DNA of 64,000 nucleotides from positions 47,970-111,969 of IMG/VR virus record IMGVR_UViG_3300025000_000065. The stretch is one strand, 5' to 3'. Within the stretch, counting starts at the first letter, position 1. Every line of letters begins with the position of its first letter. Made by a program: the position numbers and the translations under genes. This DNA comes from a virus. Below, piece after piece: positions 1 to 64,000 of this stretch. Below the pieces are notes generated by a model that saw only the letters and a list, made by a program, of their open reading frames with translations, did not search any database and was not told where the DNA came from.

Positions 1-86
1 AGCTAAGAAATCTAATGCCTATTCCAATTCGAGATATTTATTCTTATCATTTTTATAAATCTGTAATTGTGTTCGAGAAAGCATAA
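1..86 (+). CDS. 3' end of a gene running in from the left edge; possibly a class I SAM-dependent (sugar O-)methyltransferase
   Basis: The frame from nt 3 reads LRNLMPIPIRDIYSYHFYKSVIVFEKA*. The SxHFYxSxIVxEK ending resembles O-methyltransferases of glycan clusters. Only 27 codons are visible. Confidence 0.35.
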   Translation, partial: LRNLMPIPIRDIYSYHFYKSVIVFEKA

Positions 87-87
87 T

Positions 88-888
88 ATGAATAATGATA
101 TATCTATTGTAATGCCAATTCATAATCAAGAATCAATTATCTTTAAAATTTTAATGGGAATTTATAAAAATTCTTCGGAGTATGTCAAAGAATTAATTTT
201 AATTTTGGATGGATGCACTGATCATACTCAAGAAATTGTGGAAAAATTTTTAAATACTTATAATAAAGATAATAGATTTGATGCAAAAATTTTTATAACC
301 CCAAATATTTTCGAAGTACAATCTTGTAATATTGGATTTAAAAACGCTACTTGTTCCTGGATTATCAACATGCAAGACGATATAGAAATTACAGAAAGAC
401 ATTTTGATAAAAGATTAATGAAGCCATTTTTAAGAATACATAATCTTTTGGGTGTTACAGGTAGAGATGCTGCAAATGTTTACCTGAATACAAAATATGA
501 AATTGAGTTTCTTGATTTAGCAGGAAGGGATGCAAAATTTCCTTTTTTAAAGGAAAGAAACAAATTTTATATCCGTGATATAATTAATCGTGCTCCAATT
601 TTATTCAATCATGAAAAGTTAAAAGAATTAAATTATTTAGATGAAGATTTTGCTCCAATTTGCCAGGATGATACAGATTTATTTTTAAGAGCGTATAAAA
701 AATTTGGTTACACTTGCGGATCTTATTTAATAGAGTATAATTCTCCCCTAGAGTGGGGAGGAACTAGAAAGAGTGTTGAAGTTAGTAATTTTGTTCATTG
801 GTCTGAGCAAAAAAACATGCAATTATTGAAAGAAAGACATTTACACTTGATCTTAGGAGAAAAACATAATTTTGAAATCAATATATAA
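88..888 (+). CDS. Glycosyltransferase family 2 (GT-A fold)
   Basis: Motifs ISIVMPIHNQE, ILILDGCTDHT, QDD (DxD-like) and LDEDF...DDTDL. ATG at 88 follows the upstream stop. Confidence 0.88.
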   Translation: MNNDISIVMPIHNQESIIFKILMGIYKNSSEYVKELILILDGCTDHTQEIVEKFLNTYNKDNRFDAKIFITPNIFEVQSCNIGFKNATCSWIINMQDDIEITERHFDKRLMKPFLRIHNLLGVTGRDAANVYLNTKYEIEFLDLAGRDAKFPFLKERNKFYIRDIINRAPILFNHEKLKELNYLDEDFAPICQDDTDLFLRAYKKFGYTCGSYLIEYNSPLEWGGTRKSVEVSNFVHWSEQKNMQLLKERHLHLILGEKHNFEINI

Positions 889-897
889 AGGAGAAAA

Positions 898-1437
898 ATG
901 AATTTTCAAGAATATTCACAAAAATATTTTACACTACCAATTGACTGTGATCCCATAGATAGAGCACTCAAAGGATTGAAGTATTGTATAAAAAATAATA
1001 TTTTAATTATTGTTGCTGGAAATGGTGGATCTGGCTATACCGGAAGTCATTTTGTACAGGATTTAATAAAAGCCTGTCATGCTAATGCCAAATCTTTAAA
1101 TGATAATACAGGATTATACTCTGCTTTATCTAATGATGTTAGACATGATGATGTTTTTATTGAACAATTATTTAGAATAAATGGAAAGTATCTGTTTGTT
1201 CCCATTAGTTTTTCTGGCAATTCCAATAATATAATTAAAGCATCAGATTATGTTAGGAATGTTCAAAAATTACCAGTTTTAAGTTTTACTGGCAATGATG
1301 GTGGAAAACTAAAAAAAATATCTAGTTTGAATATTAATATTGAAACAAGCAACATTTATGTTGGTGAGGGTTTTCATTCTTTGATCTTACATTATTTAGT
1401 TGATGAGTTAGCAAAGTCAATTTCTCAATTAGATTAA
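898..1437 (+). CDS. gmhA: SIS-domain phosphoheptose (sedoheptulose-7-P) isomerase
   Basis: Motifs AGNGGS, SND..DDVF.EQ, ISFSGNSNNI, FTGNDGG and E..H..ILH; AAGGAG SD. Confidence 0.8.
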   Translation: MNFQEYSQKYFTLPIDCDPIDRALKGLKYCIKNNILIIVAGNGGSGYTGSHFVQDLIKACHANAKSLNDNTGLYSALSNDVRHDDVFIEQLFRINGKYLFVPISFSGNSNNIIKASDYVRNVQKLPVLSFTGNDGGKLKKISSLNINIETSNIYVGEGFHSLILHYLVDELAKSISQLD

Positions 1438-1441
1438 ATCC

Positions 1442-1470
1442 TTGACTTTTTTATTGAAATATAGTAAACT
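1442..1470 (+). promoter_or_regulatory. Sigma70-type promoter
   Basis: TTGACT-17 nt-TAAACT upstream of hddA. Confidence 0.65.
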
Positions 1471-1505
1471 ATTGTTTAATATAGAATTGAAATAAGGAGA
1501 ATAAA

Positions 1506-2495
1506 TTGATTATAGCAAAAACTCCACTTAGAATAAGCCTTTTTGGTGGTGGCACTGATTTTCCAGATTATTTTAAAGATAACCCTGGTCAAGTTTTATC
1601 AACCGCTATTGATAAATATACATATGTCATTTTAAATAAAAGACCCTTTGATGAAAAAATAAGATTGGGATATTCTAAAACCGAACTTGTAAATTATGTT
1701 TTTGAGTTAGATCATGAATTAGCAAGGGAAGCCATTAAGTTATTTAGTGCTTCTGGAATAGAAATGTCAACAATCTCAGATGTTCCAGGAGGGGTCGGTT
1801 TAGCAACAAGCAGTTCTATTCTTGTAGGAATGTTGAATGCCTTAGCAACATATTCTAATGTGGAGTTTGATGTTTCTCATTTGATTGATTGGGCTATAAA
1901 CATTGAGGTAAATAAATTAAATAAGCCTATTGGATATCAAGATCAAATTATTGTTGCTAAAGGTGGCTTTCAAAATATACATTTTAGTTCTTTATATCAG
2001 AAGCCATATAATTTTGTATACAATTTCAAACAAACCACAATAGATCAATTGGAAAGTTGTTTAAATTTATTTTATTTTGGAGGTCAAAGAAATTCTTCAG
2101 ACATATTATTAGAACAAACTAAAAACATTGAAAAAAATAATGATACCCTAAGACAAATGTATAATATTTGTGATAATGCTTATGATGAACTATCTAAGGG
2201 AAATGTTTATGAAATCGGAAACATGTTGGATGAATCATGGAAATTAAAAAAGACTCTTGCATCAAATATCAGTAATACTGAAATTGATTATGTTTATGAA
2301 AAAGCCTTGCAAAATGGATCAAATGGTGGTAAACTTTTAGGTGCTGGAGGAAATGGATTTTTATTATTTTTTACAAAGGATTATGAAAGTAAAGAAAACT
2401 TGCTTAGATTTATGAAATATCATATGCTACGAATTAAACATGTTCCATTCAAGTTTGATAAACACGGTTCGAGAATAATTTTCAATAATGAATAA
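1506..2495 (+). CDS. hddA: GHMP-family D-glycero-D-manno-heptose 7-phosphate kinase
   Basis: Motifs TPLRISLFGGGTD, STAIDKY, PGGVGLATSSS, IGYQDQ and GGKLLGAGGNG; adjacent to gmhA. Confidence 0.82.
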   Translation: MIIAKTPLRISLFGGGTDFPDYFKDNPGQVLSTAIDKYTYVILNKRPFDEKIRLGYSKTELVNYVFELDHELAREAIKLFSASGIEMSTISDVPGGVGLATSSSILVGMLNALATYSNVEFDVSHLIDWAINIEVNKLNKPIGYQDQIIVAKGGFQNIHFSSLYQKPYNFVYNFKQTTIDQLESCLNLFYFGGQRNSSDILLEQTKNIEKNNDTLRQMYNICDNAYDELSKGNVYEIGNMLDESWKLKKTLASNISNTEIDYVYEKALQNGSNGGKLLGAGGNGFLLFFTKDYESKENLLRFMKYHMLRIKHVPFKFDKHGSRIIFNNE

Positions 2496-2504
2496 GGAGA
2501 TAGT

Positions 2505-3098
2505 TTGAACATAAATATAATTTATACACCTACTGAAGAAGATTGGCTGAGAGTTAGAAATAATGCTCTTACAACTCAGCGAAAACAATCTGATAAAGTA
2601 CCATCTCCTGAATTAAAAAAGAAAATGATTATTTCAGAGCATTCTCCAATTAGAGATTTAAAAGCTGTTTGGGAGTGGATTGATTTACCTTATTATGTTA
2701 GCGTACATTTTACCAGACATAAAATTGGAATTGAGCATTATGTATCGTCTCAAAGGAACGATATTCAAAAAGAATTTGATAGAAAAAATGCACCTCAATC
2801 AAATCCCGTTACACATCGTTGCTCTGCTAATTTTCAAGCAATATTAAATATAAGTCGTGCTAGATTATGTTTAAACGCATCTCCAGAAACAACAAAAGCC
2901 TGGAAATTATTTCTATCAAGACTTTATAATTATGAACCAGAGTTGGTACAATTGTGTGTAAAGCCTTGTATTTATAGAAATGGAATTTGTCCAGAAGTTT
3001 TTAAACAATGTGGTTATAATAAGACAAATCATTATCATATAGTTCAAAAAGGTTATAATTATTATATTGGTTTTACGAAGGAGGATGATTTGACATAA
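2505..3098 (+). CDS. thyX: Flavin-dependent thymidylate synthase-like protein
   Basis: EHSPIR, HFTRHKIG...SSQR (variant of the ThyX RHRxxS motif) and RARLC. Confidence 0.72.
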   Translation: MNINIIYTPTEEDWLRVRNNALTTQRKQSDKVPSPELKKKMIISEHSPIRDLKAVWEWIDLPYYVSVHFTRHKIGIEHYVSSQRNDIQKEFDRKNAPQSNPVTHRCSANFQAILNISRARLCLNASPETTKAWKLFLSRLYNYEPELVQLCVKPCIYRNGICPEVFKQCGYNKTNHYHIVQKGYNYYIGFTKEDDLT

Positions 3099-3100
3099 TA

Positions 3101-3120
3101 AATAAAATTATTGTTTTATT
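3101..3120. repeat. AATAAAA-N6-TTTTATT palindrome, copy 1
   Basis: AATAAAA ttattg TTTTATT, intergenic just after thyX. Confidence 0.7.
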
Positions 3121-3167
3121 GAGTTTATTTATTGTTTAAAATTTTATTAAATTAAAGGAGAAATTGT

Positions 3168-4220
3168 ATGGCAAAAACGCATGAAAGTTTTGGTGATTTA
3201 GAACAAACCGATGGATCATTCGCCTTAAAAGGCGTGATTACTGGAGTGGCAAAACCAACATTTTACCAGGAAAAAAATGATAAAAATGGTAAACCATTTC
3301 GAATGATTAATTTCGGTGTTCAGGTTTCAAAGGATTGGGTTCATTATTTATCAATCAATGGAATGACTCAGGAAAAAGTATATTTCTATTCAAAAGACGA
3401 TAAGAAAACACTTAGCCAGGATTGGAAATCTCGTAATTCTTTCCGCAAAGAAGGATATCGACTAATTGGAATGAACTTGGGTCTTGAAAAAACCAAAGAT
3501 GAAAAAGGAAATGATGTAAACGATAAGAAAAATCTTGTTCCTTTTGATGCTTGTGGATATATTTATGAAAATTTAAAAGATGGAATGTCAGTGTTTGTTC
3601 GTGGAAAGCTAGAATATTCTAGTTTCAACAATAATAGCGGTGAACTGCAACGAAGTGTCAAACTTGTTCCTAACCAAATTTCTTTATGTAAAGACGTTGA
3701 TTTTGATGAAAAAGATTTTGATGTTCAATCAGATTTTACTCAAACATTTGTCTTTATGGATATGGAAATGGTCAAGGATGGCGAAGAAATTCTTGGGGCA
3801 AATGTTCATGGAAGCATTATAAATTACAATAGCATTGAACAAGCTGAATTCTTTATTCGAGATTCCGCATTAGGAAAGAATTTCAAAACATTAAAACCCT
3901 ATACTTTCATTAAAACATGGGGCAACCTAGAAACCGAACGCAATAAAGAAGAAGTTGCATCCGAAGATGTTTGGGGTTCAAGTAACACTATGGAATCTGT
4001 TCGTTCACCTTATAAGAAATTGTTTGTTATTACGGGTGCAGATCCAAAATCAATGAACCGTGAAGATTATAGTGAATTAAAAATGGATAAAGCATTGCAA
4101 GCAATGAAAAAATCACAATCAGAAAAAGAAGAATTTAAAACACAGAATACTTCTACTGCTGGAATTACCGAATGGGGAAATACTACACCCGTTGAAGATG
4201 AAGAAGAAACTGGTTGGTAA
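3168..4220 (+). CDS. Putative single-stranded DNA-binding protein (OB-fold type)
   Basis: VFVRGKLEYSSF OB-fold-like strand, acidic C-terminal tail (EDEEETGW) and position at the start of the replication module. Confidence 0.6.
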   Translation: MAKTHESFGDLEQTDGSFALKGVITGVAKPTFYQEKNDKNGKPFRMINFGVQVSKDWVHYLSINGMTQEKVYFYSKDDKKTLSQDWKSRNSFRKEGYRLIGMNLGLEKTKDEKGNDVNDKKNLVPFDACGYIYENLKDGMSVFVRGKLEYSSFNNNSGELQRSVKLVPNQISLCKDVDFDEKDFDVQSDFTQTFVFMDMEMVKDGEEILGANVHGSIINYNSIEQAEFFIRDSALGKNFKTLKPYTFIKTWGNLETERNKEEVASEDVWGSSNTMESVRSPYKKLFVITGADPKSMNREDYSELKMDKALQAMKKSQSEKEEFKTQNTSTAGITEWGNTTPVEDEEETGW

Positions 4221-4233
4221 TTATTATTAAAAA

Positions 4234-4261
4234 TAGGTGGAATTGAAATATATTCCACCTA
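4234..4261. terminator. Intergenic hairpin (terminator or stabiliser)
   Basis: 10-bp stem taggtggaat/attccaccta after the SSB-like gene. Confidence 0.55.
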
Positions 4262-4279
4262 AATAAAATAGGAGATTTT

Positions 4280-4495
4280 ATGAGAGAATTAAAAACCGTA
4301 AAAATGAGCGCAGTTGACGAACTCAGTAATGTAACAGTAAAACTTGATAGGAAAAATTTACCTGATGAGGAAACCGAAGATATTCAAATGATCACAGAAA
4401 ATTTCGTTGAACTTCTACGAAAATTACATTATAATCCTTCGGATATTCGTAATGCTGTACGTGATGTTTTAGAAAACTATGATTTTGAAGATTAA
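4280..4495 (+). CDS. Hypothetical protein
   Basis: 71-aa ORF with AGGAG SD. Confidence 0.7.
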   Translation: MRELKTVKMSAVDELSNVTVKLDRKNLPDEETEDIQMITENFVELLRKLHYNPSDIRNAVRDVLENYDFED

Positions 4496-4505
4496 GGAGT
4501 AATTA

Positions 4506-6599
4506 ATGAAATATGTTTTAAATGAGCCAAAGGTTGCGTTAGAAAGTTTTCGACATTATTTACGTGGAACTAAAAAGGTTGGTAAAGCACAACCACTATA
4601 TTCAAAAATTCAAACTCCTTATGGCGAAAAAACAATGGGAGAAATGAATGTTGGAGATGAAATTTTTACTATTGATGGAACTGTAACAAAAATCACTGAT
4701 GTTTTTCCCCAAGGTGTTAAAGATATTTATGAAGTTACCTTTTCTGATGGAAGCAAAACAAGATGTTCGGAAGATCATTTGTGGTCTGTTAGAACTAAAA
4801 AAATGAAGATCCTCGGAAAGGGATTTAATCGAATTATGACTTTAGGAGAAATTAAAAAAGATTATTTTTCTTTGGAGAAAGACGGCTATAGACATCCTAA
4901 ATTTGAAATTCCCATTGCAAGTGCCGTAGAATTTGAAAAAAGAGAAATTCCATTAGATCCCTATTTGCTAGGATTATTGTTGGGAGATGGATATATCTGT
5001 GGAAGAGTTGTTGGATTTTCCAATACAGAAGAAGATGTTTTAGAGAAAATTGAAAAAATATCTTTTGAAAAATATGGATGTGGTTTTGTTAAAAATTCAG
5101 AGCATAATTGCACGCATCATATAAAAAAACCAGATGGAGAATACAGAAATCCAATTCGAACAAAATTATCAGAATTGGGATTATTGGGATTAAAATCAAA
5201 AGATAAATTTATTCCCCAAGAATATTTATACAATGATTATTCAACAAGATTATCTATATTACAAGGATTAATGGATACAGATGGACACATTAGTCAAGAG
5301 GGACAAGTTAATTTTTCTTCAACATCTTTACAATTAATTGAAAATGTAAAGTGGTTAGTTCATTCCTTGGGAGGTCTTGCCACAATTCATGAAGATGCTA
5401 GAATTGGAAAAGAATCTTATTACTTAATTATTAGAGCAAATGGATTTGTACCCGTCACATCAGAAAAACATTCTCCAAAATTTGAAAAACATAATCCAAA
5501 TTTAACTAGATTTATTTCCAATATTGAATACATTGGTAAAGAAGAATGTCAATGTATTAAAGTTGAAGATGATTCAGAATTATATTTAACAGATGAGTTT
5601 ATTGTTACCCATAATAGCACGTTGTTCCGAGATTTAATTGTCGAATATTATGGAGATCCAAAATATGGATTAATGATTGCTCCAGGCAATGAAACAGGTT
5701 TTAAAGCCTTAGATAATCTGTATGCTATGGAAGCTCAAACATGGGAAGATTTCTGCGAAATTGTTAATGATTTAGTATTGAATAAGGCAGACAATGAATT
5801 TAAGATTATAGCAATTGATACCGTGGATGAACTAATTGCAATTGCAGAAGAAAAAGTATTGAAAATTCATTATCAACGAAAAGGCGAAAAGGCAACTTCT
5901 ATCAATGCTGCTTTAGGTGGATATGGAGCAGGAAAGAAAATGCTTCGTAAACTCATCAATGATAAAATCAAAGAAGTTGAAAATGCAGGTTATACCTGGT
6001 TTTTCGTTGGACATACGAAAGTTCGTGATATTAAAGAAAAGGGACAAGAGGAATCATATCAACAATTAACTTCCAATCTTGAGTTTGATTATGATGCATT
6101 ATTTACAGATAAAGCAGACATTATTGCCTCTTGTTACATAGAAAGAAACGTAAAAGATAATTCTTTAGAATCAACTACACGATACATTTATTTTCGCCCT
6201 AATGGTTTTGTTGATGCAGGAAGTCGTTTCAAAGATATGCCAGAGCGTGTTCCTATGACTGCACGTGATTACATTAGTGCTTTTGAACAAGGTGCAAAAG
6301 GAACTTATACAAAACCATTGACGAAAAAAGAATTGGATAAACGAAAGAAACAAGAAGAAACAGAACGTCAAGAACAAGCTCAAAAATTTACTGAAGCCAA
6401 AAAATCTAATTTTGAAGGATTAGAAACAGTTGAAGATTATCACAAAAAGATTCAGGAAATGAAAGAAGCATTGGACTCTGAGACTGCACGTGAAAAAGGT
6501 GAGCAATTAAAAGAAGCTGGATTGCCTCTAAGATTTAAAGAAATTGAAGATCTCGAACAACTAAAATTATTCTTAAAAATCGTTTCTTCAGACGATTAA
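4506..6599 (+). CDS. AAA-family (AAA_24/Sak4-like) ATPase interrupted by an intein
   Basis: Walker A GTKKVGK|ST is split by the intein; Walker B IIAIDTVD; FFVGHTK; AGSRF. Confidence 0.8.
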   Translation: MKYVLNEPKVALESFRHYLRGTKKVGKAQPLYSKIQTPYGEKTMGEMNVGDEIFTIDGTVTKITDVFPQGVKDIYEVTFSDGSKTRCSEDHLWSVRTKKMKILGKGFNRIMTLGEIKKDYFSLEKDGYRHPKFEIPIASAVEFEKREIPLDPYLLGLLLGDGYICGRVVGFSNTEEDVLEKIEKISFEKYGCGFVKNSEHNCTHHIKKPDGEYRNPIRTKLSELGLLGLKSKDKFIPQEYLYNDYSTRLSILQGLMDTDGHISQEGQVNFSSTSLQLIENVKWLVHSLGGLATIHEDARIGKESYYLIIRANGFVPVTSEKHSPKFEKHNPNLTRFISNIEYIGKEECQCIKVEDDSELYLTDEFIVTHNSTLFRDLIVEYYGDPKYGLMIAPGNETGFKALDNLYAMEAQTWEDFCEIVNDLVLNKADNEFKIIAIDTVDELIAIAEEKVLKIHYQRKGEKATSINAALGGYGAGKKMLRKLINDKIKEVENAGYTWFFVGHTKVRDIKEKGQEESYQQLTSNLEFDYDALFTDKADIIASCYIERNVKDNSLESTTRYIYFRPNGFVDAGSRFKDMPERVPMTARDYISAFEQGAKGTYTKPLTKKELDKRKKQEETERQEQAQKFTEAKKSNFEGLETVEDYHKKIQEMKEALDSETAREKGEQLKEAGLPLRFKEIEDLEQLKLFLKIVSSDD
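4587..5615 (+). mobile_element. Class 3 (Ala1) intein with LAGLIDADG endonuclease, 343 aa
   Basis: Starts AQPL; block B CSEDHLW; YLLGLLLGDG and LQGLMDTDG; block F ECQCIKV; ends YLTDEFIVTHN|S. Confidence 0.9.
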
Positions 6600-6610
6600 T
6601 TCGAATAAAA

Positions 6611-6630
6611 AATAAAATGTTCATTTTATT
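6611..6630. repeat. AATAAAA-N6-TTTTATT palindrome, copy 2
   Basis: AATAAAA tgttca TTTTATT. Confidence 0.7.
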
Positions 6631-6683
6631 GGTTTTAGAAGGCTATTAGAGGCATGTTTTAGGCGATTTGGAACGTTTTTAAT

Positions 6684-6727
6684 GGTATATTATCAGTAGA
6701 CAGCTTTATAGGTATATTATCGGTAGA
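6684..6727. repeat. 17-bp direct repeat pair
   Basis: ggtatattatcagtaga (6684-6700) and ggtatattatcggtaga (6711-6727). Confidence 0.7.
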
Positions 6728-6734
6728 ATTCAAT

Positions 6735-6770
6735 AAAATAGGGAAGAAAAATAAAATTCTTCCCTATTTT
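6735..6770. terminator. Intrinsic terminator-like hairpin
   Basis: 14-bp stem aaaatagggaagaa/ttcttccctatttt. Confidence 0.7.
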
Positions 6771-6810
6771 AAAACAATAATACAAAATAAAAATTACTTC
6801 GGGAGGTACA

Positions 6811-7455
6811 ATGATTATCACCACTCGGAAGTGTGGATTGTGTAAAGAAAACATAGAATTAGAAAAAGAGAAAAAAACAGTTCTTCAAAGTAAAAAATAT
6901 TATCATTATGATTGTTTTATAGAAAAAGAGATAAATAAAAAACGCAATGTTTTAACTAAAGAAAAAATAGAAAATTTAGCAAATCAACTTATAGAAGAAA
7001 ATAAAGATTTTATAAATGAAATAATTAATAAAAATCATTTATATTTATGGTTACAAAAAAAATATAATTTAATAATTATTCCAACTTATGTATATCAGAA
7101 ATTAGCAGATATATATAATGGAACTTGGAAAGACATTAATATAAAAATTCCTCCAGAAGATATTCTGGATATGTTTAAAAGACAATGGCATAATCTAGAG
7201 CAAATCAATATTAGCAATATTAATAAAGGAAAAAAATTAAGTCCAGAAAATAGGTTGAATTATGACTTAAGTGTTATAATAAATAAATCAAGTAGTTATT
7301 ATGAATGGAGGAAAAAACAGGAAGAGCAACAAATAGAAATGATGCAATCCATAGAATCTTCACAAGCAACTAATAATTTTAGAAGCTCTATGGGGATTGA
7401 ACAAAATATTACAAGCAATGAAAACGACTTATCTCAATATTTAGAGGAGATTTAA
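6811..7455 (+). CDS. Hypothetical replication protein with N-terminal Zn-binding motif (possible helicase loader)
   Basis: CxxC...HxxC at the N-terminus; immediately upstream of helicase and primase; GGAGG SD. Confidence 0.5.
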   Translation: MIITTRKCGLCKENIELEKEKKTVLQSKKYYHYDCFIEKEINKKRNVLTKEKIENLANQLIEENKDFINEIINKNHLYLWLQKKYNLIIIPTYVYQKLADIYNGTWKDINIKIPPEDILDMFKRQWHNLEQINISNINKGKKLSPENRLNYDLSVIINKSSSYYEWRKKQEEQQIEMMQSIESSQATNNFRSSMGIEQNITSNENDLSQYLEEI

Positions 7456-7458
7456 AAA

Positions 7459-8985
7459 TTGATAGAACAAAAAGACTTAGAAAACATTCCAAATGAAATA
7501 GCGTTAGTTGGAGCATTTTATAAAAATCCAGAATTATATATTTCATATGGATCATCAATTAAATCAAAGTATGATTTTTCAGGAGAGGTATCAAAATTTT
7601 TATACGATTGTTTTGAGCTAATATATCAAACCATATCTCAAAAAATAAATGAAACAAAAGTCAATTCGTTTATGATCATGGATGATAAAAGATTACAATT
7701 ATATAAAAAATATGGGGGATATAAAACAATAGATGATTGGATGAATTTATCTGATCCAGAAGATTTTGATAATTATTTTGGAATATTAAAAAAATATTCT
7801 TTGCTAAGAGAATTTTATAGAAGTGGATATAATGTTGAAAAACTTATCACTCATAAAAAATTTGATGTTTGGAGCGCACAAGATATTTTCAAAATGTTGC
7901 GATCTAAAGTTGATAAGATTCACACTGTTATTCTTTCCAATCAAGAAAGTGTTATCTTAAATGAAAACGCAGAGAAAGACATTAAATCGTATGTAATAAA
8001 ACCACAAGCAGGATTATCTTATCCCTGGATTGTTATTGATGAAATGTTTAAAGGAATGAGATTAGGAAAAGCTGTATTAACTGGATTCCTTAGCAATGAA
8101 GGAAAAACCAGAAATCTTATTATGCTCATGAGTTATATAGCATTAGTAAAAAATAAACCCGTTTTAATTATGTCAAATGAAATGGATGATGAAGATTTAA
8201 AATCCTGCTTGATTACTACAATTGTAAACAATGAATGCTTCCAAGAATTACATGGTGTCAAAATGAAGAAAATGGAAGGGGAAATTGTTTTAGGAAAATA
8301 TAGAGATCAAAGAGGAGCAATTATTCAAAGAGAAAAAGATGAAAATGATATCTATACCGAAAGGGAAGAAGACTTCATTAACAGACTAGAAAGAGACTCC
8401 GAAGAATACAGAAACATAATAAAAATTGGTCAATGGATTGATAGCAGAAAAGAAAAACTTATATTTTTCAAAAATGTTGGAACAGATTATTCCGATCAAA
8501 CACTAGAATTTGAAATTCGAAAACATAAACTTTTATATGGTGTTGATTATGTTGCCTATGACACTATGAAGGGCTATCGAACAGATGATTGGATGACGGT
8601 AAAACAATCATTTACTAAGTTAAAAGAATTGATGAGTGAATTGAATATTTGGGGATGGTTTGTATTTCAATTAGCTGACCAGGCAGTTCACATGGATATT
8701 TTCGATATGAGTAGTAATGAAATTGCCAATGCCAAACAGATTAAACATCCTGTAGACCACATGCTATTAGGAAAAAGAATTTATCCCTCAGAATATCATA
8801 AATATAAATATATTCCAAACTATCAATGGGGAGATCCTAGACCAATTCCATTAGACCTTTCTAAAAAATATATGGCTTTAAAAGTTGAAAAAAATAGAAG
8901 TGGTAACAAAGCAAATTATCCATTATTTGAATATGATTTAGATTATAATACTTGGGACAATGTTGGAAGTTTAGTTAGAGCATAA
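7459..8985 (+). CDS. Replicative DnaB-like helicase
   Basis: Walker A-like SNEGKTR, SNEM, VAYDTMK and KNRSG; adjacent to primase. Confidence 0.85.
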   Translation: MIEQKDLENIPNEIALVGAFYKNPELYISYGSSIKSKYDFSGEVSKFLYDCFELIYQTISQKINETKVNSFMIMDDKRLQLYKKYGGYKTIDDWMNLSDPEDFDNYFGILKKYSLLREFYRSGYNVEKLITHKKFDVWSAQDIFKMLRSKVDKIHTVILSNQESVILNENAEKDIKSYVIKPQAGLSYPWIVIDEMFKGMRLGKAVLTGFLSNEGKTRNLIMLMSYIALVKNKPVLIMSNEMDDEDLKSCLITTIVNNECFQELHGVKMKKMEGEIVLGKYRDQRGAIIQREKDENDIYTEREEDFINRLERDSEEYRNIIKIGQWIDSRKEKLIFFKNVGTDYSDQTLEFEIRKHKLLYGVDYVAYDTMKGYRTDDWMTVKQSFTKLKELMSELNIWGWFVFQLADQAVHMDIFDMSSNEIANAKQIKHPVDHMLLGKRIYPSEYHKYKYIPNYQWGDPRPIPLDLSKKYMALKVEKNRSGNKANYPLFEYDLDYNTWDNVGSLVRA

Positions 8986-8986
8986 T

Positions 8987-10006
8987 ATGGATATCAAGGA
9001 ATTGAAAAAATATATTATCGAAAACGATAAAGTAGAATATATTTTAGAAAATTTAGATTGCCAAAAAATAAAATTTCATAATTCTGGTTATTGGACTTGT
9101 GGTAATCCTCCTCCATCAGATAATCCTAATGCTGTTACAATATATAAAGATAATTTAAAAGTAATTAATTACACAAAAGATATGTCAGAACCATCAGACA
9201 TATTTACATTGATTGAATATTATAAGAACATAAATTTCTTTGAATCTTTAAAATGGATTTGTGATTTATTAGAAATTGATTTCTATAAAGATTCCAATGA
9301 AGAACTACCAAAAGAGTTATTGATCACAAAACAATTAATTAGTATGCGAACTGGATCAAAGAGAGAGGATGATGATGATACTCCAATAAAACCACTATCA
9401 GAAGAAATAATAAAATATTATCCAGCAATTGGGAATACAATGTTTTTTGATGATGGAATAGATTATCAGACTCAATATGAATTTGGCTTATCATATGATA
9501 ATGAAAGTAATCGAATATTAATTCCCGTACATTCTGAAATAGGAGATTTGGTATCTTATAAAGGAAGATTGTTTAAATATAAATTAAATAAGGACGAACA
9601 AAAATATATTTATTTATATCCTTGTCCTAGAAATAAACTCTTATTCGGATATAATAAAACACATTTGTATATTAAAAAAGAAAATTGGGTTTGGGTTGGA
9701 GAAGCTGAGAAATTTGTGTTACAATTATGGTCTTACGGTTATTATAATTCTATCGCTACAGGTGGTACAAAAATAGGACAGACACAAATAGATAAAATAA
9801 GTAGATTGGGAGTTCCAATTTGTTTTTGTTTTGATAAAGATATAAAAAAAGAAACTATAGAAAAAATATCTGAAAGGTTTACTGATGGAATTGATATTTA
9901 TGCTATTTTCGATGAAGATAATTTGTTGAAAGAAAAAGAATCGCCTAGTGATCAAAAAGAAATTTGGGAATTATTGGTTAAAAATAATGTTTACAAAATA
10001 AAATAA
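8987..10006 (+). CDS. DNA primase (TOPRIM)
   Basis: RILIPVH..GDLVSYKGR, LFGYN, VGEAEK and CFDKD. Confidence 0.85.
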   Translation: MDIKELKKYIIENDKVEYILENLDCQKIKFHNSGYWTCGNPPPSDNPNAVTIYKDNLKVINYTKDMSEPSDIFTLIEYYKNINFFESLKWICDLLEIDFYKDSNEELPKELLITKQLISMRTGSKREDDDDTPIKPLSEEIIKYYPAIGNTMFFDDGIDYQTQYEFGLSYDNESNRILIPVHSEIGDLVSYKGRLFKYKLNKDEQKYIYLYPCPRNKLLFGYNKTHLYIKKENWVWVGEAEKFVLQLWSYGYYNSIATGGTKIGQTQIDKISRLGVPICFCFDKDIKKETIEKISERFTDGIDIYAIFDEDNLLKEKESPSDQKEIWELLVKNNVYKIK

Positions 10007-10018
10007 ATATGATAGAAT
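9990..10018 (+). promoter_or_regulatory. Sigma70-type promoter (extended -10)
   Basis: TTTACA-17 nt-TAGAAT with TG extension, upstream of the MTase. Confidence 0.55.
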
Positions 10019-10049
10019 AGAAAAATAAATTATTAAAGGAGAAAATTAA

Positions 10050-10748
10050 TTGAAAAAAGAATTCAATAAAGTTTATAACATTGATTTCTTTGAAGGAATG
10101 TCTTCTATAAAAAATGATTTTATAGATTTATTACTTACAGATCCTCCATATGGAATAAACTTAACTCCTCAAAGACGAAATAGTAAATTTAAAAATACCA
10201 AAATAAAAAATGATAATAATTTAGATTGGTTAGAATCTTTTGTCAATGAATCTTATAGGATTATGAAAAATGCTGGATTTATTTTTTGTAATTGGCAAAA
10301 ATATGATATTTTCAAACAAGCATTTGAAAAAAAATTTATTATCAAAAACCTTATAGTTTGGGATAAGATGTGGTTTGGAATGGGAAATAACTTTAGACCC
10401 AATCATGAATTTATTATGCTTATATGTAAAACAAATATTACAATAAAATCAAATAATTTATCTAATATTTTATCTTTTAGAAGACTTCATCCATCTAAAA
10501 TGATTCATTCCTGCGAAAAGCCAGTTCCATTATTGCAATTATTAATTAATGAAACAACTAACGAAGAAGATATTATTTTAGATCCCTTTGCTGGAAGTGG
10601 AAGTTGTCTAGAGGCAAGCTTAAAAACAAAAAGAAAATTTATTGGATTTGATAATGGCAAAAATGAAAAAACCAATGAACATTGGGCTGATATAGCAAAT
10701 CAAAGATGTCTTAATGTAAAAATAAAAGGAGAAACAAATGAATTATAA
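10050..10748 (+). CDS. N6-adenine/N4-cytosine DNA methyltransferase (beta class)
   Basis: TDPPY precedes HSCEKP and DPFAGSG. Confidence 0.9.
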   Translation: MKKEFNKVYNIDFFEGMSSIKNDFIDLLLTDPPYGINLTPQRRNSKFKNTKIKNDNNLDWLESFVNESYRIMKNAGFIFCNWQKYDIFKQAFEKKFIIKNLIVWDKMWFGMGNNFRPNHEFIMLICKTNITIKSNNLSNILSFRRLHPSKMIHSCEKPVPLLQLLINETTNEEDIILDPFAGSGSCLEASLKTKRKFIGFDNGKNEKTNEHWADIANQRCLNVKIKGETNEL

Positions 10749-12459
10749 ATTGCTAAATAAAAATTATAAAGAAGAGTTAGAAAATAAAACAATTAAGGAA
10801 TTTATTTTATCTAACAGAAATATTGAAAATCCAAGTATCTATTTATCTCTTACAAAAGACAATGTTCATCATTATTCTTTATTAGAAAATATTGATAAAG
10901 CAAAAAATGTCTTGTTAGAAACAATAAAGAATAAAGGAAAAATCGGAATTATTGTGGATGTAGATGTAGACGGATTCTCTTCGGCATCTATTCTATATCA
11001 ATATCTTGCAAGAAATTATGATCAATCAAAATTGTCTTATTTTATTCATACTAAAAAACAACATGGTATTTCAGATTTGTTATCTCAAATATTAAAATCA
11101 AAAATTAATCTTTTAATTGTTCCAGATGCAGGAACAAACGACACTAAGGAATGTAAAATTCTTCAAGAAAAAAATATTCAAGTAATTGTATTAGACCATC
11201 ACCAGGTAGAAGAAGAAAATCCATATGCTATTGTTGTAAATAATCAACTTGGAAATTATCCCAATAAATATCTCAGTGGAGCAGGCGTAACTAAAAAATT
11301 CCTAGAAAGTTTAGATGATGAATTATGGGATGATTCAAGTGACTTTGATGATCTAGTTGCTATATCAATTATTGCAGATTCCATGTCCATATTAGAATAT
11401 GAAAACCGTTATCTGGTTACAAAGGGTTTAAAAAATATTAGAAATAAATTTATTCAAGCAATTATAGAAAAACAATCTTATTCAATTGGCAACACAGATA
11501 ATATCAATGTTAATATAGTTGCATTTTATATTTCTCCATTAATCAATGCTTTAATTAGATCGGGTTCTTTAGAAGAAAAAGAATTAATGTTCAGAGCTTT
11601 TATTAATGATCCAGAAACTTTTCCATATAAAAAACGAAGCGGAGAAGAAATTCAGGAAACAATGCAAGAAATGGTTGCCAGATTAGCAACTAATTTAAAA
11701 GCCAAACAGAATAGAGAAATTGATAAGTCTTTAGAATATTTACGTGGATTAATTGATAAGAACGAATGGAATAAAAACAAGATTTTATTTGTTGATGCTG
11801 ATGGAGTGGATTATAGTTTCACAGGATTAACAGCAATGAAACTTGCTTCAGAATATCAAAAGCCTTGTCTATTAATTAGAAAAAATAGGGACAATGTTTT
11901 TGCTGGATCTGCGAGAAATTATGGAAATCAAATTGAAAACCTTAAAGATTATTTATTGGAAACAGGGTATTTTGAATATGCTCAAGGGCATCCATCGAGT
12001 TTCGGATTAGGAATAAAAATTGAAAATATAAAACCTGCACTAGAAAAATTAAATGAACAATTGAAAGACATTAACTTTGGAGAATTTATTCATTATATTG
12101 ATTTTGAAATTAGCATAGAAAATTTAAGCGTTGAAATAATTAAAGATATGAATGAACTTTATGACTATTATGGAAATGGAATTGAAGAAAGTTTAGTGTT
12201 AGTAAAAAATATTCCAGTAAATACAACTAATATTGAACTTATGGGAAAAACAGAAGACACATGGAAATTCCTGTATAATAATGAAATTCAATTTATCAAA
12301 TTTAAAAACAATAAAGATGATGCTATTATGAAAGCAAGACAAAACGATTGGTCTGGAGCAAATTTAAAAATTAATGCTATCTGTAAATTAAGCATGAACG
12401 AATATGGTGGAGTTAGAATTCCTCAATGTATTGTTGTTGATTATGAAAGTATAGAATAG
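10738..12459 (+). CDS. recJ: RecJ-like ssDNA exonuclease (DHH family)
   Basis: DVDVDG, VPDAG, LDHH, SGAGV, GSAR and QGH. Confidence 0.9.
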   Translation: MNYKLLNKNYKEELENKTIKEFILSNRNIENPSIYLSLTKDNVHHYSLLENIDKAKNVLLETIKNKGKIGIIVDVDVDGFSSASILYQYLARNYDQSKLSYFIHTKKQHGISDLLSQILKSKINLLIVPDAGTNDTKECKILQEKNIQVIVLDHHQVEEENPYAIVVNNQLGNYPNKYLSGAGVTKKFLESLDDELWDDSSDFDDLVAISIIADSMSILEYENRYLVTKGLKNIRNKFIQAIIEKQSYSIGNTDNINVNIVAFYISPLINALIRSGSLEEKELMFRAFINDPETFPYKKRSGEEIQETMQEMVARLATNLKAKQNREIDKSLEYLRGLIDKNEWNKNKILFVDADGVDYSFTGLTAMKLASEYQKPCLLIRKNRDNVFAGSARNYGNQIENLKDYLLETGYFEYAQGHPSSFGLGIKIENIKPALEKLNEQLKDINFGEFIHYIDFEISIENLSVEIIKDMNELYDYYGNGIEESLVLVKNIPVNTTNIELMGKTEDTWKFLYNNEIQFIKFKNNKDDAIMKARQNDWSGANLKINAICKLSMNEYGGVRIPQCIVVDYESIE

Positions 12460-12466
12460 AATAAAT

Positions 12467-15070
12467 ATGATTACTAATTTTGAAAAAAAATATGTTTATG
12501 ATATTGAAGTATTTCCTAATTTTTTTTCTTCCATATTTTTAGATATAGATACTCAAGAAAAAGAAACTTTTATTATATTTCAAAAGAGAAATGATACTAA
12601 AGAATTATTCAATTTTTTAAACAGAAATATTCAAATAATAGGTTATAATAATATTTATTATGATGGTGCTATTTTATATTATATTCTTGAAAACATGGAA
12701 TTATCAATAGAAGATTTACTAACTAATATATTTAGAATATCTAGCAAATTAGTTTCTGATGATTTTAGATTTGATAAAGAGATTAGAGAATTACAATTTC
12801 CAGGAAAAGAGTTACCTTATTATCAATTGGATTTGATGAAGATACTCGCTTTTGATAAGTTAGGTATAAGTTTAAAGCAAACATCCATTAACTTAAAATG
12901 GCATAAGGTACAAGATCTTCCTTTAGAATATGATACCCTGATAAAAAAAGAACAAATTAACATTATACTAGATTATAACTTCAATGATGTTTTAATTACT
13001 TTCGAGTTATATAAAAAAATATTACCCTTAATCAATTTAAGAAAAGATTTAGGAGAAATATTTAAGGTTGATTTAAATAACGCTAGCGATAGCAAAATGG
13101 CTAATGTTTTATTAGAAGAGATTTATTCTAAAGAATTAAATTTAGATATAAATACCATTAAAAATTTACGAACAAAGAGAGATCAATTCATGTTATCTGA
13201 ATGTATATCAGATAAAATAGAGTTTAAGACAAATAAATTAAAGAAAATAAAACTAGAAATAGAGAATACTCTTGTTCGTAAAGACACTAATTATAGATAT
13301 AAAAAGCAAATAGAATTCGCAGGATGTAAATACGAATTAGGTATTGGAGGATTGCATAGTGTAGATGATGCTAGATTGTTTGAAACAGATGATAACTATC
13401 TAATACAAGACTGTGATGTTTCTAGTTATTATCCTAATATTATATTGAATGAAAAAATTATTCCTGAGCATTTAGATGAAGGATTTCTAAAGGTATTAGA
13501 CAAAATAACTAAGGAAAGATTAGAAGCTAAACACACAGGAGATAAAGTTAAAGCTGATGGTTTAAAAATCACAATCAATTCTATTTTTGGAAAATTAGGA
13601 AGTAATACTTTCTGGTTGGAAGATGCTAAAGCTATGATCAGTGTTACTTTATCTGGTCAATTATATTTATTAAGTTTAATAGAATCTCTAGTTTTAGAAG
13701 GAATACCTACCATATCTGCTAATACAGATGGTATAATTTGTAAAATACCAAAAAATCTAGAAAAAAAATATTATGAAGTATGTAAGCAATGGGAAAAAAG
13801 AACAAATTTTGAATTAGAGTACACTCCATATTCTTTATATATTAGGTCGGATGTTAATAATTATATTAGCAAAAAGACAGATAATGAAACAAAAGAAAAA
13901 GGAAGATATACAAAAGAGATAAGTATTAAAAAGGGCTATAAATATCCTATTGTTGCTGTAGCAATGTATGAATATTTTATTAATAAAAAACCAATTTTAG
14001 AAACGTATAAGGAATCTACTGATATTTTAGATTTTTGTATATCTCAAAAAGCTGGGGGAGATTTTCAAGTAGAATTTCATAAAAATGATAATATTGAATT
14101 TTTACAAAAAAATAATAGATTTTTTATTAGTAAAGATGGTGGAAAATTAATAAAAAGAAGAAAGTCAGATAATACTACAATTGGATTATTTGTAGATCAG
14201 CTAACTACAGTCATAAATGATTACGATAAAAATATATCAATTGATACTTATAATATAGATTATGACTTTTACGTAGAAGAAGCTTACAAATATATTAACG
14301 ATATTGAACTTAATAAAGATACAAAAATAGATTTTTCTATTAATGATATTAGTGAAGACGAAATTAAAATAGAAAAACCTGATCCCGAAATAGAAAAAAT
14401 ATTAAATAAACTAAACAAAATAAAAGGTTTGAGTACTGGAGTAGTTCAAAATTTGCTAATCATTCATAATAAGTTTAAATCTGGAAGTTTTTTAGACTTA
14501 TTAGTATTCGCAGAAGACAACTCTTATCTATCTACCAAATTTGAAGATCTAATAAAAATAAGATATTTTGAAGAATTTGGAAAAAACAAAAAACTATATG
14601 AATTTTATCAAGAATTTACTTCTGGTAAAAACAGATATTCCAAAACACACACAGATAAAACAAAAGAAAAAAGGATTTCTGAACTACAAAAAATATGGAA
14701 TGACATTCCCAATAAAAATTATTCAATTCAAGAACAAATAAAAAACGAATTAGAAATCTTAAACGAAATTCAAACTAACTTTCCAGTAAACAAAAACTAT
14801 GCAGTAGCAATAGAATTAGATTTAAAATATTCTCCAAAAATAGAATTTCAAAATCTCTTGACAGGAGAAAGAAAAACGTTTAAAATAAAGAGTAAGATTT
14901 ATAATGAATTTTCTATAAATAAAGGTGACATTTTATTGTTTAAAAAGGTTATAAAAAAGAATTCTATGACTAAAAACGAAGAAGGTAAATGGGTTCAAAT
15001 AGAAGATAAATTTGATTTATGGCTAGATGTATATTATATTATTAAAGAAAATGATAAATTATCGAAGTAA
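12467..15070 (+). CDS. DNA polymerase: 3'-5' exonuclease plus family-B-type palm, with a DnaE-like C-terminal extension
   Basis: YDIEVF (ExoI), GYNN.YYD (ExoII), YNFND (ExoIII), DVSSYYP (motif A), KITINSIFGK (motif B) and NTDG (motif C). Confidence 0.85.
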   Translation: MITNFEKKYVYDIEVFPNFFSSIFLDIDTQEKETFIIFQKRNDTKELFNFLNRNIQIIGYNNIYYDGAILYYILENMELSIEDLLTNIFRISSKLVSDDFRFDKEIRELQFPGKELPYYQLDLMKILAFDKLGISLKQTSINLKWHKVQDLPLEYDTLIKKEQINIILDYNFNDVLITFELYKKILPLINLRKDLGEIFKVDLNNASDSKMANVLLEEIYSKELNLDINTIKNLRTKRDQFMLSECISDKIEFKTNKLKKIKLEIENTLVRKDTNYRYKKQIEFAGCKYELGIGGLHSVDDARLFETDDNYLIQDCDVSSYYPNIILNEKIIPEHLDEGFLKVLDKITKERLEAKHTGDKVKADGLKITINSIFGKLGSNTFWLEDAKAMISVTLSGQLYLLSLIESLVLEGIPTISANTDGIICKIPKNLEKKYYEVCKQWEKRTNFELEYTPYSLYIRSDVNNYISKKTDNETKEKGRYTKEISIKKGYKYPIVAVAMYEYFINKKPILETYKESTDILDFCISQKAGGDFQVEFHKNDNIEFLQKNNRFFISKDGGKLIKRRKSDNTTIGLFVDQLTTVINDYDKNISIDTYNIDYDFYVEEAYKYINDIELNKDTKIDFSINDISEDEIKIEKPDPEIEKILNKLNKIKGLSTGVVQNLLIIHNKFKSGSFLDLLVFAEDNSYLSTKFEDLIKIRYFEEFGKNKKLYEFYQEFTSGKNRYSKTHTDKTKEKRISELQKIWNDIPNKNYSIQEQIKNELEILNEIQTNFPVNKNYAVAIELDLKYSPKIEFQNLLTGERKTFKIKSKIYNEFSINKGDILLFKKVIKKNSMTKNEEGKWVQIEDKFDLWLDVYYIIKENDKLSK

Positions 15071-15096
15071 GACTGATATAGAAACGGAGATAATTC

Positions 15097-17442
15097 TTGA
15101 AAGAATTCAAAATAAAACACTACAAGGAAGAAGAGGATTTATTGTCTGTGATTTACAATAATAAAAAATCGGATTTACCAATAGATTTTGATCAAGTATA
15201 TGAATTTACAGGATTTTCAACTCATGAAAGATTTTATTCTGATGATTCATCATGGGGTGTTTATACTTTTAATTCAGAAATAGAACTGCCTACTTCCATT
15301 ATTATTAATGATATAAATATTTTTTCTACAAAAGAAGATGACAAAATTCTATATCAGGTAACTCTACGTGGAAAAATGCAACAATTAGATCCTTTTTCTA
15401 ATGTTCCATATAAAGTAAAAGCTAAGTTATCCAATCATTCAAAATGGGGATATGGATTTGAAGTTATCAGTATTTCTCAAGATACTCCAAAAACCGTTGA
15501 AGATACTGGACTATTTTTAAAATCAATTTTAACAGAAAATCAAACCAATATACTTTTAGAGATTTATCCTGATATTGTAGATATGGTTATAAATAATCCT
15601 AATGTTGATTCAGAAATTGATTTGAATAAACTCAATGGAATTAAAGAATTTACCTGGAAAATTATAAAAAATAAAATTTTAGATAATTATTTAATGGCAG
15701 ATGTATTATCACTTTTATCACCATATGGTATTTCACAAAAAAGAATTAAACAACTTTTCAATGAAGAGGCAAACCCATATTTATTAAAAGAAAAATTATT
15801 GAACGATCCATATATAATTACTGAAATAGATGGTATTGGATTTAAAACTGCTGATGCAATTTCATTAAAAATAAATCCAAGTTTATTGATTTCCGAACAA
15901 AGAACAAGAGGATTTGTTAAAGATTATTTAAAAAATATTGGAGAAGAAAGAGGCGATACCTGGATTTATTTAAGTGAATTAGATTCCGCTATTAAAGAAA
16001 ATGTTCTTGAGACAGAAATATTGTATAACGAATTTATCGAATCTGAAAAACAACATGAAACCATTCTCCACATTGAAAAAGATGAAGAAAAAAATGATTA
16101 TAAAGTAGGCTTTCATTATTACTATTGGATTGAAAGTGAAATATGGGATAAAATAATTGCTTCTAATAAAGAAGAACCTTTATGGATCAACCAAGAACAT
16201 ATTGATAATGGAATTAAAGAAGCAGAAAAAGAACAAGGTTTTACTTTTACTGAAGAACAAAAACAAGCAATTATAAACATGACTAAAAATAATTTTAATA
16301 CTTTGTCATCTCCGGCAGGTTGTGGAAAATCAACCATATCTAGGGGTATATTAAAAATATATCAAAAGGCAGGATATTCTATAAATTGTGCTACGCTATC
16401 CGCAAAAGCAGCGATTAGATTAAATGAAACAACTGGATTTCCAAGTCAAACAATACATCGACTTTTAGAAGCCCGACCAGGAGGAGTATTCGGGCGCAAT
16501 CGTAATTTAAAGCTATCAGAAGGAGTGTTCTTAATTGATGAATGCTCAATGATTAATTCTTATTTATTCAAAAAATTATTTGAAGCAATTTCAGAAAATT
16601 CTAAAATTATTCTTGTAGGAGATAACTACCAGGTCAGCCCAATAGGGTATGGAAATACTTTTGAAGATATACTAAAAAAAGATTTTTTACAAAACAATAA
16701 ATTAACTAAAATACTTAGACAGGCTGCAAAAAGTGGAATTATTAGTGATTCCAATAAAATAAGACAAGGAATATCGCCTTTTATAAAAAAAGAACCCAAA
16801 ATGGTCAGGGGAGAATTACAAGATATTTTTTATATATTTAGAGACAATCGAGAATCATTAAATAAAATAGCCATCAATAGTTTTATGAAATCTTTAGAAG
16901 AAGGGAGATCCATTGATGACATCGTTATTTTAGTTCCAAGAAAAAAAGATGTAATCAATTCCACTCAAGAAATAAATAAAAAAATACAATCTATATTAAT
17001 GAAAAATGAAACAAGATTTATTGATTATGGAAATTCAAAATATTATTTTGGAGATAAGGTAATTCATATAAAAAATAATTATGATAAAAATGTAATGAAT
17101 GGAGAAATGGGAAGAATAATATCTATTTATAAAAACAATGATAAGCAAGATTGTATCTTGGTGGATTTTGGGGATAAAGAAATTGAATATACAAAAAGAG
17201 ATATGAAAGAATTAGATTTAGGTTATTCTCTCACAGCATATAAATTCCAAGGATCACAATCTTTAGATGTTATTACAATTATTGATAATACTCATTTTAT
17301 GTTATTAAGTAAAAACTATCTCTACACCGCAATAACCAGATCAATCAGCCGTTGTTTACTTCTCGCAGAACCATATGCATTTGATATGTGTATAAAAACA
17401 GATAGAACATCAACTAGAAACACTTGGATGAAAGGATTTTAA
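15097..17442 (+). CDS. RecD2-like SF1B helicase
   Basis: GIGFKTAD (HhH), PAGCGKS, TIHRLL, IDECSM, LVGD..Q, KFQGSQ and LYTAITR. Confidence 0.9.
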   Translation: MKEFKIKHYKEEEDLLSVIYNNKKSDLPIDFDQVYEFTGFSTHERFYSDDSSWGVYTFNSEIELPTSIIINDINIFSTKEDDKILYQVTLRGKMQQLDPFSNVPYKVKAKLSNHSKWGYGFEVISISQDTPKTVEDTGLFLKSILTENQTNILLEIYPDIVDMVINNPNVDSEIDLNKLNGIKEFTWKIIKNKILDNYLMADVLSLLSPYGISQKRIKQLFNEEANPYLLKEKLLNDPYIITEIDGIGFKTADAISLKINPSLLISEQRTRGFVKDYLKNIGEERGDTWIYLSELDSAIKENVLETEILYNEFIESEKQHETILHIEKDEEKNDYKVGFHYYYWIESEIWDKIIASNKEEPLWINQEHIDNGIKEAEKEQGFTFTEEQKQAIINMTKNNFNTLSSPAGCGKSTISRGILKIYQKAGYSINCATLSAKAAIRLNETTGFPSQTIHRLLEARPGGVFGRNRNLKLSEGVFLIDECSMINSYLFKKLFEAISENSKIILVGDNYQVSPIGYGNTFEDILKKDFLQNNKLTKILRQAAKSGIISDSNKIRQGISPFIKKEPKMVRGELQDIFYIFRDNRESLNKIAINSFMKSLEEGRSIDDIVILVPRKKDVINSTQEINKKIQSILMKNETRFIDYGNSKYYFGDKVIHIKNNYDKNVMNGEMGRIISIYKNNDKQDCILVDFGDKEIEYTKRDMKELDLGYSLTAYKFQGSQSLDVITIIDNTHFMLLSKNYLYTAITRSISRCLLLAEPYAFDMCIKTDRTSTRNTWMKGF

Positions 17443-17505
17443 GTTTTCTTTAACATTTCAAACCTTAAAAAACATAAAACTTAAAGAAATTTTAACATTC
17501 AAACA

Positions 17506-17534
17506 TTGACTAAAATAAACTTACGTGATAAAAT
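17506..17534 (+). promoter_or_regulatory. Sigma70-type promoter (extended -10)
   Basis: TTGACT-17 nt-TAAAAT with TG extension, upstream of the nucleotide-metabolism operon. Confidence 0.7.
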
Positions 17535-17575
17535 AAAATTCCATTTGCCAAACAAAGGAGATACTATATAAATAA

Positions 17576-18574
17576 ATGATTATAAAATCAGAATTAGAAC
17601 CACTAGACTATGATGATGTTTTATTAGTACCAGAACAATCATGTATTAAAAGTAGAAAAGATGTAAATATTTTTGTTACAGATAAAAAATATATGCCTAT
17701 TTTTTCTGCCCCAATGAAAGGAATTAGCAGTGTTCCATTCATAAAGGAATTGAGTAAATTAGGTGGAATTGGCATACTTCATAGATTCTTTTCTACTGAA
17801 GCTGAAAGATTAGAATCGATCATACAACTAAAAGAAACTAAAAATTACGGTATTGCCATTGGAATAAATCAATGGAAAAAAGAACTTACTTATGTTAAAT
17901 TGGCAATTGGCAATGGAGCAAGATTTATTTGTATTGATACTGCTACTGGTCATATGCAAAGAACCATAGATTCTGTTTATTCATTAAATGAATATAGAAA
18001 AGAAAGTGGATTAAATTTTGAAATTATTTCTGGAAATGTTGCCACATATGAGGGATCTTTTCATTTAGCTAAAGCAGGTAGTGATTTTATTAGAGTTGGC
18101 ATCGGTTCAGGGGGAGTTTGTGCCACTCGCAATGTCACATCTGTAGGAGTTCCAGATTTAACAGCAATTCAAGATTGTTCCAGTATAAAAAATCTTTATC
18201 CAAATGTAAAAATTATTGCTGATGGTGGGATAAAAAATTCTGGAAACGTAATAAAGGCTTTTGTGTTTGGTGCTGACTATGTAATGATAGGAAGTTTATT
18301 TGGGAAAAGTAAGGAATCTAATAATGGAGGTATATTACATGGAATGAGTTCTTATAAATTGCAAAATGAAATGGGGAAACACTTAAAATCCAATGAGGGA
18401 TTAGTAATACAAATACCCCAAGAAGAAATTAGACCATTGAAAGAAATATATGAAGAGTTTATATGGGGAGTTAAATCTGGTTTGTCATATCTTGATTGTT
18501 CAGATATTAATGAGTTACATAATCAAGAAGTGACATATATTAAAACAGGAAATGGAACTTTAAAAAAATTATGA
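17576..18574 (+). CDS. IMP dehydrogenase / GMP reductase family (no CBS domains)
   Basis: YDDVLLVP, DTATGH, GNVAT, GIGSGGVCATR (catalytic Cys), IADGGIK and GMSS. Confidence 0.85.
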   Translation: MIIKSELEPLDYDDVLLVPEQSCIKSRKDVNIFVTDKKYMPIFSAPMKGISSVPFIKELSKLGGIGILHRFFSTEAERLESIIQLKETKNYGIAIGINQWKKELTYVKLAIGNGARFICIDTATGHMQRTIDSVYSLNEYRKESGLNFEIISGNVATYEGSFHLAKAGSDFIRVGIGSGGVCATRNVTSVGVPDLTAIQDCSSIKNLYPNVKIIADGGIKNSGNVIKAFVFGADYVMIGSLFGKSKESNNGGILHGMSSYKLQNEMGKHLKSNEGLVIQIPQEEIRPLKEIYEEFIWGVKSGLSYLDCSDINELHNQEVTYIKTGNGTLKKL

Positions 18575-19176
18575 CAGAAAAAGAAATAATTATTGGAGTT
18601 GATTGTGATGATGTTGTTATCAATTTAGTTCCTAATTGGGTTAAAATGTATAATGAAGATTATGATGATAATTTGGATATTCAAAATATAACCGAATGGA
18701 AAATTGATAAGTTTGTAAAATGTGGTAATGATATTTATGATTATATTCATCCAACACCAGAATTCCTATTTAATATTTATGATTATTGTGAACCAATTGA
18801 AGGAGCACTTGATGGGATAAAGTCTCTAAGAAAAATTGGATTTAGAATCATATATGTTACAGCAAGCAATAAAATGGATTTTAAATATCAATGGTTAGAA
18901 AAATACGGATTCTTAGATAAACGAGAAAACTTCGTTCAGGCTTTTGATAAAAATTTAATTAATATAAATTTTCTTATTGATGACAGTTGGGAAAACGTTC
19001 AAAGTTTTATTAAAAATCCTAATAAAAGCGCAATTTTATTTAATGCACCCTGGAATACTTCAAAACAAGATAATTATAAAGAGGTCGATCATAGATATAC
19101 TAGAATGAATAATTGGTATGAAATTGTAGATAGTTTTACCTGGTTGAGCAAACAAATAGAAGGAATTTTAGGATGA
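18571..19176 (+). CDS. 5'(3')-deoxyribonucleotidase (HAD/NT5C family)
   Basis: GVDCDDVV, YVTA, LIDD and FNAPWN. Confidence 0.85.
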   Translation: MTEKEIIIGVDCDDVVINLVPNWVKMYNEDYDDNLDIQNITEWKIDKFVKCGNDIYDYIHPTPEFLFNIYDYCEPIEGALDGIKSLRKIGFRIIYVTASNKMDFKYQWLEKYGFLDKRENFVQAFDKNLININFLIDDSWENVQSFIKNPNKSAILFNAPWNTSKQDNYKEVDHRYTRMNNWYEIVDSFTWLSKQIEGILG

Positions 19177-19712
19177 AAGTAATAACTTTTTCTGGAAAAG
19201 CACAACATGGAAAAGACACGACAGCAAAATATGTAAAAGAAGTTCTTGAATCTTATGGCAAAAGAGTTGTTATTTTACATTTTGCAGATTATTTAAAGTA
19301 TGTTTGTAAAGAATATTTCAATTGGAATGGAATTAAGGATGAAAAAGGAAGAACCATTTTACAAAGGGTGGGAACTGATTTAGCCAGAAAAAATAATCCT
19401 GATATTTGGGTTAATGTAATATTAGATTTTATACTTGCTTTTAAAACAGAATTTGATTATTTTTTAGTTCCAGATTGTAGATTTCCAAATGAAATAAATT
19501 TGCTAAAAGTAAAATATTATTCAACCTATTCAGTGATAGTTAAAAGAACTAATTTTGATAATGGGTTAACAGAATTACAAAAATCACATCCTTCTGAAAC
19601 CGCTTTAGATAACTATAGATTTGACATTATGATTTTAAATGAAGAAGGATTGGATTGTGTAAAAAAGAACGCCATAGAAATTTCTAGAATAATGGAATTA
19701 CGTTCTGAGTAA
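19173..19712 (+). CDS. Deoxynucleoside monophosphate kinase
   Basis: SGKAQHGKDT, FADYLK, R.ILQ.VGTD, PDCRFPNE and HPSETALD. Confidence 0.85.
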   Translation: MKVITFSGKAQHGKDTTAKYVKEVLESYGKRVVILHFADYLKYVCKEYFNWNGIKDEKGRTILQRVGTDLARKNNPDIWVNVILDFILAFKTEFDYFLVPDCRFPNEINLLKVKYYSTYSVIVKRTNFDNGLTELQKSHPSETALDNYRFDIMILNEEGLDCVKKNAIEISRIMELRSE

Positions 19713-19767
19713 GAATTAGAACATGGATTTTTTTAATATTAATATTATTTTATTTAAGGAGGTATGA

Positions 19768-21681
19768 TTGGCAGAACTTAATGAAAAGGCAAAGAAAATT
19801 TTCGCATTAAAATATTCGAAAAATAAAACAAAAATTTGGAGTGAAAAATGTAGAACGATTGCAAAACAAATAGCTGAAGCAGGAAAAAATTATGGATTAA
19901 CAGATGAACAAATATTAGAAGTCGAAGAAGAATATTATAAAGTCATATATGATCTACTGATTCTTCCTGGTGGAAGAATAATTGCAAATGCTGGAACAGG
20001 AATAAAAAATCTTGCAAACTGTTTTGTTTTAGCTATTCAAGATTCTAGAAGTTCCATATATGAAGCGTTAAAAGATGCTGCAGAAGTTTTTGCTATGGGT
20101 GGAGGGGTAGGATATTCTTTTTCCAATATTCGAGAAAAAGGTGCTTTAATTAATTCTACTGGCGGTGAAGCTTCTGGCGCTTTGAGTTTTATGACATTGT
20201 TTGATCAAACAGGAGAAGTAATTCAACAAGCATCTAGGAGAGGAGCTCAGTTAGGATCTTTAATTGTTTCACATCCCGATATTGAAAATTTTATTGAATT
20301 TAAATCTAATTTAGATGTGAGAAATTCAAGATTAATGGAAGAGTATGATCGTAATTTAAAATCTTTTGATGGGAGATTAAAAAATACAAAATATGAAAAA
20401 GTTTTAGAAAAAACTCTTTTGGATGATCAATTAACTCATTTCAATATTTCAGTTCTACTCACAGATGATTTTATGAATGCAGTAAAAGAAAATCGTAATT
20501 GGGATTTGATTTCTCCTGCAACAGGAAAAGTTATAAAAACAGTAAATGCAAAAGATTTATTATTACGAATGGCAACTCAAGCTTGGGAATCGGGAGATCC
20601 AGGGGAATTATTTTATGATCGAATAAATGAAGATAATATGGTGAAATTTTTAGAATTAATTTATGCAACCAACCCTTGTGGTGAAGTCCCCTTATTGTCT
20701 AACGAAAGTTGTATTCTGGCTTCAATTGTTCTTTTATATATTTTTGATCAAAAAACAAAACAAATTAATTGGGATTTATTAAAGACACTTATAAAAACAT
20801 TGATTAGATTTTTAGATGATGTTACAGAAGTAACAGAAGCTCCATTAGATAAAATAAACATTGTTACAAAATCATTGAGACGCTTAGGCGGTGGAGTAAT
20901 GGGTTTTGCAGATTTATTAGTAGAAATGAACATTCCATATGATTCAGATGAAGCAGTTGAATTATCGGAATATCTTTCATGGTTTATTAATTTCCATGCT
21001 TGGGAAGAATCATTTAAATTAGCTAAAGAACGTGGTGCTTTTGCTTACTATGATTCGGAAAAAGTCGATCTCCACGTAGTTGAAAAAGTTTTATATGATA
21101 ACCCTTATGAAAAATCATATATTAATCGAGAAGAATTAAGACAAATTGGCGTTAGAAACGTTGCCTGCATCAGTCTTGCACCTACGGGGTCTATTGCTAT
21201 TATTGGTGGCGTAAATAGCGCAATTGAGCCATTTTTTGCCCTTGCCTATAAACGCAACATCACAGAGGGGGTGGGAAATATTGCTAAAGATTCTATCTTT
21301 GAAGTGAATCCTGCATTAGAAAGAAAATTAAAAGAATTTGGATATGATAAAGAGAAAATAAATAATATATTGGAATACGCTTCTTCGACAGGAACATTAA
21401 CCGGATGCAAATTAGTGTCTGAGGAAGTACAAAAATTATTCAAAACATCTAATGAGATTCCTTGGAAAAGGCATGTAGATATTCAAGCTGCATGGCAAAA
21501 ATATACAAGTAATGCTATATCTAAAACCATTAATATTCCTGAAGAAGCTACTGTTCAAGATATTTTTGATATTTATCTCTATATGTGGGAAAAAAGATTA
21601 AAAGGCGGAACTATTTATAGAAACAATAGCAAATCATTTCAAATCTTAGAGAAACCAGAAAATATACAAAAGGAAAAATAA
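19768..21681 (+). CDS. nrdJ: Class II (adenosylcobalamin-dependent) ribonucleotide reductase
   Basis: PGGR, NCFV, RRGAQ, TNPCGEVPL..ESC, APTGS, ISKTIN and KGGTIYR; no beta-subunit gene nearby. Confidence 0.85.
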   Translation: MAELNEKAKKIFALKYSKNKTKIWSEKCRTIAKQIAEAGKNYGLTDEQILEVEEEYYKVIYDLLILPGGRIIANAGTGIKNLANCFVLAIQDSRSSIYEALKDAAEVFAMGGGVGYSFSNIREKGALINSTGGEASGALSFMTLFDQTGEVIQQASRRGAQLGSLIVSHPDIENFIEFKSNLDVRNSRLMEEYDRNLKSFDGRLKNTKYEKVLEKTLLDDQLTHFNISVLLTDDFMNAVKENRNWDLISPATGKVIKTVNAKDLLLRMATQAWESGDPGELFYDRINEDNMVKFLELIYATNPCGEVPLLSNESCILASIVLLYIFDQKTKQINWDLLKTLIKTLIRFLDDVTEVTEAPLDKINIVTKSLRRLGGGVMGFADLLVEMNIPYDSDEAVELSEYLSWFINFHAWEESFKLAKERGAFAYYDSEKVDLHVVEKVLYDNPYEKSYINREELRQIGVRNVACISLAPTGSIAIIGGVNSAIEPFFALAYKRNITEGVGNIAKDSIFEVNPALERKLKEFGYDKEKINNILEYASSTGTLTGCKLVSEEVQKLFKTSNEIPWKRHVDIQAAWQKYTSNAISKTINIPEEATVQDIFDIYLYMWEKRLKGGTIYRNNSKSFQILEKPENIQKEK

Positions 21682-21684
21682 AAA

Positions 21685-22038
21685 ATGAATATTAACGAAT
21701 ATTGTGAATTAGCAAACAGAACAAACGCCAATCTTGAAACTGAAGTCTTAAATACTCTCCACATGCTTATGGGAATGCAAACGGAAATTGGAGAATTAAC
21801 AGATCCATTTAAAAAACAATTAGCATATAATAAACCTGTTGATTGGATAAATGTAAAAGAAGAAATTGGTGATTTAATGTGGTACATAGGAAATTTATGT
21901 TACATGTTAAACTTCGACTTAGAAAAAATATTAGAAAAAAATATTGAAAAATTAAAAACCCGTTATCCAGATAAATTTGATTCAGGATATGCCATACAAA
22001 GAAATCTCAACAAAGAACGAAGCATTTTAGAATCATAA
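21685..22038 (+). CDS. MazG-like nucleotide pyrophosphohydrolase
   Basis: GMQTEIGE, EEIGDLMWY and NIEKLKTRYP. Confidence 0.85.
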   Translation: MNINEYCELANRTNANLETEVLNTLHMLMGMQTEIGELTDPFKKQLAYNKPVDWINVKEEIGDLMWYIGNLCYMLNFDLEKILEKNIEKLKTRYPDKFDSGYAIQRNLNKERSILES

Positions 22039-22081
22039 TAATCCTAATTATAATAATCATGATTATATAAAAATCCAAAAA

Positions 22082-22111
22082 AAAATAACTCCTATTTTTA
22101 GGAGTTATTTT
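22082..22111 (+). terminator. Intrinsic terminator
   Basis: Stem aaaataactcct/aggagttatttt after mazG. Confidence 0.75.
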
Positions 22112-22122
22112 AATATTGATAC

Positions 22123-22151
22123 TTGACAACAAATAAGAAAAGGTGTAAAAT
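22123..22151 (+). promoter_or_regulatory. Sigma70-type promoter
   Basis: TTGACA-17 nt-TAAAAT ahead of the small-ORF cluster. Confidence 0.8.
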
Positions 22152-22193
22152 ATTTTATATCAATAAAAATTTTATAATAAGAAAGGAAAAATT

Positions 22194-22421
22194 ATGAAAT
22201 ATGAAAATTTAGAAAAAGCAAGTGCATTATATGATAAAATTAATCAAGTAAAAAACGTTATAAGAAACATGGAAGAAGAAATGAATCAAAACAATGACAT
22301 CACCAAATATATCAATATAGGTGAAGAACAATTTCAAATGGAACAAAAATTCTTTTTAGAAATATTAAATTGTATGATTTCTTATGATGAGTTTTTAATA
22401 AAAAAATTAGAAGAACTGTAA
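22194..22421 (+). CDS. Hypothetical protein
   Basis: 75-aa ORF downstream of the promoter; AAGGA SD. Confidence 0.65.
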   Translation: MKYENLEKASALYDKINQVKNVIRNMEEEMNQNNDITKYINIGEEQFQMEQKFFLEILNCMISYDEFLIKKLEEL

Positions 22422-22439
22422 TAAAACAAACATTTCATT
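22420..22439. repeat. AATAAAA-N6-TTTCATT palindrome variant
   Basis: AATAAAA caaaca TTTCATT (one mismatch). Confidence 0.55.
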
Positions 22440-22459
22440 AGGAATAAAGGAGACTAAAT

Positions 22460-22705
22460 ATGACTAAAAAACTTTCTGGAAGATATTGTTTTGAAGAAGA
22501 TGGTTATAATCAAATGTACTGCATTCCCATAGAATTACAAAATAAATTTAATGAACTTTTTGATTATATAGTAATGTTAAAACAAGATGGTTCAACTAAA
22601 CAATTAGAACAAATAGAATTGTTTAATTCTATTTTTGCAGGTTATCGCTTAAATAAAGATCTTAATAAATATAGTTTTACCGATCTTCAAGAAATAGAGG
22701 AATAA
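22460..22705 (+). CDS. Hypothetical protein
   Basis: 81-aa ORF; AAGGAG SD. Confidence 0.7.
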   Translation: MTKKLSGRYCFEEDGYNQMYCIPIELQNKFNELFDYIVMLKQDGSTKQLEQIELFNSIFAGYRLNKDLNKYSFTDLQEIEE

Positions 22706-22710
22706 TAAAA

Positions 22711-22932
22711 ATGTCCACTCAACACACATTAGGATTTAAATTTACTCATGGAGGATTCATTAATGAAACAATAGAACAATCACACAGCTTTGATGAATCC
22801 GAAGAAGGATTATTAGTTGATATGATACGACAATACATGCATTTTCTAATTGCAGTTGGCTTTCATCCACAGTCAGTCGAAGATGTTATGGAAGAAATAG
22901 TGCAAGAAAAATCTTGGTCTGGTGGAAAATGA
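22711..22932 (+). CDS. Hypothetical protein
   Basis: 73-aa ORF tightly coupled to its neighbours. Confidence 0.65.
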   Translation: MSTQHTLGFKFTHGGFINETIEQSHSFDESEEGLLVDMIRQYMHFLIAVGFHPQSVEDVMEEIVQEKSWSGGK

Positions 22933-23201
22933 ATAAACTAACACAACCAATAAAAAATATAGCCAAATGTTTGTTATGTGGAGATATCATAGAATCAAAA
23001 CACAGACATGATTTTGTTACCTGTAAATGTGGAAATTTATCAGTAGATGGAGGACATGACTATTTTAAAAGAAGTATTGTTCATGGTCTTGATTCCTATA
23101 AAGAATTAAATCTCCTAAAAGATGAAGAAGATAGAGAATCTGATTATTGCGAAAATTGTGATTTAGATAATCCAAGTTGTGATAAGTGCATAGGTTCATA
23201 A
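22929..23201 (+). CDS. Small Zn-binding phage protein
   Basis: CLLCGD.IES...HDFVTCKCG..VDGG; ATGA overlap with the upstream gene. Confidence 0.7.
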   Translation: MNKLTQPIKNIAKCLLCGDIIESKHRHDFVTCKCGNLSVDGGHDYFKRSIVHGLDSYKELNLLKDEEDRESDYCENCDLDNPSCDKCIGS

Positions 23202-23234
23202 TATGCAATATTTTACATATAAGGAATAATAAAA

Positions 23235-23378
23235 ATGAAGATAGAAAAATGGATGATAATTTATTGGATAGGCGCTATTTGTGCGTTTTGTGGATATTGT
23301 CTTGAGGATTTCGCTATTATACTTGGAGGATTATTAATTTTATTAATAGGAACTATTAAAGGAATGACAAAACAATGA
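23235..23378 (+). CDS. Small membrane protein (47 aa, below the ORF-track cutoff)
   Basis: MKIEKWMIIYWIGAICAFCGYCLEDFAIILGGLLILLIGTIKGMTKQ*; two hydrophobic segments; ATGA overlap with the next gene. Confidence 0.55.
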   Translation: MKIEKWMIIYWIGAICAFCGYCLEDFAIILGGLLILLIGTIKGMTKQ

Positions 23379-23755
23379 AAATTTATTTAGCAGGTGGACT
23401 AAGAAATCCTTGGAGAAAAACCGTAAAAATAAATGCAAGTTATCCAGATATTAAATATCTTGATCCAAATGAACACGAATTAAACATTCCATCACAATAT
23501 ACTAATCTAGATCTAAATATGATCGATCATTCTGATTTGGTATTTGGATATTTAGAAGAGGATAATCCAGGTGGATATAATACCTTATTCGAATTGGGAT
23601 ATGCAATAGGAAAAGGAATACCCATTATTTTTATAAATGAAAAACCCGATTGGGATAAATATGTGGGAATGATAAAAGAGAGTTCCTTATTTTATACAGA
23701 CATATTCGAAGAAGGGGCAATGTTTCTCAGGAAGTATTTGAGGATAATAAGATAA
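23375..23755 (+). CDS. Nucleoside 2-deoxyribosyltransferase-like protein
   Basis: KIYLAG, DL..ID.SD and T.FELGYA.GKG.PI. Confidence 0.8.
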   Translation: MKIYLAGGLRNPWRKTVKINASYPDIKYLDPNEHELNIPSQYTNLDLNMIDHSDLVFGYLEEDNPGGYNTLFELGYAIGKGIPIIFINEKPDWDKYVGMIKESSLFYTDIFEEGAMFLRKYLRIIR

Positions 23756-24142
23756 ATGAAACAAGAATTAGAAGAAAAACTAAGAAAAGAATTTAATTTC
23801 TACAATGGATTTTGGGATAATGGACTTCCATTTGAATGTGGAGATGGATGGTTTAATATTTTATACGATTTATCTAAGGAAATACAAAAATTAATAGATA
23901 ATAAAAAAATAAGCAAAGATTTCAATGTTTATCAAGTAAAAGAAAAATTTGCTTTTTTACACTACTATACAAATTTTTCAACCGATGAATTAGATGACCT
24001 GATAACTCAAGCAGAAGAAAAATCTATGACAACATGTGAACAATGTAGTCAACTAGGAGAAACAAGAAATATTGGACACTGGTATGTTACCTTATGCGAT
24101 AATTGTTTGAATGAAAGAAATAAAGAAAGAAATTCAATATGA
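23756..24142 (+). CDS. Conserved phage hypothetical protein
   Basis: ECGDGW, QVKEKF and CEQC...TLC pattern. Confidence 0.7.
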   Translation: MKQELEEKLRKEFNFYNGFWDNGLPFECGDGWFNILYDLSKEIQKLIDNKKISKDFNVYQVKEKFAFLHYYTNFSTDELDDLITQAEEKSMTTCEQCSQLGETRNIGHWYVTLCDNCLNERNKERNSI

Positions 24143-24648
24143 AATATTGGCTCACTACTGATACACATTTTGGTCATTCAAAAATGATGGAATATTGTAA
24201 CCGACCTGAAGATTTTTCTGAAATAATATTGAAAAATCTTCGTCACTCTGTTAAACATGATGATATCTTAATACATCTAGGAGACATTTGTATTTATAAT
24301 GATGTGATATGGCATTTACAACTTCTTACTGTTCCTGGTAGACATTGGTTAATTCGAGGAAACCACGATAAAAAATCTAACTCGTGGTATTTAGAAAATG
24401 GATGGAGCATGGTATGTGATCAATTTCAAGATAAAATATTTGGAAAAACTATTATGTTTTCTCATAAGCCTGTAATCTGGAATGGAGAATATGATATAAA
24501 TATTCATGGTCACTTTCATAATGTAGATCCAAACAGACACGAGAAAGAATTAGTTGCTATTAAAAACGTGTCTCAAAAATTGTTAGCTTTAGAATATACA
24601 AATTATATGCCTGTTACTTTGGAAAAATTCATTGTTGGAAAAGCATAA
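24139..24648 (+). CDS. Calcineurin-like metallophosphoesterase
   Basis: TDTHFGH, HLGD, GNHD, SHKP and HGHFH. Confidence 0.88.
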   Translation: MKYWLTTDTHFGHSKMMEYCNRPEDFSEIILKNLRHSVKHDDILIHLGDICIYNDVIWHLQLLTVPGRHWLIRGNHDKKSNSWYLENGWSMVCDQFQDKIFGKTIMFSHKPVIWNGEYDINIHGHFHNVDPNRHEKELVAIKNVSQKLLALEYTNYMPVTLEKFIVGKA

Positions 24649-24679
24649 ATTAAAACCATTTTATTTTTAAGGAGAAAAA

Positions 24680-24877
24680 ATGAAAAAAGCAATATTTACT
24701 ATTTATAATGAAGTATTCGTAATGAAGTTTGAGCATAATGAAAAGTTTAGTAATAAAAAGAAAAGAAAAATAGCCAAAAAAATATTAAAAATATTCGATG
24801 CAGAAGCAGAAATAAACGAAATCTTTGGATTAGATGATTTAATTATTGAAGATAAAAGAACCTCGAAAAATATTTGA
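24680..24877 (+). CDS. Hypothetical protein
   Basis: 65-aa ORF; AAGGAG SD. Confidence 0.6.
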   Translation: MKKAIFTIYNEVFVMKFEHNEKFSNKKKRKIAKKILKIFDAEAEINEIFGLDDLIIEDKRTSKNI

Positions 24878-24902
24878 CAATAAAATGATTATCGATTAGA
24901 AT
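24874..24902 (+). promoter_or_regulatory. Near-consensus sigma70 promoter with no convincing downstream CDS
   Basis: TTGACA-17 nt-TAGAAT. Confidence 0.8.
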
Positions 24903-24903
24903 A

Positions 24904-25055
24904 CTACTAACAGTACCTAGAACGCCTCTACCTAGTAAGCGTACCGATCTTGTTTTATAAAATAGGGAATTATTTTATAAAGCACGGACACCAATTATGT
25001 CTGAGGTCATACTCAATAAGGGTTGGATTGGCAACTCTTATTGTCTTGTTAGTAG
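24904..25055 (+). ncRNA. Candidate structured non-coding RNA (about 150 nt)
   Basis: Follows the promoter. Closing stem 24904-24912/25047-25055, 14-bp hairpin 24951-24984, 12-bp hairpin 25014-25043 and shorter stems. Stem mismatches read as G-U wobbles on the + strand. Confidence 0.55.
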
Positions 25056-25208
25056 AACAAAACTGGTTGTATTTCATCTTACTGGTAAGACACTACACAT
25101 TTTACAAAGGAGTTTTGTGTATTTTCACACATTTTACATATAAAAAATGTGTAATTTAGGTCACATAACCTTTAGGTTATACAACCTATTTAATAGGTAA
25201 AATCATAA

Positions 25209-25246
25209 AAAAATAGACCATAGAAATTAATCCATAGTCTATTTTT
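25209..25246. terminator. Bidirectional terminator at the convergence of the two gene arms
   Basis: Stem aaaaatagac/gtctattttt with A and T tracts on either side. Confidence 0.65.
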
Positions 25247-25269
25247 AATTTATAAATATTTATTATTTA

Positions 25270-26265
25270 TTATTCAATTCTTTTTAAATATTGCTTTCCA
25301 GCATGTTTTTCTGCAACCCATCCAATATTCTTATCAAAGATCCAATTTTCATAAGGAGCAAAAGAATTATCAAATTCTACTATGTTTCCTTTTAATAATT
25401 TTTTCCCCGTAAATGTATTTGCAGAAACTCTTGGTTGTGTCCTAATATTTAATTCATCTGAAACAACCTCAAATTTTATTGTTTTACCGTCATCAATAGG
25501 ATCAGTTGGATCTACAGGAGGGGGTTCAACAGGAGGTTTTGGAACAGTTGGGACTTTAAATTGAGCACAAAGTTGTTCAAAAGATCCTTTATAGTAATTC
25601 ATATCTAACCCAAGACTTTCAGCACCAAAAGCTAGTCCATCCCCTTTATCACTCCACTGCCAAAATGTAAACGTATCCCAAGGTGTAAGTCTTTTCACAT
25701 TATCTTCCATATAAGATTGATTGGTATAAGAAGCAATCCATAATGGATAGTTTTTCCATACGTCCGCATCTGTACCATGCTCAGCCCAAAAAAAAGCACC
25801 AGTATATATAATTGGTTTTTTACCAGAAAGTCTTTCCATCTCTACTACATAGTTCCATAAAATATCATATGCTTTTGGAGGTGGTGGATTCCAATACTCA
25901 AAGTCAATAACGGGTGGCAATTCACCAGGATCATTTTGAATAATCGACCATGCGTATTGCGCCTGTTTTTTTGGATCAGCAATCCAATCGAGAAAATGAT
26001 AAGCTCCTCTTAATAGCCCTGCCTGTTTTGAAGATTTCCAGTTATACAAAATATCTTCATCAGTCCATAAAGCTTGAGAAGATTTAATAAATACAAATTT
26101 AGCCCCCATTGCAACTGACTTTGTAAAGTCCATTTGTTGAGCGGTGGAATTATTGTCCTGCCATTTTGAAACATCAATGCCAAGTGTATAAGCCATAGAT
26201 TCCTCCATTGTTTTCCAATCATTCATAATCAACGGTAAAAATACTGTTGTTATTTCAGTTTCCAT
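25270..26265 (-). CDS. Endolysin: GH25 muramidase, Pro-rich linker and SH3-like domain
   Basis: GIDVSKWQ, FVFIKSSQ, RGAYHF, PPVIDFE, WIASY, FWQWS and DMN; PKPPVEPPPVDP linker; LNIRTQP (SH3b-like). A second in-frame start lies at 26196. Confidence 0.9.
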   Translation of the reverse strand: METEITTVFLPLIMNDWKTMEESMAYTLGIDVSKWQDNNSTAQQMDFTKSVAMGAKFVFIKSSQALWTDEDILYNWKSSKQAGLLRGAYHFLDWIADPKKQAQYAWSIIQNDPGELPPVIDFEYWNPPPPKAYDILWNYVVEMERLSGKKPIIYTGAFFWAEHGTDADVWKNYPLWIASYTNQSYMEDNVKRLTPWDTFTFWQWSDKGDGLAFGAESLGLDMNYYKGSFEQLCAQFKVPTVPKPPVEPPPVDPTDPIDDGKTIKFEVVSDELNIRTQPRVSANTFTGKKLLKGNIVEFDNSFAPYENWIFDKNIGWVAEKHAGKQYLKRIE

Positions 26266-26286
26266 TTCATTACTCCATTTTATATA

Positions 26287-26333
26287 CCCCCACATATGGG
26301 GTATATCACATCACGATACACCATATATGGGGG
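26287..26333. promoter_or_regulatory. Tandem NrdR-box-like operators upstream of the endolysin
   Basis: cccccacatatggggt (26287-26302) and acaccatatatggggg (26318-26333), 31-bp period; compare the NrdR consensus acaCwAtATaTwGtgt. Confidence 0.65.
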
Positions 26334-26343
26334 TTAAAAACCA

Positions 26344-26363
26344 AATAAAATCAACATTTTATT
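26344..26363. repeat. AATAAAA-N6-TTTTATT palindrome, copy 3
   Basis: AATAAAA tcaaca TTTTATT. Confidence 0.7.
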
Positions 26364-26375
26364 TAAAATAAAATT

Positions 26376-27152
26376 TTATCCAAAACCATATAATGAAAGT
26401 AAAGTTCCTGCTCTAAAATTGTATCGAGTTGAATATGTTCCACCTGTTATATACGCTCTAATCCTAGTTATAGGAACAGTGTTTTTCCAAACACCATTTA
26501 TAATAGAAGATTGTCCAGAAACACTTGAAAAAATAGAGGATGAAAATCCCATTGCTGTTTTGTACAATCCACCAGAAGCTGAGTAATTAGGAATAATTCC
26601 AAATACGCTGCCGCTATCAGTTGCTAGATAATTAGGAACACTTCCTATTATAACTCCTCCATTGGTATAAACTTGCAATGTATTGAGTCCTATTAAATCT
26701 CGTAACCATTGAGAAGCAATATAGTTTCCACTATTAGCATCTCCATTAAAATCCAATCCTACATCTGCAAAAGTTCCATTTGTTCCTGCTGCTAATCCCA
26801 TAATTATTAAATGTTTGAAATCTTGAGGAATATCAGTGAAATCAGCCTGACCCAATCCTTCAAATTCATCTATTTTTTGTAATTTTAAATTTAAGGTATC
26901 AACAGCAGAACTTAAAGTAGAAATCGAAGAAGTTATTGTGGATATATCCGAATTAATAGCGGTTATAGAACCACTAATTTGACTTCTAGCGTCCGTTAAA
27001 GAACCACTAATATCTCCTGCAAATGTATCAATTATAGTCATATTACTAACTGATGATCCTGCTACATCATTAGTCCAACTAATAAAACTTCCACTTTGAT
27101 CAGTTGTAGCGTTATACAGAATCAATCCTAAATTTGTACTTGTAGTTGTCAT
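26376..27152 (-). CDS. Putative tail fibre / receptor-binding protein, paralogue A
   Basis: Distal end of the tail module; Ser/Thr-rich stalk plus beta-rich head ending LYG; paralogous to the next ORF. Confidence 0.6.
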   Translation of the reverse strand: MTTTSTNLGLILYNATTDQSGSFISWTNDVAGSSVSNMTIIDTFAGDISGSLTDARSQISGSITAINSDISTITSSISTLSSAVDTLNLKLQKIDEFEGLGQADFTDIPQDFKHLIIMGLAAGTNGTFADVGLDFNGDANSGNYIASQWLRDLIGLNTLQVYTNGGVIIGSVPNYLATDSGSVFGIIPNYSASGGLYKTAMGFSSSIFSSVSGQSSIINGVWKNTVPITRIRAYITGGTYSTRYNFRAGTLLSLYGFG

Positions 27153-27162
27153 ATTTTATTCC

Positions 27163-27951
27163 TTATTCTACACCATAAAGAGTTATTTCAGTTCCATCGA
27201 CAAAATTATATCGTGTTGTATCTGATCCGCTCGAACCAAAAATTCTTATTCTGTCTATAGGACTAGCTGATTGCCAAACACCACCCGATATATTACTCTT
27301 TCTCCAAACATCCTGTGTTACAGAGCCAAATCCAAGTGCTGATTTTTTTAAAACTTGACTTCCAGAATAATTTGGTATAACTCCAAAAACAGAACCACCA
27401 TATCCATAATTATCACTTCCAGAAACACTACTTAAAATTAAATGACCATTAACATCATAATAAGAAAGTGTTTCAGTAGGTGCTGGTATTGTAGAGCCTG
27501 ATCTTTCCCAATTTACACTTATGTAACTTGAAGATGTTGAGACTCCATTAAAATCGATTCCGATAAAAGAAAACATTCCTGGACTTTGAGATGCAGCATT
27601 TCCCATTAAGATTAAATGTTTATAATCTTGAGAAATTGAACTGAAATCGGCTTGTCCAGATCCACTAAAAATACCAAGTATTTCAAATCTGCTAACGGTA
27701 TCAGTTATTTGAGATCCACTTGCTTCGACTTGAGCAGAGGCACTTGTTATAGAACCCGATATAGACAAATCAGAACCCGAATAGCCGGTAATTAAATTAG
27801 TAATATTTAATACTAATTGTCCTGAAAAAATATCAATTTTGGTCATATTACTATCGAATATTCCATTCATCTGTTTTCTTAGTTCATCAAACCCTATATC
27901 TCCATCGGATTTTATATTATATGTAAATAAATTTAAATTAGTTGTAGACAT
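27163..27951 (-). CDS. Putative tail fibre / receptor-binding protein, paralogue B
   Basis: Shares SNMT.ID.F.G, GQADF..I.QD.KHLI.MG, VFG.IPNYS and RYNF..GT...LYG with paralogue A. Confidence 0.6.
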   Translation of the reverse strand: MSTTNLNLFTYNIKSDGDIGFDELRKQMNGIFDSNMTKIDIFSGQLVLNITNLITGYSGSDLSISGSITSASAQVEASGSQITDTVSRFEILGIFSGSGQADFSSISQDYKHLILMGNAASQSPGMFSFIGIDFNGVSTSSSYISVNWERSGSTIPAPTETLSYYDVNGHLILSSVSGSDNYGYGGSVFGVIPNYSGSQVLKKSALGFGSVTQDVWRKSNISGGVWQSASPIDRIRIFGSSGSDTTRYNFVDGTEITLYGVE

Positions 27952-27952
27952 A

Positions 27953-28402
27953 TTAAACTCCACTTTCAATTATTAAGTCAAATGTTATAAAATTTATTCC
28001 TTCAGGTAAAATTCCAGATGATGGACTTCCGCTAGGCAATGTGTGATTTACAACATTTAAATCAGATAAAATTTTTAATGATAAATTAGAAAACATTAAT
28101 GGATCATAGTATTTTAAAATTCCGGTTCTAACAACATGATCCTTTCCATAAAAATATAGAGTATTATTGCTACAAGCCGATATGTCAAAAAATAACCTTT
28201 CTAAATCTTCTGGCTGATCAATTAACAACGTACTTCCGCTAGGCAATGTATGGTTTATGGTGCTTAATGCAGCAAGGGTTTTTAATGATAAATTAGAAAA
28301 CATCAATGGATCATAATATTTTAAAATTCCAGTTCTAACAACATGATCAGTTAAGGAAATATATAAATTCATACTCGCAGAAGTAGAAATTGGAGTAGCC
28401 AT
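27953..28402 (-). CDS. Virion-module protein with an internal tandem duplication
   Basis: DHVVRTGILKYYDPLMFSNLSLK...NHTLPSGS occurs twice, 207 nt apart. Confidence 0.65.
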   Translation of the reverse strand: MATPISTSASMNLYISLTDHVVRTGILKYYDPLMFSNLSLKTLAALSTINHTLPSGSTLLIDQPEDLERLFFDISACSNNTLYFYGKDHVVRTGILKYYDPLMFSNLSLKILSDLNVVNHTLPSGSPSSGILPEGINFITFDLIIESGV

Positions 28403-28403
28403 A

Positions 28404-28751
28404 TTATCTTATCCTTTTTGTTATAACTAAAATTCCTTGTGCTGGAACTACTTCAACACCATCTTCAAAAACAATAGTTAATTGATGAGTATATTTTCCA
28501 TCAGATAAATTTTTTGTATCAACTGAAGAAAGAATAATTTCAAAACTGTTTGTAGTAATTATATTTGCTGTTTTTGTTAATATTGCATAATCCGTACCAA
28601 ATGGAGCTAAATTCCACGTACAATCAGCGGCGCTAATATCTATTGGATCGCCATCTTCATCATAAATTACAAATTCTAAAGTATATGTTGTTCCAGCAAC
28701 AAAACTAATTTCAGATACATTATTTAAATTTGAAAAAGTAACATAATTCAT
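28404..28751 (-). CDS. Baseplate upper (BppU-like) protein
   Basis: GTTYTLEF...PIDIS...DT.NL..GKYTHQ...QG pattern; follows the Tal-like gene. Confidence 0.55.
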   Translation of the reverse strand: MNYVTFSNLNNVSEISFVAGTTYTLEFVIYDEDGDPIDISAADCTWNLAPFGTDYAILTKTANIITTNSFEIILSSVDTKNLSDGKYTHQLTIVFEDGVEVVPAQGILVITKRIR

Positions 28752-28763
28752 TTTTTCACCTTT

Positions 28764-30884
28764 CTAAGTTATCAATGGAACATATTCAAACAACACGCCA
28801 TCTCCAACTTGAATTTCATCAATCATAGTTGCGCCACTAGAAGAAACTTCAGTATAATGAACATCTTTAATTTGGGTAATTCCATTTACATAAATTCTAC
28901 TTGAATTTGTTATATAATTTCCACTTATAGAAATATAACTTCCAGATTGACCAGTTAAATCTTCAATGACTGTTACAGAACTTCCTTCGGCTAAACCACT
29001 ACCACTAATGAAAACTCCGTTTCTAAAAGAAACAACGCCTCCTCCAGCAGTAACAATATCTCTACTAATACCAACACCACCATCTATGGTATATATTGTA
29101 GGTTCTCGTAAAACAACACCTTCTTGATTTAAAATAAAATTTGACGAACCCGTTGTAGAATTTATATTTGTTATATTCAAAGTAGGAGTTGCTGTAATTG
29201 CTCCTTTAATATTTTCAGCAACTATTCCATAAGAAGAAATTCCAGATGGAGTCACTACATTATCTATAATAATAGGTTTATTTGTGCTCCAATCATTATA
29301 AGCATCTTTTGTAAAGCTAACATCCGAAGCAACTTTTAAAGTTTTCTGAATATAATCAGATAAAATAAAACTAGAATCATTTATTCTTTGTTTATTTGAA
29401 ATAACTATTGAGAAATCAGTTGGATCTTCATAATTAAAACTATATTCTAAAAGTGTAGCAGACAACAATAAATTTTCATCTGTTTCTATAGTTATTTGAT
29501 CTCCTAAAACAAACTGACCTGTTATAGAAGAAAATTCAAAAATTGTAGGAAAGTTTATTGTATTAAGCGTAATTTGATATCTAGGAACAGCCATTTTACT
29601 AAGAACAACACTGGCAGCATTATACAATTCTAAACTTTGAGCATTAATTTCTGCATTACTCATTAAACTTGTAATGATTATGTTTTCATTTTTATACGTA
29701 TTTTCATATATAAAATTTGAAAGTTTTAAATATTGATCTGTTGTAAAATTTGATGTATTGGTAAAAGATAATTCATCATTAATATTACTCATAATCAACG
29801 TTGTAGAAGAAATATTGTTTTGTATATTGATAATAACGAGATTTTGATTGTTTATTAAAATTTCTTGTTGATCAATTAACGCTTCTATTTCTGTGGTATC
29901 TAATCCTTGTTCACTTCTTACGTCATAAGTTTGTTGATAAGCCGCCAATTGTGATTGAAGTTCTACTAATGTAGTTTGTTCTGTTGCTAATTCAGTTTGA
30001 TAATCGGTCAATAAAACAGAATATGCAAAATAATCAGTTTCATATAATGTAATTTTATTCTCCCATGCGGTTATTGCATCTACTAAATCTTGAGACATCC
30101 AATTAGAATTTTTATAATAAGAAAAATCATATATCTTATTTGTTCCTAAAGGATTCACATTTCTAATAGTTAAATTTCCACCACCGTAACAGTATAATGC
30201 GGTTGTTATTTCTTCACTAATTTCATTATAATCCTGATCTTTTATTAAATTATCAAAGGACAAATAAATATCCGTTGCCGTTATGTCTCTTTCAACATCC
30301 AATATTTTTATCGATCTATTTAAAAAATCAAAAATAAAAAAACAATTATAAGCAGTTGAAGCATCTGATGTAAGAAATTGATACAAATTTGTATCTGTAA
30401 CATTAAACGTTCTGTATAAATCAATTAATGTTGAATCTATTTGAGAAACACTCCAATTTGGAGCATAAAAAAGAATCAATCCTACCAATGTATCGGTACT
30501 TGTTGGATCATCTACATCATATAATTTATACGTTCCCGTCAATGTATTTATTCTCTTAAAAACAAGTTCAGATTCTCTGCTAAATCCTTTAATATGCTTA
30601 ATGGGAGTTCCCCCATCGTCACTTTTTTCAGGATCTACAATTATAAAATATCCTATTCCATCTAACAAAACAAGTCTCTTAGATTGAAGATAATCAAAAC
30701 CTGGAAGTTCAACTCCATCAATATATTTTGGAAAATCAAATTCTATTTCACTTTGAGCATTAAATCTTAGTATTGGTCTAACGTTATAAGCAGATTCCAA
30801 AGAATAAAGTTGTTCCTCATCTGGATTACATAAAACAATTGATGGACGTTCAGACTGATTATAAACATCAAATGATACCTGCAT
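28764..30884 (-). CDS. Baseplate hub / Tal-like tail protein
   Basis: Gene order TMP-Dit-Tal; ITTALYCYGG...NVNPLGTNKIYDFSYY; coiled coil. Confidence 0.7.
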   Translation of the reverse strand: MQVSFDVYNQSERPSIVLCNPDEEQLYSLESAYNVRPILRFNAQSEIEFDFPKYIDGVELPGFDYLQSKRLVLLDGIGYFIIVDPEKSDDGGTPIKHIKGFSRESELVFKRINTLTGTYKLYDVDDPTSTDTLVGLILFYAPNWSVSQIDSTLIDLYRTFNVTDTNLYQFLTSDASTAYNCFFIFDFLNRSIKILDVERDITATDIYLSFDNLIKDQDYNEISEEITTALYCYGGGNLTIRNVNPLGTNKIYDFSYYKNSNWMSQDLVDAITAWENKITLYETDYFAYSVLLTDYQTELATEQTTLVELQSQLAAYQQTYDVRSEQGLDTTEIEALIDQQEILINNQNLVIINIQNNISSTTLIMSNINDELSFTNTSNFTTDQYLKLSNFIYENTYKNENIIITSLMSNAEINAQSLELYNAASVVLSKMAVPRYQITLNTINFPTIFEFSSITGQFVLGDQITIETDENLLLSATLLEYSFNYEDPTDFSIVISNKQRINDSSFILSDYIQKTLKVASDVSFTKDAYNDWSTNKPIIIDNVVTPSGISSYGIVAENIKGAITATPTLNITNINSTTGSSNFILNQEGVVLREPTIYTIDGGVGISRDIVTAGGGVVSFRNGVFISGSGLAEGSSVTVIEDLTGQSGSYISISGNYITNSSRIYVNGITQIKDVHYTEVSSSGATMIDEIQVGDGVLFEYVPLIT

Positions 30885-30885
30885 A

Positions 30886-31677
30886 CTATCCTCCTAAACG
30901 TCTGATAAATTGATATGTAATGTTTAATTGTGTTATATCGCCTGTAAGTTCAAGATTGTTCAACCCATCTTTAAATCTCATAAAATTTTTATTAAAATTA
31001 GACAGTCTTCGATATCCTAAATTTGATTCAATAATTCCTAAGTCAGAATTTACGGTTATTACTTCATATGGAGATAAACTTGTAAATTCAAATTCTCTAT
31101 CAGAATCGCTCGCATTAACAATAGAAATATCGCCACCAGAAGCATTCATTGTAAAAGAAATGTTAGGCTTATTGTATCCCTCATAATGTGAATTATTATA
31201 AAAAACAATAGAACTCCCTGAAGGAGCACTTGTATAATTATATGTTGTTGTTCTAGGGTATGTTCTAACCCATTGAGAATCACAAATACATGTTCCAGAA
31301 AATCCCCTTATCAAATTTCCAGATTTTATAATCTGTGGATTTGTAAAAATTGCTCTAAAATAAATTCCTTCCATATCTGGTTGAGCTATTGCTAAATCTT
31401 TATAGTTCAATGACCCAAACAACCATTTTTGAATATAACTTGCATCTAAAGCAGTTATTTCATCTGGAGAAAAAAAAGTTACAGGAAAAGATAAACTGGA
31501 ACTATATTTTACACCATAAAAATATGGAACAGGTTTTCTAAAAATAAAATCTTGAATTATTTCTACAGTTCCACTTCCGTTTGAACTTATTGTTCCAACG
31601 TCACTTGATGCAATCTGAAGATTATAAGATTCACTTACTTCTCCACCATACACAAAATTTTTTGCATAAAAACCCAT
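30886..31677 (-). CDS. Distal tail protein (Dit)
   Basis: Directly after TMP; 263 aa; IQKWLFG and NKNFMRFKDGLNNL. Confidence 0.75.
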   Translation of the reverse strand: MGFYAKNFVYGGEVSESYNLQIASSDVGTISSNGSGTVEIIQDFIFRKPVPYFYGVKYSSSLSFPVTFFSPDEITALDASYIQKWLFGSLNYKDLAIAQPDMEGIYFRAIFTNPQIIKSGNLIRGFSGTCICDSQWVRTYPRTTTYNYTSAPSGSSIVFYNNSHYEGYNKPNISFTMNASGGDISIVNASDSDREFEFTSLSPYEVITVNSDLGIIESNLGYRRLSNFNKNFMRFKDGLNNLELTGDITQLNITYQFIRRLGG

Positions 31678-31738
31678 ACTAATTTTCCTCCTTTCTTAAT
31701 TATTAGGGGAGATTTTCTCTCCCCTATTTTTTAAACCA

Positions 31739-34432
31739 TTAACCATAAATTGATGCGACATCTCTCACGCTTCCTTGTCTAACAAGAGTAGAATTGATTT
31801 CTTTTATAACATCTCTAGCAATGTCTTTTATTTTTGGAATTGTTTTTTCAATTACATCACCTTGAACCGTAATTAAACTTTCAATATTTAAACCTCCAGA
31901 ACCTTGAGCCTTATTAATAATGTTAGCAACACGAGGAATCATCTTTAAGGTTTTCAATATATCATTGTTATTCATTACCTCTTCACCAACAAGAAGTTTA
32001 GAAAGAATTTCACCTGGTAATGTTCTAACTCCACCTACTGCACCAGAAGATAAACCACTATGATGAGTAGGAAGTGTTTCTGTAGATACAACTGGGGAAA
32101 CTCCACCATATAATGCATCTGCTAAATTTCCGTATTTTAATAATGCATCATAAGCTTCATTCCATGCTTCGACAACATCTGTTACAATTCCAGATCCATA
32201 TTCAGAATTCCAATCTATTAATGATTGATATAAATCAGGAGCTTGTTCCCCAATTCTATCTAATGCATCTTGAGCAATTTGACCAGTTTTATCTAAGTAT
32301 TCATCAATAGCAGAAACAGCCTCTTCAATTATTGCAATTTGAGAATCGATGTTTTCTTTATATAGCTCATATTCTTGATCCAGTGCTTCTTCCTGCAAAT
32401 CATAAGATCTATCTCTTTGAGTTTGTTCTAAGTCTTTTTGAGCATCTGCTAATTCTTCAGCGAGTTCTAACTGTCTTGCTTTAGACTCAGCGGAAGTATC
32501 AAGTGCCAAAATTGCCATTTCAGATTGAATCTGAGCAATAGTTTTAGTTTTATCCTCTAGTTCTTCTTGATATTCTACGGATTCTTGTTCTGCTCTTAAG
32601 ATTTCTTTTTTGGCATCTATAATTTCTTCATAAGCGTCAAGTTGTGCTTCTAATCCATCTATTTGATCTTTTAAAGCATCTTTTCTTGCGTTTTGCTCCG
32701 CTTTAATTAAACTAATGACTAGATTGTGAAGATCTTTAAGTGTTTTTATTTCTTCTTTTGCAGCAGCAGAAGATCCACCACCGCCACCGCCTCCAGCACC
32801 ACCACCTGAATATCCAGGAAAAGCAGATCGAGTTGGAACATTTGTAGGAGGTGGATTGAACGGCAAAGAAACGCCATTTAGAATATCATCACCCATTGGT
32901 TCTGTACTTTGATTAGAAATAACATTTCCACTTGTAGTAACAACAAAATTTAAATAATAATCTCCACTTATCGCATTTGCAGCATTTCCAATATTTAAAA
33001 TGTTACCAATTGCTATTGCAGCAGCTTCATAAGATCCATTTGCTAAATCAATCATGGCTTGATCCATTGAACCCAATACTCTTACAGTTTCCGATCCCAT
33101 GAATCCCCAAGCTGTCATCATATCAGCAGCCATAGTATAGGCTACATTTTTAGCTTCATTGCCTAAAGTAGATAATTGTATTCTTTGAATAAATGTACTA
33201 ACGATAGATGCCTGAAGAGATTTCTCATAAGCATCAGCGGTTTTTAAAATATCCTGTTCAACATTATATAATTCATATTGTAGATCACCCAATTGAGTTA
33301 ATTGCTCATCTGATAATGTTGGTTGTTCTGAAAGTAATCGTATTTCTTCTCTTAATTCTGCCGCTTGAATTCCTGCTTTTTCTTGTTTTTCGTGATAAGA
33401 ATCAAATGCTTTTCCAAATGAATCATCGAGTATATATTGCAGATTATCAAATGCTTGAGATAATTCTTCTGTGCTATCAAAGATTTGACCATGCGCACGT
33501 CTCCAAGCTGTTACCCAAGTATCTAATTCTGCTTTCGTAGCATTAAATAAACCGAGTTCAGCATCAGTAAGAGTTCCAAAATCTTCAGCGGTTTTTACTA
33601 TAACCTTTCCTCCGCTGCTTACAACTCTTATTAACTCACCGTTTTCACCGATGGTATATCCAGCAATTTCCGCTGCTCTTTCTACTGCTTCAATATAATC
33701 ATTATAATTACCTGTTGTATCTTTTAGTGTGGAAATTACTTCTTTCAATCCTTGATCAAGTATTTTTTGTTTATTTACAAAAAGATCAGCTATAATTCCT
33801 GCTCTATTATGAGCTTCATTAACGGAATCCACCATTTTTTTGTATTCACCCATTACTTGTTCGGTGGTCTTAATTTCTTCACCTAAATTTTTAAAAGCAT
33901 TAGACCAAGCATTAGTTGTATTTTCTAATCCTAAATCTTGCTGTTTCTTAACTGTTTGTTGATATGTTATAATTACAGCAGTTAAAGCAACAATTGCGAT
34001 TTGAAAAATTGAAACCCAAGATATAGTTGTTTTTAATAAAAGTTGCAAACTAACTAATGAAAAAGAAAATCCTTGTATAGCCGTAGTTGCACCCATAATT
34101 TTAATAATAAAATTTGCCATTGCTTGGGCACTTAAAACTCCAACCAAACCAATAAGAGATTCTAAAATAGGAATTAGTCCACCCATAGAATCAATTGCTT
34201 CAACAGAAGAAATTCCTAAGTCTAAAAAGAATTTAATGACATCATCATCGATTGCTTTTTGCCATAGGTTTTCCATTGCTGCCTTTAATGTATTTGCTTT
34301 TCCCTCTATGGAATCCATGTAAATTTTATATCGTTCTGTAGCCAATCCAACAGAATGAAGTTGTTGTTCTTGAGCTTCTAGTACCTGGTTGTAGTTTTCC
34401 ATCAAAATTAAAAAATTTTCGCGTTGCCGAAC
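31739..34432 (-). CDS. Tape measure protein, exon 2
   Basis: In-frame VRQRENFLILMENY continues exon 1 (...NAIAG); long helical, coiled-coil and hydrophobic segments. Confidence 0.85.
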   Translation of the reverse strand, partial: VRQRENFLILMENYNQVLEAQEQQLHSVGLATERYKIYMDSIEGKANTLKAAMENLWQKAIDDDVIKFFLDLGISSVEAIDSMGGLIPILESLIGLVGVLSAQAMANFIIKIMGATTAIQGFSFSLVSLQLLLKTTISWVSIFQIAIVALTAVIITYQQTVKKQQDLGLENTTNAWSNAFKNLGEEIKTTEQVMGEYKKMVDSVNEAHNRAGIIADLFVNKQKILDQGLKEVISTLKDTTGNYNDYIEAVERAAEIAGYTIGENGELIRVVSSGGKVIVKTAEDFGTLTDAELGLFNATKAELDTWVTAWRRAHGQIFDSTEELSQAFDNLQYILDDSFGKAFDSYHEKQEKAGIQAAELREEIRLLSEQPTLSDEQLTQLGDLQYELYNVEQDILKTADAYEKSLQASIVSTFIQRIQLSTLGNEAKNVAYTMAADMMTAWGFMGSETVRVLGSMDQAMIDLANGSYEAAAIAIGNILNIGNAANAISGDYYLNFVVTTSGNVISNQSTEPMGDDILNGVSLPFNPPPTNVPTRSAFPGYSGGGAGGGGGGGSSAAAKEEIKTLKDLHNLVISLIKAEQNARKDALKDQIDGLEAQLDAYEEIIDAKKEILRAEQESVEYQEELEDKTKTIAQIQSEMAILALDTSAESKARQLELAEELADAQKDLEQTQRDRSYDLQEEALDQEYELYKENIDSQIAIIEEAVSAIDEYLDKTGQIAQDALDRIGEQAPDLYQSLIDWNSEYGSGIVTDVVEAWNEAYDALLKYGNLADALYGGVSPVVSTETLPTHHSGLSSGAVGGVRTLPGEILSKLLVGEEVMNNNDILKTLKMIPRVANIINKAQGSGGLNIESLITVQGDVIEKTIPKIKDIARDVIKEINSTLVRQGSVRDVASIYG

Positions 34433-35941
34433 TTTTCTGTTGCTTTCACACCGCGAAGCATGTTACTGACCATTTTACAATGGCGATTAAGTATTTCTAC
34501 TTAATTCTGCAATTTCTTTTTGTTATAGTTGCAGAGCAGACCATATCTTTTTCTTGTTTTATACAAGAAAGATGACGCGGGAATTTATGTCACCACAAAC
34601 ACCCAATTGGTCGTTACGGATTCTCAAAAATTATAAATAATGACTAAAAATTGTGTGTAGTTTAGTCAAATCTTTTCTAAAAATTTCTATTAATTTAATA
34701 TTATTATCTTTACAAATATTTCTTTTTTCTTTCATTCTCTCAAAATAAAAAATTTTTTCTGGCATTCCAAAAAATTCTACAAATATATTTTTTTCAATTA
34801 CCCAATCAACTCGTTTTAATCCACATCTATCATCTTCACAATACTTATTATACATTTCCTCTTTTTTATAATTTATATCATTATCTATTAAAAAATTTGT
34901 TATTGTCAATTCAGACTTGGAAAAACATAAATCTTTATTTGTAGAATAATATGTATTAGATTCTCCAAATAAAGAAGAATTTGAATCTAAATTAGCTAAC
35001 CCACATGCATTTCGATATCCATCAAATCGTCTTTCAAATGTTTTTACAGATGGCAATCCATAAAGAACAAGTTCGCTACCATAAGGAGTTCTTCCTAAAT
35101 ATTCTCCTAATTCTTTTAGTTGTTCTATCATTTGATCTGCATCATACCATTTAACACTTTTTTCTTTAGTTTTATGAAATCCTAATTTAAGTGCCATAGT
35201 TCTTATGCTTTCCGGTTTTCTATTAAGAAAATATTTTTCACTCAAGTATTTATTAGTATAATGAGGATAAACGGTTTTTAATAATTTTATATCTTCGTTT
35301 GTCCAAGTTTTATTTACTTTCAATCTTAAATTATTTATTTTTGCATAAACACCAGATAAAGTTCGATTTAATTTTTTAGCAATTTCTTCATAAGATAATG
35401 TATCATAATTTTTTATTAAAAAATCAATTTCATCAGGTGAATAATCTCTGTTTTTTTCAACAATTATATTCAACTCAGAAGATTTATGACGAATTGAATC
35501 AATATTATTATTTTCTAAATTTTTCATTAATAACTCATAATTTCCACTAGGATATAATTCTTTTAATATTTTAATCCTATCATCCGTCCACTGATATCTT
35601 CCAATTCCCCAAGAAGAAATTAAATTTAATATTGTTGAAGAACATCTATTTACTTTTTTACATATTTCGTTTAATGGAATCTTATTATAATTATCTTTAA
35701 TATAATCTAATTCATTAGGCGTCAATGGTTTCTTTTTCATACTGTTTAATTATCCTTTTAAAAATATTCGCTACACATCAAATATTTTTTAATAATTTAT
35801 TTTTTTTTATAATTTTTGAGTCTTTCCTCGGAATTGTCTGCTTCCAGAGTTTTTCCGATATGGTCATCTTCTGAGATTTTTATTCTAATTATAGAAAATG
35901 CAATCTCTATATGTTACCATATATTCTGGCATTCTATTTTT
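34433..35941 (-). mobile_element. Group I intron (1509 nt) in the tape-measure gene
   Basis: P1 CUGGU/GCCAG with U-G at the 5' splice site; P3 GAUGAC/GUCAUC; P7 (A)cGACCA/UGGUC(U) within CCGUAACGACCA and AAGAUAUGGUCU; 15-bp stem flanking the ORF. Removing it restores the reading frame. Confidence 0.88.
34631..35740 (-). CDS. Intron-encoded putative homing endonuclease
   Basis: N-terminal HTH/Myb-like repeats (WT..I..LK..YP), LGRTP...LPS..TF.RRF repeat, and C-terminal SKSE...RVDW...VEFFG PD-(D/E)xK-like domain. Confidence 0.75.
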   Translation of the reverse strand: MKKKPLTPNELDYIKDNYNKIPLNEICKKVNRCSSTILNLISSWGIGRYQWTDDRIKILKELYPSGNYELLMKNLENNNIDSIRHKSSELNIIVEKNRDYSPDEIDFLIKNYDTLSYEEIAKKLNRTLSGVYAKINNLRLKVNKTWTNEDIKLLKTVYPHYTNKYLSEKYFLNRKPESIRTMALKLGFHKTKEKSVKWYDADQMIEQLKELGEYLGRTPYGSELVLYGLPSVKTFERRFDGYRNACGLANLDSNSSLFGESNTYYSTNKDLCFSKSELTITNFLIDNDINYKKEEMYNKYCEDDRCGLKRVDWVIEKNIFVEFFGMPEKIFYFERMKEKRNICKDNNIKLIEIFRKDLTKLHTIFSHYL

Positions 35942-37126
35942 ACCAGCAATAGCATTTGCAACCGCACTTTGCTCTATTTCATTCATCGTAGACCATTTTT
36001 CAGCAATTTCATCCATTACATCACCCATAGGTCTAAATGAAGTAGCGGTATCTCTTAATCTGATATTGACTAAACCCAATGCTCTTTCAACATCGTTAAT
36101 ATTTGTTTTATCATCTTCAAACATTTTTCCAAGTTTAATGTTTTCTAAACGAGCGAACATCGTCTTCATACTTTGACCTATCGACTCAGCGGAGCGGCGT
36201 GAAACGCTCGAAATCGTAGCAATGTAACTTGTCAACTCATCAAAACTAACTCCTGCTTGTTGAGCAGAAGCAGCAGAATATTGTAGTGCTGTGGCAATTT
36301 CATTAGCCGAGGTTGCCATCCGATTATCCAAATCGATTATTTTATCAACAACCAAACTAGCATCCTCAGCCTCTAACTTAAATCCATTCAAAGTAGCTGT
36401 TAGTTTTTCAGTTGAATCTGCGGATTCCATGTTTCCTAACTTACTCAACATCAAAGTTGACTTCATTAATTCAGAGGTTTCTTCAATTGTCTTTCCTTGC
36501 CTGAACCATTCGAGGCTTCCCTGTGCCACCTGAATTGTTGTAGCACCCATTTCTTTTGCAAGTTTATTATATTCAACCGCTAATCTGTCAACTTCATCGG
36601 CAGTCATTCCCGTAACAATTTGAACATTTGTTAACTCTTTGTTCAAATCTTTAATATATTGTATTCCTTCTTCTATTTTTCGAAGACTTCCATAAATAGC
36701 TTGTGTTGCAAGAAACCATATTGCAACTTTTTTAATAGCAACTTCAAGCATGGATGTAAATCCATAACCATCTTTAGTCGTATTTTTCATAGAAGCACCG
36801 ACTTTAGTAACAGAAGTTCTTAAATCATCAAAACTTCCCCTTACGTCTTGAATAGAAGCACCACCCCTTTGAGAAAAACTAGTAATGTTATCTTGAAGAA
36901 CCTTTAACGATGCTTGAACGTCTGCGTTATTAAAAATATCTGGAGATTTAAATTGCATTCTTGCAATTTGATTATTCCACTGTTTAACATAAGAATCAAT
37001 ATCTTTCTGCCCCATATTGATACTTGTTGTTATTTTAATATTTTTAGTTTTTCTATCTAATTTATCTTGAAGACCTGTAACATCAGGTTCAATGCCAACT
37101 ATAATATTATAACCACCATTAGCCAT
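35942..37126 (-). CDS. Tape measure protein, exon 1 (spliced product about 1292 aa)
   Basis: TP901-type TMP core (ELTNVQIVTG, EWFRQG, SAESIGQSMKTMFARL); GGAGG SD before ATG 37126. Confidence 0.88.
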
Positions 37127-37164
37127 TAATAACCCTCCTTTCAACCTCTAGAAAAGAGGCAATT

Positions 37165-38160
37165 TCATAAACCAAACATTTTATCTATAATTTCGTCTGT
37201 ATGATCTTTTGAATAATCTAAAGTAGTTTTTGGATCGGAATGATGAAGATAGACTTGAACTTGTTCCAAACTAAATTTTTTAGGAACTCCATCTTTATCT
37301 AAAATTCTTTTATCTTCTCCTTGTAATAAACATTCACATCTCGAATGTCGATAACTATGGGGAAAAATATTCATTTGCTTTCCTTCAATTTCACTCAAAA
37401 TTTCTCTTATTTTTAAAACCCAATCATAAATCATTTCATAAGAGGCTTCTCTTTTTTTATCACCACTACCAACAATCCATAAAGATTCAACATTATCTTC
37501 TCCACGTTTATCCAACCAAAGTCTTATTAATTCCTTGGTATCGTCTAGGTAAATTAATGGAAATATCTTTCCTCTTTTTCCTATGACTGCGTTAGTCTTA
37601 TTACTATTTAAAAGATTGTATTTTTTTATTTGAGCAATTTCATTTCTTCTTGCTCCACTATCAAACATCATCATATGGAGTAAAGCAAGTTGAATTTCCC
37701 CCATTTCCAATAACTTTTCTTTTACCCTTATGATTTGATCAAAAGTCATAAAAAAAGAATCTTCATCAGTTCTAACAGGCTCTTTCGGTAGTCCTTTTAT
37801 TTTTTGAGCCTGATTAATATCATATTCATATTCATCAGAATCTTCAATATAAGAAAGCATACTTCTACAACAACTCATTACTCTATTTACTCTAGCATTT
37901 GACATTTTTAAATCATCACTTAACCAAATGCTAAGTTTTCTAAAATCTCTTTTTCCTAATTCTAATAAATTTCTATTTCCGCAAAATCTTTTTACAAAAA
38001 TATTAATTATTCTGAGATCATTTTCATATTGTTTTATTGTACTTGCTTTCATTTTTCGTTGCTGATATTCTTCTAAGAAGTCCTGAACAATATCTTTGTT
38101 TTCTATATTTATGTGGGAATATTCTTCATCTGTGTATATTCTATTATATACTCTGCTCAC
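37165..38160 (-). CDS. Tyrosine recombinase (integrase/Xer family)
   Basis: SGARRNE, GKRGK, PHSYRH and LHHSD.KTT.DY; the R-K-HxxR-H-Y catalytic set appears intact. Confidence 0.9.
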   Translation of the reverse strand: MSRVYNRIYTDEEYSHINIENKDIVQDFLEEYQQRKMKASTIKQYENDLRIINIFVKRFCGNRNLLELGKRDFRKLSIWLSDDLKMSNARVNRVMSCCRSMLSYIEDSDEYEYDINQAQKIKGLPKEPVRTDEDSFFMTFDQIIRVKEKLLEMGEIQLALLHMMMFDSGARRNEIAQIKKYNLLNSNKTNAVIGKRGKIFPLIYLDDTKELIRLWLDKRGEDNVESLWIVGSGDKKREASYEMIYDWVLKIREILSEIEGKQMNIFPHSYRHSRCECLLQGEDKRILDKDGVPKKFSLEQVQVYLHHSDPKTTLDYSKDHTDEIIDKMFGL

Positions 38161-38169
38161 ATTCCCTCC

Positions 38170-38625
38170 TTATAAAATTCCTTGCTGTTTGAAATAAGTT
38201 AATCCAACAGCTAAAGAATCAGATTCATCATCATTATTAATTACTACATCTTTCCATTGTTTTAAAACAGATTTTTTAACTTGTTCTTTATCTGCTTTAC
38301 CACTTCCTGTAACGGTTTTTTTTACTGTAGTTGCAGGAATATAAATTTGTTCAGACTTCCATAATAAACAATTTATTACACCAACACATCGATAGATCTG
38401 TTGGGTAACTGTCCCAAACTTGGAAAACCCCTTTTCGATAATGACTAAATCAAATTCATATCGTTTTTTTAAATTAATAAAGAAATCTGCAATTTTTTTT
38501 AATCTAATTTGTGTTAAATCTTTTGGTGAAGTGGGAACACTAAAAACTTCAATTACATTTCCCTTTTCATCAAAAATAGATCCACCAGTATTCACCAATG
38601 AAATATCTAATGCTAAAATATACAT
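38170..38625 (-). CDS. ruvC: RuvC-like Holliday junction resolvase
   Basis: ILALDISLVNTG, IIEK, VKKTVTGSGKADKEQV and DESDSLAV. Confidence 0.9.
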   Translation of the reverse strand: MYILALDISLVNTGGSIFDEKGNVIEVFSVPTSPKDLTQIRLKKIADFFINLKKRYEFDLVIIEKGFSKFGTVTQQIYRCVGVINCLLWKSEQIYIPATTVKKTVTGSGKADKEQVKKSVLKQWKDVVINNDDESDSLAVGLTYFKQQGIL

Positions 38626-38633
38626 TTTTTATA

Positions 38634-38711
38634 CTCCCATATATGCCGATATACATCACACATACCCCCATATATAGGGGTATAAAATTTCTTGACCCCC
38701 ATATGTGGGGG
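38634..38711. promoter_or_regulatory. Triple NrdR-box-like operators upstream of ruvC and the recombinase
   Basis: ctcccatatatgccga (38634), cccccatatatagggg (38665) and cccccatatgtggggg (38696); exact 31-bp period; the first box overlaps the ruvC SD. Confidence 0.65.
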
Positions 38712-38721
38712 TATAAAATCC

Positions 38722-38741
38722 AATAAAATGTGAATTTCATT
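38722..38741. repeat. AATAAAA-N6-TTTCATT palindrome variant
   Basis: AATAAAA tgtgaa TTTCATT, at the same offset from the last NrdR-like box as at 26344. Confidence 0.6.
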
Positions 38742-38746
38742 ATTTC

Positions 38747-38790
38747 TAAAAAAATAGAACACGCTCGGAGATCCGAAACGTGTTCTATAT
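38747..38790 (-). terminator. Intrinsic terminator after the holin
   Basis: Stem atagaacacg/cgtgttctat followed by a U-tract on the - strand. Confidence 0.7.
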
Positions 38791-38806
38791 CCAATGTTTT
38801 CGTCTA

Positions 38807-39115
38807 TTATGCGCTATTGTTTTTATCAACAATATGAAAAGCTTTAGTTCCTAAAACATAAGTAATTACAGTTACGACAACCATAAAATACGGAGAAGCC
38901 TGTGCAATAAGCTCCTGAGGAACAAAAGTTGTAATTGCTAAAGCCCCAATACCTAATAGAGAAGGAATGACAATCATTAAAAATTGTTTTACTTTAGCTG
39001 TTTGTGCTTGAAACCAATCCCATCTTTCAGCTAAAAATGAAACTAATAAAGCCCCACCGCCACCAGTCAACCAAATTAAAAACCCACCTAAATCTTGAAA
39101 TTTTTCTTCAGCCAT
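38807..39115 (-). CDS. Putative holin
   Basis: 102 aa, three hydrophobic segments, charged C-terminus, late region. Confidence 0.6.
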   Translation of the reverse strand: MAEEKFQDLGGFLIWLTGGGGALLVSFLAERWDWFQAQTAKVKQFLMIVIPSLLGIGALAITTFVPQELIAQASPYFMVVVTVITYVLGTKAFHIVDKNNSA

Positions 39116-39128
39116 CTTTATATTTCTC

Positions 39129-39623
39129 CTAAAATATTCTAATAAATTTTATTTTATGTTTTCTAAAAGCCTTTTCAATTATTTGATTTATTTTACCATC
39201 ATCTAATTCATCTATTAAAGGATGCCAAAAATCTCTAGGCTTTCTCCATTCTCCATCACCAAAAAGATCACCACTTTTTCCTTCAATTACAATGTACGCA
39301 AGCATATCTCTTATATCATTTTGATACCAAAATCTACTTCCATGTTGAAAGTCGTCTTCATTTAGAATTAATCTTTCTGGTTTTTCTTTTACTTCACCAA
39401 TAACTTTTCCATTTACAATTTTCGCTCTTTCTTCTTCCCATAAATCTCTAAGACCACCATTGTCCCCTAATCTTTCATAAGTGGAAGGAGAAAAAGAATT
39501 ATAAACCTTTTTATCAATGTTTTTTTTTAATAATTCTAAAATTTCATCGACAACCATATCCATGACAGATTTCATTTGACTTAATATTATAAGTTTTAAT
39601 TGGGTTTCATTTTGAATTTTCAT
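39129..39623 (-). CDS. Putative tail completion / neck protein
   Basis: VY....P..YER and PRDF motifs typical of HK97 gp10-like late proteins. Confidence 0.45.
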   Translation of the reverse strand: MKIQNETQLKLIILSQMKSVMDMVVDEILELLKKNIDKKVYNSFSPSTYERLGDNGGLRDLWEEERAKIVNGKVIGEVKEKPERLILNEDDFQHGSRFWYQNDIRDMLAYIVIEGKSGDLFGDGEWRKPRDFWHPLIDELDDGKINQIIEKAFRKHKIKFIRIF

Positions 39624-39645
39624 GTATCACCATCCTTATATTAAA

Positions 39646-39855
39646 TCATTGAAAATCTTCTTGATATCGCTCCTTATGTTTTTTATCTCTAAATATTTCT
39701 AAACATTCACATGAGGAACAAAAAATATATTTTTCTGGATATATAATTCCATCTATTTCTTTATTTTTTAAAATTAAATACGTTTCTTTTGATTCACAAT
39801 CTGAACAAGGTTTCCCCAATCGTTTCAACGTTTTATTTTTACCATGTTTAATCAT
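39646..39855 (-). CDS. Small Zn-ribbon protein
   Basis: CSDC-x25-CSSC. Confidence 0.6.
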   Translation of the reverse strand: MIKHGKNKTLKRLGKPCSDCESKETYLILKNKEIDGIIYPEKYIFCSSCECLEIFRDKKHKERYQEDFQ

Positions 39856-39858
39856 ATT

Positions 39859-40482
39859 CTACTCTAATTTTTTAGGTCTACCTGGTTTTTTCTTTGGTTC
39901 TTCCGATTTTTTTTCCAACAATCCAGGAACTCTATTATTCAATTCTTCTAAAGAACTATTGAATCCGTTTATCACATTTTTTAAATCTTCAACATCCAAA
40001 TCTTTAAAATGATCAATTAATTTTACAATAGTATCTCTAACAATATCAACACTGTCATTTATATTTTTTGATAATTCATTGAATCCGTTCATTGCTTCAT
40101 TTAAAATTTCTTCAATAGCAGATAATGACAATTGACCTTTTTGAATAAGAGAAATAACCTCATCTAAATGAAATCTAAAATTATCATAATTATCTATTCG
40201 ATCTCTTATATCTTTCCAAATATATTGTTCAACAAAATTAGAGTTAAACTCGTCTCCTATTTCAATGTTTGTTAAATCTGCAACAATGTGAGACATCAAA
40301 ACTTTTTCCGCTACAATGTATCCATCTGCAAAATGAGGATACTTATTTAGATTTTCTATGTATTCTTTAATATACTTTATTTCTTTTTCATAATCAATAA
40401 AATCTTGAATAACTATTTTTTGATTTAAAAAATAAAATATTTTTGGTTCTAATTCGGGAAAATTTATTTTTACCTTATCCAT
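39859..40482 (-). CDS. Hypothetical protein (possible tail assembly chaperone)
   Basis: Lies between tail tube and TMP genes; helical; basic C-terminus KKKPGRPKK. Confidence 0.5.
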   Translation of the reverse strand: MDKVKINFPELEPKIFYFLNQKIVIQDFIDYEKEIKYIKEYIENLNKYPHFADGYIVAEKVLMSHIVADLTNIEIGDEFNSNFVEQYIWKDIRDRIDNYDNFRFHLDEVISLIQKGQLSLSAIEEILNEAMNGFNELSKNINDSVDIVRDTIVKLIDHFKDLDVEDLKNVINGFNSSLEELNNRVPGLLEKKSEEPKKKPGRPKKLE

Positions 40483-40494
40483 TATATAAAATCC

Positions 40495-40950
40495 TTATTT
40501 TAAATTATTAAAAAAAGTAACTATCATTTCTTTATTTTCAATCACCCATTTTGTAAAACTAATAAGTGATGTTCCAATAATTGATATCACAGCACCAGGA
40601 ACAAATAAATGAGAGTTCTTATCTATAAAAGATTTGAAAACATCTCTAAAATCTAATTGAAATTTTTTTTCAGAACTTTCAAATTTTGTTTTTAATTCGT
40701 TGGTCGTATTTGATAAATCAATAATTTTTGAAGATTGATCTTTTATTTCAAATGTCATACGAGTTAGTGTATCATCAACACCTTCAATGACGCTTGTATT
40801 TTTATTAAATGCAACTTCAAGTTTTTCTAATAATACCTCCGTAATGGCACTACGTTTATCTACATCTTGAATCCAGCCTTCCATCTTTTCAACTCTCTTT
40901 GTTAAATCGTTAATTTGTTGGCAAGGATTATTATGATTTTCTGCTGTCAT
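40495..40950 (-). CDS. Coiled-coil protein with a C-terminal membrane segment
   Basis: Heptad-rich N-terminus; hydrophobic LFVPGAVISIIGTSLISF; AGGAGGAG SD. Confidence 0.6.
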   Translation of the reverse strand: MTAENHNNPCQQINDLTKRVEKMEGWIQDVDKRSAITEVLLEKLEVAFNKNTSVIEGVDDTLTRMTFEIKDQSSKIIDLSNTTNELKTKFESSEKKFQLDFRDVFKSFIDKNSHLFVPGAVISIIGTSLISFTKWVIENKEMIVTFFNNLK

Positions 40951-41045
40951 GTAATAACTCCTCCTATAAAATTTTTAGGGGAGATTAAACCCCCATATAT
41001 TGAGAGAGATTTATTTCTCTCTCAATATACATGTTATTATCAAAA

Positions 41046-42071
41046 TTATGCCGTGCCAACAGCACTGAATGTATCCGTCAAAGATCCGCTTGTAGCATCG
41101 TAATAAGTTGCAGTAAACAATGCAGCGTCTCCAGCCCCAACAGTTGCACAAGCAGAAACAATTCCGGTTGCTGCACCAATGTTGAACGTAGTACATCCAC
41201 TTGTTCTAACCCAAGATGCCGATGTAGTAATACTAGCATTTGCATAAGTTCCACCACGAATACCTAAAAGATTAGCCTGTTTAGATTTTGGTAAATCTGC
41301 TGTACTGAAAGTTAAAACCGTAGGGGTAATAGCAATACTAGAAACAGCAATAGTAGAAGTAGAAACAGGAATCCACGCTACACGATAATAGTAGTTTGGA
41401 TCGGTTGTAGTAGAAGTAACTTCTAAGGCTTTACCATCAAGGGTTTCAGTAGAAACACCATTAGCGGTCATAGCCAAACTATAATTACCGGAAATTTGAA
41501 ATCGTGGAACATGAATTTGAAGTCTTTCAACAAGACCAGTGTTATCTTTGACTTCCGCAATCAAAATTAAATCTACGATATCTGGAGCTTCAGTTGTAGA
41601 ACCAACAACATAATCAACAGTATCAGTATAAGTATAAATTGCAGTAACTTTTTGAGTTCCACCACCAGAAACTGTAATAGTCGTACTAACCGGAGTTACA
41701 GTTTGAATTGTTCCATTTGGCAGTACCACACTAACATTTCCAAGAGGAGTTTCACTTAAAGTCCCATCATCAGCAGCTAAAACTATATCTTCTTGTTTCA
41801 CACAAGTCAATGCACCATTCTCTACTGATCCTCCTGCATTTAAAGCCAAAATAGACTTTGAAAAAATAGCAGATTCAATTGAAAGTTCAACCATACGATC
41901 ATGATAGAAACTATAAAGTAATGGATTTCCAATTCCTCCACGAACATCTGTATTCTGCATAGTAATATTGAAAGCAGAATTAATGTTTGCTTTACCTATA
42001 GCTAAGGTTTCAAGAGTAGTTGGATTTCTCAATATTGCATCTGCAACACTAACTAAGAAATTATTTGCCAT
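41046..42071 (-). CDS. Major tail (tube) protein with an Ig-like C-terminus
   Basis: DVRGGIGNPL, codon bias of a highly expressed gene, position after the neck genes. Confidence 0.75.
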   Translation of the reverse strand: MANNFLVSVADAILRNPTTLETLAIGKANINSAFNITMQNTDVRGGIGNPLLYSFYHDRMVELSIESAIFSKSILALNAGGSVENGALTCVKQEDIVLAADDGTLSETPLGNVSVVLPNGTIQTVTPVSTTITVSGGGTQKVTAIYTYTDTVDYVVGSTTEAPDIVDLILIAEVKDNTGLVERLQIHVPRFQISGNYSLAMTANGVSTETLDGKALEVTSTTTDPNYYYRVAWIPVSTSTIAVSSIAITPTVLTFSTADLPKSKQANLLGIRGGTYANASITTSASWVRTSGCTTFNIGAATGIVSACATVGAGDAALFTATYYDATSGSLTDTFSAVGTA

Positions 42072-42086
42072 ATTATTATCTCCTTT

Positions 42087-42896
42087 TTATTTATTGTTTT
42101 TTAAATTATTTTCTTTCATAAGTGGATGATTATTCATAAAGTCATCTTTACTTATTAAGATTGAATCATACCTTCCCTCTTGTCCAATATGAGACATATA
42201 ATGTTTGACAATTTCTTTCCCTGTCTTTGACTTTATTTGTCCCGAAATCTCTAATGGGAATAAATTCTCATAATCAAGAAGTAACGCCAATCTTTGAAAA
42301 CTTTTTTTAAATTGATAAATTGTTATATCCTTAATGGAATCATCACAAATTGGAATTCTAGACAATGCACAAAAAGTAAGCAATTGATCTTCAAAAGTAA
42401 CTCCATCGTTTTTTCTATTCATCCAATTTAATTTTTCTTCCAAGGTTGGATCAAAATCTTCTATATATCTTACAGAACTTCCATTTTGTCTCAATATCAT
42501 TTCTCTCAAGATATCAAAATCTTCTTCATTAAATGAAATGCCATTTATTTTTATACTTAAAAGTATGGAATCAATTTCATTTTTAATAAAGTCCAATTTC
42601 TGTATCTCTAAAGAAACCTTATCGGTTTTACAAATTTTTTTAAAAAATTTTTCTAAATTTTTTTGGACTAAAGAAGAATCTTCTTTTGTTGCTAATGGAA
42701 CATAATATAAAATATATTTTAAATAACTTAATTTAATTATTTCTTTTTCTTTTATATACTCTTTTGGATAACCAAAAATTCTATAAAAAAGTTTTTCTGT
42801 TAAAAAATCACTCAATTTTATTGGATGAAATTCAATTCCCTTATATGTTTGAGGAAAACCCCAAACATCGTTTTCCTCATTATACATATATTCCAT
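42087..42896 (-). CDS. Hypothetical tail-module protein
   Basis: FDILREMILRQN and ITIYQF; located between neck and tail tube genes. Confidence 0.55.
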   Translation of the reverse strand: MEYMYNEENDVWGFPQTYKGIEFHPIKLSDFLTEKLFYRIFGYPKEYIKEKEIIKLSYLKYILYYVPLATKEDSSLVQKNLEKFFKKICKTDKVSLEIQKLDFIKNEIDSILLSIKINGISFNEEDFDILREMILRQNGSSVRYIEDFDPTLEEKLNWMNRKNDGVTFEDQLLTFCALSRIPICDDSIKDITIYQFKKSFQRLALLLDYENLFPLEISGQIKSKTGKEIVKHYMSHIGQEGRYDSILISKDDFMNNHPLMKENNLKNNK

Positions 42897-42916
42897 AATA
42901 AAATCCCGATTTTATT
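42897..42916. repeat. AATAAAA-N6-TTTTATT palindrome, copy 4
   Basis: AATAAAA tcccga TTTTATT; fills the intergenic gap. Confidence 0.7.
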
Positions 42917-43460
42917 CTAATACATAGTTACACATTGTTAATCCCTTACCTTTATATGGAGGAATTCCAATGTTAATAAATTTAGATTGTCCACCTTGAC
43001 GATAATCAAAAAATAATGTTCCGACACCATCAATTTCTTTACCATTTAAAGTTTCTATTATTTCTTGTAAAATAACCATATCTCTTGTTGTGTAATTCGA
43101 TAATGTATTTACCTTATAATGAGAATAAATTTCAAATCCAACTGTTATATAACCAAAAACATGATTAGTAGGAATTCCTTTAACTACAGAAACTCTTAAT
43201 TGAGTTGATTCAACTTGCCAAGAATCATCGTTGCCTGTGTCCATAAAAATCCTACAGTCTGTTTGTGTTTTTATTCCATCAAATATTAAAGATCCTTTTT
43301 GAACTTTTGTTAAATTTGGATGATTTGAATCTGATCTCCACGCATTAGAATCATTATAATAAAGTAATTTAAATATAGTCTCATTATTTTCAATTAAATA
43401 AGAAATAACATTATAAGAAATTAATGGGATAGACGAATAAGTATTGTAGGAATCTGTCAT
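42912..43460 (-). CDS. Putative tail terminator / neck protein
   Basis: IFKLLYY and LNGKEIDGVGTL; synteny. Confidence 0.5.
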   Translation of the reverse strand: MTDSYNTYSSIPLISYNVISYLIENNETIFKLLYYNDSNAWRSDSNHPNLTKVQKGSLIFDGIKTQTDCRIFMDTGNDDSWQVESTQLRVSVVKGIPTNHVFGYITVGFEIYSHYKVNTLSNYTTRDMVILQEIIETLNGKEIDGVGTLFFDYRQGGQSKFINIGIPPYKGKGLTMCNYVLE

Positions 43461-43472
43461 ATTTTTCCCTTT

Positions 43473-45596
43473 CTAAATCCAATAACCATGAATACGTAAC
43501 CATACATCCATTGTTCCTGCGCCACTTGCTATAATTTGATAATAAATATCTCCATTGGCATCACATGAAACAGTCATTTGAGTTGCTGTTCTTCTGTCAT
43601 TTATTTCACTTGCCTTCCACACCAGCCCTTGATTTGCTGTATTTGTTGGGTCTAAATAAATATAGCTGTCTGTTCCTGCTGACGCACTATCTCTAATGTC
43701 TACATAGACTGACACAGCCTTTACTCCGGCAGGTACACCAAAGACTGCCGATAAATCAATAAGTGTTTTTGCGGTTGTGCTGAATGAATCGCCATCCCAT
43801 GCCGTAGATGTAAGAGGAGTAGTAAGTGGTATGAATGTAGATGAACCAAAGGGCATGGTGTCCGCTACTGCTGCATGAGAATAATAAAAGTTTGATATAG
43901 CTGCATTGGACACTGTGTATGTCCCACCACCATATACAGTCACAGTAGTAACATCTGTTCCAGAATCATAACTTGAAGATAATACATAAAAATATTTTGT
44001 TGTGGTTTGATCAAATCTTACCTTAGTCCCTATAACAAACAGGTCAGTAAAATCCCCATCGTACACTTTGAATGATGATGCTGATACGTACTCAACAGTA
44101 ACAACATTTACTCCCCAGTTTAGTTCGTTCCAGGGAAATAGTGCATTTGCATATACTCTATTTCCAGTTATTGAGAGTGTATAATCTGCATTTAATACTA
44201 TTCCAACTGTGGCTGTGGTTGACACTCCAGAACTGGTTAGTTTCCACTGCGAATAAATTTGTGATAGCTCAAAAAGTCCTGCATATCCACCAGAAGATCC
44301 TGTATAGGCTAAACACTGTAAACTTAACTGTGCACCAGACCCGTACCCTCTCACTTTTACTGCTAACCTTGAAGTCATAGTTGGATCGTTGTCATACACA
44401 CCACCCTGAATAGTGACAGCATTGGGAACATCTGTATTATAACTAGATAATGGATTCACCCATACTATTTGACTTCCTGGAGTGTCTTCTGGCAGTGACC
44501 CACTAGAGTAGTCATCCGCAGTCAGGTTTACTCCATCATCATCTAGCCAAGATAAAAACGATCCAGATACATTGCCAAATTTCAATCCCACATTGTCTAA
44601 TACCGCCTTTTGTGTATCTGAATTTAGCGCATATAATCCGCTCCTGTCTAGCCATAATCCCGTACCAGAACCACTTGAGCTAGGAACAGGATCGCCTATA
44701 GATATTGCTGAATTAGTACCATTCATATTCAAAACGTTGCTAATAAACGCACCCGTACTTTTAAATTCCATAATTGGTGTATCATAAATATTTATTCTTA
44801 CTCCATTAATTGAATCGATTGTTACGTTTCCGCTTCCACTTCCATACGATCCAATGGCAACGCCCCATTCTTCAGAGGAGTAATTCCAATTCCCATTCAA
44901 ATCACCAATTCTAATAATCTCTTTTTGTTGATTATATGTTTCTCCCTGTTGAATTAATTGAATTCTCGGAGTATCATAAGCATTTAATTCAATTCTTCCA
45001 TCTCCCGATTCACCTAATTCAAGAAAAACACTACCTTCAACCCAATCATTAGCTCCACTTCCATCTAAATCTCGAACCACATTATAAACAGTGCTTCCAG
45101 AAGCTAAAGAACCAGTTCCAATATATTCTACCTGTAAAGAGGATCTCAAAACAACAGATCCTCCCACAATCATAGTTTTACCAAAATCTATAGTAGCATC
45201 AGTAGAATCTACAAAAGAAGGAATTGAACCCTGATTCTTACCAATAATTAACCATCCTCCAACTAAAGAAGCAGTATTTTCAGCAAAAATAATCGTATCT
45301 AATTCACTAAGCCAACCTTTTCTCCACAAATTAATAGAAGATCCCAAATCGTAGGTATCCGTACTTTCAGGTAAAACATTTCTTAATGTGCTATTTCCTT
45401 GAACATTTAAAGAAGCAAGTGTAACTCCTCCAGAAGCCGTACTTTTTAATATTGTTTCAGCACTTCCACTAGAAACATTATAACTAGCAACAACTCCCAT
45501 CTTGATATCTGGATAAACCCCCTGTTCCGTTAAATGACTTCCAGATAAATCAACTAAATTTAATTGTCTTGGAGTAATAGGATAAGGATTTGCCAT
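43473..45596 (-). CDS. Fibre-like virion protein (707 aa) inserted among the neck genes
   Basis: P..T.TYDLGSS..LW repeat and RIGDLNG; Ser/Gly/Thr-rich; beta-rich C-terminal domain (GVPAGVKAV...IHGYWI). Confidence 0.6.
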   Translation of the reverse strand: MANPYPITPRQLNLVDLSGSHLTEQGVYPDIKMGVVASYNVSSGSAETILKSTASGGVTLASLNVQGNSTLRNVLPESTDTYDLGSSINLWRKGWLSELDTIIFAENTASLVGGWLIIGKNQGSIPSFVDSTDATIDFGKTMIVGGSVVLRSSLQVEYIGTGSLASGSTVYNVVRDLDGSGANDWVEGSVFLELGESGDGRIELNAYDTPRIQLIQQGETYNQQKEIIRIGDLNGNWNYSSEEWGVAIGSYGSGSGNVTIDSINGVRINIYDTPIMEFKSTGAFISNVLNMNGTNSAISIGDPVPSSSGSGTGLWLDRSGLYALNSDTQKAVLDNVGLKFGNVSGSFLSWLDDDGVNLTADDYSSGSLPEDTPGSQIVWVNPLSSYNTDVPNAVTIQGGVYDNDPTMTSRLAVKVRGYGSGAQLSLQCLAYTGSSGGYAGLFELSQIYSQWKLTSSGVSTTATVGIVLNADYTLSITGNRVYANALFPWNELNWGVNVVTVEYVSASSFKVYDGDFTDLFVIGTKVRFDQTTTKYFYVLSSSYDSGTDVTTVTVYGGGTYTVSNAAISNFYYSHAAVADTMPFGSSTFIPLTTPLTSTAWDGDSFSTTAKTLIDLSAVFGVPAGVKAVSVYVDIRDSASAGTDSYIYLDPTNTANQGLVWKASEINDRRTATQMTVSCDANGDIYYQIIASGAGTMDVWLRIHGYWI

Positions 45597-45600
45597 ATTA

Positions 45601-46872
45601 TCACCATGCTCCCTTTAATTCAATACTCAGATTTTTAGTAATAGATCCACTAGAAGTAAGAGTTAATATTAATGGATAATCTAAGAACATTTCATTATTT
45701 TTTATAGAAAAATTATTTCCATCTATTTGAGTAAGAGTATATTTTGAATCAGGAACATTTTTGTCATATAGAGAAATAGAAAAAGTATCTGCTTGCAAAA
45801 CATCATTTTGATATAAACTAACAGTATAATCTTCTGTATCTCCCTCTAAAATATATCTATCACTAGGAGTTATTCTAATATCACTTTCAATGATAGCACT
45901 AGACGAAACAAGAGAAACAGTATCATATACACTTGAATTATCCTCTAAATAAGATGTAATTACACAAGAACCAGTGGATAAAATATTTACAACACCACTT
46001 CCTGAAACACTTGCAACACTACATGAACTTGTAGTATATAAAACATCTTTACTAATTATCAATTCGTTTAATGTAACCACACTTTCTAATTTAAAGCTAT
46101 CTCCAATTCCACCATAAATAGCTGAAGGAGAAGTAACCAATGAAAAGACAATTTTATTAGCATCTGCAATTCCATTTGTTAAATCATCTGTATCTTCATT
46201 CACGAGGCTTTTCCCTAAAACAAGTTCCATAACTGTCGATGTATCATTATCAACACTAGTGTTATTCAAATAATTTTTAACTCCACCTCCATAAACACGA
46301 TAGCACATCCAATTATTTTCATTTCCAAATAAGAATCTTTGATTTTCTTTTATTTTATTTGTTCTACTATTTTGTTGTGCAAATATATGAATTGTACCTT
46401 CGGGCGTAATTGGATCAGTTGTGTTATTGTTGGGAGAAGCAATCTTATAATCAATTACACATGGTTCTTCATAAATGATTCCATTTTGATCAGTCCATCG
46501 TAAAACATTATTACATCTTCTCGCTAATGCTGTTACAGTAATTGATTTTACGACATTCACATTTGTTACAATCCAATAATTACTATCAAAATAATATTTA
46601 TAACCAAGTCCAACAGTATGATCAGATTTAAATAATAATTGTTTAAAATCATCACTTAATTTCATTCCAGTATCATTTGATATTGCGGTTGTGACTCTTG
46701 CATCCACATCAACTAAAGATCCAGATGAAAAAACAGTTTCCTCTTGAATGGTATAAACATTTGGAGAGTTATAAAAATCAGCATCCAAAAAAGAATTAAA
46801 ACTGTTTCTCCACCCTGTATTTGGAGGATATGCATTTATTGGAGATCCAGATAAAAAATATTTATATGTCAT
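45601..46872 (-). CDS. Head closure-like protein with Ig-like domains
   Basis: RRCNNVLRW...YEEPC and QRFLFG; C-terminal Ig-like strands. Confidence 0.55.
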   Translation of the reverse strand: MTYKYFLSGSPINAYPPNTGWRNSFNSFLDADFYNSPNVYTIQEETVFSSGSLVDVDARVTTAISNDTGMKLSDDFKQLLFKSDHTVGLGYKYYFDSNYWIVTNVNVVKSITVTALARRCNNVLRWTDQNGIIYEEPCVIDYKIASPNNNTTDPITPEGTIHIFAQQNSRTNKIKENQRFLFGNENNWMCYRVYGGGVKNYLNNTSVDNDTSTVMELVLGKSLVNEDTDDLTNGIADANKIVFSLVTSPSAIYGGIGDSFKLESVVTLNELIISKDVLYTTSSCSVASVSGSGVVNILSTGSCVITSYLEDNSSVYDTVSLVSSSAIIESDIRITPSDRYILEGDTEDYTVSLYQNDVLQADTFSISLYDKNVPDSKYTLTQIDGNNFSIKNNEMFLDYPLILTLTSSGSITKNLSIELKGAW

Positions 46873-46882
46873 AGTTATTCTC

Positions 46883-47344
46883 CTAATATGCTGAAAAATC
46901 CTGGTCAAGCCAAGCATTCCACATATCCGCATCTTTTAATTTATAATTCATTAATTTTTGACTAATTTCAGATCTCTTACTATTGTACAACTGTTGTTTT
47001 TCCCTTAAATTTTGTGCATTAGAATGAATTTTAAAATCTCTATCTTGTATAAAATTATTCATCTGCAAAATATCTTGAACAGTTTTTTGCAGCCAAAACA
47101 ATATCATTATCTCAGCTAACAGGTTTTTATTCTTTTGAGTTAAAGTTTCAGTAAAACTTTGTGTAGTTGTAGAATATTCTAAATCTTGATCACAAACATC
47201 AAACATATCTATTGAAAAGAGTAGCCAAGGCTCTAAATAAGTATTTAAGGCTGAACTTCCAGAAGAATTATAAACCGCTGTTAATCTATAATCTTCATTT
47301 AAACTTAAAAACAAATCAAAAACATCTTCAGCAGAAGTTCCCAT
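46883..47344 (-). CDS. Head-tail adaptor-like protein
   Basis: VFDLFL....DYRL, LAEIM...WL and DFKIHSNAQNL; GGAGG SD. Confidence 0.55.
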   Translation of the reverse strand: MGTSAEDVFDLFLSLNEDYRLTAVYNSSGSSALNTYLEPWLLFSIDMFDVCDQDLEYSTTTQSFTETLTQKNKNLLAEIMILFWLQKTVQDILQMNNFIQDRDFKIHSNAQNLREKQQLYNSKRSEISQKLMNYKLKDADMWNAWLDQDFSAY

Positions 47345-47465
47345 AAAACCTCCTTTCAAAAATTTTATTTTTAAATTGAAGATGACAATTTTTGTCAATT
47401 CAATGTATTTTCTAAGTAAATAGCCCCTAATAAAGAGGCTATATATAAAAATTTAATATTTATTA

Positions 47466-48218
47466 CTACACTTTATTTTTTGTGATTTCTAAAAATGCAA
47501 CAGAATCCTCATATTTTTGGTTCAAATCCATATTCATTATTCTGGCTAATTTATCAAATAAATTTAAATCTATTGTTTCACCATTAATTCTTTTATCAAT
47601 AATCATGGTTGCTAAAATTTTTTGTTGTTCTTTTGGTGCTGATTTTGCAAAAGTTAAAATATCATTTTCTTTTACTTCACCACCTTGAAAACCCAAAAGT
47701 ATCATGTCCATCTTTTCTTTGTTCATAATGTTTTTGTAAACATCATCTAGACCATGTTTTCTAACAACCCTTCTATCTAAAATAACGAAAAATCCTCTTT
47801 CAAGAAAATGTCTGTTTTCTTCAATTATTTTTTCTAATTCTTGATAAATAATTCTTTTTGTTTTACCGTATCCCCTAAAAGTAAATATCCTTCCTCTTCC
47901 ATGTCTTTCTGTACTTATATTCAATTCATATGGAATTAAAGACATTACTTTTATATAAGAATTCAAAGGAACTTCTTCCTCTTCTTCGTAAACATAGTTT
48001 TCTTCTACATCATCTTCAGAATCTTTTTTAGTTGTCAAATTAGAATTATTTTTTATATTATTTTGAAGATCTTTAATCATTTTATAAATATTTTCTAATT
48101 CTGTTTTTTTAATAATTACGGTTTCTTCCTCTGAAGATTTTGACTGAGAATTTTCAACTAAATCTTTATTTTCCGCATTTTGCGATTTATCTTTTGGAGG
48201 TCTTCCTCTTGTTGCCAT
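47466..48218 (-). CDS. Hypothetical head-module protein
   Basis: 250-aa ORF downstream of the capsid gene; N-terminal RGRPP. Confidence 0.6.
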   Translation of the reverse strand: MATRGRPPKDKSQNAENKDLVENSQSKSSEEETVIIKKTELENIYKMIKDLQNNIKNNSNLTTKKDSEDDVEENYVYEEEEEVPLNSYIKVMSLIPYELNISTERHGRGRIFTFRGYGKTKRIIYQELEKIIEENRHFLERGFFVILDRRVVRKHGLDDVYKNIMNKEKMDMILLGFQGGEVKENDILTFAKSAPKEQQKILATMIIDKRINGETIDLNLFDKLARIMNMDLNQKYEDSVAFLEITKNKV

Positions 48219-48247
48219 TGCAAATTTTCCTTTTTTATATTATATAA

Positions 48248-49312
48248 TTAATTTTTTATTTTTATTTTTCCAGACTTTATTTTATCCATAAAGTCATTCC
48301 ATTGTTCGGGAGTATTGTCTCCCATTCCATAAATTTTATGAAATTTAACGTGGCATTTTTTAGTTAATGGTATTCCTAATGGATAGCGGTAATGAACTTC
48401 AACTAATTTATTGATAAGCAGCGCGATTTGATCACCATCATATTCACCAATTGTATTTTTTAATTCAAATCCCAATTCTTTTAATGACTCTTTTAATAGT
48501 GAATTAAACGATTGAACGTGATGAATATCTTCAAATCTTTTTCCACTAATGACACATTTATAATTAGAATTTTCCATACTGTCTTTTTTCCATTGAACAA
48601 TGAACTTAGATAAATATGCTTTTAGTTCAGTTAATCCACCTTGCCAATTACTTGAATTTTCTTTTGAATATTTAATTTTATTTTCTTCTTTTGTACATAT
48701 TGTACAGTTTTTATCTCTGTGTAAACCAGGATACCTTCTTGTTTCAATATGACCATTTGGACAAGAATAAGTAACAATACTTTTAAATTTAAGAAGATCT
48801 CCTTCAAAAGATATAAATTGAAATCCTATAGAATCAAAAAATTCCATCATTTTTTTTTCTGTTTTTTTAGAAACAGATTCCTGTTGTCTTTTAATGGCGT
48901 TGCAAGGATCTCTTTCTCCTGATTGAAATGCTGAAAAAGACATATTATGTATGTTTCCGCATTCAAACTTTATTTTTAAAAGACTTGAATGATTAACATA
49001 TTCTTTTGAAATTAATTCACAATTTCTATCTTCAATATATTTTTTAACATATTCATAAGAAAGTTTGTTTTTAGAAGCAGATTTTTTATAACCACATTGT
49101 TGGCAAGAAGAATGTTTGGCATAAATTAATCGTGGAATGGATTTCCACTTATGTCCACAAACCAAACATTCAAAATCACATTCCGTTATTGTATTTACAT
49201 AATTATAAAAAACAATGGTTTTATTATGTGCGATATCAATTCTTTTTTGTACTTCTTCTTGAGTTATTGAAGGCGTTCTAAATCTTTTGGCTCTTTCCAT
49301 TATCAAGTCCAA
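48248..49312 (-). CDS. Free-standing HNH-type homing endonuclease with Zn-binding repeats
   Basis: CLVCGH, ECGNIH and CPNGH repeats; SNWQGG; KCVISG....IHH...CHVKFH.IYG..NT.EQ. Confidence 0.75.
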   Translation of the reverse strand: MDLIMERAKRFRTPSITQEEVQKRIDIAHNKTIVFYNYVNTITECDFECLVCGHKWKSIPRLIYAKHSSCQQCGYKKSASKNKLSYEYVKKYIEDRNCELISKEYVNHSSLLKIKFECGNIHNMSFSAFQSGERDPCNAIKRQQESVSKKTEKKMMEFFDSIGFQFISFEGDLLKFKSIVTYSCPNGHIETRRYPGLHRDKNCTICTKEENKIKYSKENSSNWQGGLTELKAYLSKFIVQWKKDSMENSNYKCVISGKRFEDIHHVQSFNSLLKESLKELGFELKNTIGEYDGDQIALLINKLVEVHYRYPLGIPLTKKCHVKFHKIYGMGDNTPEQWNDFMDKIKSGKIKIKN

Positions 49313-49317
49313 TCAAT

Positions 49318-49350
49318 TATCTAGTATGAGAAAATTTCCCATACTAGATA
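49318..49350 (-). terminator. Hairpin after the major capsid gene
   Basis: Stem tatctagtatg/catactagata. Confidence 0.55.
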
Positions 49351-49369
49351 ATTTTATTTATTTAAAATA

Positions 49370-50485
49370 CTAGATCGTAATTAGTCCCAGGACAGAATTG
49401 GAGGCTACAGCCGTTCCCCAAGACTTGTGCATAGTAGCACGCTGAATTAAATTACGATTCTCATAAACAGAATCAGTAATAGAAAGGGTTGAACCTTCTA
49501 ATACTAATTTAACAAATTTCTGAGAAGCTGGTGATAAAATCCAGAGACGATCTGTGTCAATTTTCAAAGACCATTCGGTATCGTTATTGGCAACTTGGGG
49601 AAGTTCCATTACATCGTATCCAAATGCGGTACGAACATGACCGAGAGTCATATAGGGATCGTCTAAAGTATAGCGATAATTAGCATCATTGGGTAAAACA
49701 TTTACTAACGCACGTGCAGTACCAACGATCATTGCTTTATTACCGTTATTCCAAGCAGTAACCTGTTCGCATAAGCGCATCAATGAATCTTGTGAATAAC
49801 CAGCAACTTGTAAACCAGTTGTAGCTGTAGTTGGTAAAGCAGCAGCCATAGCGGCAAAAGCATCGTAAACATCATTACGCATAGCTGCTTCCATAGAACG
49901 AATAACTTTTACAACTAATTTAGCAAGAGATTCTTTTCCAGATAAAACACGATATAAATCAGCGTAAACAGTCAAAGCATGATTTACTGGAGTAACGGTT
50001 TTTGTTCCCATAAATTGTTTGTAGGCAAAAGAATTTCTCTGACCACGACCAATTTGAGAAACAGAAAACAGGTCATTAGATTCAACATCAAACTGAGCAC
50101 TATCACCAAACCCAATAGTACGAACATCAGAATATAAGCTAATAGAGTCAATCAAAGTCTGTGGAATAATCATATCAACGATGCTTGCCACAACAGCAAA
50201 AATCTCATTGCGTAAACCCTGATGATTAAAGATTTGATCAGCCGGAGCTTCAGCAAGATAAGGAACGTTAGTTCGTTTCATTGCTTCTTTAATAATTGCA
50301 TCAGTAATTTGTTTTTCTTTTTCCTCAAAAGTAATCAATTCCCCTTTATCATTAACTTTAGCGAATTCATAATTTCGAGTTTTGTCCTGTGAAGACTTGT
50401 AGTGATTCCACCAGTCAGGGATCATTTTATCATATAATGTGGGATTCCCAACAGCGAAATGAACAATATTATTCGGAATTTGCAT
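49370..50485 (-). CDS. Major capsid protein
   Basis: 371 aa; order portal-protease-decoration-MCP; strong codon bias; TAAGGAGG SD. Confidence 0.8.
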   Translation of the reverse strand: MQIPNNIVHFAVGNPTLYDKMIPDWWNHYKSSQDKTRNYEFAKVNDKGELITFEEKEKQITDAIIKEAMKRTNVPYLAEAPADQIFNHQGLRNEIFAVVASIVDMIIPQTLIDSISLYSDVRTIGFGDSAQFDVESNDLFSVSQIGRGQRNSFAYKQFMGTKTVTPVNHALTVYADLYRVLSGKESLAKLVVKVIRSMEAAMRNDVYDAFAAMAAALPTTATTGLQVAGYSQDSLMRLCEQVTAWNNGNKAMIVGTARALVNVLPNDANYRYTLDDPYMTLGHVRTAFGYDVMELPQVANNDTEWSLKIDTDRLWILSPASQKFVKLVLEGSTLSITDSVYENRNLIQRATMHKSWGTAVASNSVLGLITI

Positions 50486-50538
50486 ATCATTTCCTCCTTA
50501 TTTTTTTTTATTTACTATATAATGTGGAAAACCCAACA

Positions 50539-51081
50539 TTAGTTAGAAAGACAAATCATTCGATAAGCTGTAACTCTACCACTTGCAACCGCAGGATTAC
50601 CAATAGATATCCATTTTGTAGCCAGATATTTAAATGATAAAGCATTTGCGGCATGTGCTGATCCCCAAACCAATTGCCATAAACCAGTTGTAGCATTAGC
50701 ATAAGTATTAGTAGATTTTGCGGCAGTGAAACAATCTTCACTTAAAGTTACAATATCACCTGGTTGTGGTTTAAAAGCATCAAACACACGATTTGCAGGA
50801 TTGTAGAAATTACGAGGATCTTCTGAACCCTGATTAAAAATTTCACCATCTGCGGACTCTAAGAAAGGAATAACCTGTCCAACAGCCATCCATACGTCAA
50901 CCAAACTGCCAGTTGCAATTTGAGTTGCGGCAAACACCTCTCCCTGTCCAGAACCACTTGAAAGTGAATCTAAACGAAACAGAGAAGCCTGTTCCAAATC
51001 ACTACCACTCGTTGCTGTTCGATTGTAAATCGCCACATCGGTAGCGGCAACTTGATTTAATTCAATAACTGCATATGCCAT
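50539..51081 (-). CDS. Putative capsid decoration / minor head protein
   Basis: 180 aa between protease and MCP; RNFYNPA...AF....GD; GGAGGT SD. Confidence 0.6.
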   Translation of the reverse strand: MAYAVIELNQVAATDVAIYNRTATSGSDLEQASLFRLDSLSSGSGQGEVFAATQIATGSLVDVWMAVGQVIPFLESADGEIFNQGSEDPRNFYNPANRVFDAFKPQPGDIVTLSEDCFTAAKSTNTYANATTGLWQLVWGSAHAANALSFKYLATKWISIGNPAVASGRVTAYRMICLSN

Positions 51082-51093
51082 ATTTACCTCCTA

Positions 51094-52908
51094 TTATTTC
51101 CAGAAACTTGTAGTGACTGGTTTGTTTTTATTTTCTGAATCCCAAGCATAACGAGGTTCTTCATCCTCTTGCTTTGAATCTTTCTTAATTGCAAAATCTA
51201 ATGCTCTAGCCTTCGCCAAATTTTCCCAAACAGAAATATTCTCTAAACTAAAATCTTTAGATTTTTCTTTTAAAATATTCAACTCATCTTTTGGAATTTC
51301 AGTTTTTTCTTCAATTTTCTTTAAAATAGAATCAACAGAAAAATTAAATTGTTCATCTTCTTTTTCTTTCTTATATTTTTTCAAATTTTCATTTTCCGCC
51401 ATATAAGAACTTGCTTCAGATTCTTTTTCTTTTAATTGCTCTGACATTTTCTTCATTTTTTCAAACATATAATTAGCCATTTTCGCAAAATTTTTAGTTT
51501 CTTTTTCATCGGAAAATTCAGCAGCCAAAGATTTATAATCTTGAGTTTCTTCCTGAAGAAACGCTAAAACAGCCTTAACATCTAAATTGGCATCCAAAGA
51601 CATATCTTCTTTTTCAGATTCCTCTTCCTCTTCTGGTTTTTCATCTTTGGGTTCTTCATTTTCTTTTTCATCAGACATGTTTTCTTCCTTTGGCTTTTCA
51701 GCCATTTTTTCTTTGTCTTCTTCTTTGGTTTCTTGTTCAAAATCCTTTTTTTCTTCTTCCATATTTTTCGACTTCTCCTTTCTCACCCATTTTCCATTCT
51801 CAACTTTATGAGTTTTTTTAAAATTAGAAATAGCAATAGCCCAACCATTTTTTTCTTTATCTGAACCAAGGGTATCAGCTTGTCTCGCTATTGTATTTGC
51901 TTGAGAAACAGAAATAGGAGGATTTATTTCCTTTAAAGCAGGACTCATTTCCGATTTATCTTTATACAGAAAAGTAACTTTTTCAAAATTTTCAATATCA
52001 GAAAAATAAGTCATTTCTCTTTTATCTATTTCATTCATCTTTTCGACAATACTCGATGACCAATTTTTTCCCTCATTGCCACCTCTGTTTAACCAGGATA
52101 TCCATTCATTAGATGTTTTATTGGTAAGATTGTCTTTTGCATGTCTGAAAAAATATTTCTCTATACTTCTTATTTTTTCTGGAGTTACAAATTGGTTTTT
52201 TATTATATATCTTGCAATTGCTAGTCCAACAGAAGTTCCACCGCCATATTTTTTATAAAGTTCAAGACTTTTTATAGCATTATTTTTCACTTCTTCTGGA
52301 ATGGAAAAATCAATTTCATCATACATTCTTGAAAATTCTAAATGTAACGCCTTCTCATATTCTTTTTTTGCAAAACTAAGAACCTCTAAATGAGCACCAG
52401 GACTAGCTTCAGTAATAAGATCTCCCAATACACAAACGGCAGAATATTCAAAATCAAGCATTTCTTCTCCGTTTTCCATTTCGGAATAATCTTTTAACTC
52501 CATTTCAACAGAAACTTTTTTTTCATGATTTTCTGATTCTTTTAATAGTTGCATAAATTGAGGAGCATACATTTTCCATATTTTCGCTAAAACAGATAAG
52601 GATGTTCTTCCATCTTCAAGTTCAATAAATTCAGCAGAATCACGAACAATAAATCCTGCAATAAAAGATTTTTCTGGATCTGTATGAGAATCAAAATCAC
52701 GAAACAGTTTAGAAAAAGAATAAATAACTGGTTTATCATAAATTGATTGAGCTGTGTTTTTTAATGTGTCTAATGAACAATACATGTCATGTCTATTCCA
52801 GCCACTATTAAAAGCAAAAATCTTTATTGTCGCAAACTGAGAAGACTCGTTTTCCTCTATGATTTCTCCACTTTCAATATCAAATAATAAATGCTTATTA
52901 GAACTCAC
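51094..52908 (-). CDS. Prohead protease / scaffold fusion with inserted domains
   Basis: N-terminal NRH...DFDSH...VSVEM...F.YSAVCVLG protease-like region; acidic coiled C-terminus. Confidence 0.7.
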   Translation of the reverse strand: MSSNKHLLFDIESGEIIEENESSQFATIKIFAFNSGWNRHDMYCSLDTLKNTAQSIYDKPVIYSFSKLFRDFDSHTDPEKSFIAGFIVRDSAEFIELEDGRTSLSVLAKIWKMYAPQFMQLLKESENHEKKVSVEMELKDYSEMENGEEMLDFEYSAVCVLGDLITEASPGAHLEVLSFAKKEYEKALHLEFSRMYDEIDFSIPEEVKNNAIKSLELYKKYGGGTSVGLAIARYIIKNQFVTPEKIRSIEKYFFRHAKDNLTNKTSNEWISWLNRGGNEGKNWSSSIVEKMNEIDKREMTYFSDIENFEKVTFLYKDKSEMSPALKEINPPISVSQANTIARQADTLGSDKEKNGWAIAISNFKKTHKVENGKWVRKEKSKNMEEEKKDFEQETKEEDKEKMAEKPKEENMSDEKENEEPKDEKPEEEEESEKEDMSLDANLDVKAVLAFLQEETQDYKSLAAEFSDEKETKNFAKMANYMFEKMKKMSEQLKEKESEASSYMAENENLKKYKKEKEDEQFNFSVDSILKKIEEKTEIPKDELNILKEKSKDFSLENISVWENLAKARALDFAIKKDSKQEDEEPRYAWDSENKNKPVTTSFWK

Positions 52909-52954
52909 ATTGTTCCTCCTTTCCAGAAGGATTAATAAAATCTCTTCTCAATTT

Positions 52955-53155
52955 TTATAATTTATTAAGTAACCTTATATAAACAGGAACTTTTTTTAAT
53001 TTTTCTTTAAATGAAACTGTGCTTACAAAATAATCCCTATTTTTTTTTCTATGGATTGGAACAGCCCCTAATTCTTGAATTAAATATTCCCCCATTCTTT
53101 TATTACAAGAAAACCACGAATCTAATTGCTCTTGAGTAGGATTAATAACATACAT
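52955..53155 (-). CDS. Hypothetical protein
   Basis: 66-aa ORF (MYVINP...) coupled to the ferritin stop codon. Confidence 0.6.
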   Translation of the reverse strand: MYVINPTQEQLDSWFSCNKRMGEYLIQELGAVPIHRKKNRDYFVSTVSFKEKLKKVPVYIRLLNKL

Positions 53156-53646
53156 TATTTTTCTCCTAAATCCCAAAGGAATACATTGAACCAATTATTT
53201 CCAGTTAATTCAGCTTTATCCATAAAATCAGTTGCTTCTTCATATTCGTGTCTTTGTATTTCTATCATTTTTCTTATAAATTCTTCTACAACCGGATTTG
53301 ATTCATCAATTGATATTTTTTTAATTTCATCAAGACTCGCAGTTGTTTCATATTCTCTTAACAAATATTTATCGGCAACATCCATAATCGAATTAATTGG
53401 AATATTTATTTCCTCAATTTCAGAAAGCGTAACATCTGCGTTGATATCAGTTAATAAATTTATAATCATTTCAGAATGTTCGTTTTCCTCTTTATATTGA
53501 TTATAAAACTTACTCCCCAAATGATTCAATCCTTTATTTTTTAAGAAGGAAGATATATATAAATATAAATGTGCATTATATTTTTCATGCGCCCATTGTG
53601 CCAACAAAGAATCAATCAAATTATCACTAATTAATTTTATCCCCAT
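53155..53646 (-). CDS. Non-haem ferritin-like protein
   Basis: Q..HE.YNAHLY, EENEH, RE..TT and EIQ.HE.EE ferroxidase-centre pattern; 163 aa. Confidence 0.85.
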   Translation of the reverse strand: MGIKLISDNLIDSLLAQWAHEKYNAHLYLYISSFLKNKGLNHLGSKFYNQYKEENEHSEMIINLLTDINADVTLSEIEEINIPINSIMDVADKYLLREYETTASLDEIKKISIDESNPVVEEFIRKMIEIQRHEYEEATDFMDKAELTGNNWFNVFLWDLGEK

Positions 53647-53669
53647 TCTACCTCCTTTCTAAAAAATTA

Positions 53670-53689
53670 AATAAAAGGTATGTTTTATT
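53670..53689. repeat. AATAAAA-N6-TTTTATT palindrome, copy 5
   Basis: AATAAAA ggtatg TTTTATT. Confidence 0.7.
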
Positions 53690-54017
53690 GGAAAGTGACA
53701 AGATTAATAATATCGCCTGTTTGAATTACATTAGCGGCAGGACTTGAAATTGTAACTGTTCCTGAAGTATTTTTGACATAATACTGTGAACCACTTGTGG
53801 GAATAACCAAAGAACCAGATGAGCGAAATTGTTGAAAAATATATCCTGTAACAGAATCTAGTCCGCTATCAATTGCTACGCTTGAAGCACTCGCTTGAGC
53901 AGAAGAAACAGTAGTGGCAGATACACCCTGAAATCCCTGAACCAAAGTTCCCAATGAAACATCTTGAGATGCACGATTCATTTTATTTAATTTTGATTTT
54001 TGTGTTGCAGTAATCAT
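53685..54017 (-). CDS. Small Ser-rich putative virion protein
   Basis: 110 aa; N-terminal KLNKMNRASQDVSLGTL is shared with 61095..61886. Confidence 0.6.
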   Translation of the reverse strand: MITATQKSKLNKMNRASQDVSLGTLVQGFQGVSATTVSSAQASASSVAIDSGLDSVTGYIFQQFRSSGSLVIPTSGSQYYVKNTSGTVTISSPAANVIQTGDIINLVTFQ

Positions 54018-54100
54018 AATAATTTATTCCTCCATTTTTTATCTATATATTGAAAATACGGAAGCCAAATATTTTGTTCGAAAAAATATTCGTTATACTT

Positions 54101-55693
54101 TCATTTTAATTTTTTAGCATCATTTGAGCCTGTTTCTCTTGTTTGAGCACCAGCCTCTCCCAATTCGCTATCCGATGATTTCGGTCTACCACTTTTATCA
54201 CTATCTTTTCCACTCATTTGAAAGCCAGAAATAATTGGAGTAAGTTTATCAACAAAGCCACTTCCTCTAGCTTCTTGAAGCATTCTTTCTAACTCTTGTG
54301 GTAACAAACCTATAGCACTAGAAATCAATTGTGGAAGAACTATTCCTTTATCTGCCATCCCCATAGCTCTTTCATATCTTTGAGTTCTATTTAAATAGTA
54401 ATCATTGCCTTCTAATCTAAATCTATATTTATATTTATTTGTTCTTAAATTTACCCAATAATTAAGAAATGAAACAAACTGAGGATATAATTGTTGTTCC
54501 ATTATCTTAGAATCAGATTCAAATGATAATTGAGAATCTACTAAATTTGCTTTTGTTTGCATCGAATAAATCAAAGCAGTATCCATTCCAGACATAGACA
54601 TAGAAGTTTGAATCCATTTACTCAAAACATCTGTATCGCCTTCAAAAGAAAATGCTTGCATATTCTCTAATGGAGCGGCAGAAACTTTAACGGCTTCTCC
54701 AACCGCAGATTTAGCCAAAGCCATAAACTGTCCTAATTGAACAGGATTTAATGCCACCATATCTGCAACCGAAGCACCTTTATCATCTTTTCTCATGGGA
54801 ACTTCACCAAACAATATTTTTGCAGCAGCAGCCATATTAATGTTTTTCTGTAAGGCAATCATGGTTTGATCATTAATAAGTAAAGGCAACATGGCAGAAA
54901 AATACGGAATAGCAGTCATTAAAGATGTATCTAACTTAAATACCCAACCCTCAGATGGAGGTAAATCAACCCAAAAATTGTATTCTGAATTTCCTCTCAA
55001 CTCAGGAGGAAGAGACGGGTTATATATTTGAGCACTAGTTTTACCGCCAAATAATTCAACGTATTTCTTTTTAAAGAAATCGGGATATAAATTTATATCA
55101 ACTCCAGGTTGAATAAAATAATAAAAATTAAAAGATATTAAAGGTGCTCTACTTCCTTTGGCTGTAATTTTACAATATAGTAAAGGAAGTTCCTGTAAAA
55201 CAATTGTATCTTTATTTTCTCTTGGAGTAACAACACATATTTCATTTCTCAACAACTGTTTTGAAATATTTCTAAAAAATGATCGATAATCAAATTTATC
55301 AAAATATTCATATAAAACTTCTTTATCTTTTATATAATTATTACTTTCATATTCTTTATCTTTCATTGAATTTCTTACGGTATATTGTAAATCAAAAGCT
55401 AAATGACTTGCCATATACGAAAATATTCTCTTCAAAGGCATAGACAATATTTCAAAAAATTCAATATAATCTCTTAATTGCTCTTCTGAATTTTTTGCAT
55501 TACCTAATGCATCCGTAATATTTCTCTCAGTTGGAGAAAGAGGATTGAATGAAATTTCTTTTATTCTTTGATTCAATAAATCAGGAGTCAATAAATTATA
55601 ACTTGCATTATACATTGTTTGTGCAAATTTTATTACATCAAAAACCTCTTCTTTAGAAAGAAGAATTTCATCATTTTTATTTTCTTCAGTCAT
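54101..55693 (-). CDS. Portal protein
   Basis: 530 aa directly after TerL; LQELP..YCKI; C-terminal GRPK.....L...G..TR. Confidence 0.8.
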   Translation of the reverse strand: MTEENKNDEILLSKEEVFDVIKFAQTMYNASYNLLTPDLLNQRIKEISFNPLSPTERNITDALGNAKNSEEQLRDYIEFFEILSMPLKRIFSYMASHLAFDLQYTVRNSMKDKEYESNNYIKDKEVLYEYFDKFDYRSFFRNISKQLLRNEICVVTPRENKDTIVLQELPLLYCKITAKGSRAPLISFNFYYFIQPGVDINLYPDFFKKKYVELFGGKTSAQIYNPSLPPELRGNSEYNFWVDLPPSEGWVFKLDTSLMTAIPYFSAMLPLLINDQTMIALQKNINMAAAAKILFGEVPMRKDDKGASVADMVALNPVQLGQFMALAKSAVGEAVKVSAAPLENMQAFSFEGDTDVLSKWIQTSMSMSGMDTALIYSMQTKANLVDSQLSFESDSKIMEQQLYPQFVSFLNYWVNLRTNKYKYRFRLEGNDYYLNRTQRYERAMGMADKGIVLPQLISSAIGLLPQELERMLQEARGSGFVDKLTPIISGFQMSGKDSDKSGRPKSSDSELGEAGAQTRETGSNDAKKLK

Positions 55694-55719
55694 GCACTCT
55701 CCTTTCTTTTAGTATTATT

Positions 55720-57552
55720 TTACCAATAACTAAGTGCAACCATAGCCTCTAAATCATCTTTATTATCTTTTTGTTTAACTAATTCAATATCAAATTCCTT
55801 TGATATAACATAGTTTACATAAGATATTGCAGAATATCTATCCTTATATGAACCAGGCTTTTCAACTAATTTAATTAATCCATTAACAGGTTTCATATCC
55901 AAATTGATACATTCTCCAATTAATAAACCTGTTTGAACATATGGGTTCAAAAAGAACCCTCTTAAATATGAATCATCTGGATCAGAAAGAAATTCCTTAT
56001 TCTTTTTTAATAAGTATTCTTCACCTTCGGATTCAGGAATTAAAAATTCCCACATTCTTCTTTGAAGTAAAGACCTAAATGAAACAGCAATATCACTATT
56101 CAATGCTTGACTGGCAGTAATTGGAAATATAATTGGTTTTGCTTCCAAACCCCTGGTATGATTTCTTCTAAGATCTTCTCTGGCATCTTGTTTTATAATA
56201 TCAAAATATTCATCGACAACTGTCATTGCTGGATAAACAATTCCTCTTTCCTCATCGATGGTTTCTTCACTAAGAAAGTCAAAGATACCAATACCTGCTG
56301 ATTGAACATCTAAAACCAAATAATCAGCTTCAAAATCATAAAATACTCTTTTTAATCTTTTAGCCTGTTCTCCAGCATGAGATCCCTTATGTGATTCCGC
56401 ATAAACAAGTTGTCTTCGATAACCAACCCCGATTAAAGGTAAAGCTCTAACACATTCAATAATGGAATTGTCATTTGCTTTATTCGCTCTTGTAGCAATA
56501 TCACAACTTACAAACCTTATCTCTCCTGTTGTTTTTAGCAATCCATAAGGATTTTTTTTAGTATTAAAATTATCTTCTTTTTGAGGATAGAAAGCCTGTT
56601 TTATATTTCTTTTAAATAAAGTAGATTTAAAGTAACTTTTTCCACTAGAACCACTTGGAATATTTAAATACTCCATTTGAACGGTCAATGGATCGGCATC
56701 TTCCATTTCATTCTTAAGCATGGATTTTGTTTTAATACCATGATGCAACGAAATTAAATAATCAAAGGCTAAAAAGTTTGCCGTTTCATCACCAGAATTC
56801 ATTCTTTTTATACATGTTTGAACATAAGTGTACCAATATTCCATTGTGTACCAAGAAGATGTAATATATGATATAGTTCCTTCTTCTTGAAGTCTTTTAT
56901 CATTAGCATATTTAGGATTGTTTTTATAAGGAGGATTGCGTGTTTCTAAAAACGGCTTAATAACTCCCTCTAAAATTTCTTTAGGAACAAGACGACTTTC
57001 TTCTACAATGATATAATTAGCACGATTACCTCTAGCCGATTCTGAACTGGGAACAACTCTTATTGTTGATCCATTATGAAAAATACAATCATATGTATTA
57101 GGATTAGCTGTTATACTTTCAATTTCTCTTTCAAGATTAGGATGCTCTTTTCTAAGCTGCATAATCTTTTCAGAAATTATAATTCCACCTTGTTTTAATG
57201 TTTTAGCACAAACAATTATTTTTATACCTGGATATAAAACAGCCAAAGCACAAGACCAAACAGCAATAATCCACGTTTTAGCAGAAGCACGACTAGCAAC
57301 GATATAAGCCAAACTACTTCTTTGAAGAACCCATATCATTAATATTTGATAGACATGTAAATGAATTCCAAAATAATCCATGATAAATCTATGGGGATTT
57401 CTTCTAAAAAAAGTAATCCATTTTTTCAATTTTTCTTTTCGTTCTTCTTCTAAAATCTCTTGAGTAATAAAAGATTTTTGTCTTTTGAAAATATCTTTAC
57501 TATTTTTATTTTTAATTCTTTCATTTTGATATGGTCTAGGAGAAGTTGGCAT
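55720..57552 (-). CDS. terL: Terminase large subunit
   Basis: ASRASAKT (Walker A variant), ARGNRANYIIVEE (Walker B), ITSSW, SCDIA...ND and KDRYSA. Confidence 0.88.
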   Translation of the reverse strand: MPTSPRPYQNERIKNKNSKDIFKRQKSFITQEILEEERKEKLKKWITFFRRNPHRFIMDYFGIHLHVYQILMIWVLQRSSLAYIVASRASAKTWIIAVWSCALAVLYPGIKIIVCAKTLKQGGIIISEKIMQLRKEHPNLEREIESITANPNTYDCIFHNGSTIRVVPSSESARGNRANYIIVEESRLVPKEILEGVIKPFLETRNPPYKNNPKYANDKRLQEEGTISYITSSWYTMEYWYTYVQTCIKRMNSGDETANFLAFDYLISLHHGIKTKSMLKNEMEDADPLTVQMEYLNIPSGSSGKSYFKSTLFKRNIKQAFYPQKEDNFNTKKNPYGLLKTTGEIRFVSCDIATRANKANDNSIIECVRALPLIGVGYRRQLVYAESHKGSHAGEQAKRLKRVFYDFEADYLVLDVQSAGIGIFDFLSEETIDEERGIVYPAMTVVDEYFDIIKQDAREDLRRNHTRGLEAKPIIFPITASQALNSDIAVSFRSLLQRRMWEFLIPESEGEEYLLKKNKEFLSDPDDSYLRGFFLNPYVQTGLLIGECINLDMKPVNGLIKLVEKPGSYKDRYSAISYVNYVISKEFDIELVKQKDNKDDLEAMVALSYW

Positions 57553-57563
57553 GATTAGTTCTC

Positions 57564-58565
57564 CTATTCATCAACTGCTTGATCTAGAACATCGAAATCA
57601 TCATTATCATCTTCAACTTCCGATACATCAAAATCTCTTGTAACCCTAAGAAAATTCCCCAATGGTCTAGTAACATATTTTTTAAAATAAAAATTTAAAT
57701 TATCGAAATCTTTAAATAAGTTTTTATCTTTGTAATATTCTGCTGGTTCTGTTTCTTCAATAATTCTAATAAAATTAGAAAAGGTTTCTTTACTTTTACC
57801 AACAACCGCTGTTTTTGTTTCTTTTGGATCAACCCCTGCTAATTTCATTAAATCTGAAAGTTGTTTTACTAAATTACTTGTATCTGAACCAGGTTGCTCA
57901 TTTGATATATCTATTTCTAATTGTTTTCGACAAACATTTATTAAAGAGACTTCATCGGCATAAGTATTTATACCATGAGATCCATCCCATTTTGATAATT
58001 TATCTTCTAAATAAGCCAATTCATCGACTGAATACTTATTTCCCCATTTTTTTCTTAATCTATCTATTTCCTCAATATCATACTCTGTATCTGTGATATC
58101 TTCTTCGAATTTTCTATTTTCTATTATATTATCCATAAATGTTAAATTTATTAAATCATCATTATTAACTGAACTTTGAATTTTGCTAATATAAAAACCA
58201 AAAGGATTATTGATAACTCTTCCTTTTTTCATAGTTGTGTCCAAATGAGTTTTTAATTTATCAAGAGCAACTTCACTATAAACAACATTTATGGTTTTAC
58301 ACACTCTATATACAGCTTTATCAAGTGTTCCTTCAACGCCATAAAAAGTGTTATACAATCCATCACAACAAGACTTGCAAACAGACATTCTTCCATTTGT
58401 ATCTAAAACTAAATCTGTTGCTTTGTAAAACTGTCCTTCTGAAAGTAATCTTTGACATTTTCTACAATAATTTGAAGATAGTCCACTAGCATCAGAAGAT
58501 AAAACACTTGATTTTAATATTTTTCTTCTGCTCCGAGTTGCCTTTTTAGGCTGTTCATTTTCCAT
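57564..58565 (-). CDS. Zn-finger protein upstream of TerL (possible terminase small subunit)
   Basis: CRKC...FYK...CKSC, KKWG..Y and IEETEPAEYY; synteny. Confidence 0.5.
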   Translation of the reverse strand: MENEQPKKATRSRRKILKSSVLSSDASGLSSNYCRKCQRLLSEGQFYKATDLVLDTNGRMSVCKSCCDGLYNTFYGVEGTLDKAVYRVCKTINVVYSEVALDKLKTHLDTTMKKGRVINNPFGFYISKIQSSVNNDDLINLTFMDNIIENRKFEEDITDTEYDIEEIDRLRKKWGNKYSVDELAYLEDKLSKWDGSHGINTYADEVSLINVCRKQLEIDISNEQPGSDTSNLVKQLSDLMKLAGVDPKETKTAVVGKSKETFSNFIRIIEETEPAEYYKDKNLFKDFDNLNFYFKKYVTRPLGNFLRVTRDFDVSEVEDDNDDFDVLDQAVDE

Positions 58566-58632
58566 ATTTTTAAACTCCAATACCAATAAAAGATCTTTTT
58601 TATTTAAAAATTTGCATCCCAAGATGCATCAG

Positions 58633-58707
58633 TAAAGGTGACTGGATTTGAACCAGTGATATCTACTTCCCAAAAGTAGCGCCTTAACCAGACTCGACTA
58701 CACCTTT
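58633..58707 (-). tRNA. tRNA-Pro (UGG), CCA not encoded
   Basis: Acceptor stem AAAGGUG/CACCUUU; anticodon arm CUACU-UUUGGGA-AGUAG; T arm ACUGG-UUCAAAU-CCAGU; discriminator A. Confidence 0.88.
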
Positions 58708-58735
58708 ATTTAAAATCCCCCTCAATCAATCTCAG

Positions 58736-59521
58736 TTATTCTTCTTCTTCATCCTCAAAAACGGCATCAATAGAACCCTTTATAGAACCCTTTAAAAATC
58801 CTAATAATTTAAATTCTAAATTGACATTCCATTTTTTGATGGGATCAAATTCCAATAAAACATCATCATCATATTCATCCTCATCAATAGGATCTTCTGA
58901 AGGAGGAATCACAACTGGTTCTTGGGGACTTTTTTCCCACATACCGGTTTCATCCTGTGCAATATAAGCAATTGTAGCTTTACTTGCATCAATGGGCAAT
59001 CCATATTCAAACCATTTTACTAATCCTGTTTTAACTGAATTAGGTTTATTTCCTCCCCAACCAATAACCAAAGGATCAGCTAATTCAACAACCTTTTTTA
59101 ATTCCGAATAAGAACCATCAAACCATGAATTCCATGTTCCAGATAAAATACGCAATATGGGTTTTGTTTTTAGATTTACTCTAGCATATAAATATTCTAA
59201 ATAAGCTCGAATATGATATAGTTGAAAAGTATCTCCGGCAGTTGAATCATAAATATCTAAAAGAATAGGAACTTCATTATTCCAATTATTTTCCTGTAAA
59301 TCATTAAGAACGGAGTGCATCACAGTTCCGTTTTCATTAATTCCAGCAGTTGTCGTAAGACCTAACTTATGAACCAATCCTTTTTTAGCATCTTTTATTT
59401 TGTTCCAGTTATCAAAAAACTGAGGATTAATTACATTTGACTTTACTGCTTCAATCCACACAATGTCCCAAGATGAAGGAACATTATTTATATAAAGATT
59501 ATAAACATATCCTTTTTCCAT
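58736..59521 (-). CDS. Hypothetical protein, possibly a degenerate GH25-like barrel
   Basis: NPQFFDNW, PILLDIYD and KPILR resemble GH25 segments; Pro/acidic linker. Confidence 0.45.
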   Translation of the reverse strand: MEKGYVYNLYINNVPSSWDIVWIEAVKSNVINPQFFDNWNKIKDAKKGLVHKLGLTTTAGINENGTVMHSVLNDLQENNWNNEVPILLDIYDSTAGDTFQLYHIRAYLEYLYARVNLKTKPILRILSGTWNSWFDGSYSELKKVVELADPLVIGWGGNKPNSVKTGLVKWFEYGLPIDASKATIAYIAQDETGMWEKSPQEPVVIPPSEDPIDEDEYDDDVLLEFDPIKKWNVNLEFKLLGFLKGSIKGSIDAVFEDEEEE

Positions 59522-59526
59522 AATAA

Positions 59527-59546
59527 AATAAAATCTCCCTTTTATT
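59527..59546. repeat. AATAAAA-N6-TTTTATT palindrome, copy 6
   Basis: AATAAAA tctccc TTTTATT. Confidence 0.7.
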
Positions 59547-59727
59547 ACATTTCTTCTTTTGATTTTTCTGGTTTTAGTTTTTCTTCTTGCAGTTTAGGAC
59601 TCTCAAATATTCTAAGTTGTTGTAAACCGCCTATTAACTGAAAAACTTCAGCATAAGGTTTAGACGCTAAATATTGTAAAACTGCATTTGCTAAATCTTC
59701 TTGAATTATAAATTGTTTCTTTTCCAT
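59545..59727 (-). CDS. Small conserved phage hypothetical protein
   Basis: N.VLQYL..KPY.EV.QLI pattern. Confidence 0.65.
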   Translation of the reverse strand: MEKKQFIIQEDLANAVLQYLASKPYAEVFQLIGGLQQLRIFESPKLQEEKLKPEKSKEEM

Positions 59728-59744
59728 TTATTTTTTAACCTTTT

Positions 59745-61034
59745 TTAATTTGGAATATTTATATACCATTGTTCTTCAAGACCTTTTTCCAAATCCCAAA
59801 GAAAACAACAGGTACTTCTAACAGCACCAACAAATCCTTTTTCATAATGCCAATTATCCGTTGGAGACATACTTGGTAAATATCGGCAAATTGTTCCACT
59901 CTTCTCAACGGTATGCTGAGAGTGTATGTGACCCATGTGTACCTCAGAATATTTTGTTTTTCCCCACTCTTCTCTTGCCTCTACCTGTAACCAGCCACTA
60001 GAGTTAGCTTTAGATAGATTTCCGTGTGAAATTCCTAAAAGTGTATTTCCTATAACTCTAAATTTTCTAATTTTATGATCCGTATCAATTTTAACACCAT
60101 TATGTTTTCTGAAATACATCTCCAATGATTTTACAAGATAATAAGAAAATCCTAAATCATGATTTCCAGGAATATGTAAAACTTCTACTTCAGCAATATT
60201 TGACAATTGTTCAATTGCATCTATAAACATGGTTGTTGTTTCATCAAAAACGGTTTGAAGTGTTTTATTATTAGAAACAGGAGTTCCACTTGTAGTAGCT
60301 CCATTAATACTATCAAAATTACTTGTATCGCCCATAGGAGTAAAATAAATTTTACTTATATTTTTGTCTTTTGTTCGATTTATAATTTCAGATAAAGTAT
60401 AATAAAAATCATCCTGTACAGTATCATCGTTTAGATAAGGCAGTTTTCCATTATGTAAATCAGCTATATCTATTTCTAAAACCTTCTCATTAACATCTTT
60501 ATATTTTTTTAAGTTTATCTTTGATTGATATTTATGATTCTCAAAAAAATTATCAACATCTTCAAAGGTAATAGATTTATTTTGTTTTGGTTTTGCGGTA
60601 AGACGAGATTGATAAAGTAGTAACCTTCCTTGATCATTTTTTCTTTGAGAATTCCATAGGTTATTTCTTACTAAATAAACTTCCCATAAATCAGGGTCAA
60701 GATTATGCAATTCTAACATTCTTTTAGGACTTCGTTTATCTTCTTCGCTCATTTCAACAAGCTTATCAGAATAATAAGTTCCATCTTGTTTCAATTCTGA
60801 AGCCTCATTATATATTACTTCATCTGCATCAATACTTTGATCCAAATCTTTTACATTATTATTAGAAACCATTTTTGTAAGAATGCCCTTTTTATATCTT
60901 TCTTTTTTAAATGCGGAGCGCATTGCTTCTTTACTAACATATTCATTGGGATATTTTTCCATTAATATATCCCAATATCTAGGTATTTTATTTAAATAAT
61001 ACTTGTAACATTCTTTGAAAATATGATCTTTCAA
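59745..61034 (-). CDS. Metallophosphoesterase-family protein with N-terminal extension
   Basis: ADLHNGK, MGD, PGNHD, SHG and MGHIHS. Confidence 0.8.
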   Translation of the reverse strand: MKDHIFKECYKYYLNKIPRYWDILMEKYPNEYVSKEAMRSAFKKERYKKGILTKMVSNNNVKDLDQSIDADEVIYNEASELKQDGTYYSDKLVEMSEEDKRSPKRMLELHNLDPDLWEVYLVRNNLWNSQRKNDQGRLLLYQSRLTAKPKQNKSITFEDVDNFFENHKYQSKINLKKYKDVNEKVLEIDIADLHNGKLPYLNDDTVQDDFYYTLSEIINRTKDKNISKIYFTPMGDTSNFDSINGATTSGTPVSNNKTLQTVFDETTTMFIDAIEQLSNIAEVEVLHIPGNHDLGFSYYLVKSLEMYFRKHNGVKIDTDHKIRKFRVIGNTLLGISHGNLSKANSSGWLQVEAREEWGKTKYSEVHMGHIHSQHTVEKSGTICRYLPSMSPTDNWHYEKGFVGAVRSTCCFLWDLEKGLEEQWYINIPN

Positions 61035-61071
61035 AAGTTTGCTCCTTGTTTAATAATTTTTATTTCCTTAT

Positions 61072-61091
61072 AATAAAATCTCTGTTTTATT
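61072..61091. repeat. AATAAAA-N6-TTTTATT palindrome, copy 7
   Basis: AATAAAA tctctg TTTTATT. Confidence 0.7.
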
Positions 61092-61094
61092 ATT

Positions 61095-61886
61095 TTATCC
61101 GTTCTTTATCCACTCTTCATTACTTCCCAAAGAATCTATTTGATAATGAATGTCAAATTCCAAAAATCTTACATCTTGAGGATACGTGTCCGATCCACTT
61201 GATCCAATTCTCGAAATTCTCCATAAAATTATGGTAGATAAAACTTTTTCAGACATTTCCAAAACAGAAAAATTTGAAGCATTATGTTCATTTAAAGTTC
61301 CATCAGCATAAACAGAAATGGCACTGGTATATGTATAACTTCCACTATATGCCTCTCCTACGTTTGCGACATCACAATCTAACTGCCATACAATACTTCC
61401 TGTAGAAGTAGATGTTGGACTCCAATGGATATGAGGATGAACAAAACTTCCTTCTTTCCATCTATGAGGCATTTGAGCCTGTCCTGCACATATTTCAATT
61501 GATGCAGGATCAAATAAAAAAGTTCCGATAAAAGGAGTGTCCAATGTGTCTTTTGATGCATCCGAAAGTCCTCCAGGAGGATTGATACCAGATGCGGGAT
61601 ATCTTAAATCTTCCCATGTTACAGCAGATCCAGTTAATCTAAGTTCTCCACGATTATTTACAGATAAGAAATCATTTTCACTTCCTATTTTTACCACTGA
61701 ACCAGATCCGTTTTGAAAAACATTTAATAAAGGAGATCCAGAAGAACCAGAAATATTTAATAAACTTATGGGACTTCCAGAATTTACCACATTATCTAAT
61801 TGCTTTAAAATTGTTCCTAAATTTACATTTTGGGAGGCTCGATTCATTCTGTTTAGTTTGGTTTCGTGATCATTACTTATAGGCAC
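61095..61886 (-). CDS. Putative head fibre / virion protein
   Basis: GELRLTGSA..WEDLR, QMPH.WKEGS..HPHIHW and FDIHYQIDSLGS; SGS-rich; AGGAGG SD. Confidence 0.6.
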   Translation of the reverse strand: MPISNDHETKLNRMNRASQNVNLGTILKQLDNVVNSGSPISLLNISGSSGSPLLNVFQNGSGSVVKIGSENDFLSVNNRGELRLTGSAVTWEDLRYPASGINPPGGLSDASKDTLDTPFIGTFLFDPASIEICAGQAQMPHRWKEGSFVHPHIHWSPTSTSTGSIVWQLDCDVANVGEAYSGSYTYTSAISVYADGTLNEHNASNFSVLEMSEKVLSTIILWRISRIGSSGSDTYPQDVRFLEFDIHYQIDSLGSNEEWIKNG

Positions 61887-62105
61887 ATCTGCCTCCTTTT
61901 AAACAATAATATAAAAATAATATTCTGACATATATATTTTACGTCTCAAAAATAATTATAATAATAAAAATACGGACAACCTTTTGGCTAAAAGGGGTGA
62001 TCTACCATATATGCTTGGCTGAATCTTATTATTTGAGTTGCCATCTCTCGATTCACTTTCTCTAACCAGAATATTATGTAAAAAAAACCTTAATTAAAAA
62101 CCGTC

Positions 62106-62297
62106 TCAATCATCATTCTGTATTCGTTCTCGTTCCCGATTCGCTAATTCCTTGTAGTGCACAATCGCATCAAAGTTCAGCGGATCATCGGCTTCGTATA
62201 TCTCAAGCATCATGAGAGCATAGTCAAGGTTGGTCATGACACTCTCCTTGTTCGGGTTGCGTGTTAGTGGTTTATAATCGGTTATCCATTTTTTCAC
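62106..62297 (-). CDS. Hypothetical protein
   Basis: 63-aa ORF overlapping the stop of the upstream gene; in the GC-richer module. Confidence 0.5.
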   Translation of the reverse strand: MKKWITDYKPLTRNPNKESVMTNLDYALMMLEIYEADDPLNFDAIVHYKELANRERERIQNDD

Positions 62298-62926
62298 TTC
62301 ACCTCAACCCAATATGTCTTAGCTTTTTCAGGATCAAACGCCAATGTCGAAACATGAGCAATCAAACACCGATATACTTTGGATTTATATGTCGCCATAT
62401 CATCAACAGAGTACGAAACACCTACCGCCCATTCTGCCACCGTTGCTGCTGCATCGTAGTATTTCGCCCATTTTGTTTTGTCCTTGTCGGGTGCTGTTAA
62501 TAGGGTTGATGTATGCTGTACTAAACATTTGAATAAGTTTTTCGCATACAGAACAACCATATTAACCGGATATAAAACGCCCACTTTCCAATCGGCTTTA
62601 CTCTTGACCTCTACAAGTGTTCCCACTAATGAAAGCGGTTCGTCAGTCCATGTGACAAGTGTCGCTACATCGAAACAATACGCTTCCTCAATCTTGAGTT
62701 TTATCTTTTCAACCTTGTCCGCTGTAAGTTTTGGTATTGTGCGTAATGCTGATACCTTTTAATAATCTGCTTTGATTGTTTCGGCTGCTTCAATGATTGG
62801 TTGGTCTGATAAATCAACCTGATTAATAATCACGTCTGCTACCATCTCACCGTTTACAAGTGCTGGTTCTGCCTGTATGATGTATTCGATAAGTTGCCCG
62901 AAGGCTGGAATATCTACGTATTTCAT
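62294..62926 (-). pseudogene. Carbohydrate-binding (CBM5/12-like) repeat protein interrupted by one in-frame TAA
   Basis: ATG at 62926 with AGGA SD; TAA at 62761-62759; the same frame then stays open to 62294 with two W.VGV.Y.V....Y....Y/F.CL..H.S repeats. Confidence 0.6.
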
Positions 62927-62930
62927 AGTT

Positions 62931-64000
62931 TTATCCTTTCTTGCATAAGCGACCACCGATAAACACGTACGTGTTCGCGGAGGAATAAAGCAGATACCAA
63001 TACCAGAGACCAGCAAACCCACCGAGGCCCCAGCGCCCGCCGACGACGGCAATATATTGAGCAGTGCTTTGATAATAGTAATCTTTGTAGAAATTTGCAC
63101 TAACATCCACAGGTAGCTCAATCATTGGATTAGCAGCATCAAAACCCATATACTTCACGTATCCACTTGCGTCTTTATTAACATATCCAATTTGTTCGTA
63201 GGGGCTCGCAAAAACATTACTGGCATAATCATCTGCGTCTTTGCAAAACCAGGCTTGCCGTGCGTTAATATTAAGGCCATCCACAAACTGCCAGACATTT
63301 CCATACAGATTTTCAATCCCTCGATACATAAATGGATTTTTACCGTTCGTATTATGCGCTAATGATCCACTGCTCGCAGAAATCCCACTTGAAAATCCAC
63401 TTTTCCAGCCACAGTTCCAAAGCACGTTACCCGTTGAAGCGTTAAAAGCAGCCCCGTCTACAGTTATTGTTGTTGATCCTGCACCTGGAGTATCAACTTG
63501 AATAAGCGTAATATTGCGTCCATAAAATACAGACGTATTACCAGCCGCTGTTCCCAATCCAACGGGTTGCCCAACAGCGAATTTAGCACCAATAGTATTT
63601 GCTACAACAATTGTGTTAGCCGCTGATGTGTCCGCTGTCAATACTTCAGTCGCTGCATAATTTCCAGCAGTCCACCCAGTCATAATCGCCTGGCTATCCA
63701 GCTTTGCAAATTCCACCGTGAACAAAACCTGGAGCATATCATACACGTGAATGTCTAATTGCTGATACCCAGTACCGTTGGCTTCTGCGTAGGTTCTAAA
63801 TTCGACGATGTTCTTGTTTATCAATGGATATTCGTTCGGCAAGCTGTTTAACTTCGTACCACCCGTCAGGGTCGTGCCTGCAGGATACTTTCCAACATAA
63901 ACCTTATCTAACCTAGCACCGGTTGAAAAATTGTAGCACGCCCACGGCCAATATGAATTTGGCATTCTCGCCTTACATATCTGTCTTATAAGGTGTGTGC
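62931..64000 (-). CDS. C-type-lectin/FGE-fold receptor-binding protein, DGR target type (5'-truncated by the window edge)
   Basis: VYVGKY, YRGIENLYGNVWQFVDG and C-terminal VGG.W..G..AGL.YW....SS......IGGRL; the frame is open to 64000. Confidence 0.8.
   Translation of the reverse strand, partial: THLIRQICKARMPNSYWPWACYNFSTGARLDKVYVGKYPAGTTLTGGTKLNSLPNEYPLINKNIVEFRTYAEANGTGYQQLDIHVYDMLQVLFTVEFAKLDSQAIMTGWTAGNYAATEVLTADTSAANTIVVANTIGAKFAVGQPVGLGTAAGNTSVFYGRNITLIQVDTPGAGSTTITVDGAAFNASTGNVLWNCGWKSGFSSGISASSGSLAHNTNGKNPFMYRGIENLYGNVWQFVDGLNINARQAWFCKDADDYASNVFASPYEQIGYVNKDASGYVKYMGFDAANPMIELPVDVSANFYKDYYYQSTAQYIAVVGGRWGLGGFAGLWYWYLLYSSANTYVFIGGRLCKKG
62944..63050 (-). other. Putative DGR variable region (VR)
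   Basis: A-depleted coding strand; presumed variable codons (CGC, GGC, CTC, TTT, TAT, TAT, CTT, TAT, AAC, TAC, TTT) all end in C/T, as expected from mutagenised AAY template codons. Confidence 0.65.

What the first reader, a model, noticed from the sequence alone, without database searches (positions are those of the whole stretch)
26287..26363. Tandem NrdR-box-like operators in front of the endolysin: lysis possibly gated by the dNTP pool
Seen: two GC-flanked 16-bp palindromes (cccccacatatggggt, acaccatatatggggg) exactly 31 bp apart, about 20-70 bp upstream of the endolysin start, with the 7-6-7 palindrome at a fixed offset. The same composite recurs at 38634-38741. Established: NrdR boxes are 16-bp palindromes (acaCwAtATaTwGtgt) that occur in tandem a whole number of helical turns apart, typically 31-32 bp. 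NrdR binds them when loaded with dATP/ATP and releases them when dNTPs fall, and normally controls ribonucleotide reductase genes. Inference: this phage uses the nucleotide sensor as a timer, holding lysis while dNTPs are plentiful and releasing it when replication exhausts them. An alternative is that the boxes are decoys that titrate NrdR to derepress the host RNR. I know of no described NrdR-controlled lysis circuit. The flanks are more C/G-rich than the generic consensus, so a different regulator is possible.
Basis: partly seen in the sequence, partly recalled or inferred. Interest (0 to 1): 0.88.

Follow-up and report, generated by a model that had tools for sequence, protein, structure and literature searches.

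The report
NrdR operator arrays on phage late genes
An uncultured 112-kb phage carries textbook-quality binding sites for NrdR, the bacterial repressor that senses DNA-precursor levels, directly in front of its cell-wall-cutting enzyme and its recombination/tail genes instead of nucleotide-synthesis genes, so it probably ties late gene expression to the host's dNTP state (untested).

Summary
Five copies of a 16-bp palindrome (consensus CCCCCATATATGGGGG) lie exactly 31 bp apart. Two sit 22-68 bp upstream of a minus-strand GH25 endolysin. Three sit upstream of a ruvC / tyrosine-recombinase / tail operon. These are the only such pairs in the 112-kb phage genome.

Four of the five boxes keep all six positions that define an NrdR box (C4, A6, A8, T9, T11, G13), and the linker is 15 bp. 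The same sequence at the same spacing lies directly upstream of nrdR-RNR operons in Chloroflexota genomes. That is a positive control for NrdR identity.

In related phages the boxes and the linker length are conserved while the linker sequence drifts. Variation falls only on non-key positions and is not compensatory. One relative differs by exactly one 31-bp box-plus-linker unit.

The phage has no nrdR, and its own class II RNR has no boxes.

"NrdR operator" is well supported. "Lysis timer" is only an inference, and the arrays are not specific to lysis. The host is unidentified and binding is untested.

I found no paper describing NrdR-gated phage late genes. This scan's earlier notes report the same cassette in more than 50 other phage genomes.

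The parts
26287..26302 (-). Site 1, promoter-proximal NrdR-type box (minus strand ACCCCATATGTGGGGG). It ends 21 nt before the endolysin ATG.
   Evidence: 6/6 key positions and log-odds 28.8 against a matrix built from nrdR-operon boxes.
26303..26317 (-). 15-bp linker. Its length is fixed and its sequence is free among relatives.
   Evidence: Alignment A1. The rule that only linker length matters is from PMC13584703.
26318..26333 (-). Site 1, distal NrdR-type box (minus strand CCCCCATATATGGTGT).
   Evidence: 6/6 key positions.
26344..26363 (.). AATAAAA-N6-TTTTATT palindrome, 10 bp upstream (in the direction of transcription) of the distal box. One of 41 copies in the genome.
25270..26265 (-). 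GH25 endolysin with an SH3-like C-terminal part and a conserved N-terminal TTVFLPLIMN extension. SD GGAG at 26273-26276.
25209..25246 (-). 16-pair hairpin plus T-run immediately after the endolysin stop. It makes the endolysin a single-gene unit.
38634..38649 (-). Site 2, proximal degenerate box (minus strand TCGGCATATATGGGAG; 5/6 key positions, C4 missing). It overlaps the ruvC SD.
38665..38680 (-). Site 2, middle box (minus strand CCCCTATATATGGGGG).
38696..38711 (-). Site 2, distal box (minus strand CCCCCACATATGGGGG). It belongs to a 31-bp insertion that is absent from relatives L005 and L006.
   Evidence: alignment A2.
38722..38741 (.). AATAAAA-N6-TTTCATT palindrome (1 mismatch), 10 bp upstream of the distal box.
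38748..38788 (-). Strong intrinsic-terminator-like hairpin (TAGAACACG...CGTGTTCTA followed by T7) that ends the upstream head/neck genes. Any promoter for ruvC and downstream genes must lie in the roughly 120 bp that hold the boxes.
   Evidence: Read directly; inner stem listed; conserved in A2.
38170..38625 (-). RuvC-like Holliday junction resolvase, the first gene after site 2.
   Evidence: Pfam PF02075 and PHROG 159.
37165..38160 (-). Xer-like tyrosine recombinase with the catalytic R, HxxR, H and Y present. It is followed without a gap by the tape-measure and tail genes.
   Evidence: ORF map.
19768..21681 (+). Phage-encoded class II (B12-dependent) ribonucleotide reductase NrdJ, without an ATP-cone and without NrdR boxes.
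   Evidence: (TIGR02504, 579 bits).

Best explanation
The two arrays are genuine operators for the host's NrdR repressor, placed at the start of two late transcription units. Site 2 (three boxes) sits in the only space available for a promoter between a strong terminator and ruvC. It would control ruvC, the tyrosine recombinase and probably the tape-measure and tail genes that follow without gaps. Site 1 (two boxes) controls the single-gene endolysin unit. From published NrdR biochemistry, a tetramer loaded with dATP plus ATP binds a box pair and represses, while ATP-only NrdR forms oligomers that do not bind DNA. The inferred logic is that these genes stay off while dATP is high relative to ATP. 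They switch on when phage DNA replication draws dNTPs down. This would give a replication-coupled late switch that needs no phage-encoded regulator, and perhaps an extra lock in a lysogen. Shown here: the sequence, spacing, uniqueness, conservation pattern and identity with real nrdR-RNR operators. Inferred: binding in the real host, repression, and timing.
For: (1) The five boxes have a 31-bp period and are the only 12/12 key-position pairs in 112 kb.
(2) All published requirements are met: C4, A6, A8, T9, T11 and G13 in 4 of 5 boxes; a 15-bp linker; 62.5-88% AT between C4 and G13; and two or more boxes (PMC13584703, PMC12051234). Triple and quadruple box arrays occur naturally (T. maritima nrdJ, L. 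monocytogenes nrdAB; same papers).
(3) Positive control. A scan of 185,579 species genomes for the tandem motif gave 31 loci. In 6 of them the pair lies 17-198 bp upstream of nrdR (Zn_ribbon_NrdR plus ATP-cone), and in 4 of the 5 of those genomes checked an RNR large subunit follows. Six more such loci appeared among 80 metagenome hits. Their consensus is CCCCCATATATGGGGG and the spacing is always 31.
(4) Relatives with endolysins only 38-56% identical keep the boxes. Linker length is kept while linker sequence diverges (A1; L166). In 17 boxes of the clade the six key positions are invariant in 16. Changes fall on non-key positions and are asymmetric.
(5) Site 2 differs between relatives by exactly one 31-bp box-plus-linker unit, which preserves phase (A2).
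(6) The same tandem motif occurs in unrelated 47-58% GC viral contigs next to capsid, scaffold and amidase genes. That points to a widely shared host factor and not to a regulator private to this phage.
(7) NrdRs from different phyla bind each other's boxes (PMC13584703).
(8) The nrdR regulon is strongly induced during lytic pneumophage infection (PMC6755750), so NrdR release during phage replication is realistic.
(9) The phage has no NrdR of its own.
Against: The host is unknown, so whether it has NrdR and what its own boxes look like could not be checked. The C/G-rich flanks (positions 2, 3 and 15 invariant) are conserved more strictly than known NrdR rules require, which hints at an extra or different constraint. 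No canonical sigma-70 -35/-10 pair in the direction of the genes was found at either site, so the geometry of repression is unclear. The nrdR-adjacent loci were found with a pattern derived from the phage boxes (ascertainment bias). An even sample of Chloroflexota nrdR upstream regions mostly shows other box flavours or none. Strict pairs are absent from the cultured relatives SPbeta, TR-TP1 and a Clostridioides phage. The phage's own NrdJ is not under these boxes. There is no expression or binding data.
Confidence: 0.55

Rival explanations
1. NrdR sponge. The boxes do bind host NrdR, but their main job is titration. As the phage genome amplifies, hundreds of copies with five boxes each soak up a low-abundance repressor and derepress host RNR genes. 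That raises dNTP supply for phage replication. The position in front of late genes would be secondary.
For: It rests on the same evidence for NrdR identity as above. Box number varies by whole units between relatives. In the wider clade the arrays sit in different places, for example after the portal gene in L106. The phage invests in dNTP supply through its own NrdJ and a GMP-reductase-like gene.
Against: Within the closer relatives the arrays keep a fixed place and distance relative to the start codon, SD and the 7-6-7 palindrome, even where the endolysin is only 38% identical. Site 2 occupies the only promoter space after a terminator. A pure sponge would not need this. The two roles are not mutually exclusive.
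Confidence: 0.13
2. The palindromes are sites for a different dimeric DNA-binding protein, either phage-encoded or a host factor other than NrdR, that happens to share the CCCC-ATATAT-GGGG core. The extra conservation of the C/G flanks reflects that protein.
For: Positions 2, 3 and 15 are invariant, although they do not matter for E. coli or S. coelicolor NrdR (PMC13584703). Each array is always 10 bp from a phage-specific palindrome. The host is unknown.
Against: This does not explain the identical motif and 31-bp spacing in front of nrdR-RNR operons. It also does not explain its presence in unrelated phages of very different GC content. All variation respects the NrdR key positions.
Confidence: 0.12
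3. The arrays act as nucleic-acid structures or recombination sites. They could be RNA or DNA hairpins that stabilise or process the 5' UTRs, or core sites for the adjacent tyrosine recombinase and RuvC.
For: The region folds well as RNA (-37.7 kcal/mol, z = -3.95). Some boxes extend into 9-10-bp symmetric arms around a 6-bp AT core, like recombinase core sites. An apparently active Xer-like recombinase and RuvC follow site 2.
Against: Good folding is automatic for two similar palindromes. Substitutions in relatives are asymmetric and not compensatory. No T-run follows the boxes. Site 1 has no recombinase next to it. None of this explains the nrdR-RNR association. No Rfam family matches.
Confidence: 0.07

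Closest known systems
NrdR operators at ribonucleotide reductase promoters (S. coelicolor nrdRJ and nrdAB; E. coli nrdAB, nrdHIEF, nrdDG; L. monocytogenes nrdAB and nrdDG; T. maritima nrdJ)
   Same: Paired 16-bp partial palindromes with C4, A6, A8, T9, T11 and G13, a 15-bp linker of free sequence, an AT-rich core and a promoter-proximal position. Arrays of 3-4 boxes are known. The sequence is identical to operators upstream of Chloroflexota nrdR-RNR operons (PMC13584703, PMC12051234).
   Different: These arrays lie in a phage genome in front of an endolysin and a ruvC-recombinase-tail operon, not RNR genes. The phage's own RNR lacks them. The flanks are more strictly C/G than the general logo. 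Each array is fused 10 bp from a phage-specific palindrome.
Host LexA (SOS) boxes used by phages and prophage-derived lysis modules (from general knowledge, for example coliphage 186 tum and CTXphi rstA)
   Same: A phage borrows the operator of a conserved host repressor that reports a physiological state, so phage genes respond without a dedicated phage sensor.
   Different: The signal would be the dATP/ATP balance rather than DNA damage. The targets are late and lysis genes rather than the lysis-lysogeny switch.
Replication-coupled late transcription of phage T4 (sliding clamp gp45 with gp55/gp33; general knowledge)
   Same: The proposed functional outcome is the same: late genes fire only once DNA replication is under way.
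   Different: The mechanism is entirely different. T4 uses phage proteins tracking on replicating DNA. Here a host nucleotide-sensing repressor would be released.

Membership tests
NrdR operator (NrdR box pair) | At least two 16-bp partially palindromic boxes (a single box does not bind) | tested here: met
   Two boxes at site 1 and three at site 2. The requirement is from PMC13584703.
NrdR operator (NrdR box pair) | Six conserved positions: C4, A6, A8, T9, T11, G13 | tested here: met
   6/6 in four boxes and 5/6 in the SD-overlapping box (C4 missing). 16 of 17 boxes across the phage clade keep all six.
NrdR operator (NrdR box pair) | Linker of 14-17 bp (or 24-27 bp), constrained in length but not in sequence | tested here: met
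   Every linker is 15 bp. Length is invariant and sequence diverges among relatives (A1 and A2). An indel of exactly 31 bp preserves phase.
NrdR operator (NrdR box pair) | At least about 63% A/T between C4 and G13 | tested here: met
   62.5-87.5% (5/8 to 7/8) in the window's boxes. Two boxes sit exactly at the published lower limit.
NrdR operator (NrdR box pair) | The same sequence type serves as operator at bona fide nrd/nrdR operons | tested here: met
   12 loci carry the pair upstream of nrdR, and an RNR large subunit follows in 4 of the 5 genome-scan loci checked and in 3 of the 6 metagenome loci. Caveat: these loci were retrieved with a pattern derived from the phage boxes.
NrdR operator (NrdR box pair) | Located in the promoter region of a ribonucleotide reductase operon | tested here: not met
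   The arrays precede the endolysin and ruvC. The phage nrdJ (19768-21681) has no pair. This makes them NrdR-type operators in a non-canonical regulon, not classical members.
NrdR operator (NrdR box pair) | Bound by NrdR loaded with dATP plus ATP and released with ATP alone | not testable with these tools
   This needs MST or EMSA.
NrdR operator (NrdR box pair) | The host encodes NrdR | tested here: inconclusive
   The host is unidentified. The phage has no NrdR. NrdR is reported in 77% of bacterial genomes (PMC13584703). It was found in 142 of 151 sampled Chloroflexota genomes (one of these, G150, is unpublished).
Tyrosine-recombinase core site (dif/att-like) | Inverted arms around a 6-8-bp spacer, used by an adjacent recombinase and not expected at unrelated housekeeping promoters | tested here: not met
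   Site 1 has no recombinase nearby. The identical motif lies at nrdR-RNR operons.
Structured RNA element or intrinsic terminator | Pairing kept through compensatory changes; a U-run for terminators; a match to a known RNA family | tested here: not met
   Changes are asymmetric and not compensatory. No T-run follows the boxes. No Rfam match.

The most novel reading that the evidence does not exclude
Phages of several unrelated lineages hard-wire their late (virion, recombination, lysis) transcription units to the host's dATP/ATP sensor NrdR. NrdR release during phage DNA replication would then be the late-gene switch. This would be a replication-coupled timer built from a borrowed housekeeping operator, and the operator flavour (CCCCC-type here) could also betray the host lineage.
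Probability: 0.4. Interest if true: 0.8.

Novelty: new variant of a known kind. Interest (0 to 1): 0.66.

Why it matters
NrdR is regarded as a dedicated repressor of ribonucleotide reductase genes. If phages place its operators in front of tail, recombination and lysis genes, the NrdR regulon extends into mobile elements. Phages would then have a simple way, needing no regulator of their own, to time late genes by the cell's nucleotide economy.

The idea is directly testable with existing reagents. E. coli and S. coelicolor NrdR bind heterologous boxes, so binding assays and reporters do not need the unknown host.

It could also explain how large uncultured phages without recognisable late regulators schedule lysis. 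Box flavour might serve as a host-prediction marker. The same tandem boxes also appear in mobile-element-like contexts in Chloroflexota: beside a serine recombinase, next to tRNA genes and in MITE-like repeats.

Tried and rejected
Host identification failed by every route I tried.
- DNA search against cultured phages found nothing.
- The TerL protein is only 37-40% identical to Thomasclavelia and SPbeta-type phages.
- TerL was not found in 401 Anaerolineae genomes.
- GH25 homologues in those genomes are 42% identical or less, with no boxes upstream.
- Endolysin and NrdJ homologues are almost all unnamed metagenome proteins.
- The atlas look-alikes of the lysin C-terminus are SH3-type domains, mostly from Bacillota, which is only a lead.

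The recalled 'Chloroflexota YLPLV-type N-terminal motif' could not be verified. There was no enrichment in 280 kb of Chloroflexota loci or in 583 kb of box-bearing contigs, and no paper.

I looked for a phage NrdR and found none. I looked for boxes at the phage RNR and found none.

I looked for canonical sigma-70 promoters. There was none in the gene direction at either site. One + strand TTGACC-16-TAAAAT at site 2 points away from the genes and was created by the 31-bp insertion.

I considered that the adjacent recombinase might be a degenerate MrpR-like repressor. I rejected this because the catalytic residues are present. There was no PDB sequence match.

Strict box pairs are absent from SPbeta, TR-TP1, Clostridioides phage ES-S-0107-01 and the L007 contig.

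An even sample of Chloroflexota nrdR upstream regions shows that the CCCCC flavour is not phylum-wide (locus L070 from the unpublished genome G150 was left out).

Full report
**What is there**

The window is bases 47970-111969 of a single 111,969-bp virus contig with 28% G+C, estimated 93% complete. It is an SPbeta-like siphophage. Its large terminase is 40% identical to Thomasclavelia phages TR-TP1/2 and 37% to SPbeta.

Around the finding the genes run on the minus strand. Reading in that direction, the order is as follows:
- Head and neck genes end at 38807.
- A strong terminator-like hairpin followed by T7 lies at about 38788-38748.
- The palindrome AATGAAA-N6-TTTTATT comes next.
- Ten bp further on there are three 16-bp boxes with a 31-bp period (38711-38634).
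- Then come ruvC (38625-38170), a Xer-like tyrosine recombinase with intact catalytic residues (38160-37165), and the tape-measure and tail genes without gaps down to 26376.
- The palindrome AATAAAA-N6-TTTTATT appears again (26363-26344).
- Ten bp further on there are two boxes (26333-26318 and 26302-26287).
- Then SD GGAG, ATG 26265 and a GH25 endolysin.
- A 16-pair terminator hairpin closes the unit (25246-25209).

**More than chance**

There are five matches to CCCCCATATATGGGGG at 3 or fewer mismatches, against 0.05 expected. In the whole genome there is nothing else at 3 or fewer mismatches except a lone half-box at 40990.

I also ran a deliberately loose test: the six NrdR key positions only, in pairs at 30-33 or 40-43 bp. 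The only pairs meeting all 12 positions are at these two sites. Pairs meeting 11 of 12 elsewhere are at the level seen in shuffles.

**Is it an NrdR site?**

Recent mutational work defines the site (PMC13584703; spacing from PMC12051234):
- There must be two 16-bp boxes, because one box alone does not bind.
- The conserved positions are C4, A6, A8, T9, T11 and G13, with C4 and G13 critical.
- The linker is 15-16 bp, with 14-17 tolerated, and its sequence is free.
- At least about 63% A/T is needed between C4 and G13.
- Positions 3 and 14 are irrelevant.
- E. coli and S. coelicolor NrdR bind each other's sites.
- E. coli nrdAB box 1 is CCCCTATATATAGTGT.

Four of the five phage boxes meet all six positions, and the fifth meets five. 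All linkers are 15 bp. The A/T fraction is 62.5-87.5%.

**Positive control from genomes**

I scanned one genome per species of GTDB (185,579 species) for CCCYATAT-N23-CCCYATATRTRGG. This gave 31 loci, about 26 of them Chloroflexota MAGs.

In six of them the pair lies 17-198 bp upstream of a gene with Zn_ribbon_NrdR plus ATP-cone domains, that is, nrdR. In four of the five genomes checked, nrdR is followed directly by an RNR large subunit. This is the nrdR-nrdJ arrangement known from S. coelicolor.

The same scan of metagenome contigs gave six more nrdR-adjacent pairs among 80 loci. The 24 boxes from these operons give the consensus CCCCCATATATGGGGG, always 31 bp apart. Scored with that matrix, four phage boxes reach 24-31 bits and the next-best site in the genome reaches 15.

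Caveat: these loci were retrieved with a pattern derived from the phage boxes. They show that such sequences are real nrdR operators. They do not show that all Chloroflexota use them. An even sample of 29 Chloroflexota nrdR upstream regions shows generic ACAC-type boxes or nothing clear.

**Conservation**

Several contigs keep the cassette in front of an endolysin that is 38-56% identical: L001/L123 and L003/L147 from the same contigs, L010/L138 of identical length and match position, and L166. L009 keeps the same cassette in front of a syntenic 317-aa ORF that was not compared.
- The palindrome and both boxes are conserved.
- The linker is always 15 bp, but its sequence differs.
- The sequence downstream of the proximal box diverges.

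At site 2, relatives L005 and L006 have two boxes. The window and L004 have an exact 31-bp insertion that adds one box plus one linker.

Over 17 distinct boxes of the clade, the six key positions are invariant in 16. Variation is confined to positions 1, 5, 7, 10, 12, 14 and 16. It is asymmetric, which breaks the palindrome without compensation. That is the signature of a protein site obeying the NrdR logo, not of a hairpin.

Positions 2, 3 and 15 are also invariant. This is more than NrdR rules require and remains unexplained.

**Beyond this phage**

The tandem motif also occurs in unrelated viral contigs of 47-58% G+C. There it lies next to scaffold and capsid genes, after a capsid gene, after an amidase, and between a prohead protease and the next gene.

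It also occurs in a 42% G+C relative after the portal gene (L106).

In Chloroflexota MAGs further copies precede a serine recombinase, lie next to tRNA genes, or sit inside MITE-like repeats. A factor shared across hosts is therefore more likely than a regulator private to this phage.

Earlier notes of this scan are AI notes that I did not check. They describe the same kind of cassette, NrdR pairs at a fixed distance from a phage palindrome and ahead of late genes, in more than 50 other phage genomes, several of them SPbeta-like.

Strict pairs are absent from SPbeta, TR-TP1 and a Clostridioides phage.

**What the phage itself contributes**

The phage has no NrdR or ATP-cone protein. It encodes a class II NrdJ and a GMP-reductase-like protein. 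There is no box pair near them. The binder would therefore have to be the host's NrdR.

**Mechanism**

Established: NrdR tetramers loaded with dATP plus ATP bind box pairs and repress, and ATP-only NrdR forms oligomers that do not bind DNA (PMC12051234). The nrdR regulon is strongly induced during lytic infection of S. pneumoniae (PMC6755750).

Shown here: site 2 fills the only promoter space after a terminator. Site 1 heads a single-gene endolysin unit. The proximal box ends 9-31 bp before the start codon in the window and the relatives read (L001, L166). The Chloroflexota nrdR operons show a similar distance of 17-33 bp in 7 of 12 cases.

Inferred: NrdR holds the tail, recombination and lysis units off until phage replication lowers dATP.

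I found no canonical -35/-10 pair in the gene direction. The exact geometry, whether promoter occlusion or roadblock, is therefore open. No holin was recognised in the endolysin unit, so 'lysis timer' overstates what is seen.

**Rivals**

- An NrdR sponge that derepresses host RNR is compatible with everything except the strict positional conservation.
- A different regulator would explain the over-conserved flanks but not the nrdR association.
- Hairpin or recombination-site readings are weak. Changes are asymmetric, there is no Rfam hit, and site 1 has no recombinase. The good RNA fold is automatic for two similar palindromes.

**Host**

The host is unresolved. Two things favour Chloroflexota: the CCCCC flavour at nrdR operons appeared only in that phylum in the species scan, and low-GC (35-39%) contigs with the same boxes next to tRNA genes exist.

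Several things count against it or are neutral:
- The phage is 28% G+C.
- TerL was found in 0 of 401 Anaerolineae genomes.
- GH25 relatives are 42% identical or less.
- The lysin tail is SH3-like, as is common in Bacillota.

The count of 142 of 151 Chloroflexota genomes with NrdR includes one unpublished genome (G150). No other claim rests on it, and its locus L070 was left out.

**Novelty**

Six searches of the paper library found nothing on NrdR boxes controlling phage late, lysis or recombination genes. The system itself (NrdR and its operator) is well known. Its use here is a new variant.

Noticed in passing
whole genome; window copies at 3101, 6611, 11770, 19021, 26344, 38722, 42897, 53670, 58585, 59527, 61072 and others: The palindrome AATAAAA-N6-TTTTATT occurs 41 times in the 112-kb genome at 1 or fewer mismatches. 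In the window there are 15 copies against 0.9 expected. Most copies lie between genes and are followed within a few bases by the next gene's SD (for example ...TTTTATT AGGAGA...ATG). That leaves little room for a promoter, so an RNA-level or operon-internal role seems as likely as a DNA site. Only two copies carry NrdR boxes.
   Followed up: partly
window 38681-38711 (minus strand, box A' plus linker): An exact 31-bp insertion relative to L005 and L006 adds one box plus linker. It also creates a + strand TTGACC-16-TAAAAT promoter-like match (38692-38719) that points away from ruvC.
   Followed up: partly
window 26303-26317; L009 and L010 linkers: In the window, L009 and L010 the 15-bp linker itself holds a small inverted repeat (TATCG-N5-CGATA type, imperfect in the window). 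The whole site is therefore a palindrome of about 47 bp. L001, L003 and L166 lack this.
   Followed up: no
window 26197-26265 (endolysin residues 1-23): The endolysin has an N-terminal extension TTVFLPLIMNDW...EE before the usual GH25 start (M-x-YTLGIDVS). A (F/Y)LPL(V/I)(M/W)(N/S) motif in the same position is conserved in about 20 of the closest metagenomic homologues, or about 25 counting F-M-P-L and Y-I-P-L variants. Another note links it to Chloroflexota export signals, which I could not verify.
   Followed up: partly
L036, L039, L048, L050 (one Anaerolineae MAG); L025, L027, L028, L094, L101, L142, L149: In one MAG, four NrdR-type boxes sit inside a repeat of about 150 bp bounded by inverted ends (CGTACTTATTTAGCGT...ACGCTAAATAAGTACG), like a MITE. 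In other contigs box pairs lie next to tRNA-like sequence. L023 has a pair upstream of a large serine recombinase. NrdR boxes may be common on mobile elements of Chloroflexota.
   Followed up: partly
window 17576-21681: The phage encodes a class II NrdJ (no ATP-cone) and an IMPDH/GMP-reductase-like protein, and neither is preceded by NrdR boxes.
   Followed up: partly
window 40990-41005: A lone half-box, CCCCCATATATTGAGA, lies next to a 14-pair hairpin upstream of the gene at 40495-40950. It has no partner at NrdR spacing.
   Followed up: no
contig ends (G000:C1 bases 1-200 and window about 63800-64000): The first and last 200 bases of the contig share about 100 nearly identical bases. This could be paralogous gene ends or an imperfect terminal repeat.
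   Followed up: no
window 34433-35941: An Rfam scan of the whole window at gathering thresholds found only tRNA-Pro (58633-58707). No group I intron model matched the region where another note proposes an intron in the tape-measure gene.
   Followed up: no
window 26334-26349 (minus strand AAATAAAATGTTGATT): Part of the 7-6-7 palindrome at site 1 lies in register, 31 bp upstream of the distal box, and matches 5 of the 6 NrdR key positions (C4 missing). Site 2 has no equivalent, so this is probably chance.
   Followed up: no

Follow-up and report, generated by a model that had tools for sequence, protein, structure and literature searches.

We propose that the tripeptide Ser-Gly-Ser (SGS) is a candidate sequon at which an uncultured phage of about 112 kb would O-glycosylate its exposed virion proteins, in the cytoplasm and with enzymes that it encodes itself, a reading drawn from genome sequence to which we assign a rough probability of 55%. 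The virus record, IMGVR_UViG_3300025000_000065, is 111,969 bp long and 93% complete, and the window is the whole 64,000-nucleotide stretch that was analysed (bases 47970-111969 of the record; positions are those of the window unless given as genome positions). SGS is about six times more frequent than chance in late-arm proteins of the tail fibres, the tail and the head accessories and, where genomes can be judged, it co-occurs with one clade of glycosyltransferases (GTs); it is therefore probably a glycan attachment signal. The original prediction of a sequon-like SGS tag linked to phage GTs held on every computational test that had been proposed for it, whereas its assignment of the genes and its heptose analogy did not. 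SGS behaves like a sequon of the kind known from N-x-S/T or from the Bacteroidetes D-S/T-A/I/L/V/M/T, i.e., as a short motif that is over-represented in its presumptive substrates and tracks a transferase.

In the late arm there are 44 SGS where the composition of the individual proteins predicts 7.12 (z=13.8, Poisson P ~1e-20), which makes SGS by far its most enriched tripeptide (the runner-up reaches z=5.4); the genome outside the late arm has 5 against 4.2 expected. At least one SGS occurs in 14 of the 40 late proteins, where 5.7 would be expected. The earlier hand counts for twelve ORFs, which sum to 40, were exact throughout; TerL (55720) has one SGS, and another 3 occur in a late-strand ORF at genome 691-1251. 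We also confirmed the lack of SGS in TMP (both exons), portal and MCP, the MCP having none in any genome aligned. For the early arm about two copies had been given, and there are three within the window (10050, in the FAGSGS motif of a methyltransferase, 10738 and 12467).

An excess of this kind might be a statistical or compositional artefact of Ser/Gly patches, DNA repeats or paralogous domains: the carrier proteins are Ser/Gly-rich (S 11-17%, G 5-12%) and one paralog pair supplies 12 of the 44 sites. We find this scarcely credible, and composition, shuffle, codon and paralogy tests refute it for practical purposes. Whole-protein shuffling yielded a mean of 7.0 SGS and a maximum of 17 (2000 shuffles), and shuffling in 10-aa blocks a mean of 9.4 and a maximum of 19, which the excess survives, so Ser/Gly composition is an insufficient explanation. 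Residue order matters, the 44 SGS contrasting with 19 SSG and 14 GSS (binomial P=3e-5). As had been stated from the varied codons, there is no DNA repeat: 45 sites are encoded by 23 distinct 9-mers, with both Ser codon families used in background proportions. The 14 carriers have almost no mutual similarity, paralogy being limited to the pair 26376/27163 and a 47-aa match between 53685 and 61095, and no domain common to the carriers explains the excess. The SGS excess is real, is seated and selected at the protein level, and is confined to late proteins.

The densest carriers, all of the carriers described here being encoded on the minus strand, are fibre-like proteins whose sites look exposed in structure models. 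Two paralogous tail-fibre-like proteins, of 258 aa (26376..27152, 4 SGS) and 268 aa (27163..27969, 8 SGS, the densest carrier), belong to a family modelled as a helical stalk with a C-terminal beta-sandwich, and the BFVD matches of this family are C-terminal domains of tail-fibre proteins. In the 268-aa protein the stalk helix bears SGS 64, 71 and 84, spaced by 7 or 11 residues, and the sandwich bears SGS 102, 157, 183, 202 and 247 in loops or at the ends of strands, in agreement with the expectation that the motif would map to the surface. Next to the motif, E/K are disfavoured at -1 and +1, and V/T/I/L are favoured at +2. Further along the tail module, a 149-aa protein downstream of Tal (27953..28402) has 2 SGS by count, both in the context NHTLP-SGS; the Tal-like minor tail protein (28764..30884, 706 aa, phrog_6211) has 2 in its C-terminal part, with SGS columns that differ between lineages among its orthologs; and Dit (30886..31677, 263 aa, phrog_33) has 1. 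The tail tube-like virion protein (41046..42071, 341 aa, phrog_2729) has 1, at alignment column 354, which is SGS in 4 of the 4 SGS-rich genomes aligned and in neither of 2 orthologs from genomes with no excess (SGS-neutral).

Between the head and tail genes, a 707-aa protein (43473..45596) counts 7 SGS, and its 1466-aa homolog in G001 counts 14. By count and alignment, a conserved 443-aa virion-module protein (45601..46932) has 4 SGS, one common to three rich genomes and the others lineage-specific; an Ala-rich 180-aa protein just upstream of MCP (50539..51081), a candidate scaffold or decoration protein, has 2; and a 110-aa protein adjoining portal (53685..54017) also has 2. Alignment places the single SGS of a conserved 171-aa protein (46883..47398) in the same column in all 4 rich genomes, the neutral orthologs reading S-V, TGI, S-I and S-E. 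At the head of the late arm, 6 SGS were counted in a 263-aa protein (61095..61886) whose homolog in G004 also has 6.

Among the IMG/VR phages compared as relatives, the call of rich or neutral was restricted to 14 genomes that were complete enough, and all 14 were concordant: seven SGS-rich genomes carry a GT-B glycosyltransferase of one clade, and seven SGS-neutral genomes do not. Whole-genome observed/expected counts were 49/11.3, 46/14, 55/15.3, 57/13.4, 58/12.6, 76/15.5 and 39/10.6 for rich genomes, and 17/13.1, 20/14.5, 8/9, 15/12.6 and 12/9 for neutral ones; pooled over the first twelve genomes (seven rich, five neutral) they were 311/78.9 (z=26) and 72/58.2, respectively. Relatives lacking the GTs are thus not SGS-rich: they encode orthologous virion proteins yet show no excess. 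The proteins shared by all the other near-complete SGS-rich genomes, and missing from the SGS-neutral relatives within the same capsid family, are the GT-B and two GT2 enzymes; a GT-like protein of 309 aa is encoded by 5 of 6 rich genomes and by none of the neutral ones. The same gene-content contrast revealed no kinase or other modifying enzyme that co-varies with SGS. A tail-module protein (39859-40482, weak similarity) passed the first such contrast and was rejected when it later matched neutral genomes. The co-occurrence predicted with GT, gmhA and hddA genes therefore stands for phage GTs, namely the GT-B and GT2s outside the window, and fails for gmhA, hddA and the GT2 at 67-888.

Alternatively, SGS might be an unmodified structural or solubility motif, such as a surface turn or a coiled-coil triplet, that was co-inherited with the GT cluster by descent. 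The flanks of SGS, which alternate beta-branched and hydrophobic residues, and its placement at strand ends or helical e-f-g-like positions would suit such a role, but similar tripeptides that are equally prone to form turns lie close to expectation (SGT 1.3x, NGS 1.0x, SGD 1.05x, GGS 0.9x). The SAS and TGS variants noted earlier are present in this genome, although raised only mildly (~1.7-2x). Moreover, the SGS columns hold other residues in GT-lacking relatives, whose orthologs share the same folds, and these columns turn over between rich lineages while density is kept; close relatives retain SGS at 52 of 59 sites, and retention of the other S/G/T-rich tripeptides is 66% (Fisher P=2e-4). 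Phylogenetically independent SGS-GT contrasts are few: the MCP tree has 3 changes and 1 independent pair on starred branches, so underpowered that a sign test cannot reach significance, and this leaves some room for co-inheritance. The trait is also found, however, in an unrelated phage of 52% GC with the same enzymes, and on balance we judge a purely structural role improbable.

That phage, G049, shares no structural genes with the others. Its whole-record SGS count is 25/6.4, and its GT-B/GT2 pair adjoins two fibre-like proteins with 6 and 11 SGS. A tree of the GT-Bs groups all 11 SGS-rich records in a single clade; the GT-Bs of five phages whose SGS is neutral or raised only weakly (up to 2.8x) belong to other, starred clades. 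As a prospective test, G060 and G062 were picked solely since their GT-Bs fall in the SGS clade, and both were enriched (40/12.8 and 30/14.4, only 2.1x in G062). SAS was equally raised in these records (40/12.5 and 32/13.1), and this joint SGS and SAS enrichment tracks a GT-B subclade. A second GT-B clade is accompanied by a weaker and looser [S/T/A]-[G/A]-S excess in G063 and G056 and by none in G057.

The GT4-like GT-B enzyme (406 aa, genome 42,952-44,172), identified by a fold match, and the GT2 partner that adjoins it (genome 41,727-42,554, PF00535) lie 4-6 kb upstream of the window. The full co-varying set, i.e., the GT-B, the adjacent GT2, a second GT2 and the GT-like 309-aa protein, spans genome 39,999-44,172, outside the window, and the soluble GTs of the genome amount to three GT2 (PF00535), one GT-B and the one GT-like 309-aa protein. 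The GT-B model (pLDDT 91) has a two-Rossmann GT-B fold with PimA, MshA, BshA, PglA and a Bacillus anthracis GT4 enzyme as top Foldseek matches (E down to 9e-15); PimA, MshA and BshA stand above any protein O-GT, the accessory Sec system GtfC appearing at rank 30. Its match to the Pfam families Glycos_transf_1/Glyco_trans_1_4 is 22.3 bits, below the 27-bit cut-off; many of its homologs carry PF13692, and PF00534 was not detected in G001.

These matches bear on a further alternative, in which SGS serves another modification or interaction (e.g., phosphorylation, host glycosylation, or a chaperone or assembly signal) and the GT cluster acts on DNA, the host envelope or a small molecule, the two co-occurring because both traits suit the same hosts. 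The nearest solved folds of the GT-B are lipid or small-molecule GT4 enzymes, and the cluster sits in the early arm beside nucleotide-metabolism genes. G013 (40/9.4) and G009 (46/9.3) are SGS-rich with no GT found in contigs that are 63% and 50% complete, and the scarcity of independent contrasts noted above favours this alternative as well; G051, their 85%-complete sister, does have the GT cluster, and an epimerase lies at the contig edge of G014. Nevertheless, the only well-matched families specific to SGS-rich genomes are GT-like, the G049 pair lies directly beside SGS-dense fibre genes, and a GT-B subclade tracks the shift to SGS plus SAS. A thymidylate-synthase-like hydroxymethylase was not found, and the phage therefore lacks the pathway by which DNA bases are usually glycosylated. 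TM-like segments are absent from the glycan-module proteins and the genome encodes no large multi-pass membrane protein, so that membrane machinery for envelope glycans is likewise absent from it. We therefore consider a separate function for the two traits unlikely, though deserving of attention.

The genes within the window to which the function had been assigned are variable accessories and not the SGS-correlated core. The GT2 glycosyltransferase at 67..888 (plus strand, as are the next two; PF00535, E=2e-11) has homologs only in G001 and G004. The SIS-domain, GmhA-like isomerase (898..1437, PF13580) has a best NCBIfam match to gmhA of 64 bits, below the 209-bit cut-off, and a sole homolog in G001, and the HddA-like GHMP kinase (1506..2495, PF00288 and PF08544) has a best NCBIfam match to HddA of 139 bits, below the 600-bit cut-off, and homologs only in G001 and G004. 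The 93%-complete genome has no match to the NTP_transferase family PF00483 that would indicate an HddC-type nucleotidyltransferase, and Pfam/NCBIfam scans identified no GmhB phosphatase in the glycan module; the GDP-D-glycero-alpha-D-manno-heptose pathway thus appears to be incomplete in this phage. The analogy drawn with autotransporter heptosyltransferases is unsupported because these scans of the glycan-module proteins found no enzyme of the TibC/Aah family, their matches being confined to GT2, GT4-like, epimerase, SIS, GHMP and methyltransferase families.

If SGS is a glycosylation sequon, soluble phage GTs would recognise exposed SGS on newly made virion proteins. The GT-B and its adjacent GT2 may be the writers, helped by the second GT2 and the GT-like 309-aa protein, and would put a sugar on a serine and then extend it. 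Variable accessories (two epimerase/dehydratases, a methyltransferase, the third GT2 and the GmhA-like and HddA-like proteins) could set the glycan composition of each phage, and the outcome would be a glycan coat over fibres, tail and head-accessory proteins. More tentatively, and with slightly less than even odds in our estimation, environmental tailed phages of one widespread family would coat these same structures by way of the SGS sequon, which becomes S-[G/A]-S or [S/T]-[G/A]-S according to enzyme clade and is read by a GT4-like GT-B/GT2 pair that is mobile between unrelated lineages. If this is true, phage virion glycosylation would have its first sequence-defined sequon, together with a compact tag-and-writer pair for cytoplasmic O-glycosylation.

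Several known systems offer parallels. SdgA/SdgB (Ser-Asp repeats) and GtfA/GtfB (Ser-rich repeats) are cytoplasmic GT-B O-GlcNAc transferases of Gram-positive adhesins; these soluble, GT4-type enzymes put on Ser in a very short repeated motif (D-S-D, S-A/V-S) a sugar that further GTs extend, all before the protein arrives at the surface. Their S-A-S repeats are brought to mind by the mild co-enrichment of SAS and by the shift towards SAS in one GT-B subclade, but those enzymes act on long tandem repeats of one or a few host adhesins as compared to isolated tripeptides scattered in folded virion proteins, and the fold ranking given above also sets the phage enzyme apart. TibC/Aah (BAHT) enzymes resemble the proposed system in that they O-glycosylate Ser in the cytoplasm, within short Gly-containing stretches of beta-rich surface proteins and from a heptose donor, whereas here only GT2/GT4-like hits are seen and SGS shows no covariation with the heptose genes.

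Flagellin is O-glycosylated by soluble GTs such as FlmG at exposed Ser/Thr before filament assembly (PMC7591256), a comparable cytoplasmic modification of subunits prior to assembly, although no strict sequon is known for this modification and its specificity stems from a protein-binding domain, in contrast to the tripeptide to which the evidence points here. Chloroviruses and giant viruses encode their own capsid glycosylation with non-canonical sequons (PMC9614988, PMC5408694); virus-encoded cytoplasmic machinery including sugar-nucleotide enzymes, and virus-specific sequence contexts, are points in common, but those glycans are N-linked on the MCP of a eukaryotic virus, as compared to candidate O-linked Ser in a tailed phage whose MCP is not a carrier. 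In mycobacteriophages, as cited in PMC12619734 and PMC10877033, phage-encoded GTs are reported to O-glycosylate virions (Freeman et al. 2023, Cell Host Microbe), with glycans on the C-terminal ends of the capsid and tail-tube subunits (PMC12619734). The candidate system described here differs in a tripeptide spread over a dozen virion proteins (mostly fibre, tail-tip and accessory) with an MCP devoid of SGS, in a GT4-like GT-B and GT2 pair from low-GC uncultured phages, and in being known from sequence. The two are alike in that a phage's own soluble GTs would decorate its own structural proteins. As to C-terminal sites, an SGS lies 12 residues from the tail-tube C-terminus in every SGS-rich genome aligned, and the MCP has none.

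Ser-Gly-Ser (SGS) occurs 44 times in the 40 late proteins of this phage as compared to the 7.1 copies expected from each protein's own composition (z=13.8; the runner-up tripeptide reaches z=5.4), while the remaining 135 ORFs hold 5 copies against 4.2 expected. The original prediction had counted SGS by hand in twelve ORFs, every count being exact, and had correctly stated that SGS is absent from TMP, portal and MCP. Overall Ser/Gly composition, or local S/G patches, might in principle generate such an excess, but the per-protein expectation and shuffles of 10-aa blocks (2000 trials; mean SGS 9.4, maximum 19) rule this out, and the permutations SSG (19) and GSS (14) are rarer than SGS (P=3e-5). 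A DNA repeat or DNA motif was likewise rejected, in agreement with what had been claimed, as 45 SGS sites are encoded by 23 different 9-mers, with both serine codon families used in background proportions. Nor is a shared mobile domain the cause, since similarity among the SGS carriers is limited to one 47-aa match and a single paralog pair, the tail-fibre-like proteins 26376 and 27163 (ORFs are named by their left window coordinate). With composition, DNA repeat and shared domain all ruled out, the SGS excess is selection at the level of the peptide.

The trait is not uniform among relatives. Of 80 IMG/VR loci with an MCP 43-95% identical, about half have SGS as the top-enriched tripeptide and the others have it at expectation, and mapping the trait on the MCP tree of those loci requires five or more switches between the two states. 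Whole records confirmed that this split is a dichotomy: observed over expected counts are 49/11.3 in the record under study (G000), 46/14.0 in G001, 55/15.3 in G002, 57/13.4 in G011, 40/9.4 in G013 (63% complete) and 46/9.3 in G009 (50% complete) on the SGS-rich side, and 17/13.1 in G005, 20/14.5 in G006, 8/9.0 in G007, 15/12.6 in G010 and 12/9.0 in G003 on the SGS-neutral side. PMBT24, one of the Enterocloster phages that are the closest named phages (MCP identity 37%), is also neutral (3/4.2 over its structural genes); SPbeta-like Bacillus and Staphylococcus phages are remoter kin. When seven rich genomes are pooled, SGS is found 311 times versus 78.9 expected (z=26; second-ranked tripeptide z=9.4), and five neutral genomes together have 72 versus 58.2. 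Near variants show a mild pooled rise (TGS 1.67x, SAS 1.69x, AGS 1.59x, SGT 1.33x), and NGS, SGD, GGS and SSS show none, being at or below expectation.

Ortholog alignments revealed that the majority of SGS sites are lineage-specific; for instance, Tal has SGS in G001 and VDD, PLD or IVS at the same place in others. A few sites are common to all rich genomes and missing from neutral ones (among them column 47 of 46883, column 325 of 45601 and the tail-tube C-terminus). Between close relatives SGS is kept in 52 of 59 site-comparisons, versus 66% for the same proteins' other S/G/T-rich tripeptides (Fisher P=2e-4), a figure that is indicative only because the relatives are not independent. The most SGS-dense family, 26376/27163, has two or three paralogous members in tandem in each genome and is modelled as a long helical stalk with a C-terminal beta-sandwich (pLDDT ~88); the sandwich matches C-terminal domains of viral tail-fibre proteins in BFVD, and in a Foldseek search of the PDB the fibre model drew weak lectin-like matches only. 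On the stalk, SGS copies are spaced by 7, 11, 14 or 18 residues and would therefore lie on one face of the coiled coil, and in the model those off the stalk are at strand ends and in loops. Over 308 SGS sites, E and K are under-represented on either side (-1 and +1), and V, T, I and L are enriched at +2.

A blind contrast of gene content between G000 plus three other rich genomes and four neutral ones returned GT-B, a 406-aa GT4-like enzyme (42,952-44,172 in whole-record, or genome, coordinates), and two GT2, each in all of the rich and none of the neutral genomes. It also returned one tail-module protein of weak similarity (window 39859-40482), which was dropped as an SGS-rich-specific gene when later blasts matched it in neutral genomes. 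An extended contrast of six rich genomes (each 85% complete or more) with seven neutral ones added a viral GT-like protein of 309 aa (genome 39,999-40,928), found in 5/6 rich and 0/7 neutral genomes. The glycan module is bigger than its in-window genes, and the major part lies upstream: two epimerase/dehydratases (genome 35,068-36,072 and 38,788-39,735), the 309-aa protein, two GT2 (genome 40,909-41,751 and 41,727-42,554, the latter being the adjacent partner of GT-B), GT-B and a methyltransferase (genome 47,429-48,055), with a third GT2 (window 67-888), a GmhA-like isomerase (window 898-1437) and an HddA-like kinase (window 1506-2495) inside the window. The original prediction had linked SGS to these last three, but their homologs are confined to G001 and, in part, G004, so they are out as SGS-correlated enzymes and are lineage-specific accessories. 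As no NTP_transferase was found in the genome (93% complete), the heptose pathway is incomplete. The kind of system proposed, a GT-linked SGS tag, is thus partly supported: SGS richness co-occurs with the upstream GT-B and two GT2, and not with gmhA/hddA or the window GT2.

The reverse search, with GT-B as the query against IMG/VR, produced additional carriers in which SGS is top-enriched (G045 58/12.6, G051 39/10.6, G047 76/15.5, G048 16/4.8). It is also top-enriched (25/6.4) in G049, a phage of 52% GC that has no structural gene in common with the G000 phage and in which the GT-B/GT2 pair directly adjoins genes for two fibre-like proteins, one having 6 SGS and the other 11. On the GT-B tree, which includes an additional, bacterial clade, the 11 SGS-rich records all group in a single clade and the other five fall into two further clades; G052, G053 and G054 are SGS-neutral, and SGS stands at 2.8x in G056 and 1.4x in G057. 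Two records picked prospectively, with a GT-B within the SGS clade as the sole criterion, were both enriched (G060 40/12.8, G062 30/14.4; loci L326-L345). In these two SAS is up as much as SGS (40/12.5 and 32/13.1), possibly because the acceptor specificity of their subclade has shifted to S-[G/A]-S; G009 has SAS at 24/8.8. A second, distant GT-B clade (G063, L334-L338; G056, L249-L250) has a looser, weaker [S/T/A]-[G/A]-S excess, with SGS, TGS, TAS and AGS up about 2-3x and none of this in G057 (L232-L237), all three being phages of 46-50% GC. If sequon and reader form a pair, the motif is expected to shift with GT-B clade, as it does here, and the series from SGS through SGS+SAS to the looser [S/T][G/A]S suggests that motif and enzyme clade co-evolve.

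From these sequence comparisons we put the chance at somewhat better than even, roughly 0.55, that SGS is the sequon of a phage-encoded system for virion O-glycosylation with the GT-B/GT2 pair at its centre. All 14 of the 14 judged genomes are concordant for SGS and GT, none of them being equally SGS-rich without the GTs, yet three changes on the MCP tree suffice. On well-supported branches of that tree there is one independent pair (G051 versus G003/G006), which leaves the test underpowered, and G049 represents one extra lineage outside the tree. The main counter-example may be G013 and G009, as no GT was found in these SGS-rich contigs (63% and 50% complete), and a search across G013, G009, G014 and G017 recovered nothing beyond an epimerase and a PNP_UDP phosphorylase. 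G013 and G009 group as sisters of G051 (100/99) and are collinear with it; the GT cluster of G051 is located at 95-105 kb. No counterpart of that region turned up where G013 is collinear, synteny being scrambled near the end of G013, and in G014, of the same clade, the epimerase sits at the contig edge.

The GT-B model (pLDDT 91) has a two-Rossmann GT4-like fold with a beta-hairpin insertion in the N-domain (residues 123-162); its closest solved folds are PimA, MshA, BshA and PglA, and a sequence search against the PDB gave chance matches only. No TM-like segments were detected in the glycan-module proteins, and large multi-pass membrane proteins are missing from the genome, which hence offers no flippase, polymerase or GT-C candidate. 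Alternatively, the module might glycosylate DNA. A thymidylate-synthase-like hydroxymethylase was not found in the genome, but this bears on that route alone, and other DNA chemistries are compatible.

Experimental evidence for phage-encoded virion glycosylation comes from a few mycobacteriophages (PMC12619734, PMC10877033), whose capsid and tail-tube subunits are reported to bear glycans at their C-termini (PMC12619734); here, the MCP carries no SGS in the genomes aligned. A literature search for an SGS sequon, or any defined sequon of phage virion glycosylation, found no report. If GT-B/GT2 does read SGS, virion glycosylation would become predictable from sequence, site by site, in many uncultured phages. 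The part played by the coat in stability, adhesion, protection of fibres against host proteases or defence sensing, and antibody evasion by therapeutic phages would become testable with only three residues mutated or two genes deleted. The combination of a three-residue tag and soluble writer enzymes would also be a useful tool for cytoplasmic glyco-engineering, and the motif/enzyme-clade series a natural set for studying acceptor specificity in GT-B enzymes.

The record (111,969 bp, GC 28.4%, an estimated ~93% complete), of which the window is the terminal 64 kb, belongs to a long-tailed phage whose genes are arranged in an early (+) and a late (-) arm, the latter encoding TerL, portal, MCP, tail tube, split TMP, Dit, Tal, fibre-like proteins and a GH25 lysin. 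Neither megablast of the late arm nor tblastn of a 707-aa protein matched named phages, and a host search by scanning genome contigs yielded only phage contigs mis-binned into unrelated MAGs, and no host. The TMP gene (31739-37144, -) is divided into ORFs 35885-37144 and 31739-34405 by an intron- or homing-element-like HNH/D5-like endonuclease ORF (34631-35740), and an AAA_24 (RecA-like) protein (4506-6599, +) has an internal LAGLIDADG_3 domain (residues 248-310), likely an intein or inserted homing endonuclease. A further HNH endonuclease ORF (48248-49312, -) lies directly downstream of the MCP gene, where most relatives have none. The tail module also houses a tyrosine recombinase of 331 aa together with a RuvC-like resolvase (37165-38625, -), flanked by the chaperone region and TMP, a position kept in relatives including PMBT24 with its RuvC, and a second tyrosine recombinase (genome 44,248-45,138) adjoins GT-B. 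The early region of G013 has a Mom-family protein, a C5 DNA methylase and an RtcB ligase (L143:952-1614, L142:13855-14862, L141:14946-16142), suggesting DNA modification that varies among relatives. A 102-aa tail-module protein with three TM-like segments (38807-39115, -) is holin-like and distant from the GH25 lysin (25270-26295), and a lone tRNA-Pro (UGG; 58632-58707, -) lies in the late arm between ORFs 57564 and 58736. Finally, GC rises to 42% at 62000-64000, versus ~29% elsewhere, and this end includes an ORF of 110 aa that bears two CBM_5_12 chitin-binding modules (62294-62626) as well as a Gly/Ala-rich ORF of 344 aa (62931-63965).

Follow-up and report, generated by a model that had tools for sequence, protein, structure and literature searches.

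A td-like group I intron in a viral tape-measure gene that probably ends in A instead of G

As far as we know, textbooks and intron-finding rules take a terminal guanosine (omega-G) as universal in group I introns. The tape-measure protein (TMP) gene analysed here raises the question of which base ends its intron, which cannot obey both textbook rules, a U at the 5' splice site and omega-G, simultaneously. We address this question in the window, by which we mean the whole 64,000-nt stretch of DNA that was analysed; the window belongs to a 112-kb IMG/VR viral contig, which is metagenome-assembled. The coding parts of the split gene are the following:

35942..37144, minus strand: TMP exon 1, 401 codons, with a 3' end reading ...GCU AUU GCU GGU (protein ...AIAG; GGU at 35944-35942)
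31739..34432, minus strand: TMP exon 2, 897 codons, open, beginning GUU CGG CAA (VRQ)

Exon 1 matches the tape measure protein family PHROG 4211 (E 8e-50), which is matched by exon 2 as well, and its Pfam PhageMin_Tail match spans residues 193-401, stopping exactly at the exon end. The exon 2 protein aligns to intron-less TMPs starting at residue V1, and Dit-like and minor-tail genes are found downstream of the split gene.

The limits of the insert were defined by three intron-less alleles of the gene, GCTGGT/GTTCGG (L009), GCTGGT/GTAAGG (L012) and GCCGGA/GTTCGG (L010), where the slash marks the junction. Relative to all three, the insert is delimited as exactly 35941..34433, with A34433 at its 3' end, in line with the preliminary description of the locus, which had proposed an ending in A and this very alignment as a check. 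The insert boundary cannot slide, because the bases on either side are unlike those at the ends of the insert. An exon 2 starting at G34432 (GUU CGG CAA) is in frame with the 897-codon open reading frame, as had been claimed, and the stop that had been predicted for splicing after G34432 is indeed present: when G34432 is taken as omega after U35942, so that U35942 is joined to U34431, the product reads AIAG FGNAKIF and stop, and in every lineage with the A ending the same choice leads to a stop after 7-17 codons. An enumeration of canonical U...G pairs within ~50 nt returned none that restores the motif AGxRQ, which is contiguous in more than 100 TMP homologues, with R-Q invariant and with x being Val in 55, Ile in 25, Thr in 11, Gln in 6 and Leu in 5 of ~105 homologues.

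The same 3' end (...AACAGAAAA/GTTCGG, with a single G) recurs across separate assemblies, in four diverged lineages, namely the window and L007; L006, L008 and L022; L017 and L020; and L028. Their ribozyme cores are 83-97% identical. The L007 intron is identical to that of the window, and 51 SNPs lie in the 7 kb that flank it. The L006/L008/L022 lineage is ~78% identical to the window in a 1.8-kb alignment that covers the intron and flanking exon, and L028 is a natural ORF-less copy of 343 nt with the same A ending. Compensatory changes have occurred within this omega-A clade, from C-G to U-A in P7 and from U-A to C-G in P2. Other matches to the search pattern (L019, L025, L033-L036) are unrelated sequences and were set aside as chance.

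The sequence from 34433 to 35941 on the minus strand is a group I intron of the td-like subgroup IA2 that splits the TMP gene, and its splicing is proposed to be self-catalysed. The intron begins with AAAAAU and ends with AGAAAA, the 3' sequence being ...ACAGAAAA, and its predicted elements are:

34433..35941, minus strand: group I intron, td-like IA2, 1509 nt, limits from the intron-less alleles L009, L012 and L010
35946-35942 (CUGGU) with 35930-35926 (GCCAG), minus strand: P1, with the U35942.G35930 wobble at the 5' splice site
35926..35934, minus strand: internal guide, GAAU (P10 strand, 35934-35931) followed directly by GCCAG (P1 strand, 35930-35926)
34432-34429 (GUUC, exon 2) with 35934-35931 (GAAU), minus strand: P10, adjoining P1
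35923-35908, minus strand: P2, a hairpin with a GUAA loop
35907-35902 with 35878-35873, minus strand: P2.1
35868-35863 (GAUGAC) with 34576-34571 (GUCAUC), minus strand: P3, from RNAalifold on ORF-less constructs
35858-35853 with 35833-35828, minus strand: P4
35848-35837, minus strand: P5, with a GAAG loop; J4/5 and J5/4 are A-rich
35820-35807 (CUCAAAAAUUAUAA) with 34636-34623 (UUAUAAUUUUUGAG), minus strand: P6, element span 34623..35820, a 14-bp stem with the endonuclease ORF in its loop
between P6 and P7, minus strand: J6/7, GUAA
34613-34609 (CGACC) with 34542-34537 (GGUCUG), minus strand: P7, containing the G-binding G-C pair, with U34538 bulged
34604-34579, minus strand: P7.1/7.2, a 10-bp hairpin with a GNRA loop, an IA hallmark, between P7 and the P3 3' strand
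34570-34550, minus strand: P8
34549-34543, minus strand: J8/7, AAGAUAU
34536-34535, minus strand: J7/9, CU
34534-34507, minus strand: P9
34506-34486, minus strand: P9.1
34483-34470, minus strand: P9.2
34447-34433, minus strand: conserved tail, GAAAGCAACAGAAAA, its last base being the proposed omega-A
34631..35740, minus strand: ORF of 369 aa within the intron, in the P6 loop; putative homing endonuclease

These helices are well conserved as pairings. In five family members P1, P2, P2.1, P4 and P5 are paired in 97% of cases, versus 25-49% with slid partners, and P2, P2.1 and P4 are paired in 100%. In six aligned introns P7, P7.1/7.2 and P8 are paired in 88%, versus 38-52% when slid, with two-sided changes at 12 pairs, 8 of them in P7.1/7.2. 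The six pairs of P1, including the U.G wobble and the neighbouring A-U, are invariant across the five family members, which upholds the placement of the 5' splice site after ...GCU GGU (35942), and the G-binding pair of P7 (G13-C94), described earlier as canonical, is invariant in the six aligned introns. The two P6 strands are exact complements in the window, and L006, L015 and L014 keep the pairing with other sequences; in the ORF-less copies L028 and L029 the P6 loop is just a short hairpin. A covariance model of the core, built from the window intron family (R1), aligns with the T4 td core over its full length (27.8 bits, E 5.6e-4). Together with the helices and the PHROG 4211 matches of both exons, this substantiates the earlier identification of a group I intron in the tape-measure gene.

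The group I model of Rfam, of the Infernal kind that the preliminary description had suggested as a further check, was of no help. RF00028 (Intron_gpI) gave no match to the window region up to E 10, nor to the ORF-less L028 and L029 up to E 1; in the controls, T4 td scored 40.3 bits and T4 nrdB 35.7 bits, both under the gathering score of 50. RF00028 is thus insensitive to the td-like subgroup, and the missing match carries little weight, since the T4 controls also fall under the threshold. A blastn search of the intron region against phage genomes returned nothing useful. Candidates rejected along the way were the second match of model R1 (G000:C1:43236-43337, 16 bits), which lies within coding sequence and was judged to be chance, a pairing of the loop of P7.2 (CCGC) with that of the last hairpin (GCGG), which is not conserved in L017, and an RNAalifold pairing of J6/7 GUAAC with GYAAC of the tail, which has no covariation.

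The survey of related TMP introns for a terminal A that had been suggested gave a divided answer: the four lineages above keep the A, and two sister types inserted at the same codon end in G. The first sister type (L015, L013 and L024, with the ORF-less L029) ends ...AACAGAUUUG/GUAAGG and the second (L014, L016, L018 and L021, with L023) ends ...AACAGAUUUUG/GUACGA, endings of the UUUG/GUA or UUUUG/GUA class. Both are canonical and carry an endonuclease ORF homologous to that of the window, and P1 and J1/2 (AA) are common to all three intron types. The P10 pairing claimed for the window is reinforced by these sisters, as it covaries at exon positions +3 and +4 across the three types (GUUC with GAAU, GUAA with UUAU, GUAC with GUAU), while the G at exon +1 pairs with a U beside the guide G in all three. 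This covariation places G34432 at exon +1 and A34433 in the omega slot.

The main differences between the omega-A and omega-G types lie in the P10 guide, J7/9 and the final few bases of the tail, and the ending tracks J7/9 together with the tail. In the omega-G types J7/9 is AA and faces UU before the G, forming a P9.0 of 2 bp, whereas the omega-A clade has J7/9 CU and an AAAA tail and is without this 2-bp P9.0. No partner for the CU of J7/9 was found adjacent before the splice site in the omega-A clade; its complement AG is found at 34438-34437 and spanning the junction at 34433-34432.

In our view, the intron is probably removed at an omega-A junction, GGU/GUU, giving the protein ...AIAG-VRQRENF. 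The first step would be standard, with an exogenous G, bound at the unchanged P7 G-C site, attacking after U35942, the wobble U of P1. In the second step U35942 would be joined to G34432, with A34433 as the omega nucleotide of the leaving intron. The 3' site would be set mainly by P10, whose GUUC and GAAU strands would stack directly on P1, and G34432, as exon +1, would be tied up in a G.U pair and kept out of the G pocket. The conserved AACA lies 5 nt ahead of the splice site, the same distance as in T4 td. We infer that an A at omega supports enough exon ligation; weak ligation with omega-A may be tolerable, because a few TMP copies suffice per virion.

Several points count against the omega-A junction. 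Nothing in the core appears to be adapted to bind A, since P7 and J8/7 are identical between L017, which ends in A, and L015, which ends in G. One base away from A34433, G34432 should compete for the G pocket, and the absence of P9.0 in the omega-A clade also weighs on this side. In addition, a comparison with the alleles with Ile (AGIRQ) would parse the same DNA as GGTA/...G/TTCGG. Protein-database searches yielded no spliced-transcript product or junction-spanning fragment.

The Ile alleles lead to the main alternative, in which both splice sites are moved by one base, with the cut after A35941 and G34432 as omega-G, giving GGU AUU CGG in frame (AIAG-I-RQ, with Ile in place of Val). The G-binding site would be canonical in this arrangement, UUC and GAA would remain as a 3-bp P10, and the Watson-Crick pair A35941-U35931 beside the wobble extends P1 in all family members; Ile also ranks second among the residues found here (AGIRQ 25, AGVRQ 55 of ~105 homologues). 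However, P1, its wobble and J1/2 (AA) are the same as in the omega-G sisters, which must cut after the U to encode Val, and it is established that the wobble pair itself is what the active site recognises. The nearest intron-less alleles, moreover, have G and not A at the base concerned (GTT or GTA). Non-U 5' splice sites have a precedent in the group B IStrons (PMC4227781), but there the cut falls one base before the U, whereas here it would have to fall one base after. We therefore regard a shift of both sites as unlikely.

A different possibility keeps the omega-A junction and adds to it a competition between two 3' sites. The P10-guided A34433 would yield full-length TMP and G34432, through the G pocket, a truncation after 7 codons, so that the intron would act as a valve on TMP dosage or timing, with a ratio maybe responsive to GTP or Mg2+. 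The preliminary description had already suggested that the neighbouring G could throttle TMP output; this is speculation, and the valve is rather doubtful.

Returning to the readings that dispense with omega-A altogether, U35942 could be joined after a cryptic in-frame G, either G34451 or G34454, which would add 6-7 residues, (R)CESNRK, or G34427, which would remove Val-Arg. These are the sole canonical U...G combinations that have the P1-supported 5' site and stay in frame without a stop, and the 18-nt tail is open in the frame concerned in all four lineages, with its two variable sites at third codon positions, although the chance of both falling there is ~1 in 9. None of these sites can form P10, the more than 100 homologues with contiguous AGxRQ have no insertion there and keep R-Q invariant, and the omega-G sisters keep the tail GAAAGYAACAGA too, as undoubted intron sequence. 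A cryptic G is thus quite improbable.

We give similarly little credence to G34432 being used mostly or only as omega after a normal 5' cut, which would produce a frameshifted mRNA and a truncated TMP from a gene that is split or decaying. The unchanged pocket strongly prefers G, and G34432 is adjacent. On the other hand, both exons appear to be under purifying selection in their assigned frames, because the codon differences between the window and L007 comprise 26 synonymous and 8 non-synonymous ones (12 and 4, respectively, in exon 1). Exon 2 is open in the GUU frame in all four omega-A lineages to the contig ends, save for an NN scaffold gap in L028, after which the lone apparent stop appears, and the upstream open frame of exon 1 extends over 402 codons in the window, 407 in L017, 90 in L006 and 78 in L028. 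Upstream of the first in-frame start in exon 2 no ribosome-binding site was found. The helices, finally, keep compensatory changes inside the omega-A clade, and an ORF-less copy has been maintained.

A sequencing or assembly error that reduced GG to G at the 3' splice site is barely credible, even for a metagenome-assembled contig. At least seven contigs, which come from different samples and represent four lineages with cores down to 83% identical, have the single G, and a pattern also able to match ...AAAAGGTTCGG found none in viral, metagenome and genome collections. The U-run past the junction was considered as a site of frameshifting or transcriptional slippage that would rescue the product, but it is absent in L006 and the idea was rejected.

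With the omega-A junction GGU/GUU as the preferred reading, the locus offers a natural experiment, in which omega-A and omega-G introns occupy one codon with the same P1 and the same G-binding pair. The system could show how far P10 alone fixes the 3' site when the G pocket is unsatisfied, and the 343-nt ORF-less form (L028) is handy for in vitro work. There are also consequences for annotation: a procedure that demands U...G would call an essential tail gene frameshifted or split, and the Rfam group I model misses a whole subgroup.

The intron is also predicted to be mobile, that is, a homing group I intron. Its ORF has N-terminal HTH repeats and a homing-endonuclease-associated repeat (Pfam PF18780 HNH_repeat, E 7e-9) and matches PHROG 323, 22655 and 1891. 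The C-terminal 120 aa gave no match in Pfam or the PDB and were assigned to no family; the Atlas neighbours of this part are HNH_repeat clusters. The ORF is intact in the window and in L017 (369 aa, ATG start) and absent from L028, and in L006 the longest version with an ATG start has 298 aa, a GTG start being possible. The insertion site is polymorphic, with intron-plus, intron-minus and ORF-less alleles all found, and a 3.9-kb tract around the intron is SNP-free between two strains.

Among known introns, the closest comparison is with T4 td, an IA2 intron that carries I-TevI. The two share a long P6 with an endonuclease ORF inside the loop, a P7.1/7.2 placed between P7 and the P3 3' strand, the J8/7 motif AGAUAU, and a letter-identical J7/9 plus start of P9 (GUCUGCUCUGCA). 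Unlike the window intron, td ends in G (AACAUAAUG/CUAC), with AACA 5 nt before the splice site in both; the td endonuclease is of the GIY-YIG type and its host gene is another, whereas the window ORF is HNH_repeat-associated. Tape-measure genes are known as intron hosts: Tourasse and Kolsto (2008, PMC2504315) describe TMP-IVS1, IVS2 and IVS3, group I introns of IA1/IA2 type in TMP genes of Bacillus cereus group prophages, which occupy several sites per gene. As in the window family, some of these copies are without a complete endonuclease gene and P1 and P10 are adapted to the site. Within the reach of a term search, that paper makes no mention of a missing omega-G (PMC2504315).

As regards the ending itself, the preliminary description had pointed to a 23S rRNA intron of Coxiella as the known natural precedent. 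The terminal base of this intron, Cbu.L1917 of Coxiella burnetii, is reportedly A. That it has no canonical omega-G is stated by the title of Raghavan et al. (2007, J Bacteriol 189:6572, cited in PMC3428280), and the two Coxiella introns are of subgroups IB2 and IA3 (PMC10136302). The precedent thus stands as far as that title goes, but not as the sole case, since the hexacoral mitochondrial intron ND5-717 also has A as its last base, lies in a protein-coding gene and undergoes perfect exon ligation in vivo; in corallimorphs it is removed by back-splicing (PMC8146996, PMC6545197). Cbu.L1917 differs from the window intron in residing in an rRNA gene of an intracellular bacterium and in its subgroup, and no omega-G sister is described at the same site. 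ND5-717 is obligatory, vertically inherited and organellar, with whole genes in P8, whereas the window intron is a mobile phage intron of subgroup IA2. In the group B IStrons (BcISt1 and relatives) it is the other end that departs from the rule, as the 5' exon stops short of the U of the U-G pair, which belongs to the intron (PMC4227781); these are transposon chimeras, and the window intron is a homing intron. Its placement in the rare known class of natural group I introns without omega-G appears well supported by the comparison of alleles and sister introns, and it is the first case we are aware of in which a td-like intron in a phage virion gene would have omega-A, accompanied by omega-G sisters at the same site and a compact ORF-less form.

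The window and the strain represented by L005/L007, whose intron is identical to that of the window, are separated by 51 SNPs across 7 kb, none of which falls within a 3.9-kb tract (window 32975-36853) that spans the intron together with its exon flanks, and SNP clusters are found just beyond it. From the distribution of these differences, the tract looks like a co-conversion tract, which may have resulted from recent homing or recombination.

The TMP gene of relatives carries a second group I intron, about 75 codons upstream of the studied site and absent from the window, with a different endonuclease ORF. Its core matches R1, the covariance model of the ribozyme core built from the family of the studied intron, only weakly (14.5 bits).

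Second TMP intron, insertion point and copies
~window 36160, in exon 1 (...SMK|TMFARLEN): insertion point, occupied in relatives
L010 (intron-less at the studied site) 2656-4005: copy
L013 (omega-G at the studied site) 1167-2516: copy
L028 (omega-A at the studied site), upstream part: copy

At the studied site, two short contigs, L028 (DAKN01000040.1) and L029 (DHGE01000179.1), carry ORF-less introns, omega-A and omega-G, respectively. L028 was binned into the MAG of a Pacearchaeota archaeon, and L029 into a Deferribacterales MAG. Both contigs encode a phage TMP, and they are probably mis-binned phage DNA.

On its upstream side, the TMP gene is adjoined by integrase/recombinase-like and RuvC-like resolvase genes, in the position where tail chaperone genes are usually expected.

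Other features of the window
37165-38625, minus strand: tyrosine integrase/recombinase-like gene (PHROG 1 and 36816) and RuvC-like resolvase gene
58633-58707, minus strand: tRNA gene (Rfam, 61.8 bits)

The tRNA gene is the sole gathering-level Rfam match within the window. With RF00028, for which the gathering score is 50, the T4 td and nrdB introns (L030) reach 40.3 and 35.7 bits, and therefore Rfam scans at the gathering threshold systematically miss ORF-carrying phage IA2 introns.

In the omega-A clade, J7/9 is CU (window 34536-34535), complementary to the AG across the proposed 3' splice junction (34433-34432), a dinucleotide formed by omega-A and the +1 G, whereas in the omega-G sisters J7/9 is AA and pairs with the UU preceding omega. 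A distant TMP homologue (36-38% amino acid identity) in a human faecal phage (L001, MT835481.1, locus 207-1493) contains another td-like intron, inserted 7 nt upstream of the studied site. This intron differs from the studied one in its endonuclease ORF, and has GUGGU/GCCAC as P1, AA as J7/9 and ...AACAGAUUG|G as its 3' end.

Follow-up and report, generated by a model that had tools for sequence, protein, structure and literature searches.

The window is a stretch of 64,000 nucleotides, corresponding to bases 47970-111969 of a 111,969-bp IMG/VR virus record (IMGVR_UViG_3300025000_000065; GC content, 28%). Judged by its sequence, this 112-kb phage is SPbeta-like; its terminase shares 37-40% identity with the SPbeta terminase (YonF) and with terminases from Thomasclavelia phages. 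The best guess for its host, going by the relatives of the phage, is a low-GC member of the Bacillota. Homologs of its endolysin and its GMP reductase are metagenomic sequences that carry no useful organism names. The late region lies on the minus strand, from about 64 kb down to 25.2 kb, and its genes encode in order the terminase, the portal, structural proteins, a 102-aa membrane protein, a RuvC-family resolvase, a tyrosine recombinase, the tape measure, tail proteins, and a GH25 endolysin. The array of interest lies between the gene for the 102-aa protein and ruvC, and a sister composite precedes the endolysin gene. The features are as follows.

38807-39115, minus strand: 102-aa protein with three hydrophobic segments, upstream of the terminator
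38747-38788, minus strand: intrinsic terminator that closes the preceding late sub-operon, a long GC-rich hairpin with 7 U
38722-38741: 7-6-7 palindrome of the AATAAAA-N6-TTTTATT type, one mismatch
38712-38721, minus strand: T-rich spacer of 10 nt from the palindrome to the first box
38696-38711: distal NrdR-type box (C5-ATATGT-G5), 6 of 6 critical positions, 13.5 bits
38681-38695: distal-middle linker, 15 bp
38665-38680: middle NrdR-type box, 6 of 6 critical positions, 14.9 bits
38650-38664: middle-proximal linker, 15 bp
38634-38649: proximal degenerate box on the ruvC Shine-Dalgarno sequence, 5 of 6 critical positions, 3.3 bits
38170-38625, minus strand: RuvC-family resolvase, the first gene past the array (Pfam RuvC, E = 1.1e-9)
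37165-38160, minus strand: tail-module tyrosine recombinase (Pfam Phage_integrase, E = 1.1e-8)
35885-37144, minus strand: first part of the tape-measure gene, which opens the tail block downstream of the array (Pfam PhageMin_Tail, E = 2.5e-33)
31739-34405, minus strand: remainder of the tape-measure gene (matches tape-measure PHROGs)
26287-26363: sister composite before the endolysin gene (boxes at 26287-26302 and 26318-26333; palindrome at 26344-26363)
25270-26265, minus strand: GH25 endolysin (Pfam Glyco_hydro_25, E = 7.5e-32)
19768-21681: RNR large subunit

On the gene strand, the order from the 102-aa gene to ruvC is terminator, 7-6-7 palindrome, T-rich spacer, three boxes, and the ruvC ATG at 38625. 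The terminator has a minimum free energy of -20.3 kcal/mol (z = -4.5). The boxes themselves were rejected as an intrinsic terminator, since no run of U follows them on the minus strand and the terminator is a separate hairpin. The 102-aa protein has no Pfam or PHROG match. In Lactobacillus phage Lenus and Enterococcus phage 9183, a holin gene sits just ahead of the homologous recombinase, and the 102-aa protein is a possible holin, a role we infer; the endolysin gene is 12 kb further down. The likely start of the endolysin is the ATG at 26265, which has a GGAG 7 nt upstream. A mechanical ORF call placed the start at an ATG inside a box, which was set aside in favor of the likelier ATG with the Shine-Dalgarno sequence. 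The DNA of the tail-module recombinase gene resembles recombinases of Enterococcus, Staphylococcus, and Lactobacillus phages. An ORF of 369 aa (34631-35740) that contains an HNH homing-endonuclease repeat splits the tape-measure gene (31739-37144), whose occurrence in two parts around this ORF suggests an intron or a homing insertion.

A sequence-only reading of the window had described a triple array of NrdR-like boxes with central hexamers at 38639, 38670, and 38701, a 31-bp period, and a proximal box lying on the ruvC Shine-Dalgarno sequence. The coordinates were confirmed, and the GGGAG lies inside the proximal box, 8 nt upstream of the ATG. Of the three boxes, the distal and the middle one are canonical, the middle being the second-best single box in the 112-kb genome. 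The proximal box fails at one critical position and scores so low that the array counts as a canonical pair with a degenerate third box rather than a triple of equals. Its fault is at G13, which is a C on the plus strand, and 8 of its 16 positions are self-complementary; it is a decayed box that doubles as a ribosome-binding site. The two 31-bp units of the array are identical at 22 of their first 24 bases and at none of their last 7. Because they differ at all of these last positions, the third box is not a fresh slippage copy, and it keeps its helical phase despite the divergent unit ends.

The composite layout recurs before the endolysin gene, as had been claimed. In both arrays the distance to the palindrome start is 26 bp from where the distal box starts and 21 bp from that box's hexamer, which is the shared offset (26323/26344 in the endolysin array) that the earlier reading had noticed. 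The palindrome at 26344 is perfect and the one at 38722 has one mismatch. Within the window the two composites form direct repeats, 12.4 kb from each other. The spacing of 10 nt from palindrome to first box is preserved in five separate composites, namely both window arrays, L147 (G002), L014, and L021. The AATAAAA-N6-TTTTATT palindrome itself is a common element, with 41 copies in the genome at ≤1 mismatch (examples in the window are at 3101, 6611, 22420, 26344, 38722, 42897, 53670, 59527, and 61072). Most copies lie just before the ribosome-binding site of plus-strand early genes; before some late genes the 6-bp center of the palindrome holds the Shine-Dalgarno sequence (e.g., 42897 and 59527).

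The rules for an NrdR box have been determined by mutagenesis and comprise C4, A6, A8, T9, T11, and G13 (PMC13584703), six positions that are conserved in about 60,000 bacterial NrdR motifs. A mutation of G13 abolished binding in E. coli, and changes at positions 3 and 14 had no effect. The sequence between C4 and G13 must be at least about 63% AT (PMC13584703). NrdR needs two boxes, and its tetramer binds only if it carries both ATP and dATP. Linkers of 14-17 bp and of any sequence are tolerated, 15-16 bp being usual, and NrdR proteins bind boxes of other species. All six critical positions are present in four boxes: the distal, the middle, and the two of the endolysin array. The AT fraction from C4 to G13 is 0.62-0.88, with two boxes at the lower limit of 5/8, and the linker is 15 bp in all pairs of the window.

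A weight matrix was built from only 10 experimentally bound boxes of E. coli and S. coelicolor (PMC13584703). With this matrix the four good phage boxes score 13.5-15.0 bits, compared with 8.9-16.9 bits for the bound boxes themselves when each is left out in turn, and of all 16-mers in the genome they hold ranks 1, 2, 3, and 6. The endolysin pair scores 29.4 bits and the distal-middle pair before ruvC 28.4 bits, against a maximum of 15.3 +/- 2.3 bits (highest, 20.6) in simulated genomes. Full 12-position pairs with a linker of 15-16 bp occur twice in the 112-kb genome and in none of 60 Markov simulations. The six-position rule alone finds 45 single 16-mers in the genome where 38 are expected, so single boxes are uninformative. 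In the RNR gene, a weak tandem at its 3' end (21576/21608) was rejected because its 15.2 bits lie inside the null range, and no box pair was found upstream of the RNR gene by pair scan or weight matrix in the 112-kb genome. The strong boxes are self-complementary at 14 of 16 positions and come closer to being perfect palindromes than the natural bound operators with which they were compared. The genes downstream are ruvC, the recombinase, and the tape measure in one case and the GH25 endolysin in the other; neither array stands at the promoter of an RNR gene or of nrdR.

Bacteria carry the same box variant. When 185,579 species genomes were searched for the C4/G3-flanked pair, 110 matches came up, against about one expected by chance. 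Among the 49 ORFs beside non-cyanobacterial pairs, 8 encode NrdR, 10 encode RNR large subunits, and 1 encodes an RNR small subunit. One site in Anaerolineae is almost identical to the phage boxes and lies 21 nt before nrdR. The variant thus flanks bacterial nrdR and RNR genes and is a working type of NrdR operator in nature. No low-GC Bacillota are among the 80 bacterial pair loci listed. The assignment of the phage boxes to the NrdR type is supported by every sequence criterion examined, namely the critical positions, linker length, AT content, free linker sequence, and bacterial occurrence of the variant. The distal-middle and endolysin pairs are predicted to be good NrdR sites and the middle-proximal pair a weak one.

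Related phages show which parts of the array are kept. Relatives whose RuvC is 84-85% identical retain the terminator, the palindrome, and the middle and proximal boxes. Exactly one 31-bp unit, that of the distal box, is missing in L006/L022 and in L007/L013; the terminator is kept in L006 and L007, and the palindrome is perfect in L022. On sequence comparison two boxes are the common state, and the third, as one 31-bp unit, was either acquired by this phage or lost from the relatives. Since the proximal box departs from the rule at a critical position, relatives that have only the middle and proximal boxes would have a weak site; this pair scores 18.1 bits, inside the null range. The endolysin array was compared with five orthologues, whose endolysins have identities as low as 43-56%. 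Identity is 94% for the palindrome and 91-93% for the boxes, and 50% each for the linker and the downstream leader. All 12 critical positions are invariant in these orthologues, and so are 7-8 of the 10 non-critical box positions; the G/C flanks at positions 1-3 and 14-16 are conserved. The word catcac, which had been noted in a linker of both arrays, is present in both within the window and is not kept in the endolysin-array orthologues.

In a complete relative of 137.7 kb, the composite lies between a recombinase homologue and the tape-measure gene. A second composite of this relative (L014:7015-7140; L149, G002 106157-106196), with a 14-bp linker, lies in the replication module, between a DNA methylase gene and a gene for a 315-aa protein, and is flipped relative to the latter. 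The linker is 14 bp in the composites of L014, L021, and L147 (G002). Viral contigs with a GC content of 40-58% also contain pairs of the same box type, in one case ahead of scaffold and capsid genes, a spread that favors a widespread host factor. A classical pair is also present in the uncultured faecal phage MT835469. No strict pair was found in seven cultured relatives whose genomes were scanned (Enterococcus phage 9183, Staphylococcus phage CF1, Lactobacillus phage Lenus, SPbeta, Thomasclavelia phages TR-TP1 and TR-TP2, and Clostridioides ES-S-0107-01), and no Pfam match was found among the neighbors of like pairs at eight loci in seven other viral contigs. In one 53-kb contig of 56-58% GC (IMGVR_UViG_3300028837_001657; L150, L152), two NrdR-type pairs stand 101 bp apart in two places and adjoin small ORFs without a Pfam match.

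The boxes could be recognized by another dimeric DNA-binding protein, of phage or host, that prefers C5-ATATAT-G5, in which case the likeness to NrdR would be convergent. There is no nrd gene nearby, and many ORFs of the phage have no known function. Positions 3 and 14 are dispensable for NrdR, yet the C5/G5 flanks are conserved, so something besides NrdR may constrain them; because the binding data do not explain these flanks, this possibility and that of a role in the RNA leader, considered below, retain some probability. Such a protein is nevertheless unlikely, as four boxes match all six positions of the 60,000 NrdR motifs and have in addition a spacing of 14-15 bp, the same variant marks bacterial nrdR and RNR genes, and it is common to viral contigs of very different GC content.

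The sequence-only reading had paired the resolution of Holliday junctions with lysis as the co-regulated functions. The same composite does precede the endolysin gene; the unit is better taken as a tail-plus-lysis block. The position of the composite between the recombinase homologue and the tape-measure gene in the 137.7-kb relative indicates that ruvC as such is not what is controlled. No minus-strand terminator was found in the window from ruvC down to the one that follows the endolysin gene, so the array probably controls entry to the entire tail-plus-lysis stretch, of which the endolysin has a second gate. A search with a sigma-70-like pattern placed no promoter at the array; matches near it are at chance (2, against 3.1 expected), as they are over 17.6 kb (94, against 98 expected). 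The plus-strand TTGACC-16-TAAAAT at 38692-38719, which had been read as a promoter pointing antisense to the holin, is present as sequence; it is of a kind expected by chance and belongs to the 31-bp unit missing from relatives.

The phage does not bring its own NrdR: no gene with an NrdR, Zn_ribbon_NrdR, ATP-cone, or sigma-70 region 2 domain was found in the genome. Its genes of nucleotide metabolism are those for the RNR large subunit and the GMP reductase. A 946-aa homologue of YonO is encoded outside the window on the minus strand (G000 3474-6314, which is L142:3474-6314), with 34% identity to a Bacillus phage protein and 27.5% to SPBc2 yonO. The YonO of SPbeta is a single-chain RNA polymerase that reads the SPbeta late genes. 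The 7-6-7 palindrome was considered as a YonO promoter element and rejected, since it is absent from the yonN-yonK region of SPbeta, where a YonO start was mapped.

The array is probably an operator for the NrdR of the host, placed at the entry to the ruvC-recombinase-tail block, with a second operator in front of the endolysin gene. We assume that the infected cell contains NrdR, which one study of this repressor reports in 77% of bacterial genomes. An NrdR tetramer loaded with ATP and dATP would bind the distal and middle boxes and bend the DNA. Bound NrdR would then block either the initiation or the passage of RNA polymerase, whether the host enzyme or a phage enzyme of the YonO type. Such repression would fall early in infection or in a resting lysogen. 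The site would empty as replication drains dATP or as phage genomes come to outnumber the repressor, and the tail and lysis genes would be read. The 7-6-7 palindrome, 10 nt from the first box, would be part of the same transferable cassette. The earlier proposal that repression lasts until replication ends runs against the behavior of NrdR, which binds DNA with dATP and ATP, that is, when dATP accumulates at low DNA synthesis (PMC9110341); since binding goes with high dATP, release is to be expected while replication is draining it. Taken as a whole, the interpretation of the sequence-only reading is partly supported. The strong predicted NrdR sites before the tail block and the endolysin gene suggest a tie between tail building and lysis on one side and the state of replication or of the dNTP pool on the other. 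A wider reading, which we hold tentatively and at slightly less than even confidence, is that one lineage among the SPbeta-like phages uses host NrdR as a gauge of replication or dNTPs or as a counter of genome copies, by way of a transferable cassette placed ahead of gene blocks (those for tail and lysis among them) that a YonO-type phage polymerase probably transcribes.

NrdR could be bound at these sites mainly as by a sponge, hundreds of replicated genomes, with two or three strong sites in each, titrating it off the nrd promoters of the host and thereby raising RNR and dNTPs. The high self-complementarity of the strong boxes, beyond that of bound natural operators, is in keeping with this, as is the phage's investment in nucleotide metabolism, and a genome carries just two arrays. 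For a sponge there is no need to stand immediately ahead of a gene start, behind a terminator, and at a constant distance from the palindrome, and relatives conserve this placement; titration as the main role is quite unlikely. The sponge and operator roles are not mutually exclusive.

A distinctly unlikely alternative is that the palindromes act in the mRNA leader through pairing within or between boxes, hiding the Shine-Dalgarno sequence or stabilizing the 5' end and so controlling the translation or decay of ruvC and endolysin transcripts. For ruvC the leader has a predicted fold of -41 kcal/mol (z = -4.4), for the endolysin gene one of -37 kcal/mol (z = -4.8), with predicted box-to-box stems that extend to the Shine-Dalgarno region, but any pair of like palindromes folds in this way. 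The changes among relatives are one-sided, with positions 5/12 and 7/10 varying alone and the positions needed by NrdR never varying, and an RNA stem needs no constant linker of 14-15 nt.

That the composites are crossover sites for the adjacent tail-module recombinase is very improbable: its gene does adjoin the composite in the window and in the 137.7-kb relative, and the two composites of the window are direct repeats, but a crossover that excised the intervening DNA would remove the tape measure and essential tail genes, relative L013 keeps the same 12-13 kb arrangement from one composite to the other, the complete genomes of phages 9183, CF1, and Lenus encode homologous recombinases and carry no pairs, pairs also stand before capsid genes and in a replication module, and a 5-6-5 box with strict 31-bp phasing is unlike a core site of the Xer or Cre type. 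For any recombinase site at this locus, the 7-6-7 palindrome with its 6-bp center is a better candidate than the boxes.

Operation by host NrdR, the preferred reading, can be set against known systems. LexA boxes on prophage genes are sites for a host regulator. The Spo0A boxes on phi29 and Nf are host-regulator sites on phages as well (PMC2731898). The phage described here would likewise borrow a host sensor in its own control regions and so read the state of the cell; the sensor, unlike LexA and Spo0A, would be the dATP/ATP-sensing NrdR, described so far as specific to RNR genes. Bacterial NrdR operators are known at E. coli nrdAB, nrdHIEF, and nrdDG and at S. coelicolor nrdRJ and nrdAB (PMC13584703, PMC9110341, PMC12051234). 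The phage sites resemble them in having two 16-bp boxes with the six positions, a 15-bp linker of free sequence, and an AT-rich center, and the first 11 bases of E. coli nrdAB box 1 are those of the middle phage box on the gene strand. They differ in standing before ruvC, recombinase, and tail genes and before the endolysin gene instead of RNR genes or nrdR, in their C5/G5 flanks, in the 7-6-7 palindrome 10 nt away, and perhaps in a polymerase of the YonO type. Triple arrays occur at T. maritima nrdJ (14-bp linkers) and S. pneumoniae nrdHEF (boxes 0, 1, and 2), likewise in helical phase and likewise with one box that can be weak or non-functional; the phage linkers, by comparison, are 15 bp, and the third box is an exact 31-bp unit that varies between close relatives.

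In T4, late transcription is coupled to replication through the sliding clamp gp45 with gp55 and gp33 (PMC7892883). The phage proposed here would resemble T4 in that its late genes come on only once replication is under way. The T4 link is an activator loaded at forks, whereas the link here would be relief from a host repressor by dATP drain or by titration. A full-text literature search turned up no description of NrdR boxes at late genes of phages. If the reading is correct, phages read DNA synthesis or genome copy number before committing to assembly and lysis. This would be a new logic of late gene timing and would extend the NrdR regulon beyond RNR genes, and antibacterials that target NrdR could alter phage development.

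One class of the 110 bacterial matches consists of palindrome pairs of another kind. In mostly cyanobacterial contigs (L024, L031-L034, L048, L050-L052, L085, L087, L090-L092, L095, and L097), C5-AAATTT/AAATCT-G5 palindromes form pairs about 31 bp apart, many per genome (about 10 in Argonema antarcticum). These AAATTT-centered pairs are not beside nrd genes and look like a separate repeat family.

Two minor features of the window lie apart from the arrays. An orphan box-like 16-mer with one C5 arm (40990, 10.8 bits; within 40976-41029) overlaps a 14-bp hairpin between a structural gene (41046-42071) and the next gene, and no partner box was found at 30-33 bp from it. The AAA_24 protein encoded at 4506-6599 on the plus strand contains a LAGLIDADG domain at residues 248-310, which is possibly an intein or a fused homing endonuclease.
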